Counted from the first letter of the stretch, positions 1-64,000 are shown. The stretch: DNA of 64,000 bases from Lytechinus pictus (GCF_037042905.1 NC_087251.1:9116001-9180000); one strand, 5' to 3'. Numbers and translations are program-made. Notes: generated by a model from the sequence alone, not told the origin.

Positions 1-377
1 AATGCTTTTGAATACTACATACAGCAATTAAATCGATAAAATTTACGAACAGAGTAAATCATTAAAAATACACCCATTCCAGCAACGAATAAAGGATTAA
101 CAAAAAAATACATAATCTTCATTAAGAGTAGACCTTTATTACTACATGTATTTCCTGTACACTTAAGTACAGCTGGTTATTTTTTTATTTTTTTTTAAAT
201 CTGCACTGTATACTGGTATTTCAAGTTTTCTATATCCTCCACCACCTGGATTTTTTTCTTGGGATCATTTATCACTCATGCCGACAAAACTATAAAAGCT
301 TGATTTTCATTTTTTGTGTACTTGGGTTTTCAGTCTTCAAACAGTAAAGGACTTGGTTATGACAGGGTTTTAAAAGC

Positions 378-770
378 CTATCTTTGATTTTGGAAAACCA
401 CCCAGAAATTGATCTCACTTTTCCAATTCAATATTAAATTATATGAATGTGTGTGCCCTAAAACAATTACAGAGTGAAGGGGTCCAAAATCAGAATGTGT
501 TTTTATTGAAAAATGTACGGATTTTACATCAAAATTTTTCTTGAACGGGTGCCCAATCAAAATAAAATATTTAATTTTGTCTTGCTTATCAAACCCCTTC
601 TCAAGCATGGAATGGGCATATCAAATCACTAATTTTGTATAGTAAGCGCCAAAAAGGCTAATTAAAAGATAAAACATTACAGAGAGAGGGTGCTAGATGC
701 CAAATTCTGAATTCTATCGGCTGAAAAACAGTCATTGACCTCTAATTTTTTAAATATGAATATTGGAGTG
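378..770. repeat. Interspersed repeat, diverged copy 1 (copy 2 at ~12555-13030)
   Basis: Shares blocks such as ttccaattcaata..attatatgaat..gtgtgtgccc, aaaataaaatatt and atggaatgggc with 12555-13030; the two spurious ORFs share GHTH.YNL.LNW.S. Confidence 0.75.
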
Positions 771-3700
771 TAACTCCCACTAGCAATTCCATAAAATAAT
801 CAACCTTTTTGTATGTCCGACCTTCATTTTTCTCAAGTCTTACCTCACTTCATAAACTGACCAAGTCATGGTCCTTTGAGAACATTACAGACTGTCAGAA
901 GAACACAAAATCAGATACAGAAAATTTCACGATTGAAGGTCCCACATATGGGAGGTCGAACATACTTAGTGTATTTCATGGAATTGCCCATTATACTGAC
1001 CCTCTACCAAAACTTTAGACAGGCTTTGAAGCCAAGTCAAATTAAAGAATTTGAAGAAGCTGATGTACAGGTGTACGTGGGTTCATATACCCAGCAATTC
1101 TTCTGAATTCATATCATGAATTGCTCTTACATAAATGACATGGACACCACATGTAGAGTTCTTCAAATACAAAGTAAATATTACTCATTTCCAGAAATTA
1201 AATGCGACATACATTGTAATGCTACATAGATTTTGAAACAGTGACTTGTAATTTCTGAACTGACGGTGTTCCATAACTTATATTCAAATAATAACATATT
1301 TCAGCATTCCACAAATACATCATTTGGTAGTAACTATCAATTGCATATCAGAGTATAGTAAAAATAAAAACCCTATTATTCCAGAAATTCAGACAACTGC
1401 TATTTACTGTATAAGCTGAAAGAACCAGGAAAACATAATATAGTGTAATTCAGTTTGTTTCAAGGCACATATTATGAACAAGGAATACCAGCTAGATAAA
1501 ATAAGAAAACATTAAAATTCATGGAATATATTTAGTACTAAATACAACAATCTTTGCATTTGATTTTAAGCATGAAAATAATCCAAGTTTATAGATGATT
1601 GAAAAGAGAAAAAAATAGACATCTATATAAATTTGTATCCTTAAAGCAATGAGATTAATACTTGCTGATTTGGTTTGTTTTACCTGAATGCTGTTAGTCT
1701 AAAGGCCTAATACCAATCACAAAGATAGGGTAAATTCTGCTTTGCTTCTAAATCAAATTAGAATTGTACTAGATCTATATCTAAATAATCTATCTTGCCT
1801 TAAATACAGGTATAACTATGAATTATCTGTGATTTTTCTCATTTTTAACAGACACTTCCTCAGTAATAATAATGAAAAAAGTAAAGTACTTCATCATGTT
1901 TGTGACTACCAGCATCAGAATGTTCAATATTCATGAAATCTTCATATTCTGGAAAAAAAATCACAATTTTGTGCAAAGATAAACAGTATCATTAACAAAG
2001 TATTTTTTACTGTCAGATAGCCAATGAGCATATTGTGCAAATTTGAACATTCACAATGCATATGAACTAACATACCCAATAAAAACAACTCGGGACATCA
2101 ATTACAGTAACAAATTTAATCATAAATTCAATACACTCAAACAAAACCTTTGCTGTAATGAGGGGTGTAAAACATGTTTGCAATTACATGTACATGTATC
2201 AAGTTAACATGGAAGAAGTACAGTGCCAGCCTCAGGAAACATCACACCAGAGACAAAAACAAATGGATAGGGCTTGTCCTCGATAATAAGGACGTTGTAT
2301 GTATGCGGCCCGGCTATATTTTCATCCATGGACCCATTGACTTTGGACGGGAGCACTCATCTGACAGACAAGGTATTACTCAGTAGTATGGACTATTCAT
2401 TTTGACAAGAAAAAAATAATGATGTTGCCTCAATTGCTTGGCTTCATATTAAACTGAAAGTGTTTGGTTCATCAGTCGTCAAAAAGATATCTTGTAAGAG
2501 GAAAATGAAGATTGCTAATTCTTCATCGAGATGTTCATAAAAAGGAAGCTGATGACCAAATCAACAATATGTCGTACCCAGTTGTTCATGCTATGCTGGA
2601 GATCATTAAACATTATAGAAGCAGCCAAATTTTACAGAAACACTATAAATTCAAAAAAGTTTGTAAATTTTACATTTCCTAAATCCTCAAAAATATGAAA
2701 TACTGCATACATATAAATATTTATACATTGATAAACAATTTATATGAAGTAGATATCACTAAAATAACATATACATGTAATGTTAGACATGCTGCAGCCC
2801 AGAAAAGGAAGAGTGGGGAAAAAACAGACAAATATGTAAAGCAAGAGAAAGAATACTGAACTGATTTGATGTAAAAACTGATTGAATAATTTTCCTATTA
2901 TTTTGTAATAAGCTAACACAAAAACTTATCTCTTCAACAGAAAATAAAATAAAGTAAAAAGAATAAACATGGCCCTACTCTCTTGGCAGCATGCAGCATA
3001 CATAATATAAATAAACCACTGCATAACACCAATGTACACACCATGGATAGAAACTAACAATTCCCTGCATAAACCAAGAATACAATGTTCATCAAGAATA
3101 ATTCATACATAGAACAATGCTATTTTAGAGTGACAATCCACAATTTCATTTGTTTGAAAAATTCAGTCTTAATACAAATATTCTGATGTAAGATGATAAT
3201 ATTCCAATTCATTATAGTATATAATTTTCATTTATGAAATGAAAATGCGATTTACAATTTTTTAAAAGATATATCTGTGTCTTAGTTTACTGGTATCCAA
3301 TCACTAAATTTCAGGAGGGTTAAGGGGATAGAAATAAGAAATGAATATTTTTATTTTAACAGAGAATCTGCTGTTGTAAACAGATTCAACGGCTAGATAC
3401 ACTCCTTGGCATGTTAGATGGTAATTGACATTATTGACCTTTTACAAAGTTTTAGCCAGTTCTAAAAGAACTTGCTTCCATTGAAATATAACTAATTATA
3501 AAAAACGAAGGGTGGGGGTTCAAATTCACAGAAAGAATCATAAAGTAAAACATACTTTGCATTATTACTCAGTTCACTGATGGTACACGGTCAAGTAGAC
3601 GCTAAATCTAAATAAATCATGGGGGAAAATAGACAAACTGGAGACCCGTCCCCATTGATATTTTGAAGTCCTATTACTGTTATAGTGCATTATTTCACAG

Positions 3701-4293
3701 TAAAAATGTAAATGGAAAATGAAGTATTCATTTCCATTTTTCACTAAATCAAATTAAAACTCTGCAGGGTAATATTTTTTTCTCTTTTGATATACAAAAT
3801 AAACTCAATGATGGTCCACAATTAGTGACAATACATCTAAAAATATAGTATCTTACTGGGTAATCACAAAGCAAGGCTCACTTCAAACTTCATGATCTAA
3901 AGTCTAAACAAAAAAACAAATTGTGAAAAAAAACACCCTTGAGTTGTTGATTATCAAAACTGCCCCTAAATCCACTTTCGGTTGGTCTCATCCCACATAG
4001 ATTTATCCTATCAACTAACTATGTCATACTTTCCACATGCCCCATTAATATTTTGTCCAATTTGCAATTAGGCTATGACCATTTCATCTAATCTCCATGT
4101 GGTCTAACACCATATAGCCTATATGATTAGGTGAGCTGTTTACAAACCAAATAGTCATATGACAAAGAGTGTAAAAGTATTAAGACTGGGCATTATACTA
4201 AATGACAGATATGCCAAGTAAGTATCAGACCAAGTGATGAGGAGGTATGGCCATGATGTTGTTCAAAAATGAGACCATCTGCTAGTTGACCAA

Positions 4294-4716
4294 GATCCCA
4301 TTCTCATTATACTTTCTAAAACTAGTTTACAGGAAACCGGTTCAAGAAACCAGTTGTAAGATCACTTCGCTAGCGTTCCCATCTGATCAGCCGAAAGTAC
4401 TTCTAAAACCACTTAATGTAAAGGGGTTTTGTTCCTAGGGGAGCGCTCTTGGGGTGTAAAGTTTTGCAAGCTATTTGAAACTGTAGCGTACATATTCTAC
4501 ATACAGTGTGTCGAGTAGTGCGCTCAAAATGTGCGAAGATCGCTTCCTGAAGAACGGTTGTGTCCTCACGCTAAAAACAGTTAAATGAGGCAAAGCGATC
4601 TTGAAAACTACACCGTGAGGTGGTTTTCCAAACCAGTTTGGAAGATCACTTCCAAGACCTCTTGGACCGTTCTCATTACATGTTAACAGTTTCAGGATAG
4701 TAATGAGAATGGGGTC
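4294..4716. mobile_element. MITE, PIF/Harbinger-like
   Basis: TIR GATCCCATTCTCATTA / TAATGAGAATGGGGTC; flanks caa / taa resemble a degenerate 3-bp TAA TSD. Confidence 0.65.
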
Positions 4717-6567
4717 TAAGTGGGCAGTACGGCCATGATGATGTTAAAGAATCTGAGAATGATACCATCTGCTAGTAGACCAAACGGGATACAAAATATT
4801 GATAAGATGTATGTATGGATGAAACATTCCCTTTCACCTGCATACATTTCAAACATCACAAATACATTTTAGCTTAATATAATATGTTTCAACTAAAATC
4901 TACAAGCTACAGGTGCCTCCAAACCCATTCTGTTTATTGATGGATTGCAGCCAGGGTGCTTACCTACAATCAGCTTTATGAAATGGCCCCCAGATGGGAT
5001 ATTATTGGAGGCAATGAGGCCTAATTCAAGTGGCAGGGTATGTTGTATTTGGAATAAAAGATTCACCAGGCTATAGCATCCTCACAACTAAGAGAATAAC
5101 AAAATAAAACCTCCAAACTTTATTTATGAAATGTTGAGGTGGATACTGAATTGATTGCATTGATGCTTATGCTGATGTTTTAATTTTTAGTTATGATGTA
5201 TGAGTGTTGTGAGCAATCACGGCATTTGGATATACATGTAAATACATACAACTGGCTAGTATTGGCTATTATTATAATTATCATTATGTATTAGTTGTTC
5301 CACTGTTAAAGAAATAATAATAGTAACAATAATATTTAAAAAACAGTAATTTTGGGGGGTGCAAATCCAAGGTCTTTCAAAAACTGGCAACCAAGAGATC
5401 AGTGCTTGAAACAATGCAGCAGCTGTGAGATCTAAAGAAATGACCAGTCCCTCTGAGGTGAATGATTGTTTCAGCTTGCAGCATCACATTTTAAACATAC
5501 ATGTAGTGGTATACTATTTAGAATATATTATGATTAATATAATTCTCAAAGTACTTATACCTTGTAAATTCATGAATGGTGCCATTTATGACATAGATTA
5601 GCCCATATGAAAAGCGAATGTCTTCAGGGTCAAGATGATAATTTTCTTATTCATATGGTAGAATACATCATGCCACACCTTTTTATAAAAAAAAATCTAA
5701 TTTGTATTCATGATTGAAGATGTTCCACAATTTTCTACTATATTCTTTTAAAAGCATGATTCAAATCCCAATTCCCTGGGATTTAATACATTCAAAATAT
5801 GGGATCACAAATTCCCTCCAAACACTGAATAAACAAATATCTAATGTAATAAGTTTCATAATTTTTTTTAGGAATATCGTCCACAAACAAGATTCTCTTT
5901 CAATTACTTTGAACAGTTTCTTTGAAAAATTTACCTATTTTAGGATTTGGTATTGGTGAATAAACAATTTTGAAACATTTCCCACATGCATCATACCTCA
6001 GCCCTGTTCAATGCCATTATAGTATATCCCATAGAGTCCTTGATATGATTGGATGTACAACAGGATTTAATACAAAGTTACTTTAATAGTGTTGTTTTTA
6101 CAGAGCCAGTGTCACCGAATAAGATAATTTCTACTCCAATACCATTGTATCTCTATAAAGAAAATAAACTACATGTATCAGTGATGTCTGTATAAGTATG
6201 AATGTATTGGAATAACACAATTTCTATACACAAATATATTCTATGCCCAATTCAAACAATTTAGTTTCTAGTGAAAGCAAATATAATTTCATCATGCAAA
6301 ATCCATGCATTTCTTTCAGAGAAATATCTCAAAACAAATTATCTGTCTGGATCATGCTACTACATGTACATGCATAATATTTGCAAAATGCAATAAGCTC
6401 TTGATCATTTATGATATTGATATATTTTTGTGCAATTCAAGTACACAATGCTGTGATCAAGGTGACACAATAACATACATTCAATGATACAATAAGACTT
6501 ATGGAAAAATGTTAAACAGATAATGTTAATAAATAGCTCCCTTGTACAATATTTTCTGAACCAACCA

Positions 6568-7281
6568 TCAACCCTGTCTTCCATTACTATTGTTACTTGT
6601 CTGTCCCATTAGTTCAAGTGATAATGTTGCGCAGGTGAATATTGCAGCATTGGTAGGAAATGCTCTCAGGAGCTGTGTACCGAGTCCCTTGTTGATGACC
6701 CGTATTCCTTCATTGCGGATACTCTTCTGTATGACATCGATGCTACCTCTGTACTTGTTCTGCCCATCCAACCCTTCAGCTTGAAGCCTTGTCTTAAAAA
6801 CATCAAAGCTGTACGTACAAACCCAAGAGCTCATACCACTAAGACCGCCAGCAGTCAGAAGTCCCATGATTCCGATCTGACCATCGGCATACATCTTGGC
6901 TATTTCACTACAGAAGAACTCATATGACATGAAGTAGATACCTAAACCAGGTGTGTCTCTTGCAATGGTCAACATAAGACCACGGTAGCATCCTCGAAAC
7001 CCTTCCATCCTGTAGATCTTCCGCAGGGCGTCAATAGATCCATGGTATTTTCCTTTCCTTTCCTTGCCTTGTGTATCTATCTGTACCTTTATTTTGGCGA
7101 GTTCCATTGGCCCACATATAAAGGATTGCACAAATCCAGCAAGACTTCCAGAAATAAAATGGCTATAGAGAGAAGATTGGTCAAACTGCCGTTGTACATT
7201 ACCCTGTACACCGAACACTAGAGCGTTTATGAACGTGAGACCTACCAGCGGAGAAGCCATGCCCTTGAACAAACCAAACAC
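6568..7281 (-). CDS. SLC25A29: Mitochondrial basic amino acid carrier (SLC25A29-like), last coding exon
   Basis: Acceptor cttaaccag|GTG; VFGLFKGMASPLVGLTFINALVFGVQGN...PMELAKIKVQ...FDVFKTRLQ carrier repeats; TGA at 6568. The four exons join in phase to 876 nt, 291 aa. Confidence 0.93.
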   Translation of the reverse strand: MFGLFKGMASPLVGLTFINALVFGVQGNVQRQFDQSSLYSHFISGSLAGFVQSFICGPMELAKIKVQIDTQGKERKGKYHGSIDALRKIYRMEGFRGCYRGLMLTIARDTPGLGIYFMSYEFFCSEIAKMYADGQIGIMGLLTAGGLSGMSSWVCTYSFDVFKTRLQAEGLDGQNKYRGSIDVIQKSIRNEGIRVINKGLGTQLLRAFPTNAAIFTCATLSLELMGQTSNNSNGRQG

Positions 7282-7430
7282 CTGGTTAAGAAAGAAAAAG
7301 AGAATTCCAGAAAAATTTAATAAACCATCAGCCAACAATTCTTGGTCATCAACTAAATAGGCAAACAAATAAATATCATAACCTCAACTTATAAACTACT
7401 TTAAGGAAATCTGCATACATATTAGATTAC

Positions 7431-8030
7431 TTAAAGGTCAAGTCCACCCCAGAAAAATGTTGATTTGGATAAATAGAGAAAAATCAAACTCGCATAATGC
7501 TAAAAATTTCATCAAAATCAGATGTAAAATAAGAAAGTTATGACATTTTAAAGTTTTGCTTATTTTTCACAAAACAGTTATGCTCTACTCAGTGACATGC
7601 AAATGAGACAGTCAGTGACATGCAAATGAGACAGTCGATGATGTCCCCCACTATTTCTTTTCTCGTTTTACAGATTTGACAATAAGGGCCGACTTGACTC
7701 AACCATATAAGTATTAAACAATGCTAATTCCACATGTTTAGGGAGGAATTCATCTTTGTTTCACTTGACAATGAGGAGAAACTTACAATATTTCATATTT
7801 CATGTAATAAAATACAACAGAAAGTTAGTGGATGATGTCATCAGTCTCCACATTTGCATACTGACCAGGATGTGCATAACTGTTTTGTGAAATCAAGCGA
7901 AACTTTAAAATATTTTAATTTACATATCTTATTTTACATCCGATTTTGAAAAATTTTCAGTGTTGTGCTCATTGGATTTTTCTCTTTTTATCCAAATAAA
8001 CTTTTTTGTTGGGGTGGACTTGTCCTTTAA
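7431..8030. mobile_element. Kolobok/T2-type MITE, family A
   Basis: TTAA-AGG(T/A)CAAGTCCACCCC ... GGGGTGGACTTGTCCT-TTAA; long imperfect inverted arms; at least 5 copies in the window. Confidence 0.85.
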
Positions 8031-8656
8031 TTACTTTATAAAGACATGAAAATAGTCTTATGGCTCATCATTATTAGTTTTTATTTATGCAAAGTAATTC
8101 TCTGATTTATATAATGATACAAAGGTGTAATATGAAACAATTGGAGACATTTTTTGCCTAAAAATAATAATGTAATGTTCATTTATTGCAAAATGAAACT
8201 TTTTCTCCAAAAGAAAAGATTAAATTAATTTAAAATTAATTAAAATTCTACAAAAACGGCAACAAAATATTAATCTATCAGTACACCAGTCTACTGATAA
8301 AGGTGTATTAAGGCTTCTTAACTTTAAGGTTGACAGTTTGAGGTAATACAAGATGCGATAAGAGGAGAGTATTGAGTTGAGGAGGAGTAGGGACGCTGAA
8401 CATTAGAAGTGTAAGGAAAATCCAGTCATTCACATTCATGGGGAACAAACTAGATTCATAATTTGGATTTACTACACTTCTACTGAGAATAGAGTGTTGA
8501 CAATATAACAAATAAAGAAACCAGACAAAAAATTTATAAAGTACAGTAAACATTGAGGAGATCTTACAACAAAAACAGTTTGATTCCGCTACCTTTCAGT
8601 ACCTGTATTGGAACTTTATATAATGGAAATGTTTACATACTACGTTTTAAACCTAC

Positions 8657-8740
8657 CGTTTCCTGTTTTATTATCTTGATACAGCAATTAAATGCACCAG
8701 AGTACTTGGGGGCAACACTGCTCTGTGTCTGCAGACGAAC
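8657..8740 (-). CDS. SLC25A29: SLC25A29-like coding exon 3 (VRLQTQSSVAPKYSGAFNCCIKIIKQET)
   Basis: cccttcag|GTT ... ACG|gtaggt; 84 nt, phase 0/0; matches carrier repeat 1. Confidence 0.93.
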
Positions 8741-8760
8741 CTGAAGGGATTCAAGATTTT

Positions 8761-9060
8761 AATAATAATAATAATTGGCATTTATATAGCGCTTTATCAA
8801 TCTACGACTGTTCAAAGCGCTTCACAATTATTATTACCCGGTCACTGGATTCATAGCATTTCAAGCAGCCTGTTAGGCGCACACTTGCTAAACCAACCAC
8901 AATGACCGTTGTTTCCTACCGGTACCCAATTAGCACCTGGGTGAGAGTGGCAATGTGTGGATTGACGCCTTGCCAAAGGGCGCTAGGCCATGGTGGGATT
9001 CGAACACTAGACCCTCTGATTACAAGGCAAGAGTCAGAACCGCTACACCCTGGTGCTTCC
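8761..9060 (-). mobile_element. tRNA-derived SINE with central conserved domain and (ATT)n tail
   Basis: Minus strand: GGTGTAGCGG (A box), GTTCGAATCCC (B box), core ccactctcacccaggtg..ggtacc, L2-like end aagcgctatataaat followed by ATT repeats. Confidence 0.85.
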
Positions 9061-9655
9061 ACACACAAAATAACAATGAATAAACAACTTTACTTTGACT
9101 GCAATGAATGAATCCATTTGTCAATGATGTCATCTAGCTTCATTCATTGCAGTAATGCCTTACTTTGGCGCAAATCAAAATTTAGATCACTGCAAAGAAT
9201 ACCTACTGATCATCCAAGCACGAAGACATACAACAAAAATATGGTATCAAATTATTTGGAAGAAGATATTCTTTCCAGCCATATATATTTCCTTAAACTA
9301 GGGATTTGTTAAGTGTAAAGTTTTTTTTACTCACATGTTATAATGACCAGAGATCTTTCTCATCCCCCCTCTGAATAATTAATTCTAGGCAGTAATTTAA
9401 AAAATATGCAATTCAATAATCAAAAGAAATTATATTAATGTTCAGCTAAGTAATAAAAATCCTTAGCTTATCTCTATACTACAGTAGAGAGGAAAATCTG
9501 AGTGAATAATTTTTCAATAGATAATAGAATAGTGTATTCAATGTCAACAGACTGGAACAGATGGTTTAATGACTACACAACAAACATGCAACCACATACA
9601 AAAAAGACTGAATAATGAAATGTAATGAATGATTACACTCTGTGTGAGTAATTAC

Positions 9656-9699
9656 CTTGACTGTGTCAAATGGATGCCCAACAAGAACACCTGCCACAC
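9656..9699 (-). CDS. SLC25A29: SLC25A29-like coding exon 2 (GVAGVLVGHPFDTVK)
   Basis: ttaatacag|GT ... AAG|gtaatt; 44 nt; contains the PX[DE]XXK carrier signature. Confidence 0.95.
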
Positions 9700-10261
9700 C
9701 TGTATTAAAGGGAGGGGGGAGGAGTAAAAGATTTACAGAATGATAAATGGATCAAATTAGTTATTACACTAATACCCTCTTCACACTGGCCACAAACAAC
9801 CCAACAGTACCGGGACTATCTCGAGACTGTACATGTAGCTCAGTGTTGCCTTCAGTGTGAATTCTGGGACCCGCAATAACCTCACCTTGCAATAACCTCT
9901 GCAACAAATTATCGCTAACCAAGCCATCAATATCAGCAGGACAGCCCAACAACTGTCGCGGTGTTTCTTCAGTGTGAAGGCACACTGCTACAACATCGGA
10001 ATAAACCACTTGTGATATGTGGGGGCATCGTGATCTAGTGTAAAGACTCTCGTCTTTCAATCTGAAGGACGTGTTTTGTTACGGAGGTAATAAAAATCAC
10101 TTGCTGCAGTGTGAATGAGTACATGCAAATTTATCTCGGGACTGTGCCGTGATAACTTTTCTACTGTGAATGCATTTATTGCAGGTTTATAGCGGTGCTG
10201 CCGTTCCATGACAGCACCTGGATAAATTTGAATAACCAATGTGAGAGGGGTATATGGTAAC

Positions 10262-10878
10262 TTAAAGGGATAGTCCGTGCTGAAAATATTTATATCTAAA
10301 TAAATAGAGTAAAATTCACAGAGCAAAATGCTGAAAATTTCATCAAAATCGGATAACAAATAACAAAGTAATTGAATTTTAAAGTTTATCAATATTTTGT
10401 GAAAATAGTTACTGTATACGCACATCGTCATGAATATTCATTAGGTGGGCTGATGATGTCACATCCCCACTTTCCTTTTTGTTATGTTATTACATGAAAT
10501 CATAAATGTTTCATTTTTTCATGCATGTGTCATTGATGTGTTTCCATTATGATGAAATAAGTTGCGGCAATAAATAACTAATGCACTTAATCAGTTGTCA
10601 ATCCGATTGTTTTAGTTCTTGATAGAAAACTTTTAAATAAACCTAATTTCATATAATAAAATACAAAAGAACAAGTGGGGATATGACATCATCAGCCCAC
10701 CTAATAAATATTCATAAAGACATGCTAAGAACCGTTTCACCGGAATAGTGCAAATCTTTAAAATTCAATAACTTCGTTATTTGTGATCAAATTTTGATCA
10801 AATTTTCAGCATTTTGCTCTGTGAATTTCACTCTATTTATTGAGATATGAATATTTCCAGCCTGGACCATCCCTTTAA
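10262..10878. mobile_element. Kolobok/T2-type MITE, family B
   Basis: TTAA-AGGGATAGTCC ... GGACCATCCCT-TTAA with long inverted arms; a fragment also occurs at ~44690-44790. Confidence 0.85.
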
Positions 10879-12554
10879 CATAAGTTTCAGTTGTAGGCCT
10901 ATCTTTTTGCAAGAATCACACTAGGTCAATGAGCAAAGTAAGCATATTTCACAATGGTTTTTGTGCATCCCCATTTTTTCTGTACATGAAATGTGAGGGT
11001 AAGGATGAAAAGATGTCTGTTGGATTCCTACAAGAAAGATGCAGCTCAATTTTTGATAAAGTTTGTTTACATGTAGATACATTGTAAAATGCTCGGTCAT
11101 AAATCAGACAGTTTCTGTTCAATTATGAAGACAAGATGACACCATAACAATAACAATGCATGAATTTCAATGAACATAATTTTAGTGTTCATATATGTAC
11201 ACAGTAATTCATAAAATTTTGTAGTTGAATAGTCTATATTTTTTCCTCATTTCTTTCTATTCTTCACACATTTCCAGAATCTAAATTATACAGTTGACAA
11301 CAACAGACAAGCATCATGTGCATTATACACATGTCACATGTAAAGTTACAGACATCTATAGGTTCATGCTAAAAATGTGATTCACTATATATTAATTGGG
11401 AGCATGATTTTGTTCTAGTTAAAAGCAATTTCTGGGCTCCATATTTGTACCAGCCTCATATCAAGCCCAACTCACTGGTTCTCTAAACTCCTTTTGGGCA
11501 GGCATTAATGTGTGCATATATTTTAATACTCAACCATGCCAATCTACATGTACACTTGTATATATACAAATTTTAGACACCCCTACCCAAGTTTTAATTG
11601 ACAAAAATGAAAAAAGCTGAAATGATTTGTTGACTGGAAAAAAAAAACATTTATTTTCATTTCTCAAATTCATTATGAAATAAGAGGAAACCTATTTTTA
11701 ATTTTGCTTTTACATGTCTGACATTTAAATTTTTGTTAACTGTATGTCAGGTCAGAGCAGGCCTAAATTGCTGAAGGTATCAATTGAGCCTTTGACTGTA
11801 TTAATTACCCATTTCCAAATACCCAGGTTTAATCCTGTTTTCTTGCTTTCTCATGCACGCTGAATTAATTTTGGCAATTGTTTCCATGTTATTTTCTTTA
11901 ATTCAAGATTTCCATATTACACCATTGATGATGATTAATGTATAGATGTTATCCAAGAACTATTGCCTTTTATTAGCTTCTATACTTTAAAGGTAGGGGA
12001 GAAAACTAATCATTATGATTGTTCAATTTAATTGTACGAATGTGAAATATTGCAACATCAGTGCGCAAAAGAATAAGAGTGATTCCAAGGCTTGCCTTTT
12101 TCCAAAATACATTACATAATCACAAAATCAATTCCTGGAAGTAACAAGGACACATTGAGCCTGAGAGCAATTAACTATTGATTTCAATGAATAGTGAACA
12201 ATCCGAGTCCTTTAAAAAGAAAAATGACTTGCAGTTAAGAGAAACCTTCCAAATCCCCCCCTCCACTAAGTACACACACTATCCAGGTAAGTCCTGCACA
12301 ATCAAATGTAGAAAAAAAAGTCAATTGCGATGCCAAAGAGCTTATTTACATTGAAGGGGGTTTTCATCGATACTTCACATCTTTTTGTAATGAGAAAGGG
12401 GTGGAAAGAGTGTCTGTCCAGTAGTATCATATTTGAATGTACTTTGCTCTGATGACATTATGTTTTACAGTATGTTCCTCTCTTTTTTTCTCATTTTACA
12501 ATGAAAATATGGAAAAAAAAGTTGTTAGAATGCAGTCTAAAATATATACATCAT

Positions 12555-13030
12555 TACAACCTTATCTTTAGTTTTAGTGAACCTCCCAACAAGTCGATGT
12601 CACTGTTCCAATTCAATACTAGATTATATGAATATGTGTGTGTGTGCCCGAAAGCGGTTATGATTTGAAGAATATACATGTAAACAAAAAACTGTTTTTT
12701 ACTTGATAAATTTACAGATTTTATATCAAAATTTACATGTAACTGATCAAGTGCCCGCTCAAAATAAAATATTGGCATATCTATGTCTTGTTTATACCCC
12801 TTTTAAAGAATGGAATGGGCTGACAAAAAATTCTGGACCTTTTTTTTTTGTGGAAATCAATCACTAAATCTGTAAAGTACTGTAAGTGTTCAAAGGGCAA
12901 TTTAAAAAAAAAATGAAAAAAAACATTGACAAAAGAGGGTCCTAAAAGGCCAAATTAGAACTCTTAAAAAAAGATGAAAAAATCACATATTTTAATTCTA
13001 ACAGCTGAAAACACAGTTCAATGACTGCTA
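12555..13030. repeat. Interspersed repeat, copy 2 of 378-770
   Basis: Alignable by eye to 378-770. Confidence 0.7.
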
Positions 13031-13157
13031 CTGTGCTTAAATTTTGTAATCTTGAAATGTTAGCTTGAACGTTATGCTGCAGGCACATTTCCCCTACGGC
13101 GGACATAAGGCGAGTCGAAAAACAGCCGTGTTATTCATTTTTATTCAGACCACCTAT

Positions 13158-13935
13158 GGGTAAGTCCAAGAATTCGCGCGCGTTACGTACATGTATGGAA
13201 CATTTCAGAGGCTTTAATGACCTGAAAAATAGTGTTAAATGACTTTGATTAGACTGAATACCCTCATGATGGTAGACATCTAGGAGAAGAATAATCATGC
13301 AAAAAAATAGTGACATATGACCTTGACCTTGGCCTTTTAGAGAGAAAAGATGAGCCGTTACATATGGGACGCAGAAAAAAGACAATTTTTAAAACATTTT
13401 TTTCAAGTTGAGAATTCTCTGAAAGTATTTAATTTGACAACCTGTAACTTAGTGTGATAGAAGTCACAACACTCTAGTATATCTAAGGCAAGTTTCATGT
13501 CATAAGCCCAAACCCTCTAATTACAGACTCTAATTAAACAAATTAATGACATGTTACGTATGGGACATTTTGTCCCCATAGAGAACGTACACAATTTTCC
13601 CCATAATTTCAAAAATTAGAATAATTTAAAATGTATTTCTTTTAAAATGTTCTACTGAGACATATTTGATATGACTGAAAAGGAAATTAGCCATTTCAAA
13701 CAACAAAAAAATCTTGTTTTTCATGGTTTCATGAATTTCTTATGTATTTCTATTGTTTGTTTTTTTTTCTTCATATTTTTCAATTTTCAAAAAAAAAAAT
13801 TTGATTGCCTTCATTAATCAGTATTCATAACAAATCAGTCTTTAAAAACTAGAGAAAAGGAGAATTATCACTTTTTAGAGCATTCTTGAAATTTGTTTTT
13901 CTCCATTTACTTTGTACACAAATCTCCCCATTGAT
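13158..13935. mobile_element. Arm of a non-autonomous DNA element with gttacgtatgggac motifs (related arm at ~26180-27197)
   Basis: Starts GGGTAAGTCCAAGAA; 27183-27197 carries the inverse TTCTTGGACTTGCCC; shared internal motif. Confidence 0.55.
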
Positions 13936-13944
13936 ATATATATT

Positions 13945-14880
13945 TTTTTTTTAGTTCAGTTCAATTTATTTATTTTCTCAGCATAAAAAATGATATATAT
14001 ACAAATGTACAGGAATGACAAATAATATCAGAGAAAATTGGAAACTACAGAAAAGTTTATAAAAACTTGTGAGTAGTAGTTCCCAGTCCATTGAATGAAA
14101 AAAATGCACACACAGCATCAACAAACACAAGCAAACACACAGGGAGGGTGGTGCGGTAAATGTATGAGATTTCGGCAAGGAGAAAGGAAACAAATTATTT
14201 TGCATACCCGGTATTCATTTATATACATTCTTTTTAACTTAGATTTAAATGACGTAATTGTTGTTGAGTCTTTGATTCAATCGGGGAGATTATTCCAAAT
14301 GCGTGGGCCATAATGCCTTAATGAATTTAGGAGAATTTGTGTTTTAACCTTGGGATAATGAAATTTATTACTTGAGCGAGTATTGTGACAATGAACAGAA
14401 TTATTTATTAAAAACATACAGGATATATTGAAAGGAATTATGTTATGAATAGTACGAAACATCACAGATACTATCTGAAATTTATGAATATCGTATATAT
14501 TAAGGGTAATTTATTGAGGTTAAAAAACAAAGGTCGTGAAGGAGTTCTAAAAGGGGAGTTGGTACATATTCTTAAAATTTTCTTTTGCAATTTATGAAGG
14601 GGTTCCAATTTTTTTATTCCAGCATTCGCCCAAATAATATTACAATATTGAAGATAAGTTAAGGAAAGAGTTATATATCATAAATAACTCCTTCTGTGGC
14701 AAGAAATTGCGAAGTTTAAAAAGAATACCAATATTTTTTGAGATCTTGTTAGCTAAAATAGAACGGTGGCTGTTGTAGGACAGTGTATCATCTAAAGTGA
14801 TTCCGAGAAACTTGGTTGTTTTGGAACAATTCAAGAAGATTTGATTCATAAATATTTTAACATCTGAAATATCCCGTTTT
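13945..14880 (-). mobile_element. 5'-truncated CR1/L2-group (Crack-like) LINE, C-terminus of the RT ORF, degenerate
   Basis: KFLGITLDDTLSY...KISKNIGILFKLR and HNTRSS...YGPRIWNNLP motifs; 3' end aataaattgaactgaact followed by an A-run; frameshifts present. Confidence 0.85.
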
Positions 14881-14986
14881 TGTATGTTCTTTACATGTAA
14901 GTCCATTGACCCTAAATGACTTTTAACCTTGGTCATGTGACCTGAAACTCAGGGAGGATGTTTAGTAATACTTGATTATCCTTTAT

Positions 14987-15473
14987 AGGTGGTTTCAAAC
15001 CGCCTCGATCACAAGAATCCCCGTTAAATTACGAGAACTTTTTTAGGCTGAAAAATACCCATTAATTATTCCTGCATTCACACCGCCCTGAAACATACCC
15101 TTCGGGATAAGTTCCTGAAGTAGTTCCTGAAGTTACGAGCATGCGCAGTATGGTCTGATAAGCAAGCAAGGCGCGAGATTCAAAATCACTAGCCCAGCAG
15201 CCACCCACGGCGCCGCACCCAACGACACGCTGGGCTAAAAGTTCCCGTAATTTGCTTTCAGACCGCCAAAATACCCACGACCTTGGAAAAATCCCCGCGA
15301 AAGTTCTCGTAATTTCGCCAAGTACCTACTATTCATCGGGTATTTTCTTTCGGGGATATTACGCGTAGTTTGCTTTCAGACCGCCAAAATACCTGGTATT
15401 TTCTGATCGGGGTAAATTTCCCGATCAGAGAATACCTGGAACTGGCGAACTTCGAGGCGGTCTGAAACCACCT
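14987..15473. mobile_element. MITE, Harbinger-like, 3-bp TAT TSD
   Basis: TIR AGGTGGTTTCA(A/G)ACCGCCTCGA; a second deleted copy lies at ~19936-20243. Confidence 0.8.
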
Positions 15474-15552
15474 TATGTTCAAGTTTCATGAACTAGGTCC
15501 TTATACTTTCTAATTTACGATGATAACATTTCAAAAACTTAACCTTGGTTAA

Positions 15553-16300
15553 CCCTATAGCACCTACAGATTCCTATGCATAATGGCAATTACTCACTGA
15601 AGGAAACAATAAAACTGGTAATAAGTAGGCATTGTTTCAAACAAATTGAAATATTTTTTTATAAATTTACTTCTGTTCATTACAAGTTATATTTATTTTG
15701 TAGCATAGGACCTGTTGAATAGAATGGTACATGGCAAAGTTCAATCAGATGTACAGTAAAAATATTGACCTTTGACAATCGTTTGCAGAGCGAAAAGAAA
15801 AAAAAACTAAAGTTCGGGTTTCAGCCGCCCCAGTCCCACGCCTTCAAAAAAATGTAAAGTAATACTGACAGATTACTAAAGTTTTCGCCAAATCTTGGAT
15901 CAAATATGTCATAAATTAATTCCAACTCACATCTAGATGTCACTCTGTGTGATATCCAACGTTTTGATGAACATATAGCAACGCCCGAGCTTCTTCGGCG
16001 AAGTAAGTGGTTTTCCGAGACATGGACGCAGCCATCTTTGCTGAGATCGACTGCGCAACAGTCTGGAACTTGCTACACACCGATGCATGTCAATCGGTTT
16101 TTCTCTATTATACTCAATAGGAGCATACACTTTTCTATGCAGATCTATATAGCAGCCAACCTATACGGTACGCACACGCAATATTACCACGGTAAATCAT
16201 AGACAAGAGATACTATAGCGCAAAGAAAACGTACGGGCGGTTAAAGGCGGTTCAGTGTGTAATAGGAAGGGCGGTCTCGGGCGGTTCAGGTGCTAAAGGG
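15553..16300. mobile_element. Non-autonomous piggyBac-like element
   Basis: TTAA TSD (15549-52 and 16301-04); TIR CCCT(A/T)TAGCACCT. Confidence 0.85.
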
Positions 16301-16580
16301 TTAAGATTTCATGTTGACAATGCCGCCATCGGAAAGCAGCACCTACATGTATAGTGCAGGCGAGAGAAAAAACTTTTAGAGATAATACATGTATTGATGT
16401 ATATGTTCACTGTTGATTGTTGACAGATAATGATAAGATCAATTAGCAGGCTTTATTTTTATCAAAAATATTTGCCCAACTAGTTGATCTGCTGCTAGAA
16501 GCTTCTTCTTTCAAAACAAATACTAATATTGAATCAAGCAATTGCAAAGTGCCGCATGAGCTTCACCACTGACCAATAAT

Positions 16581-17450
16581 AAACAAGTGGAATGCCTCTG
16601 GCCGTCTCACCTGCATCACACGATTCAATATAGCAGCAGTGCTGACTTTAAAAACTACTATCAAATAATTATTCACAAAAACACCATTCATATAATGAAA
16701 CAATACTACGTTCATTAACATTTGACCTTGATCATGTGACCTAAAACTTGTCAGTGAAACTTGATTACCCCTATATCTACATTTTATACACTATATCTAT
16801 AAAATTTCAAAGTTATGATGGTAATTCAACAAATACCCCCAACTTGGCCAAAGTTCATTGACCTTAAATGACCTTTGACTTTAATCATGTGACCTGAAAC
16901 TTGCACAGGATGTTCAGCGATACTTGATTACTATTATATCCAAGTTTCATGAATCAGATCCATAAACTTTTAAAGTTATGATGGTAATTCAACAGATACC
17001 CCCAATTTGGCCAAGGTTCATTGACCCTAAATGACCTTTGACCTTGGTCATGTGACGTGATACTCAAGCAGGATGTTCAGTAATACTTGATTAACCTTAT
17101 GTTTCATGAACTAGGTCCATATATTTTCTAAGTTATGTCATCATAACTTATGATGACATTTCAAAAACTTAACCTTAGGTTAAGATTTTGATGTTGATTC
17201 CCCCAACATGGTCTAAGTTCATTGACCCTAAATGACCTTAGACCTTGGTCATGTGACCTGAAACTCGGGCAGGATGTTTAGTAATGCTTGATTAACCTTA
17301 TGGCCAAGTTTCATGACCTAGGTCCATATATTTTCTAAGTTATGCTGTCATTTCAAAAACTTAACCTTAGGTTAAGATTTGGTGTTGACGCCGCCGCCGT
17401 CGGAAAAGCGGCGCATATAGTCTCACTCTGCTATGCAGGTGAGACAAAAA
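16581..17450. mobile_element. Helentron-associated (HINE/DINE-1-like) element, complete
   Basis: aacaagtggaatgcctctgg end, subterminal IR gtctcacctgcat / atgcaggtgagac, ~164-bp internal tandem units with tgacctttgacc, A-rich flanks and no TSD. Confidence 0.8.
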
Positions 17451-17943
17451 GTACAAAATTGGAAGGATATTTATTGTCATTCACTGAAGTAAACATATAA
17501 ACATGCAGTTTTTCTTATTTTGGTCAGATTCTGGCCAAAAGACATTTTCATGTACTGTACATGTAAAATCTCAAAAGCATGTTTCTATTATTATCCACTA
17601 CCAACATAGCTTTAGGACCTTCAGTACTAGTGAAATGTAGCAGTGACAGATACTATTGAGGGATAGACCAAAACAATGAAAACATACTTTCATATAGATC
17701 TAGGCTTTATGAAATCTAGGCAAGACACGAATTGTATTAAAGATGATACTTTAAATTACTATTCTCTTTTCTCTTTGTGCTTGTTTCTTTTGTATTAATT
17801 ATTATCAGGTCTACATGTACAGGTCTACATGTACCGTGTACGTGTCTGGAAGTGAAAGGTTGTTCTGAGTGAGAAGGCCTACATGTACATGTGTATATTA
17901 CATGTATGAAGTTTAGGGGCATTAAAGTAATTGCAGACAGTTA

Positions 17944-18545
17944 TCAAAGGACAAGTCCACCCCAACAAAAAGTCGATTTGAATAAAAAGACAAAAATCCA
18001 ACAAACATAATGTCACTGAAAATTTCATCAAAATCGGATGTAAAATTTTAAAACTTCGCTTAATTTCACAAAATAGTTATATGCACATCCTGGTTGGTAT
18101 GCAAATGAGGAGACTGATGATGTCATCCACTCACTATTTATTTTGTATTTTATTATGAGAAATATGAAATATTCTAATTTTCTCCCCATTGTCAAGTGAA
18201 ACAAAGACTAATTCCTCCCTGAACAAGTGGAATTAGCATTGTTAAATATTATACTGTATGGTTCAGTCAAGTTGGTCCTTATTTTCAAATCTGTAAAAAA
18301 TGATATATTGTATAATGCAAACAATAAAAAACAAAAGAAATAGTGAGTGAGGGTCATCATCTACTGTCTCATTTGCTTGTCACTGAGTTGTGCATATCAC
18401 TGTTTTGTGAAAAATAAGCGAAACTTTAAAATGTCATAACTTTAATATTTTACATCCAATTTTGATAAAATTTTCAGCATTATGCTAGTGTGATTTTTCT
18501 CTATTTATTCAAATCTACATTTTTCTGGGATGGACTTGACCTTAA
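17944..18545. mobile_element. Kolobok/T2-type MITE, family A
   Basis: Same termini and body as 7431-8030. Confidence 0.8.
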
Positions 18546-19935
18546 ATAATTTATTGTGATTGTCAATGTAAAGTATTTTGATATTGTTATGATATATTGT
18601 ACTTTTCATCTTTGTGTATACTTATTGTTGAAGGCATTGGAAACCAAACTTCTTTGTATTCGTACACTGACCAAAAATAAAATCTTGAATGTTACGCTTG
18701 ATGCACAACGATTGTTTGCACTTTTCAGTTACAGTGATGTGAAGAAAACTTTCAACAAAATGAGTGATGCATATTTTACCAGATGAACAAGTGGAACAAC
18801 CCTTTGCTCTAACCATGGAGCATTGGAGCTATCATGCTCTAACTATTATCCACTCACAATGAGTAAACTAGAGTTAATGTGAGGAAGCAGTTCACACATA
18901 AATTGTACAATACATGTACATGCAGCATCTATCTGTATTAAAGGGGAGTTACAGTCTCCATATTTTACATACATGAAATATAATATGATTTTAAAAGATG
19001 AAAATAAACATATAAATTACTGCAGATACCATCACATAATAATAAAATTGAATAATTTTCAAGAATAGCAAGTTAACATATTCAGAGACTGCAAGTCATC
19101 TTGAATACATGTATTTGATGAGAGCTTGATGACAATTTCCCAAATTTATTTCATTTTTATAGTGCTTCAAAAATGCAAAATGGATTGATTAGATATGTAG
19201 TCCTACTTCTAATAAAGATTTCAAAAAATTGCATGGAAGATTTCCCTAATTAATGCATCAATTTAGACCGACTCAAAGGCAGAATTTTACCAAAAGTGGG
19301 TTCTATATAGCGACAATGTTAATTTTCTATTTCTACTGTACATGTACAATAAAATGTCCTCTCACTTTATATTACAACTACATTGCACACAGTAAAAACA
19401 TGGATTTTTTTCCTTTTTGTGTACATGTAGTCTGCAGGTCTACAAAGTACAAATTCTACATAATATTAATGATCAATATGGATAAATCATCATGGAGTCA
19501 AGCATTGGCAGTCTTTATGAAAATCTGTATCTCAGATCCATCTTTCTCTTGAATTTCAGAGTACATACATATAGGCTTATTAATAAGCTTCATTGCATTA
19601 TAAAATATATTATAGATCAATAGTATACCAATGGCTTGCAAGAACATTTGCAAATGGAGTCCGAAGTGCTGACTTGGCTCGATCATGACCTTTGAAGTTC
19701 AAGACGTGTGACTGTTGTGACAAACTGAAAGTAGTCTTCCAAACAGACATCTTGTATTAAAGGGGAAGTGGTACGAAATTTGTTCCTGTTTGATTAATAC
19801 ACTGTAACTTTCAAAAAAAAATTCAATCTGGGAAATTAATTAGCAACACTAGCTTAAAACAACTATCCTCTATTCTGGTAAGAGGTCTGGTCAACCTTGT
19901 AAACAGGGAGCAGTACGTGGGAAAAACCTCTCTTG

Positions 19936-20243
19936 AGGTGACCACCTCGATCATAAGAATCCCTGTTAAATTACGAGAACTTTTTTAGGCTAAAAAATAC
20001 CCATTAATTATTCCTGCATTCACACCGCCCCAAAACATACCCTTCGGGATAAATTCCTGAAGTTACGAGCATGCGTAGTATGGTCTGATAAGCAGGCAAG
20101 GCGCGAGATTCAAAATCACTAGCTCAGCAGCCACCAACGGTGCCTGCGCCCAACTACACGCTGGGCTAAAAGTTCCTGTAAACTGCTTTCACATTGCCAA
20201 AATACCTGGAACTGACGAACTTTGAGGCGGTCTGAAACCACCT
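19936..20243. mobile_element. Internally deleted copy of the 14987-15473 MITE
   Basis: Near-identical sequence ending gaggcggtctgaaaccacct. Confidence 0.8.
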
Positions 20244-20414
20244 ATTGGATATGTTCTGCAGTTGCCGATAAAAATTGGTAAAAGCATTACCTTCCATGAC
20301 ACCTGAAGTGTTTTGGGCAAAAACAAATGTTGGAGTACGGCATCTCTGGTTCCATTACACCAATGTGCATGGTACTAGTAGGCCCATATGGATTATAGCT
20401 CTTGTCAGTAACAC

Positions 20415-22280
20415 TTTTTTTTTTTTTTCAATATGTTTTTATTAAGGATTTCATTCAAATGAATTACATAAACTGCAGATAAATACAAAACAAAATACAA
20501 ATCTTCATTTCATATCAACAAGGATATGCAAAAAAGTACATATATATTTACCAAGAACTGAAGCAAATAAGGACGGAATGAAACTCCTTAAAATTATACT
20601 TTTATATCTGAAAAAAAAAATAACTCAACTGAGTCCCCAACCCTCTATGTATTTCAATAATAATTAATGTTAAATGGCTATATAAATGATTTGCAGGAAA
20701 ACAGAAATCAACCTAAATGTATTATCATTGCATCCCATTTTAAATCAAGCTTCAACATAACTTTACATAATCATACACACATACACACACCCACCTTAAC
20801 ACCCATACACACATGCACATACCACGCATACGTAAACAAACATAATATATACAAATCTGCATAATGAACGTTTAACATTTTGGCGCAATAGGATACAGAA
20901 AGAAAAAACCCTGCAAATCATATTGATACAAGAGAAGGGGAAATTGAAAAGAACTAGTAAAAAGAAAAAAAAAATCAACATTCACACCAGGATTCACACT
21001 CGCACCACACTAGACACATCCCACCTGTTCACATTCAAATCCCTTTTCACCTTCAGTTCATCCCATTTCTGCAAATGTAAACTTAACTTGCCTGACTTCG
21101 TTGCCAGGCGTCTTTCTTCTTCTATACAACCCGTTATATATTTGTGTATTTTAATAAATGACGGTACCCGGCCTTCAGCTCTGGAATTAAAAATTGCATA
21201 TTTAATAAAAAGAATAACAGAATTGACACATTTAATTCTACAAGAATTTCCAGGTAACCCTAAGAATATTTCCCTCCAATTCAAAGTTCTTAATTCAGCT
21301 AAACAAAAATGATCAATACAAAATTGCCAAAGAGGTTTAACTTTTATGCAATCCATGAGTATATGAAAGTACGATTCAGTTTTTGTACAACCAAACGAAC
21401 AATAATTATCTCCCACGAAACCAAATCTCATCAAATGTTCTTTTGTATATATTGCTCCATGTAAAAGCATTAACTGAAATTCCCTTTGTTTTCTTATAAG
21501 AGTTGTACTCCTGATATATTCAAATAATTTACAAATTTCTACATCAGTAAAATCAAAATCACTGTGACCATCCTTAAGTGTTAACTTGTATAGCTCTTGT
21601 AGCTTAGTAATAAACAAGTTATAAATTGTTTTTGATTTAATTACTTCAAAAGCTGTTTCCTGTTTTCCAATATTCATACTTATCCCAAAGTCTACCAAAT
21701 CAATTTTTTAAAACTTTATTAAACTATTAAAATTTTTCCAGCTTGCTGGTATAACGTGCACAATATCTATTATTTGGAGAAGTTGATTTGCGGTAATACC
21801 GAGATTTTGAAAAAAAGTCACAGGCTTCAAGTGGCCATTATCAAAGATTTGATCAACGCTAAATATTCCTTTATTAAAAAGATCATTGTCAAAAATTGTT
21901 TTACCTTTTATACAAATATATTGATTATTGAATATAATAGGGTTAACCTCCTCTTCAGAATAACGAAATCTCCTTAAGTCTTGCCAAGCCTTCATCATTT
22001 CTGAATAAAATGGGGGCATTTTTATATTTAATTTTGAAGTGTCAAAGTCACATAGAAACAGAAATCTCCCCCCAACTGATCGAAAACAAAAATCAAAATA
22101 CAACTTCCATCCTGCATCTCGTTCTCCGTAAAGTAATCGCTTAAGCCACATTAAACGTTGAGACTTTACAAACAACTTAAAATTCATCATTTTTAAACCC
22201 CCTTGTGAGTAATCCTGGTACATTATAATTCTCTTTATCCGATCTTTTCCGGACCATAAAAATTCAAATGTGATCTTTTC
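20415..22280 (-). mobile_element. 5'-truncated L1/Tx1-clade LINE (ORF2 C-terminus, 3'UTR, polyA)
   Basis: FLWSGKDRIKR..GGL..WLKRL and CCHC knuckle CSFGC..ES..HILMDC..W; the two ORFs are in frame across one TAA at 21708-10; AATAAA plus A14 tail; possible 5-bp TSD aacac. Confidence 0.9.
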
Positions 22281-22644
22281 AACACACACAAACACCCTCT
22301 CTCTCTCACACACACACACACCCTTCAAGATATTTTTCAGTCAAAATGCATGACAATTGTATCTTCTGTTTACGGTTACCTCCCAGATTTCATCGCTTTA
22401 TTTTTTTTTTTAAAGGCAAAATAAGTCCAAAGTACATGTACAAGACCTGAATTGATAATTACTCAAGCATTACAAACTTCATATACATATAGATCAATAT
22501 AGATTCACAATTTTATGCCTCTGCCTATTCCATTTACAGAAGTTGACAATCATGTTCTGATAAAAGACATCATGGTAAGATGTTAACTACATTATCAACT
22601 AACTACATTACTACATTAATGTAAGAACTCCTACCCAAATTAAT

Positions 22645-23048
22645 TTAAAGGTAAATGCCAGTTGTGGTAACAATCTCAAAATGACTTTTTACAGAATCCA
22701 ATATAATGACCACCCAAGTGTCTGTTGATATGAATAAAAAATATGTGCCGAAGGATTCTGGAAGAAATTGTGTAATTGCTGAGAAATAAGCAAAATAAGC
22801 GTGGATTCGGGCACTTACGTCGGGTCTTTATTCCAGCAATATAATATACACTGTCCCACGTGTGCCTATCTGTGTTGGCGATCTTCAGTGTGATTGTCTT
22901 TCAGCTTAGATTGTACGATTTCACAAAGTTCAGTTTATGTAACTGTACCAAATCTAGATCGACGATGATATCGTAATACTTAACCTTGGTTTTACAGACT
23001 TTCTTTTGAAATCAGTGTTTTACTGCAACTACTGTAATTTAGCTTTAA
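22645..23048. mobile_element. Kolobok/T2-type MITE, family C
   Basis: TTAA-AGGTAAAT ... ATTTAGCT-TTAA with imperfect TIR. Confidence 0.6.
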
Positions 23049-23884
23049 ATACACTGAAATGGGTTCCCATCGAAGATAGATGGAATTATTCTAAATGTAA
23101 AATGATATTTTCTGCTTTCCTTTATTATTCAAAATCCAGCCTAATAAATATCTTTTAAAAATCTGAAACTGAGCATTCGCTATCGTAGTGCACAAAGCAC
23201 TGGTTTTATATTGCACAAAGGGCAAACAAATTTTTCTTTTGCTGGTGCATTCATTTGGAACAATTTACCTAAAGAAATGCCCAATCAGAATACTCATTAC
23301 TAGGTCTCTGCCGGACTTTGTTCAGGCGAGACAAAAAACCTTGAAACCAACTATTTGCATGTGAAACATGTAGTATTACAAAAGGTGATGTAAGAATATT
23401 CATATTAGACAACATTCAACATAAACATCGGATGGAATCAGTTTCAGAAATATTATTTTCAAACATTGACATGTTGTAAACAGTATTTGTCAATGTCATG
23501 GATATTTTGGACTTTGAGACATTTAGATTGGTCTTTTCAAAACTACTATAAACTCACATGTTCACAAACTTTTTATCAAAGTTACAATTTCATTCTTTTA
23601 TAAATTTAACAAGGAAATCAAATCTACCAATACAAGAATCCCATTCGAAGTTGGAACAGAACAATATTGTTGGACTATTAAAGATTTTTAATTAAATACT
23701 TGGGTTGATTTTACAGTATGAGGGATTTGGGTAATTGGATTGTTCAATTCAAATGAAAACCCATTTTGATACCATTTTTTGGTTATCACAATAGTTTTGG
23801 GTAATTTTGTTTTCATCTAGAACTAAATTAAGTGATCACTTTATAGGTAGAGGAGGGACCACGCAATAATAAAGTACCACTTAC

Positions 23885-23918
23885 CCCCTAGCGTTCCAGC
23901 AACAAAATCTGCAGCCAT
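23885..23918 (-). CDS. SLC25A29: SLC25A29-like first coding exon (MAADFVAGTLG-G); exon including 5'UTR spans 24050-23885
   Basis: ATG at 23918, donor GGG G|gtaagt (phase 1 fits exon 2), acceptor tgtctttcag at 24051; resembles the vertebrate MALDFLAGCAGG N-terminus. Confidence 0.9.
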
Positions 23919-24957
23919 TGCTGCAGACAGTATTACAAAGATGTAGATCTACTTATTCCTTTTCCTCTTGATTCTCAATCATCACAAACATCTATGCTGC
24001 GTTTCATTATGAACAGTCATGATGTAAATCATTCTTGCATTGTAAAGCACCTGAAAGACAATAAAGTATACAAGGTCTGATAAAAACAGGAAAATTAAAG
24101 GTTCATTTGAATATCATTTTTAAAATAAAGTTTTAGAAATAGCTCATATTATGTCTAGGTGTAAAACCAAATATAAATTAGGTGATTACTTTTCCACAGA
24201 AAAATACAAATATTTGTCCCGTTTCAGCCTTTCAGGTTGACCTGCAAATAAAAACATACTATAGATATTAAGCTATTGATGATGTTGTCTGATGAACAAG
24301 AAAGTAAGAATAGGGTGCATCTATGCCCCACTTTTTAAACCCTAGAATCACGATTTGAATAATGATTCAAAAGACAATGCTGCAGAATCACAGTTGCATA
24401 CTTGCGTTTAGTCAAAAGTAAAAGTAATCATGTTTCAAATCACAAACATGTAACGGAAAAAGGGCATAACTTGGAATCTTTCACACCATTTTAAAGAATA
24501 GAAAGTGCTGCAAGCGTAGTTGGTGATCATGGAGGGGTGGGGGGGGGGGGGATAATGGCCTGTATAATCATCCCCCAAAAATTTCAGGTCGAACGTCAAA
24601 TTTTAATATGATGAATTACATGACAGTCATGATAAAAACATATCAATAATAATAATAAAATTAAAATTATATCAATAATAATAATCATTATTATTATTAT
24701 CATAATTTTTATCATTTGTTATTATTATAGTAATAATAATGATGATTATCAAGATAATGGTTGTGATGGTTATAAATCATATTTACACATGACAATAAAT
24801 ATTGTTTTTCTCATAAAATTTCTATTTTGTATTTTTGCTATTATATCAAACCATTCCTTTCGGGAACTGTTACAAACAGAAGAATGGAGAAAGATTTTTT
24901 TTTTAAGGGTAAAATATGATAACATTTTTTTAATAGTATGTAAAAAATCTATCACAA

Positions 24958-24958
24958 A

Positions 24959-24998
<40 letters not shown>

Positions 24999-25110
24999 AG
25001 TACTAGTACTACTACTACTAATACTAATACTAATACTACTACTACTACTATTACTACTACTACTACTACAACTACTACTACTGCTACTACTCTACTACAA
25101 CTAACTACAT
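24958..25110. repeat. (TAC)n microsatellite
   Basis: Direct reading; a degenerate (AAT/ATT)n tract lies at ~24645-24750. Confidence 0.95.
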
Positions 25111-25754
25111 GTACTATTTATTATGTAGGCCCAGTATGTTGAAAGTGATTTTCACTCAAAAATTCACTCTCAACCTACATGTATCAGATGCATTTCTTCT
25201 TCTTTAACGTGGAGCCTTGCAATAAATACAGCATGACAACCTTAAATTGAGCCCTGCGTTCTTGAAGTGTTGGCCATTACAGCTGATGTAGCATGGTTGT
25301 CACACTGCTTGCTAAGGCAATGCGACCAAGATCTGTGATGTCACACACGTACAACTCCCTCATTACTTTAGTACTTATTTCACTTATATTCTCACTTTTA
25401 TAGAGTCTATCACAAGGTGAGGTGTTCTCTTTATGAGAGGACAAGTACAGAGGTTTCACAACATTATATCATTGATGAATCGTTTGTCGTATGATTAGAA
25501 TGAGCAAAAAGAGATGTTTTGGGGTATATTTTCAGTGTCCAAAAGGGGAGAGTTGTTCATCTGTGACATCATAGATCTTGGTCGCATTGCCAATGGGAGG
25601 ATCTCCATAGCATTAGTGATCTCGACATTCAAATGCTCATAACTCTTCTATTGCAAGTCCTATTTTACTCAAACTTTTGTTGATCTTATTCTTTGATTTT
25701 TCTGCTTTCACAAAAGCTAACTTGCTCCAAGAGTTTCATTCTCCTTTAAGGAGG

Positions 25755-26175
25755 TGGGCGTATTAGCCCCACCAATATCCCGGGGTTAAGCTTAGCCCAC
25801 TTCGTTTTCACTCTACGTTTTAGCAAAGTGGGCTAGCATGGTAAATAGTACGGTACTATCTGGCCCTGCAAAAAAGCAGGGTTAGCCGGCTAATTGCGGT
25901 GCTAAGAGATTATGCAGTGTGAAACGAAACAGGGCTAAGGAAAAGTGGGGCTAAGCATTAGCCAATCACAGAAGTTGAAATTGCACGTTAATCGCGCTCT
26001 GTATGGTAAAATCATCAATATTCATGAGCTGTGTGATAGTCCAGGTTTAAGGCGTTAACCCCGGCTAAGCAAATAGTATGGGGTTAAGAAAGACAGGGTG
26101 AATAAAAAAAAAGATAGTATGGGGTAGTCCGGGGTTGAGGATAGTATGGGGTTGAGGAAATGCAGTGTGAAAGGC
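25755..26175. repeat. DNA-element fragment rich in ttagccc/gggctaa motifs
   Basis: Repeated ttagccc, gggctaag and gcagtgtgaaa motifs. Confidence 0.45.
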
Positions 26176-26399
26176 ATATAAATGTCCCATAACATGTTGT
26201 CCCATTTAACAATTTTTTAATTAACTTTTAATAAAAAAGTAATCTATATTTTTGAAACTTTTTGTGGTATAACATTTTCATACCCAATAAATCAGAATTT
26301 CCCAGAGATGCAACAATACAAGTTTTGTATTCCGAGTAACAACTTAACTTTTAAAAAAAATCCTCAAAATGTTACGTATGGGACATTGCATCCTTGGAC

Positions 26400-26842
26400 T
26401 AGACCAAAAGCTTTGGTCTCTATTATGTTGGTTGTTCCGCTGAACTCTGTTGGCTCCACTCACCAAATACAGAGACCGAAGTTCTATCTCGATCTGTACA
26501 AGGACTCAATGGCCATATGTTTATCATTAAGTTCGGATAAACCAGGAAGTGGGAGTTGGGCGACAGGCGAAGTAAGTCACTGCTTTTTCCCCTTTTAAGT
26601 TTATTTTTTCCCCTTTTGGTGGATTTCAGGCCAAAACGGAATAATAATCTTTATTTTGGACAAGTTCTTTTTATATATTTTTATGGAATAAAGACAAAAA
26701 TCGATGAGCCACGACGGGGGATTTTGCATTGTTAACCCCCTAATGGTGGCTGCACGATAGCAAGCCGTCTGTGTACGAGGAGAAAAAATGAATAAATAAA
26801 ATGTTTAAAAACTCCTTGAAACAGATGGCTACCAGCTGTCTA
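26400..26842. mobile_element. Non-autonomous TAG...CTA element (AcademH-like), copy 1
   Basis: Termini TAGAC...GTCTA; TSD ccttggac (26392-99 and 26843-50); highly similar to 63240-63687. Confidence 0.75.
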
Positions 26843-27251
26843 CCTTGGACAAGACCTAATTTGCATATTTAATAAGATGACACCACTTTTTCCCAAAAAA
26901 AGTAATAAGATATTAGGGGGTCCATGTCCAACCTACAGTATACTACTAAATCTCCCAAGTTTTGTTTTGATTTTCTATGAGTTTTTATAATTGTCCCATA
27001 CATAATGCCCATTTTACCTTTGGCTTTAACTTAATGCAAATTAGGTGCCCCAATTAAATTAGCATAAATTTGCATATCATTACATTTTTCTTAATGAAAT
27101 TCTAAACTTCCACTTTTTAGAATTTAAGATAACTTCTTAAAATAAAAATGACATTTTGTCTTCTAACTTAGGGGTGACATTTTCTTGGACTTGCCCCAAA
27201 ACATACTAGATCTACTCATTACCGATAGATACCAGCATGCAAAAAGTTAGT

Positions 27252-27845
27252 TTAAAGGACAAGTCCACCCCAACAAAAAGTTGATTTGAATAAAAAGAGA
27301 AAAATCAAACAAACGTAACACTGAAAATTTCATCAAAATCGGATGTAAAATAAGAAAGTTATGACATTTTAAAGTTTTGCTTAATTTCACAAAATAGTTA
27401 TATGCACATCCTGGTGGGTATGCAAATGAGGAGACTGATGACGTCATCCTCTCACTATTTCTTTTGTGTTTTATTATATGAAATAGGGAATATTCTATTT
27501 TTCTCCTTGTCAAGTGAAACGATTAATTCTTCCTTGAACATGTGTAATGAGCAGCTCTATGCTATATGATTCAGTCAACGTCAAGTTGGTCCTCATTGTA
27601 AAATCTATAAAAAATGAAATAAAATTCAAACAATGAAAAACAAAAGAAATAGTGAGGGACATCATCAACTTTCTCATTTGAGTTGTGCATATCACTGTTT
27701 TGTGAAAAATAAGCAAAACTTTAAAGTGTCATAGACATAACTTTCTTATTTTAGATCCGATTTTGATGAAATTTTTAGCGTTTTGCTAGTTTGATTTTTC
27801 TCTATTTATTCAAATCAACATTTTTCTGGAGTGGACTTGACCTTT
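27252..27845. mobile_element. Kolobok/T2-type MITE, family A
   Basis: Same termini and body as 7431-8030. Confidence 0.85.
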
Positions 27846-27987
27846 GGCTTTAACTTTAAGTTTAACAAGTTAGATCTAACTTTATACCTGCTCATTTTCG
27901 TTCAAACAATTTTTCGTTCCGTGGTTTTCTTTTCCAAATTCTGTTTCGGACATGTCGGAAAAGGAACGTAGATCTAGACCTATTTAC

Positions 27988-29422
27988 CAGGCGCGTAGCC
28001 AGGGGGGGGCGGTGGGGGTGGTCGCCCCCCCCCCCAAAACGTCCCCAAAAAGAAAAAAAAAGAAGGAGAAAAAGAGAGGAGAAAAGGAAAAGCGAAGAGA
28101 GGAAAGGGAAGAAAGGTAGCTTTGTGGGTTTTTCTTTATATTCTTTATTTTTTTTTCTCAAAAAAGAAACTCTGTAACTCTTGCTCTAAATTTATATATG
28201 AATTTTGCTTCCGCGCTGCGCGCGGTTAAATGACAATATTGCAGTTCTCCTTTGTTTCCCTCACCCTTTCTCTAATCTTGTTTTTCCACCTCAGCTATAT
28301 GTGTTTCTTGCCCGTTAAAGTTCAAACGTATACATTAGGGCATGGAATTAGAGTAAGGTTAGGCCGAAGTATATGAATTTATCTTTTTTTTTTATTGATC
28401 GCGCAACTTCTGGTCGGGTCGGCTCCTGGCGGGTAAAATCTTTATCTCAATTTCTGCCGTCACCTCCATATAGGCAACTTCTCCCGCTTTTCAGCTCATT
28501 ACTAAACAACCATAATTTGGGGGCAAACAGGTTTCTAATTTAAAAAGAGGAAGGTATACAATTCGTGTCGTATTAAATAAAAAAAAGTGCAATATTTTTT
28601 TATCAAATTCTATTCAACTTCATGTCATTTCCCTGCACATTCAACTCCTGTCCTGTTTTGCGCCCTCAGTTTGAATTTTGAATGACACTTAAGTTTCTTT
28701 ATCATTCAAAGTGAAGCGCATCAGGATAAGTGAAAGAAATTATACATCATCGTGTTTTATATAATTTCAATAATCACAGAAGTTTAAACTTTTTGCGCAC
28801 TATTTTCCTTGTAATGAAGTTCAATAATCTTAGAAAATTAACTGAATTAGAGATATCTGCATTTGATGAAACGTCCGCCCGTTTGAAATTTCAGAGTTTC
28901 ATTGCTCTGAGCGGGGAGGAATATCTTCCTCCCGGCATATATCCTTCTTCTCCTCTGTTTTGCGAGTTAAGATATGCACTGTCGCTAAATTGTTTGTAAT
29001 CAAATCTGATCTTTCCAAGGGAAGTATTAGCAATATAACTTAGAAAATAACCTTTTCTCGGGACCATTTTCTTTGCAAAAAAAAAAAAAACCGCTTTAGC
29101 TTCCGCGCGCGGGGTTAATATTATTTTAATTTCCTCCATTTTATCCCTTTTTTGTTCGTTTTAAAATCACTTTTGAAAACAAGGTTCAATATCACAATAT
29201 AGTCAAATGACTTGGAGCTGATATAGGTACTAGAGACAAGGAAGGCGGCTCCTTTTTATTTCAATTTATGAAACACCGAAAGCTTCGCGCGGGAGGGGGA
29301 AACTCCCCCTCCCTGCAGTGCACCCACCCCCTAGGGAGCGCGCTTCGCGCGCTCTGTAAGTGTTGGCACGCTTCGCGTGCATTTACCGCCCCCTCCAAAA
29401 TGAAATCCTGGCTACGCGGTTG
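27988..29422. mobile_element. hAT-like non-autonomous element
   Basis: TIR CAGGCGCGTAGCCAGG / CCTGGCTACGCGGTTG; perfect 8-bp TSD ctatttac (27980-87 and 29423-30). Confidence 0.85.
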
Positions 29423-29430
29423 CTATTTAC

Positions 29431-29760
29431 CTTCCTAATTTAAATGAGGAACGTCACTTGATCTGAGAGTGGCTGCAGACGGTCACTAGTGAGGCGCAGC
29501 CTGGCTGAGGACCGGAAAGGAGCAGGTTGGACGGCTAGGCAAGGCCAGAGCGCTGGTAGTGGAGCAGAGCAGGGGGTGGTGTCTGTGCTAATGTGGGCGG
29601 TTGGTCGGCCCGCCAGTCTCACATTCACTCCCTTTTCTCACTATCCGCTTTCGATTGTCGATGGTCTGCAGGAAATGGTGTGATGACAGACTACGGCATG
29701 CCAAAATAATCGGTCTACTTTCATCCACTCTCTATTTTTGTCACTTTACAAATCTAACGT
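29431..29760 (-). other. SLC25A29: Probable non-coding first exon of the SLC25A29-like gene (5' end uncertain)
   Basis: GC/CpG-rich non-repetitive block ending in a donor-like ggaag|gtaaat; the 24050 exon has an acceptor and so needs an upstream exon. Confidence 0.5.
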
Positions 29761-29930
29761 GAGGTCCGGTCTCCTTCACTTCGACTGTACTGTCGCATCA
29801 TCAGCGGCCATCACACGTGACAAGTCACTCGCCGATGTAAAATTTTAAAAGCTAGCTCGACGCGACGCGCGTGAGCGATCAATCAATCTCGCCTAGTCTG
29901 CAGGCGTACCCTGATTGAAACTTTAATCAA
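29760..29930 (-). promoter_or_regulatory. Candidate CpG-rich promoter with E-box CACGTG (29814-29819)
   Basis: High CpG density (cgcgacgcgc), E-box, located upstream of the putative exon 1. Confidence 0.4.
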
Positions 29931-31094
29931 TAAGTTGGTCTTCACAAAAGACTAGCACTTTTAACCCTTGCTGGTTCAATTATTACACAAGTCATTATTG
30001 GGCTGTGTATTCAGACCGCTGGCTTATTCTCGTGAAGGATTTGCAAAGCTGCAGACTGAGTGAGAGCTTCAAGTGCTTATACGGTTTGCAGATATAGGCC
30101 CTATACTATAGTATTAGTTTTTCAAGTTATTCTTCTTTTCGTTTCTGCAGTGGCATCACCATTATTTTTTTTCAAACAAGGCCGCAGACAAAGATGTAGG
30201 CTATATAGATGTAGGTCTATATAAACAAAAACAAATATAAATATATATATATTTCAGACCCGGGGTTTCAATCGCATCAAGGTACTAGCAAAATCAAAGA
30301 AAATAAAATGTATGAAGTTATAAGCCGGGGCTTTTATGCTCCTAGATTAACAGTAGGCCTACAGTAGGATATCGCAGACAAGGTCAAGTCAACTTTTTTT
30401 CAACTTTGTCATAATAATCAACACTTTGATTGTGGGCATCAACGGAAAGACAAGATTCACAATTTTGTTGAAAAAAAACCCTGATATTATTTCTTCTTGT
30501 ATTCATTATCCCTTTCCCCTTGTCCTTTCTCGGCTTTTCGCTTCCACTTATATTTCCCCTTAGTTTCCTGACTCACTTTTCTTAAGTTCAGTCTCCTTTT
30601 CATAGACGGATACAGCTGGGGGGCAGGGCCCCTCGAGCAAAAGAAAAAGAAAGGAAAGAAAAAAAAAAAAAGGGAAAAGAGAGGAGAAAAAAGAAGATGA
30701 CGAGGAAGCAGTGGCGTAGCTAGGATTTTTTCCTTGGGGGGCACTGGGGGTCCTTGCTTTTTCAGGGGGGGGGGGCACCATTTTTTCCGGTGTGTGTGTA
30801 TGTGTCACAATTTAAGGGCGGATCCGAAAATTCACCTCAATATTTTCCCCGATCAGTCACTTCTTAGTTTTATTCTTATAAAACAATTAACATAAACATG
30901 AAATAATATTAAAAGCCTTATAAAAAGCGCGAGCGTTTTTTTTTACTTTCATGTATTTTGTCCTGAAAATTTGATATTCTGGGCAATGTTGTGTGATCCT
31001 GAACAAGATTCGTATGTAACTAGATGGTTACTGCGAACGCCAAGCGCGAGCAGAAATTCTTATTTACTGTTCTAGAATATCGAAAAGGGACCTG

Positions 31095-31703
31095 TTAAAG
31101 GTCAAGTCCACATCAGGAAAATGTTGATTTGAATCAATAGAGAAAAATCAGACAAGCACATTGCTGAAAATTTCATCAAAATCGAATGTAAGATAAGATA
31201 GTTATGACATTTCAAAGTTTCGCTTATTTCTAACAAAATAGTTATATGAACGAGCCAGTTACATCCAAATGAGAGAGTCGATGATGTCACTCACTCACTA
31301 TTTCTTTTGTTTTTTATTGTTTGAATTATACAATATTTAAATTTTTACGAATTTGACGATTAGGACCATCTTGCCTGAAGCACAAAATGTTAAAAAAAGG
31401 AATTCCACGTGTTCAGGGAGGAATGAAACTTCATTTCACATGACAATGACGAGAAAATCAAAATATTTCATATTTCATATAATAAAATACAAAAGAAATA
31501 GTGAGTGAGTGATGTCATCAGTTCCTCATTTGCATACCGACCGAGATGTGCATATAACTGTTTTGTGAAATGAAGCGAAACTTTAAAATGCCATAACTTT
31601 CTTATTTTACATCAGATTTTGATGAAATTTTCAGTGTTATGCTTGTTGAATTTTTCTCTTTTTATTCAAATCAAGTTTTTGTTGGGGTGGACTTGTCCTT
31701 TAA
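31095..31703. mobile_element. Kolobok/T2-type MITE, family A (nested)
   Basis: TTAA-AGGTCAAGTCCAC ... GTGGACTTGTCCT-TTAA. Confidence 0.85.
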
Positions 31704-32060
31704 TTAAGGACTGCTTACAGTGACGGTATATATTTCAATAATGCGAGCGCGAAGCGCGAGCAAATATTTTTGACATTCCGACCTAAAAAATTGTCATTCT
31801 AAGCACTTTTTGTATTAATAAATGGGATAGGTATGTAACTAAACAATTGATGCGAGCGCGAAGCGCGAGAGGAAGAAAATTGAGATTTTAGACCTAAAAG
31901 CGGGACACTATTCATATTTTGTAAATCATAAATAGGATATAGTTAATTGGGTATCATTAATAATGCGATCGTGAAGCGTGAGCAGACAATTATTGATATT
32001 CTGATGTGAAACTGGATAATTTAAGTAGGCCTATACACTTTAAACAAAGATCATGCAGGC

Positions 32061-32209
32061 CACTAGCGTACCTACGGGGGGGGGGGCAGAGGGGGCAGTC
32101 TGCCCCCCCTGACGAGCCACAACCCATGCAAAGGACGTATCCCTGCCCCCCTGACGAGCTTGAAGACCTTTATTGCCCCCCCCCCCCCCCCCCCCGACGA
32201 GCTTGAAGA

Positions 32210-32245
<36 letters not shown>

Positions 32246-32341
32246 TGTCAAATTTTTTTCTGGTACGAAATCCTTCATTTGTGATTGAAGACCTTTTTTT
32301 TTTTTTTTGCCCCCCTGTGAAAAATCTCAGGTACGCCACTG
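32061..32341. mobile_element. hAT-like MITE (nested)
   Basis: TIR CACTAGCGTACCT / AGGTACGCCACTG; 8-bp TSD atgcaggc (32053-60 and 32342-49). Confidence 0.85.
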
Positions 32342-33334
32342 ATGCAGGCTATATCGCATGTTTTAGATTTAAACCTAGAATCTGAGCATTCTGAATACAT
32401 TTGTTTAATGGAACATTATGGAATACACGTAGAGAATAGGAACTTGGCAAATCAAGCAATGTGACCACGCATCATTTTGTTTAGAAAAATATTGATTAAA
32501 ATTTTCCATTCTTTATGTAGAAATGTCAAAAATTTTCCGCTCGCATTATTTGATTGTTGAAATATTCAACTTCTTCATGGCTAAGTGCAAACAGTCATTA
32601 GCAGGTAGGGCCTACCTGTTCGATCAGTTAAAAACGTATATAAAAATGTTCTACTCGCGCTCGCATTAATGTAAGGAAGATCCCCAATTACTCATCATTT
32701 CATTATTTACAAAACGTGAATAGAGTGTCTCATTTTTAGGTCTAAATCTCGAAACTTTCGGCTCGCGCTTCGCGCTCGCTTCAATTGTTAAGTTATATAC
32801 CTAATCTGTTTACCGGTAAGTTACAAAAAGTGCATAGAATTTCCATTCTTTAGGTAAAAGTGTCAAAAATAGTCAGCTCGCGCCTGGAGCTCGCATTATT
32901 TGATTGTTGAAATATGTAACGTCTTCATGGCTAACTGCAAGCAGTAGGTAGGCCTACCTTTTCGATCAGTTCAAAACGTATATCCAAAATTTCTGCTCGC
33001 GCTTTGCATTCGTAGTATAGTTGCATACACATCTTTTTCAGGATAATAAACATTGCCTATAGAATGTCCAAATTTTAGGAAAAAATATATAAAATTTCAA
33101 AAAAAAAATTGCTCGCGCTTCGCGCTCGCATTATATAAATAAGAATTATGATATTATATATTTATGTTGATTTATAAGAATAAAACTAAGAAGTAACTTT
33201 TACGACTACCCCTTCAAATAAAAAAAAAATCATGTTCGAGCGGCCGATCAGCCCCCGGGCCGATCGGGGAAAATATGGCTGAAAAAAAATCCGCCCCCCC
33301 CCCCTATTGGCGAAGGCTGGTTCCGCCCCTGAAT

Positions 33335-33970
33335 TCTCTATTCATTCTGCTCTTTTCTCTCTCCCTTTCCCCTTTCCATAATTTTGTTTCCATTCTCTCT
33401 CTCCTCCATGATTTGGCTTCCTTTCGGCTCTCCCTTTTTTCCTACTCCGTATCTCTCATTTTCTGGCTTGCTTCTTTCAGGCCCATACTCATCATTTTTG
33501 GGGAAAGGTCTCCTTTCACTTCTTTTCTTCTCTCTATTTCTACCCTTCTTTTTCTCTCCCTTTCCCTTCTATCTCTTCCACTTCCCTTGCCCCTCTCACT
33601 TCTTTCCTGCCTCTTCCCTATCACTTTTCCCTTCTTCTTTATCCTCTTATTCCCTAATCCTTGGCCCCAATTCCCTCCTAGTTCCTCTTTCCTTTCTGTC
33701 ACGTTTCTTTCCTTTTTCCTCTCTTTTCCCCCATTCTTTCCCTTCTCATTTTCTCTTTCTTTTTCCTCTTCCATTATTTTCTTTCCCCTCTCATATCCTT
33801 TCTTTTCCCGTCTCCTTTTCTCTGATCCCCCTCACCCCTTCATTTCTTTTCCTTCCCTTTTCTCTCTTTTTCCCCTTTCTTCCTTTCCTGTTTTTCCTTC
33901 TCCTAGCTCCCTTTCCTTCCTTATTTTTCCTTTCTTCCCCTTCTCTCTCTTTTCTTTTCTCGTCTCCTAT
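33335..33970. repeat. Polypyrimidine low-complexity tract
   Basis: Almost exclusively C/T on the + strand. Confidence 0.9.
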
Positions 33971-34551
33971 TTGACACATAATTGGAAAATTATAACACAT
34001 AGACCGGGCACATAGACAACCATGGGGGATTCAGGGAGCGAAGCTGCCTCTGCCCCCCCCCCCCCCCCATGGCCACAAAAAAAGAATAAATGGAAAAGGG
34101 GGAGGAAAAAATAAAGATGAAGGAAGATAAAGTTAGGAGGAAGAAGTCAAGCAAGGGGATCGAGGGGAATGATTTTCACGACCAAGGAAAAAAAAAAGGA
34201 AACGGATGATAAAATGTTAGGTCAAAATTTTATCTATCACAAAATAGATCCTTTATACTCACGTTTTGGGGTTACACGTTCGTTATTCGACCGGCTGGAC
34301 CGTTTGTTGTTTAGTCGTCAAGTAACCTCCAGATAATTACAGGGGGATCGGGTGTGTCATTATAAAACAGCAGAAGCTGTTAATAATGATATACCGATAA
34401 TACCAATGATCACAATAACAACGGTACGAATAATAAATATTAATACAATTATTTTTTTTAATGGTTAACTTCATAATGACGGTGAAAAAATAATGGCAAC
34501 ACCAATAACAATGACTGTTTTTTTAAGTCATTATATCCATAATGGAATCAT

Positions 34552-35275
34552 TATAAAGCCCTCAAAAAAAGTTTGGAACTCTGAGTTTGGCCATTAATTT
34601 CTCCCAACTCCCAATTTTACACAATGCATATTTGACAACATTCAAAAGATCATTTCATTCTCTTTAAAATGATACCATGCTTGTTATGATCATGCCATCA
34701 CAAAAAGAGCAGGATTCAAAAGTGTTGGATGGGGTTGAATTGAAAAGCTGCAAAACGAGCAGAAATAGTCATGAAGGGTCAATACAGAACATGATTCTTT
34801 TGTCTGTGTCAATAGAGATGAAAATCCATTCAAATCAAGCCCATGCTTCTCCATTTTTTATGTTTTGTTGTGGTTTATGTAGTGACGGTTCTGTAAGATA
34901 ACATGGTTGAGTCGTGGTTTGAAATACCCATGCATGTTTGTTTGTGCAGAGGTGTGTTTGATTCCATGTTAATGTTGGTGTTAAGGTACATGAAAACAAT
35001 TAAAAGAAACCGCTGAGAAACTCACTCAACACCACGGAAAAAAGAACAGTGATTTTCAATATTGTGTCATTTTGCAACTTTTGAATTTTGACCTTCCCTC
35101 ACATTTCAAGGTACTGCACCTCCATGTGAACCATAATCATATCATGTAGGGTATAATTTTAAAGAGAATTAAATGATCTATTCATTGATATTAATTACAC
35201 ATTGATATTTACTAAAACCGAGGAGGAATTATTGATCAAAGTCAGATTTCCAAACTTTTTTTGAGGAGTTTATAT
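34552..35275. mobile_element. Tc1/mariner-like MITE
   Basis: Imperfect TIR cctcaaaaaaagtttggaa.tctga.ttt / aaagtcagatttccaaactttttttgagg, with TA/TATA flanks. Confidence 0.7.
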
Positions 35276-38200
35276 AGGTGCCGGTTGCATTTCAATTCGT
35301 CCAGTGGCTTAACAGGCAGGCGTAGGGGGGCAAGCTGCCCCCCTCCCCCTTGGCGGATTTCACCGGGAAAATAAAAAAACGGGAAAAGAGAAAAGGGAGA
35401 AAGACAGAGAGGGAAAGAAAGAAAGAAAAAGAGGAAAGAAAAACAAAGGAAAGAAAAAGGGAAAAGTGAAAAAGAAATTAAAAGGAAAGAAAGAACTGGA
35501 AGGAAAGAAGAACATACAAAATATCCTGAAATACTACATTACTACAACATACTACATAAAAATAATACAAAATGACTCAATGGCACAGGCAAGAATGGCG
35601 GGAAGCGAAATGGGAGAAAGAGGTAAAAAGAAACGGGAAATGAAGGGATAGAGCCATAAAGAAATTAAGGGACAAGAAAAAGAAAAGAACTTAATAACAT
35701 TACCGAGCTGCTGAGGATTAAAAAATATAAAGAACGGGAAGAAAGGTAGATGGCGTCTATTATAAGCTTGCTAAATTTTATGCAATAATTGTCGCATTCA
35801 GAACAACAACAAAATCCACAGCCAAGGGTTAGTTATATCCCCCTATATTATGTCCTATAACGTAATTAATTACGCTGGCTAGATTTACCGTAAAAAGCCT
35901 CTTAATGTTAACTCTATCTAAATTTCCAAAGCTATACATCACCGTAATTAGACTTTAATTTTAAAAATCATTTCAAAAGGCCAATTTTTTCTGGCTCGCT
36001 TCGCTCGCTAGCTACTTTCCAAATTTTACCACATACTCATTTGCTATATGTTGTGCTACCTCAAAATATTTCGTTTATTATCCGTAACTGCGTTGAAGTT
36101 AATGTTGTGCATGTATTACCCAAGATATGATAAAAAAAAGTGGCCATCTGCAATGTTTAAAAATATCACGAGGTATACGGGGCCGGGTCCGCCCCATACC
36201 AGTAACGGCACCAAGCTGGGGAGGCACGGGGGCCATTTGCCCCCCCCCCCCGAAATTTTGAAAAATGAAAAAATGCATATATAGTAAATGCTGTCATTAG
36301 CATCCTACTAAATCTGCAAAGTACTCCAAAACAACTTTTTAAATTCTTTAAATTTTGAAAATTTTCTCATCCATTCACTGTTAGCTAGCTCGAGCTCCCA
36401 ACAATTTTTGTCACTAACCCCGGGGGAACCACTTCATTGGCGAGTGGATACCAGCGAGACCATGAGGTTTCGAAAAGCACCCTAAACAAGTATTTTCCAT
36501 GTTCTGAAAATGCACACCTTAACCGAGTATTGGCATGTGAAACCCTACCCTTAACAAATATTGGAAACAAAACGGTACTCTAAGTATATTCCCTAAATCG
36601 GACCCCCTAAACAAGTACAACGCCCACGATATCTTATTTTGTTATGTCACGGACGTCGGCTTACCTTTACTTTCATTAGTACCACCCGACCTCGCTCAAC
36701 TGGACCATAAACACGTAGTGTTGGGGCAATAAGTACATGCTTAATAGAGTATTTTAGTCTTGTTATACCCTCACAATTTGGACCGTAAAAACACGTTTTC
36801 CTAGCGAAATAAAACGTGCCATATCTTGAAAGAGAGATCCTTTTTAAGTGGTTTTTTTTTGGTCACGCATGGTATCTGGTCAATGGAAGTGCCCCCCCCC
36901 CCCCGGACACACCCAAACCAACCAAGCATTACAGGCACACTGAAAGCAATTCTGGACGGGGAGGGAGATAAACTACTCGGGGCCTACTTCAAGTCGTGGG
37001 TGTAAAAAGAAAGGAGGAAAAAAGATATATCAAGAAGAGAAGAATGACATTGGCAGAGGAATCAGCTATAGCACGCCAAAAACATGATACAATATATACA
37101 AATAGTTTATGAGTGCGACCGTTCGAATATTACAGGTGCAAGTTGAAGCAGTCTGTTCAACCCCGCTTCGCGTTGTTGAATAGATTCCTTCAAATTGCAC
37201 GCTCATGTAATATTCGGAACAGTCGCACTCATAAACATTGAATAGTAATATATATATATATATGTACTAATATCAAACTAAGAAAGATGTTACATACATA
37301 ATTTCTCCCAACTCCCAATTTTACACAATGCATATTTGACAACATTCAAAAGATCATTTCATTCTCTTTAAAATGATACCATGCTTGTTATGATCATGCC
37401 ATCACAAAAAGAGCAGGATTCAAAAGTGTTGGATGGGGTTGAATTGAAAAGCTGCAAAACGAGCAGAAATAGTCATGAAGGGTCAATACAGAACATGATT
37501 CTTTTGTCTGTGTCAATAGAGATGAAAATCCATTCAAATCAAGCCCATGCTTCTCCATTTTTTATGTTTTGTTGTGGTTTATGTAGTGACGGTTCTGTAA
37601 GATAACATGGTTGAGTCGTGGTTTGAAATACCCATGCATGTTTGTTTGTGCAGAGGTGTGTTTGATTCCATGTTAATGTTGGTGTTAAGGTACATGAAAA
37701 CAATTAAAAGAAACCGCTGAGAAACTCACTCAACACCACGGAAAAAAGAACAGTGATTTTCAATATTGTGTCATTTTGCAACTTTTGAATTTTGACCTTC
37801 CCTCACATTTCAAGGTACTGCACCTCCATGTGAACCATAATCATATCATGTAGGGTATAATTTTAAAGAGAATTAAATGATCTATTCATTGATATTAATT
37901 ACACATTGATATTTACTAAAACCGAGGAGGAATTATTGATCAAAGTCAGATTTCCAAACTTTTTTTGAGGAGTTTATATAGGTGCCGGTTGCATTTCAAT
38001 TCGTCCAGTGGCTTAACAGGCAGGCGTAGGGGGGCAAGCTGCCCCCCTCCCCCTTGGCGGATTTCACCGGGAAAATAAAAAAACGGGAAAAGAGAAAAGG
38101 GAGAAAGACAGAGAGGGAAAGAAAGAAAGAAAAAGAGGAAAGAAAAACAAAGGAAAGAAAAAGGGAAAAGTGAAAAAGAAATTAAAAGGAAAGAAAGAAC

Positions 38201-40005
38201 TGGAAGGAAAGAAGAACATACAAAATATCCTGAAATACTACATTACTACAACATACTACATAAAAATAATACAAAATGACTCAATGGCACAGGCAAGAAT
38301 GGCGGGAAGCGAAATGGGAGAAAGAGGTAAAAAGAAACGGGAAATGAAGGGATAGAGCCATAAAGAAATTAAGGGACAAGAAAAAGAAAAGAACTTAATA
38401 ACATTACCGAGCTGCTGAGGATTAAAAAATATAAAGAACGGGAAGAAAGGTAGATGGCGTCTATTATAAGCTTGCTAAATTTTATGCAATAATTGTCGCA
38501 TTCAGAACAACAACAAAATCCACAGCCAAGGGTTAGTTATATCCCCCTATATTATGTCCTATAACGTAATTAATTACGCTGGCTAGATTTACCGTAAAAA
38601 GCCTCTTAATGTTAACTCTATCTAAATTTCCAAAGCTATACATCACCGTAATTAGACTTTAATTTTAAAAATCATTTCAAAAGGCCAATTTTTTCTGGCT
38701 CGCTTCGCTCGCTAGCTACTTTCCAAATTTTACCACATACTCATTTGCTATATGTTGTGCTACCTCAAAATATTTCGTTTATTATCCGTAACTGCGTTGA
38801 AGTTAATGTTGTGCATGTATTACCCAAGATATGATAAAAAAAAGTGGCCATCTGCAATGTTTAAAAATATCACGAGGTATACGGGGCCGGGTCCGCCCCA
38901 TACCAGTAACGGCACCAAGCTGGGGAGGCACGGGGGCCATTTGCCCCCCCCCCCCCCGAAATTTTGAAAAATGAAAAAATGCATATATAGTAAATGCTGT
39001 CATTAGCATCCTACTAAATCTGCAAAGTACTCCAAAACAACTTTTTAAATTCTTTAAATTTTGAAAATTTTCTCATCCATTCACTGTTAGCTAGCTCGAG
39101 CTCCCAACAATTTTTGTCACTAACCCCGGGGGAACCACTTCATTGGCGAGTGGATACCAGCGAGACCATGAGGTTTCGAAAAGCACCCTAAACAAGTATT
39201 TTCCATGTTCTGAAAATGCACACCTTAACCGAGTATTGGCATGTGAAACCCTACCCTTAACAAATATTGGAAACAAAACGGTACTCTAAGTATATTCCCT
39301 AAATCGGACCCCCTAAACAAGTACAACGCCCACGATATCTTATTTTGTTATGTCACGGACGTCGGCTTACCTTTACTTTCATTAGTACCACCCGACCTCG
39401 CTCAACTGGACCATAAACACGTAGTGTTGGGGCAATAAGTACATGCTTAATAGAGTATTTTAGTCTTGTTATACCCTCACAATTTGGACCGTAAAAACAC
39501 GTTTTCCTAGCGAAATAAAACGTGCCATATCTTGAAAGAGAGATCCTTTTTAAGTGGTTTTTTTTTGGTCACGCATGGTATCTGGTCAATGGAAGTGCCC
39601 CCCCCCCCCCCCGGACACACCCAAACCAACCAAGCATTACAGGCACACTGAAAGCAATTCTGGACGGGGAGGGAGATAAACTACTCGGGGCCTACTTCAA
39701 GTCGTGGGTGTAAAAAGAAAGGAGGAAAAAAGATATATCAAGAAGAGAAGAATGACATTGGCAGAGGAATCAGCTATAGCACGCCAAAAACACGATACAA
39801 TATATACAAATAGTTTATGAGTGCGACCGTTCGAATATTACAGGTGCAAGTTGAAGCAGTCTGTTCAACCCCGCTTCGCGTTGTTGAATAGATTCCTTCA
39901 AATTGCACGCTCATGTAATATTCGGAACAGTCGCACTCATAAACATTGAATAGTAATATATATATATATATGTACTAATATCAAACTAAGAAAGATGTTA
40001 CATAC
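34595..40005. repeat. Near-identical direct tandem duplication, unit ~2.7 kb (34595-37297 and 37299-40005)
   Basis: Identical ORFs at an offset of 2704; visible differences are poly-C lengths and one C/T (catga vs cacga). Confidence 0.95.
36418..36906. mobile_element. MITE with CCCGGG-type ends (duplicated at ~39124-39614)
   Basis: ccgggggaaccacttcattg ... caatggaagtgcccccccccccgg inverted ends. Confidence 0.65.
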
Positions 40006-40189
40006 CGGTCACCTTGCCCCCCCCCCCCCCCCCTTCCCTCCATCAACATACCCAGGTGGCACCCTTGGTTTTAGATAAAATATCACAGCTAATCACTGGA
40101 CTAGGATCTCGGAGTGTCTCTCTCTTCACAGTCATTTAACCATGAATAAAAGAAATACATGTAAATAATTTCTACAAGTGGAATGCCTC

Positions 40190-40733
40190 TGGGGCACTCG
40201 ACCAAAAAAGTAGTGGGTATGTGCCGCGGGCGAGACAAAAAACGGGGGCCTTGGAGCGGGCTTATTGTAAAAAGGAGGGTCCTCGCGGGGGTCCTCAGAA
40301 CGGGCTTCGGAACTACAAATGTTTGTGAAAACGGGGGTCATTGGAACGGGTCCCTGCGTGTGAGTGCTTATGCATCCCTATGGAACGTGCATGCAGCTAG
40401 CCCAGCGGCACGGGCGCCGGGTGCGCTATCGCAGAGGCGATGGTCGGACAGCGCTCTGCGGCCGCTTTTCACCAAAATTGCGGCTCATTGTAGCAGAACA
40501 ATGCGACCGGAACGGCGTAATGGAAAATATGCGAAGCCTTGGAGCGGATTTATTTCTTCTTTTTCTCGATAAGAAGAAAATGCTATGCTTTGGAGCGGCT
40601 TTCTTTGTTCTTTTTCTCAATAAGACAAAAAATGATATGCCTTGGAACGGAAATTTGAGTGTAAAAATGGGGGTCCCCTCCGCGGCACATACCCACTATG
40701 CATTATATACTGAGTGCCCCCCCCCCCCCCGGG
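40190..40733. mobile_element. GC-rich MITE (ggggcactc...gagtgcccc)
   Basis: Inverted tagtgggtatgtgccgcgg / ccgcggcacatacccacta. Confidence 0.75.
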
Positions 40734-41104
40734 CTCTCGCCTGCAAAACGCAATTCGATATAGCAGCAGTAATGCTATTGAATAATTATTCACAAAAGAA
40801 AACACATATGATAATAAAATACTTTGTCTATTGACCCGAAATGACCTTTGACCATGATCATGTGACTAAGAAATGTGCAAAACAATCAGTCATACTCGAT
40901 TACCCTTATGTCAGTGTTTCATGAACTAGATCCATAAACTTTTAAAGTTATGATGCCAATTCAACAAATACCCCCAATGCGGCCAAAGGTTGTTGACCTT
41001 ACAACAACCTTTGTGCTTAATCATGTGACCTGAAACACGTACAGGATATTCAGGGATACATGGTTGCTCTTATGTCCAAGATTCATGAACTAGATCCATA
41101 AAAT

Positions 41105-42738
41105 GGACTTGTGATTTGTGTACTTGTGATTTTAGTGATCACTGTGCAATATTTTTAATTTCAAAATTTCAAGAGTGCAACATACACAATTCTCCTTGCT
41201 TAAAACGTGATATAAATTCTGATTCACTTTCACACTTCTGTACATGTATTGGGCAAGCAAGATTGGGGACATATTATGAGTTAATTGATGTTAATGACAG
41301 ATTTAACCAATTTTTTAATAGATACAATGAATTGTATAATGAATGCTTCCCTTTCAAAGAAATTAAATGTAAAGTTAAACAGAATAAACCATGGTTTAAT
41401 AGCAAACTACGCAAAATGTGTGTGAAGAAACATAATCTGTACCGAAAGTAAAACCCATCATTATATGTAAGAAAAATAAGTATAAGGAGTGTCGAAATGC
41501 TTTTAACACTGAAGTGAGAAAGTGCAAAAGGAAATATATAAATAAATTCAATCATTTAAACGGTGACATGAAAAAAACATGGCAAACAATTAACGAAGTT
41601 ATGAATAAGCTAAGCGTAACACCAAGGTGCAATGTACAATGATTAAAGATGATAATGTAACAATAGACGATACACAAGAAATTGCAAACCGGTTTAATAG
41701 CTATTTTAGTACAATAGGATCAAAACTTAATGACATGCCTTCAAGTGACATAGATTTTTCATTTTACATGGAAAATAGAGTAAGTAATTCATTATTCATG
41801 TCTCCAGTGAGTATTTCTGACGTTATTGATGTTGTTAAATCTTTTAAAATCAACAAGAGTCCTGGATCTGATGAAATAAGTATTGAAGTTTTCAAGAAAT
41901 CTATTTATTTTATTATACATCCACTGTGCAATATTTTTAATTACTCACTAGACTCGGGAATATTTCCTGATCACTTGAAGGTAGCAAAAATAGTTCCGGT
42001 CTATAAAAAAGGTGAAAAAGCAATATCAAATTATAGGCCAATATCTCTTTTATCTGTTTTTGCTAAAACATTTGAAAAAGTTGTTTATAACAAATTAATA
42101 AATTACATTGAAAAAAATAATATTTTGTATAAACGACAGTTTGGCTTTAGACAGGGCCATTCAGCAAGTTCTGCATTTTTAGAATTTACTACTAATGGGG
42201 ATATACGTTTACCTTTATTGAAATTGAAGTTCTCAAGAACCACTATTATATTCATGGGTACTTAATGCTGGAACAGCATCCAACTTGAGCTACAATTATG
42301 TCCTACTTTGTCATCATTTAAAAGAAAATACAAATACTATATACTGCAAAATGATAATAGATGTTTGTAGAAACATGCTACAGTGTGTCAATCTCTCCTG
42401 TTTACTATGCAATCTCATTTTCATTTCCTTTACAGTCTTTTCTCCTTCTCACTCTTTCTCTTTCTATCTTGGCTTTGACATCTCTTCATAAAAATATGTT
42501 TAATTTGTTTTTTAATCGTATGGGAATACCCTCGATAAGCCCCCGTGGCTTTTGGTGTTTCCACCATATTTCAATTTGTTATGTATTTTTTATATGTATG
42601 TAAAATAGCCTTCTCTCACTTTCTTTCCATTTTTATAGGTGTTTTTCTGTATGTGATATATATGTATATTCTTCTTTGTGATTTGATGATTGTTTGTTTT
42701 TAAATGAATATGGAAATAAATGAAAATGAATGAAAATG
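41105..42738 (+). mobile_element. Degenerate CR1/L2-group (Crack-like) LINE ORF2 fragment with internal deletion
   Basis: SDH end of the APE domain, KPW, FNSYFSTIG, KSPGSDEI, AKIVPVYKKG..NYRPISLLSVFAKTFEK, QFGFR; jumps to the C-terminus near 42195; tail aataaatgaaaatgaatgaaa. Confidence 0.9.
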
Positions 42739-43950
42739 TGTAAGTTATGATGACAATTCAACAAATACCCCAACATGACCAAAGTTCATTGACCCCAAGT
42801 GACCTTTGACCTTGGTTATGTGACCTGAAACTCAGGTAGGATCTTCAGTGATACACCATTACCCTTATGATTAAGTTTCATGAACTAGGTCCACATACTT
42901 TCTAAGTAATGATGACATTTCATAAAGTTAACCTTGCAGGCGAGACAAAAATGATGTACATGTATATAATTTCTATTATTATTTCATATACATACAATGT
43001 AATAATGTGTTACATAAAAAAAAATACAGTGCAAGTCACTACTTTCCCACAACATGAAAATTCCTTCGTAAGAAAGCATAACAAATCTAGCTTTTGTACA
43101 CATGCATTTCTTGAGACATAACATGAAAATATAAGCATCATGGATTATAAATCATATGATTATTTATTGCTAAACCTAACCTTCCAATGAAGCACACTAG
43201 CTGATATGCTAGGAAGTTTATCTGATTGCATGACTCTTTTATAACACTTTTATAAGTATGTTGGTGGATAAACACACAACAGTCAATTAGAATAATGATT
43301 TTGATATAGCCTCTTTTATTAATTTTTTTTGCCAATAAGAGGGGGAGCAAGGCAGGACTGAAATTTTATGGCTTTCTGAGCACACATAACATCTACACTG
43401 TATATTTGCACAAATCATAGATTGTAGAGCAGCTTGTACATGTAAGCATAGAAACATATAAAGGCAATAGGCATATAATAAAAGTAGATCTAGCATACAT
43501 CATTATTAAAGCTTGGTTAATGTTGCACTGTTGTGATTCAAAGATAATTATCTACATGTAGCTTCAAAGTTATCTTACAGAACTCAAGACTTGTCACTAA
43601 AATATTTTCTATCAGTTTTAGGAATTATTCTCTTGTATTCACTGTTATTCTGAATACATATACAGGTATCATAAAGGACGTCTCCATCAAAATGATATTG
43701 GTGCTCTAGCCCACTGGCCTGCTCAGAAAAAAATTGGCTCATTTTTCCACTATCCCCTTATTTTGCAGAAAAAAAAGTATGCCCAAAACATTTCCAGAAT
43801 AGCCTGATAAAATGCGAATAAGTGCGCCAGTATGCAGTGTCCACAATAAAGGTCGATCCCATAATGCTTTACGGAGCATGCCATACAGATTTACAATGAT
43901 ACCGGTATACAGCGAAGTCATCACACATTCATGCATAGCAAGCACTTAAG

Positions 43951-44362
43951 CAGAGCTGCCAAGTTGTATTTTGCATTTTCAGTATTCTTATCCCCCAAAA
44001 TCAGTATTTTGACAAAAAAAATCAGTATTTTTACCGTGTGAGATAAACATTTTGTATTTTTCCCCAAAAAAGTGTATTTCATATTAAAATGCTTGGCGCA
44101 CTCGCCAATCACGGTGCTCAAGCTGCATGCAAGCTAAAATGTACACTGCTCTTGCAGATGAAAAAAAAAAACATTGAAACTTGTGTATATCTCACCCTGG
44201 TTTTTACAAAATGATTGAAAAAAAAAACAAGTTACCTGAAATTACATTGATCTAATAACCATTTTTTACAAAAAATGTATTTTTAAAAGAAAAAACGTAC
44301 TGCTGTATTTTTGTTGCAAAAACGTACTAAATACGGAAAAATCGTACTACTTGGCAGCTCTG
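43951..44362. mobile_element. MITE with 6-bp TSD
   Basis: Perfect TIR CAGAGCTGCCAAGT; TSD cttaag (43945-50 and 44363-68). Confidence 0.85.
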
Positions 44363-45593
44363 CTTAAGGCAAGAGCTTGAAGGTTCAAGCTCTGGTCTGA
44401 CTTTGTTCTGATGAAGACACAATCATGTAAACGGAAGCTCGCTTCAGCTCATTCACCCCAAAGTGGGCTACAGCAAACACTTTGTTATGGTAAAGATTCA
44501 CCTAATATGATATCTATTTCACATTTTGTTTATAACCCTGTGGGAAAAGGTGCGTAACAGAAAAACACAAACTCCTGATAATACATGTAGGATACAAGAG
44601 ATAGAAAAGTTGTTATTAGGACTTGTTATAATTCCATATTTGGGTTGAAAATAATCACCGGTATTAGAGAACAGTTATACACATATCGTTATGAATATTC
44701 ATTAGGTGGGCTGATGATGTCACATCCCCACTTTCCTTTTTCTATGTTATTACATGAAATTATAATAATTTCATATTTTCATACATGTGTGTATGATAAG
44801 TCCCTTAGGAAAAGGGAAGGTTTAGGACTGTTATTGTGTAATTGTGTCTAATCATTATTTTGTTTACCATTCGCTTTTGTGTAGTATTTATTTTTGTTTT
44901 CAATTAATTATATTTTAAATACTTGTTATCATTAATGTATCATTATTTATATGTGTCATATTATTTCTCATGTTACTTTGACTGGACCTCTAGGGAGAAC
45001 AGAGCCATTATATCAATGGCTCTGAATAGAGTGATCCATCTGTATAGTTTTATGTGCATGTTTATATATCTATATTTAATCTCATATCTTGTGATTTTTA
45101 TACGGTAAATAAAAACCAAACTAAACCAAACCAAAAATGAAATTTGGTGTACAAAGTCAAAAGATTATATAATGTATATTCATGAGCCACTTATATTAGT
45201 CTGGTGACAGTACAAAACTTAGAACCAATTAAATTTTAGAAAAAAATATGATGTCATGACTTTGTCTGCACAACTTTGTAACATAACACATCTTCAATTT
45301 GACAGATAAAATGCTGCTTCATGCATTCCCTAATTAAATACAAATCTTAAGCAAGATAAATACACATTAAATTATATTATGTAAGATTTTTTTTAGATCA
45401 CTCAGCCTCTCAATGCTCAAAACTGAGCAACTACAGAGTATTCCAATTTCAGCAATTCTACAAGTAATAACCTTCTCAGTTAAGGTATGGTATTGAGCTG
45501 CCTTGAAGATTAATGTCTCACAATGTCTTTATATATCAAAGATAAATGGTTCTATCAAGGTACACTGGACAACTTGGTGGACAGATCCTTCAA

Positions 45594-45731
<138 letters not shown>

Positions 45732-46027
45732 CTATACGTATGAATGAAAAGTTATAGGAGAAAGAGAGAAGGGGGGGGGGGGTGGGAGTGACGGGAGAAA
45801 AGGGAAAGAAAGTTAAAGGAGAGAGAGAAGAAAGATAGAGAGGAAGGGATAGAACAGAAGAGAGGAAGAGAGAGGGAAATTAAGTCAGGAAGAAAATTAA
45901 TAAAATGAGTGAAAGGATAAAAATAGAAACAGGGAAATCAATTAATCAGGATAATCTTTAACATAAAGGGTTGTATAACTAAACACAAAGAGCTTGGGGT
46001 AATGGTCTGATTTTATAGTGCAATTGT

Positions 46028-46190
46028 GCTGCACTCAACCAAGGTGAGGTAAATGGGTACTTGGCAGGATTAATTCCTTGAATGCACTGAGCACTGAAAG
46101 GCAGCAATAATAATAATAAAAATGACAATAAAAATGCGCCTCGGAATAGATTATTTCTAGATAGATGGCACTATAAATGCCTATTATTAT
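46028..46190 (+). mobile_element. SINE 3' fragment (conserved core plus tail)
   Basis: cactcaacc.aggtgaggtaaatgggtac core similar to 8761-9060; ends ctataaatgcctattattat. Confidence 0.6.
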
Positions 46191-46622
46191 AGTGGGATTA
46201 AGGTTTATTCAAATATTTTCAGTGTTAAAGTATTAAAGGACACCACATTTTGCAACTTGTCTGCCTTTAAAAAAATAACTATAATGCTCTGTTCTCTAGA
46301 GAGAACTACTGTCTAAATAAAGGAGACAAGTAGGAATACATTAATTCATAAATATCAGAACAGAATATACAAGATGTTAAATAAAAAGGGTTGCAATCAA
46401 TCAATCAATCAATCAAGCAATCAATTTTATATTTAAAATTTATTCATGAATTATATCATTTTGAGGGTGATATTTGCAACCAAATGCAAATAAGTTCCTG
46501 ATAAGACAGAAGAGCTGTCAACAGTTGATGGTCAGCATTCTCTATGTTGACCTCTTTACTAAATTCCAGAAAACATATATTCTAAGTGAATATTTTTTTT
46601 GCTATGAATAACAAAGCCTTAC

Positions 46623-46736
46623 CTTTACTATTGAACCAATAAAAGGAATATATCTAGTCACAGGAAGTACAGTGGCAGCAATAATGAGAGGCAGTAATGA
46701 ATAGCCTATTACACCTAAGCACTGTGAGTAATTCAC
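46623..46736 (-). CDS. YIPF4: YIPF4 exon (VNYSQCLGVIGYSLLPL...GSIVK)
   Basis: cctcttcag|GTG ... AAG|gtaagg; 114 nt; Yip1-domain LGVIGYSLLP motif. Confidence 0.95.
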
Positions 46737-46914
46737 CTGAAGAGGAAAACAGAATAAAGCAAGAATTACATTATGCAAAAAAAAATACAATCAAAATCCA
46801 CCGTGCGAGTAAAATAGGAGGTATTTTTACTGGAGTTTGATTTGCGCCAAAGTAAGGCATGGCTGTAATGTATGATTCCAGATGCCAATGATGTCATAAT
46901 CCTACTTCGGGTGA

Positions 46915-47365
46915 ATTTCGTAATTCTGAAGGTTCGTTATTCCCAAGGTTCAATTATTCTGAATGTTTAATCATTCCGAAGGTTCCTTATTCTAACGGTT
47001 CGTAATTCCGAAGGTTTATCATTCCGAAGGTTCGTTAATCCGAAAACAAAATAAGGCTTGTTATTCCGAAGGTTCTTAGTCCAAAAACACAATACGATTT
47101 GTAATTCCGAAGGTTCATTAGTCCGAAAACGAAATAAGGTTCGTAAATCCAAAGGTTCGCCAGTCCGAAAATGAAATAAGGTTTGTTCTTCCGAAGGTTC
47201 GTTAGTCCAAAAACGCAATAAGATTCGTAATTCCGAAGGTTCGTTCGTCCGAAAACGAAACAAGGTTCGTTAATCAGAAGGTTCGCCAGTCCCTAAACGA
47301 AATAAGGTTCGGTAATCCGTAGGTTTGTTAGTCTGAAAATGAAATAAGGTTTGTTTTTCCGAAAA
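46915..47365. repeat. Tandem array of ~42-bp units (ttccgaaggttcgttagtccgaaaacgaaataaggttcgtaa)
   Basis: About 10 degenerate units read directly. Confidence 0.85.
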
Positions 47366-47408
47366 AGAAATTAATTCATGTTTGTAACAAAAACGGTGTT
47401 GTAATTAA

Positions 47409-47520
47409 AACAAGTGGAGCGCCTCTGGCAGTCTCACCTGCATTACGCGATTCAAAATAGTAGCAGTGCTGACTTTGAAAACTGATATGAAATAATTATT
47501 CACAAAAAACACCATTCTCA
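47409..47520. mobile_element. HINE-like terminal fragment
   Basis: aacaagtggagcgcctctggcagtctcacctgcat... Confidence 0.75.
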
Positions 47521-47625
47521 TATTTAATGATTATCTTAATAACAATAACTTAACATTGCATTTGCCTTGTTACTGAATAGCAAACAAAAAACTGAAAATG
47601 AATGTTTTGGAGGTCCTACCTACTG

Positions 47626-48024
47626 TAGCCTCTTGTCGAAGCCCTAGCGGCTGCTTCCCGAGCAAAGCGAGGGATATAGCAAAGCAGAGCACAGCGAGCC
47701 AGGGCCTCTTGACATCTGAGCCGAAATTTCACTGACTTTCTTTTGTTTTTTATTGTTTTTACCAATATTCCGACCAAAAACTGGTTGGTGAAAATCATCC
47801 AATGAGAGCGCGGGCTGCTATGACGTCATATTGAATATTCATCAGCTCATCTTAAATGGCGACCCATGGATTCTTGGCGAAGAGTGACAACGAAATATCA
47901 AAGAGCATTGAATATGCCTCTAAAATGCTGAATATTGACCGATTTAAGGATTTGCAAGTCTATGAAATTAAATCTGCACTGAAAGGATGCAATGTTTTTG
48001 TAAATCTACCCACAGGATATGGAA
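47626..48024 (+). mobile_element. 5' end of an AcademH-like transposon with a RecQ-family helicase N-terminal stub
   Basis: TAG terminus; CCAAT and TGACGTCA upstream of ATG 47856; ORF ...FKDLQ...GCNVFVNLPTGYG(K) corresponds to the Q motif and Walker A of RecQ helicases; cut by a HINE at 48023. Confidence 0.6.
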
Positions 48025-48388
48025 ACAAGTGGAACGCCTCTGACAGTCTCGCCTGCATTACGCAATGCGATATAGCAGCAGTGCTTCCTTTGAAAATAGC
48101 TTATGAATATTATTCACAGAAGAAAACACTAATATGATAAAAAAATATTATGCCCATTGACCCAAAATGACCTTTGACCATGATCATGTGACCTAAGACA
48201 TGTGCAAAACAATCATTCATACTTGATTCTCCTTATGTCGATGTTTCATGAGCTAGATCCATAAACTTCCTTAGTTATGATGCCAATTCAACACATACTC
48301 CCAACACGGCCAGAATTCATTGACCTTTAAATGACCTTTGATCTTGGCCATGTTTCTGAAATGCATACAGGGTATTCAGGAATACACT
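48023..48388. mobile_element. HINE-like element, truncated at the Penelope junction
   Basis: Matches the 55923 and 57449 consensus. Confidence 0.8.
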
Positions 48389-50690
48389 GCTGGGTTTTCA
48401 GTGCTGTTGGTGCTGGGTTGGTGGTGGGAAGGTTAAGTGTTGATCCTTCTTCTGGGGTATTGGTTGATGGTGGAGAGTGCATGGGTGACGTGCTTGAGTT
48501 CCTGCTGTAGGTGTGCCTTGTCGCTGAGTTGGTGGGCTCGTCTGATGAGAGAGTCGGCGACTGATTGGTGGAAGGATGGGTGGTGGTGTGAGCGGAGTTG
48601 AGGTAGCGGTCGGTGTGGGTGGGTTTCCGGTAAACCTGGTGAGATGGGAATCCAGATGGTGTCTTGGTGATGAGAACGTCTAGAAAAGGAATTGAGTTGT
48701 CGCATTGGGTCTCCATGGTTAAATTGATGCTGGGGTGCTGGTGGTTGAGGTGGTTAAGAAACTGGTGAAGGTCAGGTGTGCTGTGCGGCCAGATGACAAA
48801 GGTGTCGTCGACGTAGCGGAGCCAGAGTGAAGGAGGTTTGTCCGCAGTCTTGAGTGCTTGGTGCTCTAAATGTTCCATGAAGATATTAGCGATGATTGGT
48901 GAGAGAGGTGATCCCATGGCTGCTCCTTGTAGTTTTTTGTAGAAGTTGTTGCGCCATTTGAAGGAGTTGGAGTGAAGACAGGTGAGGAGGTCGTGGATCT
49001 GGTCTGGTGTGAGATTGGTTCTGGATGTGGGGTCTGGGTCGGTGATGAATCGTTGCTTGATGATGTCACATGCTTGGTCTACAGGTATGCTGGTGAAGAG
49101 GGAGACGACGTCAAAGTTGACGAGTGTGTCAGAGGGCTGGATCTTGGTCTTGGAGATGACATCAATGAAGTGCTTGGAGTTGGTGACGTGGTGCTGGGTT
49201 TGGCCTACGAGTGGTTGGAGGATGTTGGCCAGATGGCGTGCTGTGTTGTAGCAGGGTGACCCGCGGGTAGAGATGATAGGGCGGGGAGGAGTGTAAGGCT
49301 TGTGTATCTTGGGTTGTCCGAATAGGATAGGTGACTTGGCTGAAGAAGATCAGAGTTGGAAGTAGAGTGCCTTGGGTAGTGCATCGGATCGGTGTAGGGT
49401 CAGCAGTTGTTGGTTGATTTTCCTTTCGTTGGCCGGAGTTGGGTCTCTGAGTTTGGAGTAGTTGTCCTTGTCTTGAAGAATGTCTTCGATCTTGTCCTCG
49501 TATACGTCTTGGTCCATGATAACGGTGGCGTTGCCCTTGTCAGCCTGAAGGATGTGGATGGCTTGGTTACTTCGGAGGTCCTGGATGGCAGTGTGTTCTT
49601 CCTTGGAGAGGTTCTGTTTAGGTGGCTTGGCGTCGGAGAGGGCATTGGTCACTTTGAGTCTTATTTTGTTGGCGGCTGCTTTGGAGAGAAAGCGGAGCTT
49701 GGGTTCGACTTGTTGTACTATGTCGGAGAAAGGGATCTTCTTAGGAGCTAGGGCGAAGTTGAGTCCGAGGGAGAGTACTTTGTGTTCAGCTTGAGTAAGT
49801 TGGTGTCGGCTGAGGTTGATTACAGTGAGTGTCCTTGGTTACTCCGGTAGAAGGTTGTTGGTTGGCTTGTGTAGGCTTGCGGGAGTGGAGTCGGTCGAAC
49901 TTGTTGATTTGCTTCAGTTTAGTGGACTGGAAGGCTTGGTCAGCTGTGTAGTTATTGCATGTCTGAATTTTGTCTAGATCGTCTGCCTTGAGTCGTCTGC
50001 TAAGTTGAGATTGAGTAGAAGTGATGGCTGAGTTAAGATCGTGGAGTTGGTGTCGGGTGTGTGCGATGCGTTCACGAGTAAGGTCTAAGCTGGCTTGGTG
50101 CAGGATACGTTTGGCTTTTGGAGTGTCAACGGAAGATTTGAGTTGTAGTCCTGGAGGGATGATGTCGGAGTCGCGGCAGCGTTTGAGGAAGGCAAGGTGG
50201 TTGGTAAGCTTGGCTGATTTGACTAGGTCGCGCTAAAGTTGCCTGGCGATGCGTTGAGTAGGCTCCCCGTAGAGCTGAGTCAGATATTGTTTGAAGGTTT
50301 GCATGGTGGCATGTACAATCGCTGATGTGGTTTACGGTACACCATGTGCACGCACTCCACAAGTACCGCCGCACGCCGAGTGAACACTCACTCCTGAAGA
50401 CGGACAGTCAACCTGCCCAAAACGTTGAGTCTCTCTACTGCTTCTACTCATCATCTCTACTCGCCGACTCAAGCCAGCAACTCCTCATCCAGACTACTGC
50501 TCAAGCTGTTTCTTCAACTCATTAATCTCTTCTGGTTTACAGTCCTTTTCAGGACTACTTTCAAGAAAAGAATACTCTACTCTCAAATTTCCACTTTCTC
50601 GCCTATCCAATTCCTTTTCTTCTTCTTTCCACTGTTTCTATAACACTCCACATGGTGTACCGTAAACCACATCAGCAATCGATATGTCAT
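48389..50690 (-). mobile_element. Penelope-like retroelement (degenerate RT ORF, no GIY-YIG visible) with inverted upstream segment
   Basis: gccaccATG at 50304; HLAFLKRCRDSDIIPPGL, ADKGNATVIMD, MGSPLSPIIANIFME, WLRYVDDTF, PFLDV, VYRKPTHTDRYL; stops and frameshifts. Confidence 0.92.
50390..50430 (+). ncRNA. Degenerate minimal type I hammerhead ribozyme of the Penelope pLTR
   Basis: ACTC-CTGAAGA-C-GGACAG-tcaac-CTGCCC-aAAAC-GTT-GAGT: stem I ACTC/GAGT, stem II with one mismatch, GAAA changed to AAAA. Confidence 0.65.
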
Positions 50691-50692
50691 GT

Positions 50693-50923
50693 TGGATGTT
50701 TCACAAAGAGTTAAGTGTGACTTAGAGTCACTTAAGTGCTCAAAAATACTGATGTGCATGTGATATGTACGTGTAATATTATTGATTGATTGATAGAGTA
50801 GTGTAATTAATCTTAGTATGATTTGAGCAATGCGGTGATGCCTGCAATACCACACGCAACTGGGAATTTAAGTGTGACTCTAAGTCGCACCCAAGTCACA
50901 CTTAAATCTTTGTGAAACACCCC
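50693..50923. mobile_element. Short MITE
   Basis: TIR gg.tgtttcacaaaga.ttaagtgtgactt / aagtcacacttaaatctttgtgaaacacc. Confidence 0.8.
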
Positions 50924-51132
50924 CTAGAGTTAACCACACAAATTTTGACTGAAGATATTTAACATTAATTTGGAGTTTTTGGACAAAAGAATTTCAAGTT
51001 ATTATTTTAATACTTTGATTGGTTAACAATTTTCTAATAAATATATATATCTAAGCAAAAATAAAATGTATCCAGTGTGTCTGCAATTATTTCTTATTGA
51101 TATCCTGTGACTGTTTATGCAATGTGTTGCTA

Positions 51133-51300
<168 letters not shown>

Positions 51301-51798
51301 TTAACGTAGACACCCAAAACATATTTATGATACGTGATAATTGTAGACAAGTTATATATGGATGGAAAGGTCTTGTCTTGTTATTCTCAAATAAGTCACT
51401 AAAAAGTTTTATAGATGTCATGTCATGTCATTGCAAGAAATGCAATTATAAGAGACCCTTCTCACCCCCCCTTAAGACATTGCGTGATCGGACACAGTCT
51501 CAATTATGACGTCACACAATTGGCAACCCACGTATGCATGCATGCACTTCCCTTGGTGTTTGTTTTTCCTTTAGCTTTTACCGTTTTTTTCCCCATGTAG
51601 ATATTTGATTCCTGGTTTTGACTTCCTCATACACTGTAGTGAACAGTAGCTATGTTATTTTACTCATTTTTATTAAATTATAGACTGTAAATCCCGAGTT
51701 TGGACTTGACAATGCAGAGAGTTTGTTGAAAATCTAAGTACCTGTGATGTGTATATGCTGGCCGTATGGCAGTGCACTTTGAATGAGCTGAGCTATAC

Positions 51799-51829
<31 letters not shown>

Positions 51830-51932
51830 GGTAAGCTAGCTACCTCCCAAGAGTTCAAACAGGGGTCAGGGGTCCTTTCACTCTCTCCCTCTCATATACA
51901 TGTCTCTTTTTTGTGGAGATTTAAACGAATAG

Positions 51933-52542
51933 TTAAAGGACAAGTCCACCCCAACAAAAGGTTGATTTGAAAAAAAAAGGAGAAAAATCCAACAAGCAAA
52001 ACACTGAAAATTTCATCAAAATCGGATGTAAAATAAGAAAATTATGACATTTTAAAGTTACACTTAATTTCACAAAACAGTTATATGCACATCCTGGTCG
52101 GTATGCAAATTGGCAGACTGATGACCTCACCCACTCACTATTTCTTTTGTATTTTTTTATATGAAATATGAAAAATTCTAATTTTCTCCTCCTTGTCAAC
52201 TTAGTTTCATTTCTCCCTGAACATGTGGAATTACCATTGTTTTAACAGTTTATGGTTAAGTTAAGTTGGTCCTTCTTGTCAAATCTGTAAAAATTGAAAT
52301 ATTGTATTATTCAAAAAAAAAAAAAAAAAAAAAAATAGTGAGTGATGGACATCATCGACTCTCGCATTTGCATATCACTGAGTTGTGCATTTAACTGTTT
52401 TGTGAAAAATAAGCGAAACTTAAAAATGTCATAACTTCTCTTATTTTACATCCGATTTCGATGAAATTTGCAGCGTTATGTTTGTTTGATTTTTCTCTAT
52501 CGATTCAAATCAACAATTTTCTGGGGTGGACTTGACCTTTAA
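51933..52542. mobile_element. Kolobok/T2-type MITE, family A
   Basis: TTAA-AGGACAAGTCCACCCC ... GGGGTGGACTTGACCT-TTAA. Confidence 0.85.
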
Positions 52543-53497
52543 GCTCAGAAGACTGCAAAATGATATAGAATTGGTCAGTAAATCTCAGTTGGTGCGAGAG
52601 ATTGCAGACCACTTCTCTATCAAGTCACATCAAACACAGGACCTCAATTGTCAATGCACTGTACTGGAGTTGAATTACATGAGCTATACGTGGGGGCTGG
52701 GGAATGGATGGAAGAGAGATCAGAGGGAGGGAGAGAGCAAAAGAGACAGGTATAAGAGTGGGAGAGACACAGCTTGAAATAAGTATGCGAATTTGAGCTG
52801 CTGTCGGCTGTGTATAGTGTGAAGTCACTCATATGGTAGCTCGACGGAGGACCGATGAAGGCAGAAATATGGACTGAATAATTTTTTAGGGCTGATATCT
52901 GGAAGCCTCATGCACTATTTGGACAAGGAAAGGTATTTATGTAATTAGTAATACTTCCCCTTTACAGTGATGAATAAAATAATCATTATAAAACATGTTT
53001 GAGTCTTCGGGTGTCTACTTTAAAAACAAACTAATAAAAATACCAATATTACATTAAAAAACAATAATAATATAACATGCAATGTGTACCCTCAAGTACA
53101 AGTAGGGAAACCCAACCTTAGAATTAGGGAAGCAATAAATAATTTATTATGGTTGTCTTTCAACCAGTAATAACAAGATGATGTCTGGGAGACAGATCCC
53201 TTCTATTCAGATACTACATGTAAATGTGAATTGAATGAAAATCTAAGCTATCATGTTGTACAGTGGCAAATTATGTATACATAGTTATTAGTATTCAGAT
53301 ACAGATATAAGATGATGTATCATTTTCAAAAATCCACATTGATTTTAGGGACATAAACTCTCAAAAATAATTGCTAACTGCACTTTTCATTTCACCAAAC
53401 CATGGTAAATGTAAATACTACAGCTACACATACAATGTTGCACATTGACATAATTTTCAGTATTAAATGTGATAAATTGTATAAAAAAGATAAGTTA

Positions 53498-53827
<330 letters not shown>

Positions 53828-54631
53828 TCATTAGTGAAATTCTATATTCTGAATGTTCAACAAGTATCAACCCTAATAAAATGCAAATTTCAGTGACTTA
53901 TCAGCAATGATTTCAAGGTCAGGAAATTTGCAACAAACGATTTTGTTAATTTCCTTTAGGATTTCTACATATAACATGGACTGTGTTCATTCTTGTCTAT
54001 AGCATTTATACAATGGTATCACCAGTAGTTTTTCATGCATGTATCACATTGCCTTCATTGTGATATTTTATTTTATTTCTGCATTCACATGATATATATA
54101 ATATGACATATACAGAGGCAATAAATATAACAAATCAACAATACTGTGGTCATAAAACAAGCAATGAAAACAAATAACAAAACATATTATTCATTCATAC
54201 AAAAAATATAATTTAGAGGAATGCAGGAGACCGCCATCATGAGCGATTATCATTAGGCTTGAAAATGATGACAGCTTCATAAAAAGAAATAAATGTATTA
54301 ATTGAAATTCAATATAATAATTTATTTTTTCCAATTTCTTAATCTAATTTAATACAATATTCCAAACATGAACATACAAATGCATGATAATCAGCTACAC
54401 ATGAATAGTCCCTTCTAAAGAGATCATACTTTAAATTGCAAAACAACACCTTTAATGAGCCTTTTTGCCAAATGTTATTCTCCCCATACCCACTTGCAGG
54501 GTCATTTTCAACTGTCAAAATGATACATTTATCTTCTGCAAACGTTAAATCAAATATTAATAACATATTATTCTGTTACTTTTCAAGTGATTATTTAGAA
54601 ATGATTTGTAATACATAATAAATAATCTTAC

Positions 54632-54797
54632 AGCAAAGGAGCCTGGTCATCATCATCATGATCATCAACTTCAAGCAACCAACCATAACCCTTATTCTGC
54701 AGAAACTGTGAGGCAGCATTTCCTCTTGGTCTAAGTTCTGGTTGCTCATTAGCTTTGTCGTAACTCATCTCCCCAAGATCCAGCTGCACATTCATAT
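54632..54797 (-). CDS. YIPF4: YIPF4 exon (MNVQLDLG...KGYGWLLEVDD...APLL)
   Basis: gtatccatag|AT ATG ... CT|gtaaga; GYGWLLEV motif; the ATG at 54795 may itself be the start (221 aa). Confidence 0.92.
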
Positions 54798-55259
54798 CTA
54801 TGGATACAAATTTATAAATCAGCAGAAATTTGAAACACATTCCAAAAAGAGGATGAAAATTTTCTATCATTATTGCAGCTGTTTTTTTCTTTACGAATTC
54901 AAAGTTTCCTCTCATTGGCTGAATTGTGTTCCTGCATCATGTCTTTGATGTCACAAGCGTGCATGCACACACAAAAAACATTGACTGAGCTGTGATTTCA
55001 AAGCTTGTCCATACAAAAATGTTAAGAAGCCGCCAAGCCAACCTCTCATATTGCGATATTACAACTATCATCTCCACTGTCCAAATGATACGAGCACAAG
55101 CAATGTATTTTAAACTTAATCTTGATATCGAGCAGGTTTGCTAGGATAGTGCATATAGAGCCTTGGAATCTCTTGGGCAATCTGACATGATATAATTGTC
55201 TCTCACTCTTCCTTTTTCAAAATACATGTAAAAAAATAAAACATCCAAACACAGATCAT

Positions 55260-55700
55260 TTTTGTCTCACCTGCATAGCAGAGTGAGACTATAGGCCTGG
55301 CGATAGCTGCGTCAACACCAAATCTTAACCAAAGGTTAAATTTTTGAAATGACAGCATAAATTAGAAAGGGTATGGACCTAGTTCATGAAACTTGGCCAT
55401 AAGGTTAATCAAGTATTACTAAACATCCTGCCTGAGTTTCAGGTCACATGACCAAGGTCAAAGGTCATTTAGGGTCAATAAACTTAGACCATGTTGGGGG
55501 AATCAACATCAAAATCTTAACCTAAGGTTAAGTTTTTAAAATGTCATCATAACTTAGAAAATATATGGACCTAGTTGATGAAACTTGGACATAAGGTTAA
55601 TCAAGTATTACTGAACATCCTGCCTGAGTTTCAAGTCACATAACCAAGGACAAAGATCATTTAGGGTCAATGAACTTTGGCCAAGTTGGGGGTATCTGTC
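55260..55700. mobile_element. HINE-like element, opposite orientation, truncated
   Basis: Begins ttttgtctcacctgcatagcagagtgagactatag. Confidence 0.85.
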
Positions 55701-55922
55701 GAACAGGGTGACCAGATTTCTCAAAATGAAATACGGGACAATCGACAAAGCACGATGCCCGAGCGGATCGACCAAGTCGGATCGGCCGAGCCAGGTCTTG
55801 ATAAAAAAATTCAACAAAGAAGGCTACACAATGTTAGACTTGTAAAATATAAGGGAGGGTGAACAAAACAATGGAGAGAAAGAAAAGAGAAAAGAAAAGA
55901 AATGAATTGAGAGGAAAGAAAG

Positions 55923-56950
55923 AACAAGTGGAACGCCTCTGGCAGTCTCGCCTGCATTACGCAATTTGATATAGCAGCAGTGCTGACTTTGAAAACAGCT
56001 ATTAACTAATTATTCACAAAAGAATAATATGTCCATTGACCCAAGATGACCTTTGACCATGATCATGTGACCTAAGATATGTGCAAAACAATCATTTATA
56101 CTTGATTACCTTTATGTCTATGTTTCATGAACTACATGTGTAGATCCATACACTTTCTAAGTTATGATGCAAATTCAACAAATACACCCAACACGGCCAA
56201 AGTTCATTGACCCTAAATGACCTTTGATTTTGATCATGTGACCAGAAACAAGCCCAAGATATTCAGGGATACTTGGTTACTCTAATGTCCCAAGTTTCAT
56301 GAACTAGATCTATAAACTTTAAAGTTATGATAATTCCACCAATACCCACCATATTATCAAAGTTCGTTGACCCTCAATGACCTTTGACCTAGATCATGTG
56401 ATATGAAACTTGCACAAGATGTTCAGGAATACTTATTGCTCTTACGTCTAAGTTTCATGAACTAGATCCATAAAATGTCAAAGTTATAATGACAATTCCT
56501 CAAATACCCCCAACATGGTCAAAGTTTGTTGACCCTAAGTGACCTTCGACCTTGGTCATGTGACCTGAAACTCAGGCAGGATCTTCAGTTATACACTATC
56601 ACCCTTATGTCCAAGTTTCATGAACTAGGTCCATATACTTTAGAAGTTATGATGAAATTTCACAAACTTAACCTTGGTTAAGATTTCGATATTGATTCCC
56701 CCAACATGGTCTAAGTTCATTGACCCTAAATGACCTTTGACCTTGGTCATGTGACCTGAAACTCAGGCAGGATCTTTAGTAATACTTGATTACCCTTATG
56801 TCCAAGTTTCATGAACTAGGTCCATATACTTTCTAAGTTATGATGACATTTCAAAACTTTAACCTTGGTTAAGATTTCAATGTTGACGACGCGGCCGTCG
56901 TCAGAAAAGCGGCGCCTATAGTCTCACTCTGCTATGCAGGCGAGACAAAA
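55923..56950. mobile_element. HINE-like element, complete
   Basis: Both termini plus about 5 internal units. Confidence 0.85.
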
Positions 56951-57448
56951 ATGAAGGGGAAAATAAAATGAAGTAAAGAAAATGAAAAAAAGGTAAAAGA
57001 AAACTAGAATAAAAGAAAGATGAAAGAAAGAATACAATAAAAAAAAGGTTTCTGTCATTCTTTGAATTGAATAAAGAAAGAAAGAAAGAAAAAGAAAGGA
57101 AGGGAAGATGAATGAATGTGTGAAAGAAAAAAACAAGAGAAAGGAAAAAAGAAAGTAAGTAAAAGGAGGAAGAAAGAAAGAAAAAGAAAAATATGAAAAG
57201 AAAATTTAAAAACAGGGTGGGAGGAAGGAAGGAAGGAAGAAATGAAGGAAGGAAGGAAGGAAGGGAAAAGAATTAGAAGGTGAAAAAAGAATGAAAGAAA
57301 TGATGAGAAAGAGGGAGGAAAGAATGAAGGAAGGAGAAAATGAAGAAAAAAAAGAAAATAATGGAAGGAGAGAAAGAATGAAAAGAAAAAGGAGAGGAAG
57401 GGAGAAGGAAGCAAAGAAAAGTTTGAGGAATGAAATAATGAAGGAAAT
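56951..57448. repeat. Polypurine low-complexity tract with (GGAA)n
   Basis: Direct reading. Confidence 0.9.
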
Positions 57449-58417
57449 AAACAAGTGGAATGCCTCTGGCCGTCTCACCTGCATCACGCGATTCAATATA
57501 GCAGCGGTGCTGATTTTGAAAACTACTATAACTCGCACAAGATGTTCAGTGATACTTGGTTACTCTTATTTCCACGTTTTATGAACTAGACCAATACACT
57601 TATAGAGATATGATGGCAATTCAACAAATACCCCCAACGTGGCCAAAGTTCTTTGACCTTACATGACCTTTGACCTTGATCATGTGACCTGAAACTCGCA
57701 CAGGATGTTCAGTGATACTTGATTACTATTATGTCCAAGTTTTATGAACTAGACCAACACACTTTCAAATTTATGGCTGTAATTCAACAAATACCCCAAT
57801 TTGGCCAAAGTTCATTGACCCTAAATGACCTTTGACCTTGATCATGTGACCTGAAACTTGCACAGGATGTTCAGTAAATACTTGATTACTATTATGTCCA
57901 AGTTTCATGAATCAGATCCATAAACTTTCAAAGTTATGATGGTAATTCAACAGATACCCCCAATTTGGCCAAAGTTCATTGACCCTAAATGACCTTTGAC
58001 CTTGGTCATGTGATGTGAAACTCATGCAGGATGTTCAGTGATACTTGATTAACCTTATGTATAAGTTTCATGAACTAGGTCCATATATTTTCTAAGTTAT
58101 GATGACATTTCAAAAACTTAACCTTAGGTTAAGATTTTGATGTTGATTCCCCCAACATGGTCTAAGTTCATTGACCCTAAATGACCTTTGACCTTGGTCA
58201 TGTGACATGAAACTCAGGCAGGATGTTCAGTAATACTTGATTGACCTTATGGCCAAGTTTCATGAGCTAGGTCCATATACTTTCTAAGTTATGCTGTCAT
58301 TTCAAAAACTTAACCTCAGGTTAAGATTTGGTGTTGACGCCGCCGCCGCCGCCGTCGCCGCCGCCGTCGGAAAAGCGGCGCCTATAGTCTCACTCTGCTA
58401 TGCAGGTGAGACAAAAA
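57449..58417. mobile_element. HINE-like element, complete and young-looking
   Basis: Both termini, ~163-bp units, (GCC)n near one end, CpGs preserved. Confidence 0.88.
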
Positions 58418-58567
58418 GGAAATTTGAAAAAGAAGGAAAGTAAGAGAAAGGAAAGAAAAAAAATGAACAGAGAGAGAGAGAAAGGATCAGGAAAGAAAGC
58501 TAAGAAAGAAAAAAAATTAAGATAGATGAAACCAAGAAAAGGCAAGGATGGATAAGATAGAAAAATG

Positions 58568-59245
58568 AACAAGGCAAAAGCGATTTTGTATCTCGCCCAC
58601 TTATGAAAATAACCAGAAATATCGTGATTTGCGAGGGCACGCAACAAAATTGTATCAAAACTTCATTGTGAAATGACTGGGATGGAATAACACTTGTCAT
58701 AAGAGTCTTTCACGTAAACTTTAATGTTTACCTCAAAATGAACTTTGACCATACCATGTGACCTCCCTACAGCATGCAGGTCCCCTAATTACATCTACCA
58801 TCCAAGTTTGGTTGATTTACGGTTGCAGAGATATGTGTCATAAGAGAGTCTTGCACGGAAACTTTAACGTTGACCTGAAAATGACCTTTGACCTTACCAT
58901 GTGACCTGACTGCAGCATGACATGCAGGTCTCAAAACTTCATGGACAATCCAAGTTTTGATGAAAAGTGACTTGCGGTGTGGAGTTGGGTGTCATAAGAG
59001 AATCTTACATGTAAACTTTAACGTTGACCTGAAAATGACCTTTGACCTTACCATGTGACCTCCGACTGCAGCATAACATGCAAGTTGCCTAAGTACATCT
59101 AGCATCCAAGTTTGGTAGAAAAGTGATTTACGGTTGCGGAGTTAGGTGTCATAAGAGTCTTGCATGTCAACTTTAATGTTGACCTGAAAATGACCTTTGA
59201 CCTTACCATGTGACCTCCGACTGTAACATGACATGCAGGTCCCCT
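58568..59245. mobile_element. Second HINE-like family with ~155-bp internal repeats, truncated
   Basis: aacaaggc start; units containing gttgacctgaaaatgacctttgaccttaccatgtgacc. Confidence 0.7.
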
Positions 59246-59744
59246 TAGTGTCCAATATTTCCACTGTATAGACTTTGGTAGACCGTATTTATTGACAAAC
59301 GAACAAAGCTTGTACTGCTTGTTTCGTTCAAGGTATGTAGATTTTTTTCAATTTTTTTTATTAGTAATCGTTTTAAGTTATTTGCAAAAAAGTGTTATCA
59401 TCGCCAATAATAATCTTGAATTATGTTTTTGAAGGTATTTCATATATTGGTGCGCATAATTAGTCAAGTAATCATAAAAATTGCGCATTCAAAGAATTTA
59501 GACACATCGGGCTTCCTTTTATTTCTGTAGAAGAGTATGATGGTGGTCCCTAAGTCTATGCACCTAACAATTTGAGTAAAGATTTACATGTAACATAATT
59601 TTTTTTTTTTTTCACAAATCTTTCAGATAATTTTTCTTATATTATTATGAGTAAGTGTACCAAATATCTCATAAAAATTTGAAAGAAATATAGGATTTTC
59701 TTGGAAAAAACCTTGGGCACTCATTTTCAGATTGAAAAAAAAAA

Positions 59745-60578
59745 ATGGTACCCAATGTCTGCGCACCAGGCAAGATGGACACGCCCAAAGCTACATTAAG
59801 TAAGTCGAAAACTTACGCCACTGCTGAGTCACTGACTGATTTTAGACTGCATTTTGACAATTTTACTTCTAAAATCCTAGAAAAGTTAGATAACGTTATT
59901 TTCAGCATTTCCGATATCAGAGAAGAGATTAAAGACATGAAATCTACGATACATGTATCTATATTACAAGGAGCGGCAACTGATTCTGCGTCCCGTGTGG
60001 AAACCATTGAAAACAAAGTTATTCCTAAATTAATAAGAAAACAAAAAGAATGTGAGCAAAACCTGCACGACGCCATCATCGCACAGGAAATTCACGAGAG
60101 GAAAAGAAATTTGCTATTCTATGGTATCGAGAAAAAAACAGATGAAAACGTCGAAGAGATTATCCGGATCGTCATCGGATCTCTCGACCTACCAGCAACT
60201 AAGACGAGCAGGATGATGTTTAATAATGTCCATCGACTGCCTAGAAAGCCGAACAACGACATCAAAACGCCCAACCCCATTATCGCTCGATTTGTTTCGA
60301 TGTCCGACCGCGATGAAGTATTCAACGCTTTAGATAGGTTGCAGCGACGACCAAACGACGACGTAAGCAAGAGTCTTCGCAGCGATTACCCGCGGATCAC
60401 GATACGTTCTGACCTACCAGCTGAGCATAAAAAAATACGCTATCAACTTGAGAAAGAAGCCTATCATCTACGGAAAAACAAAAATGTGTCAACGAGAATT
60501 CGACTAGTTGGCGTAAAGCTCATACTCGAATCAAGACCGAAATCACAAAGCCTCACAACGTGGACTAAATATCCGTGA
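59745..60578 (+). CDS. LINE ORF1p-like protein (coiled coil, RRM, CTD), uninterrupted 277-aa ORF
   Basis: Heptad N-terminal region, RKRNLLFYGI, NVHRL, PIIARF..DRDEV and I.SDLP..R motifs typical of L1-type ORF1; no ORF2 follows. Confidence 0.75.
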   Translation: MVPNVCAPGKMDTPKATLSKSKTYATAESLTDFRLHFDNFTSKILEKLDNVIFSISDIREEIKDMKSTIHVSILQGAATDSASRVETIENKVIPKLIRKQKECEQNLHDAIIAQEIHERKRNLLFYGIEKKTDENVEEIIRIVIGSLDLPATKTSRMMFNNVHRLPRKPNNDIKTPNPIIARFVSMSDRDEVFNALDRLQRRPNDDVSKSLRSDYPRITIRSDLPAEHKKIRYQLEKEAYHLRKNKNVSTRIRLVGVKLILESRPKSQSLTTWTKYP

Positions 60579-61337
60579 GTATATGATCTTATCTTAGCTA
60601 GCTGCTGCTACCCACTTATCCTACGTACGAGGTTATTGAAATTTGTTTTTAAACTGAGACTCGCCATAAATCCGAACTTGAGTCAATCATCGACACCCAT
60701 GAATACGATTGATGACGGATAGTTTAAGCAATTTATACCTGATGCCATTTGGCGTCCCCAAATCTGTAACTTTTGCTCGGTGCAATAAATTATATGTTTA
60801 TATATTTGATAAAATTATCAGTGAACCATTAACTATATAACCTCATCTTGAAGTTAGTGGCCATGCACCGATTATAAAAAATCAATATTGAGAATTAGAT
60901 TCATGCTCTACTTGTAATATAATGAACATAGATCACCTTTGCATAATCTACTTCTATATCACTTGCTAGAAATGACCTACATGTATATTGTCATTAAAGA
61001 CTGGCAAGTCTTTTATCTTACGAACAAATTCATTAGACATTACCACTTCTGCAGTTTATGCAGGTATCATGTCAAAGCTTCAGCTTTAGTTTCACTAGGC
61101 TATCCTGACTGATGCAATATCTAATTCAGAATATGACATATTTTGATTGCAATATTTTCCACATGTTTAACCACACTGCCATGACTGCTTTCTTAATTTT
61201 CTATTGTAGTAGTACATTGTAATGAAGACATACTCATCTGTGAAATGATAAAATGTAATTATATAGTCTTTTCAATTCACTCAATTATCTGATGATAACT
61301 GACTTCTGGCCATGCTAGCGAACATGTAGTTTTAGTA

Positions 61338-61822
61338 GTATGATGGTGGGCCCCAAGTCTGCGCACCTAACAATTTGAGTTAAGATTTAACATGAATTTC
61401 TTCTTATTTCACAAAATCTTTTGGTTAATAGTGTTCCTTATATCATTAAGAGTAAGTGTACCAAATTTCTCATTAAAAAAAGAAAAAAAATATAAGAATT
61501 AAGATTTTCTTGAAAAAACCTTTGGGCAGTCATTTTCAGATTGAAAAAAAAATGGTACCCCATGTCTGCGCACTCATTCACTTTGCACACGATTCGGGGA
61601 TTTTGATGACAAAGGCTGCATTTTGAGGCCGTCACATGAAATGCCCTGAATTCATTATTTTTCCACCATTTTGAGTCAGATTTTTTTATGAATACCTGTC
61701 TATGTATTGCATGTGTAAAGTTCGTGCTCGTTGCGCATCTTCTTTTAGTTTTACTAGAATCGCGCAGATACGCGGGTGCGCAGACTTGGGAGACCGCGCA
61801 GACATGGGGGGAACTGACCATA
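61338..61822. mobile_element. MITE-like element with gtctgcgcac subterminal motifs (partial copy at 59535-59767)
   Basis: About 235 bp similar to 59535-59767; inverted gtgcgcagac motifs at the right end. Confidence 0.7.
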
Positions 61823-62047
61823 AGTCCATAGACATTACTACTTTACATGATAATTGATACCTAACTCAGAGTCAGAATCACTCTAGGCGACACCCCAATA
61901 CTTACCCGTGTTAATAAACTGGGACTCCACTCACGCACATTTGGGCCGCCCTAGCTTGGAACTAAGCATCAATATCAATTTAAAATATATATCTACAAGT
62001 TATGTATAACCTATTTACTACTTTGATAATGTTTAATCGGTACTCAC

Positions 62048-62126
62048 CAGTTCTTTCGATGTATTTTCTCAAGAATTCCCACGGATTTGTCCCAAATCTT
62101 GCGACAAACCACGTCGCGGTAGACAT
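62048..62126 (-). CDS. YIPF4: Candidate YIPF4 first exon (coding MSTATWFVARFGTNPWEFLRKYIERT, or 5'UTR)
   Basis: Strong donor CTG|gtgagt; 79 nt from the ATG, phase 1 joins 54797 in frame (248 aa in total); CpG-rich; peptide not recognisably conserved. Confidence 0.5.
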
Positions 62127-62129
62127 CTG

Positions 62130-62445
62130 TACATTCTTTTTTATTTATGAATAGAGCGCCCCTTACGATAGTTGTTAACAACGCGGCCAAATCGTTAGGT
62201 TTTTTGCACTGTGTCCATGGTGTTTTTATTTTGTTTTATTTTTTAATAAATATTTTGTTGAATAGCGATTTTTACGTCAAATATTAAATTTATATCACAA
62301 AATATTTTTATTTGTAGAGATATATATAATATCATGCAATTATTTATTCTATATATATTTTATAATAAAATTTATAATTGTTGCGGTCTTTAAAAAAGGA
62401 TAGTCGATAGATCAGGTGATGACTACACGTATCACGTGATCTGAA
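62130..62445. promoter_or_regulatory. Candidate bidirectional promoter; E-box TCACGTGA at 62432-62439
   Basis: Lies between outward-facing donor sites at 62047 (-) and 62525 (+); AT-rich core with CpG-rich edges. Confidence 0.5.
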
Positions 62446-62524
62446 AATCAGCTTCATACCGCTTTGATCGCACTCGACGGCGACTGGTCTGACTGCCAAG
62501 AAAAGATCGAAAAAGGACTCAAAT
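62445..62524 (+). other. Probable non-coding first exon of an unidentified + strand gene
   Basis: CpG-rich unique block ending caaat|gtaagt. Confidence 0.4.
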
Positions 62525-62761
62525 GTAAGTTTCCCTTTATTTTATTATATTCTAAGTAGAAATAAGATGATATTTAATGGGCAATCTTTTAATAAATGAT
62601 AAACAAACGAGAAAAAAAAATCGTATTTAGGGAGTAATATCATACTTTGGTGCAGGAAACAGTAACGGTTCTACTTCTAACCTGTTTTTAACGCATTGTC
62701 GCCTATGAGGTCCATACATGCTAATGTTTGGACCTCATTGGTACTAGGAGTGGTCAGAATA

Positions 62762-63219
62762 CAGTAGAGGCGCACGGCCAATATTGGAGACTGTCTCCAA
62801 TGTGGGAGATTATCTCCAATATCAGAGACTTTTGTAAAGAATTTGGGTATCCAATTTCAGAGACAGTCTCCAGTTTTGGAGTCCAATTTCCTTTGTTTAC
62901 ATTTGCTGCAAAAGGATTACCTTGGCGGCAAATAAAAATGTGATAAGCAGATTCCTGATGAAAAATTACCCCTTTTCACCGTCTACTTTAAATATTTACC
63001 GTCTACTTTTGTTTTGGTAAGGATTTTTGTTGTCAATCACACATGCACACAAAACAAATGGGCTTCTGACCTCGGTGAGACAAAATTTTGGGTGGAAAAA
63101 ATCATGCTTTTGTTGGTGTTGTTTCTTTTGTCCTTTTGCAAAGCAAGTCTCCAATGTGGGAGATTGTCTCCCCTATTGTATTGGAGAGAGTCTCCCATAT
63201 TGGCCGTGCGCCTCTACTG
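62762..63219. mobile_element. MITE with 5-bp TSD (hAT5-like)
   Basis: ~40-bp TIR CAGTAGAGGCGCACGGCCAATAT...; TSD gaata (62757-61 and 63220-24). Confidence 0.88.
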
Positions 63220-63239
63220 GAATATGGCATATTTCGATC

Positions 63240-63687
63240 TAGACCAAAAGCTTCGGTCTCTGTTATGTTGGTTGTTCAGCTGAACTCCGTTGGCTTCACT
63301 CACCAAATACAGAGACCGAAGTTCTAGCGCGATCTGTACAGGGGACTCAATGGCCATATGTTTATGTACTTAAGATCGGATAAAACGGGGAAGTGAATTT
63401 GCACGACAGCCGAGGTAAGTCACTGTTTTTGTTCCTTTTAACTTGATTTTTCTCCGTTTTTTGGCAATTAATGCCAAGAGGGAATATTAATTTGCATTTT
63501 GGTCGCGTTAATTTTCAAAATTTTTATTCATTAAAGACAAAAATTGAAGAGCCCCGACGGGGGGATTTTGCATTGCAAGTCCCCTAATGGTGGCTGCACG
63601 CTAGCGAGCCGTCTGTGTACGAGGAGAAATTTAAAAAAAAAAAAAAAGTTAAAAAACTCCTCGAAACAGACGGCTGCCAGCTGTCTA
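63240..63687. mobile_element. Non-autonomous TAG...CTA element (AcademH-like), copy 2
   Basis: TAGAC...GTCTA termini; perfect 9-bp TSD atttcgatc (63231-39 and 63688-96). Confidence 0.8.
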
Positions 63688-64000
63688 ATTTCGATCGCAA
63701 TATTTTTCACACTTTTTAAAAACTATACTGCATCCTCAATTGTATGTTGTGCAATTAAAAAAGGAAAATATTGCATCACATCTGTAAGATGATTCATACA
63801 TGTGGCTAACGTTAGATCACAGAGTTAGATCTATCTAGACTCTATCTGTAAAAAAAATCTCGGGGGAAAAAATCACAAACACGAAAATACATTCGTGGGA
63901 CACCCAAATAAGACAAACGCAAACGACCATGGTACGCAAACGTTGGTCATTCAGCCAGAAAATTATCATCAGAAAATAGTAACATCCACATACCGTTGTC

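What the first reader, a model, noticed from the sequence alone, without database searches (positions are those of the whole stretch)
143..60985. About 40 TACATGTA octamers, several demonstrably CATGTA insertions at TA sites
Seen: I count about 40 exact TACATGTA by eye, against roughly 2-3 expected at ~66% AT. Paralogous repeat copies show empty versus filled sites: 13188 gttacgTACATGTAtgg vs gttacgTAtgg (13553, 26371); 16344 ccTACATGTAtag vs ccTAtag (56916, 58381); 59585 gattTACATGTAacat vs gattTAacat (~61385); 56133 acTACATGTGTAgatcc vs acTAgatcc. Iterated forms occur (tacatgtacatgta at 2185). Known: TA-CA-TG-TA is the classic Tc1/mariner excision footprint. Inference: a very large number of insertion-excision cycles, or an unrecognised palindromic micro-insertion process, has left scars here at about one per 1.2 kb where they occur, far above the number of surviving Tc1-like elements.
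Basis: partly seen in the sequence, partly recalled or inferred. Interest (0 to 1): 0.75.

Follow-up and report, generated by a model that had tools for sequence, protein, structure and literature searches.

The report
Transposon exit scars in urchin introns
The eight-letter word TACATGTA is about seventeen times too common in this sea-urchin DNA and at several comparable sites is six extra letters added at a TA, likely the scar left each time a cut-and-paste jumping gene cut itself out, although that jumping gene was not found.

Summary
Confirmed: 41 TACATGTA against 2.4 expected, in sea-urchin DNA holding SLC25A29 and YIPF4. The insertion claim holds in part. The clearest case is new: the copy at 59950 adds two codons to a retroelement ORF, absent from 13 of 13 aligned homologues. 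The related words TACATGTGTA (56133) and TACTGTA (10410) are also polarised gains at TA. Against: 59006 arose by substitution, 41241 is no clean +6, and 5233 is not a six-base gap in a related species. CpG decay, mirror-image repair and assembly artefact are disfavoured. Best reading (0.7): accumulated germline excision footprints of a CA-ended, two-base-overhang Tc1/mariner-type element. Membership is unproven: no such element or transposase lies in the window, and the +4 scar typical of worm soma is not enriched. Copies are patchy: 24 of 25 genic copies lie in the 5'-most introns, and none lie in 25.3-40 kb. This scan has reported the same word many times in this genome and in oyster DNA. 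The scar type is known; I did not find this density in print.

The parts
143..150 (.). TACATGTA
   Evidence: no comparator
2185..2198 (.). Compound TA-CATG-TA-CATG-TA (two overlapping octamers, 2185 and 2191)
   Evidence: no gap in run X13 across 2100-2925 (table 8)
2772..2779 (.). TACATGTA; organism A reads C at its first base
   Evidence: table 3; gap positions in organism A not shown
5233..5240 (.). TACATGTA, not a 6-base gap in related organism A (older than the split, or made by substitution)
   Evidence: table 8: X1 record 6 lacks 3 letters and X4 record 26 lacks 5 letters in total
5498..5505 (.). TACATGTA
6170..6177 (.). TACATGTA
6361..6374 (.). TACATGTA followed by CATGCA (near-compound)
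6571..23918 (-). SLC25A29-like mitochondrial carrier gene, coding span; intron 1 about 9701-23882 holds 19 octamers
9830..9837 (.). TACATGTA
10410..10416 (.). TACTGTA, a 5-base gain at a TA in one arm of a ~600-bp inverted-repeat element; 8 other arms lack it
11068..11075 (.). TACATGTA
11545..11552 (.). TACATGTA
12675..12682 (.). TACATGTA; net +6 against the one diverged paralogue at 370-617
   Evidence: about 73% identity, suggestive only
12734..12741 (.). TACATGTA; net +5 against the same paralogue
   Evidence: suggestive only
13188..13195 (.). TACATGTA inside a short motif found without CATGTA at 13553 and 26371
   Evidence: weak
14892..14899 (.). TACATGTA at the junction of a LINE fragment and a repeat fragment
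16344..16351 (.). TACATGTA; +6 against four repeat tails, with an adjacent 13-base deletion
16386..16393 (.). TACATGTA
17553..17565 (.). Compound TA-CTG-TA-CATG-TA (octamer at 17558)
17806..17834 (.). 14-base tandem duplication holding octamers 17812 and 17826 (likely one scar copied)
17880..17895 (.). Compound TA-CATG-TA-CATGTG-TA
17899..17906 (.). TACATGTA
18911..18924 (.). TACATGTA followed by CATGCA (near-compound)
19106..19113 (.). TACATGTA
19334..19346 (.). Compound TA-CTG-TA-CATG-TA (octamer at 19339)
19422..19429 (.). TACATGTA
22433..22440 (.). TACATGTA
25106..25113 (.). TACATGTA at the end of an ACT microsatellite
25176..25183 (.). TACATGTA
25301..40000 (.). Octamer-free zone (1058 TA sites, 0 octamers), CpG-richer, includes a 2.7-kb tandem duplication
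40156..40163 (.). TACATGTA
41241..41248 (.). TACATGTA in a LINE fragment; no two-residue gain against 20 homologues, so not a clean +6
42957..42964 (.). TACATGTA
43437..43444 (.). TACATGTA
43553..43560 (.). TACATGTA
44582..44589 (.). TACATGTA
45597..54798 (-). YIPF4 gene, five coding exons placed; first coding exon not found in the window
53215..53222 (.). TACATGTA
55223..55230 (.). TACATGTA
56133..56142 (.). TACATGTGTA, an 8-base gain at a TA in a tandem-repeat unit
   Evidence: 17 of 18 overlapping alignments lack it
59006..59013 (.). TACATGTA made by substitution (same length as 3 sister units)
59585..59592 (.). TACATGTA; clean +6 against the single paralogue at 61388
59950..59957 (.). TACATGTA adding two codons (His-Val) to a LINE ORF1-like frame; absent in 13 of 13 aligned homologues
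60978..60985 (.). TACATGTA

Best explanation
TACATGTA is strongly over-represented here and at several comparable sites is CATGTA added at a TA; most copies are likely germline excision footprints of a Tc1/mariner-type cut-and-paste element with CA...TG ends that was not found. Inferred steps: the element inserts at TA and duplicates it. The transposase later cuts it out, leaving a two-base 3' overhang (CA) on each flank. End joining keeps both overhangs, giving TA-CA-TG-TA. Loss of one base would give TACTGTA/TACAGTA, and slippage would give TACATGTGTA; both occur here as polarised gains. Scars can outnumber elements because each visit leaves one, six extra bases are nearly neutral outside exons, and in a large population an inserted copy has many generations in which to excise before it fixes (inference). 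The patchiness likely reflects insertion or repair bias toward some germline-transcribed, CpG-poor DNA; this step is the least supported.
For: 41 vs 2.4 expected. Polarised gains at TA: 59950, 13 of 13 aligned homologues lack the two residues; 56133, 17 of 18 alignments; 10410, 8 of 9 arms lack it. 59585, 16344, 12675 and 12734 show gains with weaker polarity. The added letters are constant and do not mirror the flanks in 8 of 8 contexts, which points to an outside source such as element ends. TACAGTA/TACTGTA 17 vs 10.2 (P 0.03) and TACATGTGTA 2 vs 0.33, whereas TACATTA/TAATGTA, expected from a CAT-ended three-base cutter, are 23 vs 18-22. Flanks lean toward the Tc1 target consensus (A at -3, 37 of 80 vs 27.3, P 0.025; T at -2, P 0.063; consensus in PMC9635669). 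Sites appear re-used: CATG follows the octamer 5 of 82 times vs 1.1, and CAGTA 2 vs 0.17. Tc1 leaves two-base non-complementary 3' overhangs, and TA-CA-TG-TA is a main germline product under in-frame selection, 24 of 103 (PMC4490562).
Against: No TA-CA...TG-TA inverted-repeat element lies in the window (8 weak pairs, best 4 mismatches in 22, all AT-rich). No DDE transposase was found in 150 of 161 ORFs scanned, and the genome was not held. The +4 scar that is 78% in C. elegans soma (PMC13148408) is not enriched (69 vs 69.2). Of 9 octamers with any comparator, 3 are not six-base gains: 59006 (substitution), 41241 (no two-residue gain in 20 homologues) and 5233 (not a gap in organism A). 13188 fails a uniform test. 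No octamer was seen polymorphic: only 12 of 146 indel rows were shown. A at -1, part of the Tc1 consensus, is not enriched (24 vs 28). Several flank tests were run without correction.
Confidence: 0.7

Rival explanations
1. A one-step process writes CATGTA at TA without a stable element. Candidates are a domesticated or trans-acting transposase doing abortive insertion, or a repair enzyme copying a fixed short template at TA breaks in particular chromatin.
For: One product dominates and +4 forms are not enriched. No element was found here. Sister palindromes TAGATCTA (9 vs 0.69) and TAGGCCTA (4 vs 0.36) are also enriched. The distribution is patchy (largest gap P 0.0009, or 0.038 on unique DNA).
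Against: No such enzyme is known to me. The minor products are what a two-base-overhang break predicts. Sister words are equally explained by elements with other ends. One window cannot show that an element is absent from the genome.
Confidence: 0.14
2. An element whose overhangs anneal: CAT ends cut three bases in, or CATG ends cut four bases in, rejoin by their own complementarity and give the same octamer very uniformly.
For: Explains the uniform product and why all three enriched TA-N4-TA sister words are palindromes.
Against: A CAT-ended three-base cutter should also leave TACATTA/TAATGTA, which is not clearly enriched (23 vs 17.8-22.2), whereas TACAGTA/TACTGTA is. No CAT-ended inverted-repeat element lies in the window. 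I know of no four-base cutter in this superfamily (recalled).
Confidence: 0.08
3. The word is a protein-binding site kept or gained by selection, as for PsMyb37 in Phytophthora or Irx homeodomains.
For: TACATGTA is bound by PsMyb37 (PMC11134190 passages) and is named as an Irx site (PMC3520976 passage). Copies favour 5' introns here (24 of 25).
Against: It arises by insertion, not stepwise substitution, including inside a retroelement frame. Flanks are nearly random. One-mismatch neighbours are barely enriched (63 vs 45-50). Copies do not cluster at the SLC25A29 start. Binding could still be a secondary use.
Confidence: 0.04
4. Composition, CpG decay, local mirror-image (hairpin or template-switch) repair, or an assembly artefact.
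For: Copies lie in CpG-poorer DNA (shift test 0.025). One copy (59006) did arise by substitution. 59585 has ACAT one base from the site.
Against: Other CpG-decay products are not enriched (TACACATA 2, TATGCATA 1, TATGTGTA 2). Added letters do not mirror the flank in 8 of 8 contexts. A contig of run X13 carries no gap across three octamers, and organism A matches in length across a fourth; X13 may come from the assembled stock.
Confidence: 0.04

Closest known systems
Tc1 excision footprint TA-CA-TG-TA of Caenorhabditis elegans (PMC4490562 passages and supplementary data 3; PMC3520976 passage; PMC13148408 passages)
   Same: Identical eight letters, TA target duplicated, and minor products consistent with a two-base 3' overhang.
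   Different: In the worm it is one of many products (24 of 103 germline revertants under in-frame selection; +4 is 78% in soma), and fewer than 10 excision scars were found in 45 wild genomes. Here about 1 in 100 unique TA sites carries it (37 of 3677), +4 forms are not enriched, and the element is unseen.
ISY100, a two-base cutter of the IS630/Tc1/mariner family (PMC2170065 passages)
   Same: Cleaves exactly at the 3' ends and two bases inside the 5' ends, so the footprint is TA, two bases, two bases, TA.
   Different: Bacterial; its ends give a TATATA junction, not TACATGTA.
Sleeping Beauty-type three-base footprints TACAGTA/TACTGTA (recalled, not read here)
   Same: TACTGTA occurs here as a polarised gain (10410) and is mildly enriched.
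   Different: Here it is the minor product. It could come from a second, CAG-ended element or from trimming of the two-base break.
TACATGTA promoter motif of Phytophthora (motif-1 / AM-20; PMC3520976, PMC11134190 passages)
   Same: The same word at very high copy number (upstream of 12,070 genes).
   Different: Published as a transcription-factor site, with the footprint origin dismissed untested. Here the word demonstrably enters by insertion at several sites.

Membership tests
Two-base-overhang Tc1/mariner excision footprint | Gain of sequence at a TA with the TA duplicated | tested here: met
   59950 (13 of 13 homologues); 59585 and 16344; related words 56133 and 10410. Not met at 59006, 41241 and 5233.
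Two-base-overhang Tc1/mariner excision footprint | Added letters equal the terminal bases (CA, TG) of an inverted-repeat element present in the genome | tested here: inconclusive
   No such element in the window; genome not held. Earlier scan notes mention a young Tc1 family in this genome, but its ends were not shown.
Two-base-overhang Tc1/mariner excision footprint | The same locus is seen with the element in place in another allele or species | tested here: inconclusive
   One 4.4-kb stretch laid on 4 runs; tables cut (12 of 146 indel rows, 15 of 87 joints shown); no such allele among the rows shown.
Two-base-overhang Tc1/mariner excision footprint | A DDD/E transposase able to act on the element | tested here: inconclusive
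   None in 150 of 161 window ORFs of 65 aa or more; it can act from elsewhere in the genome.
Two-base-overhang Tc1/mariner excision footprint | Target-site preference like CAYA-TA-TRTG | tested here: inconclusive
   A at -3 P 0.025, T at -2 P 0.063, A at -1 not enriched (consensus from PMC9635669).
C. elegans somatic Tc1 repair spectrum | +4 scar is the main product (78%) | tested here: not met
   TACATA/TATGTA 69 observed, 69.2 expected. Not filed under this spectrum.
Hairpin-opening (hAT/RAG-type) footprints | Added letters are a mirror image of the flanking DNA | tested here: not met
   8 of 8 contexts lack the template; feature recalled from general knowledge.
Methyl-CpG decay product | All CA/TG combinations rise together | tested here: not met
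   41 vs 2, 1, 2.
Selected transcription-factor site (PsMyb37/Irx type) | Bound by a factor and conserved in position between species | not testable with these tools
   No binding data; the cross-species table was cut.

The most novel reading that the evidence does not exclude
TA-to-TACATGTA is a standing germline mutation signature. It is written by a transposase-like activity that need not leave a stable element, is steered to the long 5' introns of germline-expressed genes, and re-uses its own scars. It would supply of the order of one new scar per 100-200 substitutions, so that scar density maps past germline chromatin. The same process may also have mass-produced the TACATGTA 'promoter motif' of Phytophthora.
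Probability: 0.14. Interest if true: 0.78.

Novelty: new variant of a known kind. Interest (0 to 1): 0.42.

Why it matters
If these are footprints, cut-and-paste transposition has touched about 1 in 100 TA sites of some genes while leaving almost no elements. Repeat annotation would then miss most past activity, and a top-ranking DNA 'motif' would be a mutational record rather than a regulatory code. The scars are countable, datable markers that make insertion bias and germline end-joining testable in a wild animal. The chemistry itself is known, and the source element and the cause of the patchiness remain unshown.

Tried and rejected
The whole genome was not held, so there is no genome-wide count or element search of my own. 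The cross-species and population test covers only 2100-6500 (7 of 41 octamers). Its tables were crowded by a very high-copy repeat, and none of the 12 of 146 indel rows shown lies at an octamer. Run X13 shows next to no cover from about 5040 on, which is no finding. The uniform collapsed-site test gave no excess over control (3 of 41 vs 10 of 150). No TA-CA...TG-TA inverted-repeat element was found; pairs for other end dinucleotides were inspected only from their top six rows and looked like internal parts of the known repeats. Metagenome scans for more copies of urchin repeats gave 0 loci and 1 locus, L004, which I did not examine. A viral-contig scan for a threefold repeat gave 3 loci with local arrays only, uninformative. 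Protein polarity at 41241 did not support +6. A strict gene-body rule fails: 8 copies lie beyond the SLC25A29 stop and 6 beyond the YIPF4 stop, and the later YIPF4 introns hold only 1. The idea that TAG(G/A)(C/T)CTA words prefer CpG-rich DNA was not significant (shift test 0.13, n 16). The absence from coding exons has no power (0 in 1644 bases, 105 TA). Fewer octamers in repeats (4 of 1391 TA vs 37 of 3677, P 0.008) is biased, because BLAST coverage breaks at insertions. Ten paper searches found no report of this density in an echinoderm; subscription papers are not covered.
Full report
Setting. The window is sea-urchin DNA. A mitochondrial carrier on the minus strand is 89% identical to the Strongylocentrotus purpuratus protein and spans 23918 to 6571, with a 14.2-kb first intron. 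YIPF4 lies on the minus strand with five coding exons between 54798 and 45597; its first exon was not found. No whole genome was held.

The count. There are 41 exact TACATGTA. Markov orders 0-3 predict 1.5-3.5. It is the most enriched of 136 TA-N4-TA words (41 vs 2.39). About 36 are independent candidates: 2-3 are expected by chance, 17812/17826 sit in one 14-base tandem duplication, and 59006 arose by substitution.

Is it an insertion? Nine octamers have a comparator. The best is new. The copy at 59950 lies in an open retroelement frame and adds His-Val where 13 of 13 aligned homologues (of 21 found; best 63% identical) have a two-residue gap. 59585 is a clean six-base gap against its one paralogue. 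16344 matches four repeat tails if CATGTA was gained and 13 nearby bases were lost. 12675 and 12734 show net +6 and +5 against one 73%-identical paralogue. 13188 rests on an 18-letter motif, and a uniform test did not recover it (3 of 41 vs 10 of 150 controls). Three go against: 59006 has the length of its three sister units; 41241 shows no two-residue gain in 20 LINE homologues of 30-41% identity; and 5233 cannot be a six-base gap in organism A, because the contigs spanning it lack only 3 and 5 letters in total (table 8), so it is older than the split or made by substitution. A tenth, 14892, sits at a repeat junction and is uninformative. Two related words are well polarised: TACATGTGTA at 56133 (+8; 17 of 18 alignments) and TACTGTA at 10410 (+5; 8 other arms lack it).

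Population data. Four runs were laid on 2100-6500 only, covering 7 of 41 octamers. Run X13 (organism B, 0.91 of words shared) has no gap across 2100-2925, which argues against an assembly artefact at three octamers, though it may come from the assembled stock. Organism A differs by about 4.5-7.7% substitutions in three long contigs. Only 12 of 146 indel rows were shown, none at an octamer, so polymorphism is neither shown nor excluded.

What writes it? CpG decay fails: TACACATA 2, TATGCATA 1, TATGTGTA 2. Mirror-image repair fails: in 8 of 8 contexts the added letters are not a copy of the flank. A fixed insert at varied TA sites points to an outside source. Tc1 excision leaves non-complementary two-base 3' overhangs (PMC4490562, figure legend). 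In that paper's supplementary data 3 (both parts read) TA-CA-TG-TA is 24 of 103 wild-type germline revertants, 10 of 36 in lig-4 and 3 of 39 in polq-1, all selected for reading frame. ISY100 shows the same two-base chemistry (PMC2170065 passages). The minor words fit: TACAGTA/TACTGTA 17 vs 10.2 and TACATGTGTA 2 vs 0.33, while TACATTA/TAATGTA are 23 vs 18-22. Flanks lean weakly toward the Tc1 consensus (PMC9635669, one passage). Compound forms suggest re-use: CA follows the octamer 16 of 82 times vs 7.3, and CATG 5 vs 1.1. These tests are uncorrected.

What does not fit. The +4 scar, 78% in worm soma (PMC13148408 passages), is not enriched: 69 vs 69.2. PMC3520976 calls the +6 form rare (passage). 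PMC4490562 found fewer than 10 excision scars in 45 wild worm genomes. Here 37 of 3677 unique TA sites carry the word. In rice, excisions mostly leave deletions or filler, with 8 perfect ones in 94 (PMC4423477 passages). No CA-ended element and no DDE transposase (150 of 161 ORFs) lies in the window. So it works like a Tc1-type footprint, but membership is not established.

Age and rate (hand arithmetic; inference). One-mismatch neighbours number 63 against 45-50 expected, an excess of 13-18 for about 39 exact copies. That implies a mean age of roughly 4-5.5% substitution per base, with wide error, similar to the distance from organism A. If scars accumulated evenly over twice that age, there is about one scar per 100-200 substitutions in this window. 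An active transposon family could plausibly supply that if most inserted copies excise before they fix.

Distribution. The 15-kb gap is unlikely for random TA sites (P 0.0009; 0.038 on unique DNA), and octamers sit in CpG-poorer DNA (circular-shift 0.025; 0.09 by rank test on unique DNA). 24 of 25 copies within the coding spans lie in the 5'-most introns, which hold 68% of the TA sites (P 0.0007). I ran this test after reading earlier notes that proposed it, and the YIPF4 first-intron boundary is assumed. But 14 copies lie beyond the two stop codons, so neither a first-intron nor a gene-body rule is complete. The cause is open.

Prior record. This scan has reported the same word on many other pieces of this genome and in oyster DNA, and TAGGCCTA in other animals. 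One note gives 224,000 copies genome-wide, and another a young Tc1 family; I could check neither. These are unchecked notes, not independent support; they supplied the paper leads PMC4490562 and PMC13148408 and the first-intron idea. In print, the word is treated as a transcription-factor site in Phytophthora (PMC3520976, PMC11134190 passages). Ten searches found no account of footprints at this density in echinoderms; subscription journals and bioRxiv supplements were not visible.

Verdict. The insertion claim is shown for a few sites and false or doubtful for others. Excision footprints of an unseen CA-ended element are the best reading (0.7). It is a known scar at an unusual scale and with an unusual spectrum: new variant of a known kind, interest 0.42.

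Noticed in passing
window 1770, 17695, 23944, 27207, 27871, 27969, 43485, 56305, 63826; 10894, 30354, 32026, 32949: Sister palindromes TAGATCTA (9 vs 0.69 expected; 56305 is repeat-derived) and TAGGCCTA (4 vs 0.36). Several lie in the octamer-free zone; 30354 is fused to TACAGTA. Possibly scars of elements with other ends; no filled/empty pair found here.
   Followed up: partly
window about 4300-4690: Very high-copy repeat with short internal palindromes: summed contig depth up to 250,000 in organism A and 14,757 in organism B, against about 25-110 in flanking DNA. Unclassified.
   Followed up: no
window 2926-2988 and 4011-4140: Run X13 lacks 63 bases at 2926-2988; all three organism A runs skip 130 bases at 4011-4140.
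   Followed up: no
window 7423-8039, 10262-10878, 17932-18556, 27238-27846, 31094-31707, 51927-52545: Six copies of a ~600-bp element with 130-150-bp inverted ends that mostly begin at TTAA (Kolobok-like; label recalled, not tested).
   Followed up: partly
window 16578-17451, 40735-41105, 48023-48388, 55256-58516: Family of 163/192-bp tandem units with a conserved head and tail, on both strands (Helitron/HINE-like; label recalled, not tested).
   Followed up: partly
window 34552-40005: Near-identical tandem duplication with 2.7-kb spacing, purine-rich; recent duplication or assembly duplication.
   Followed up: no
window 48330-50232 (-): Broken reverse-transcriptase element (RVT_1 hit, E 7e-12) in a YIPF4 intron, Penelope-like by eye.
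   Followed up: no
window 59736-60575 (+): Open 280-aa LINE ORF1-like frame with no Pfam hit; 21 relatives, best 63% identical; still open despite the two-codon gain.
   Followed up: partly
window 14280-14948 (-), 20997-22340 (-), 41089-42262 (+): Decayed LINE fragments (zf-RVT and RVT_1 hits for the last two).
   Followed up: partly
window 46917-47363 and 58695-59245: 16/42-bp minisatellite and a 155-bp tandem array.
   Followed up: no
window 54799-64000: The first coding exon of YIPF4 (about 26 residues) was not found in the window; it may lie beyond the end.
   Followed up: partly
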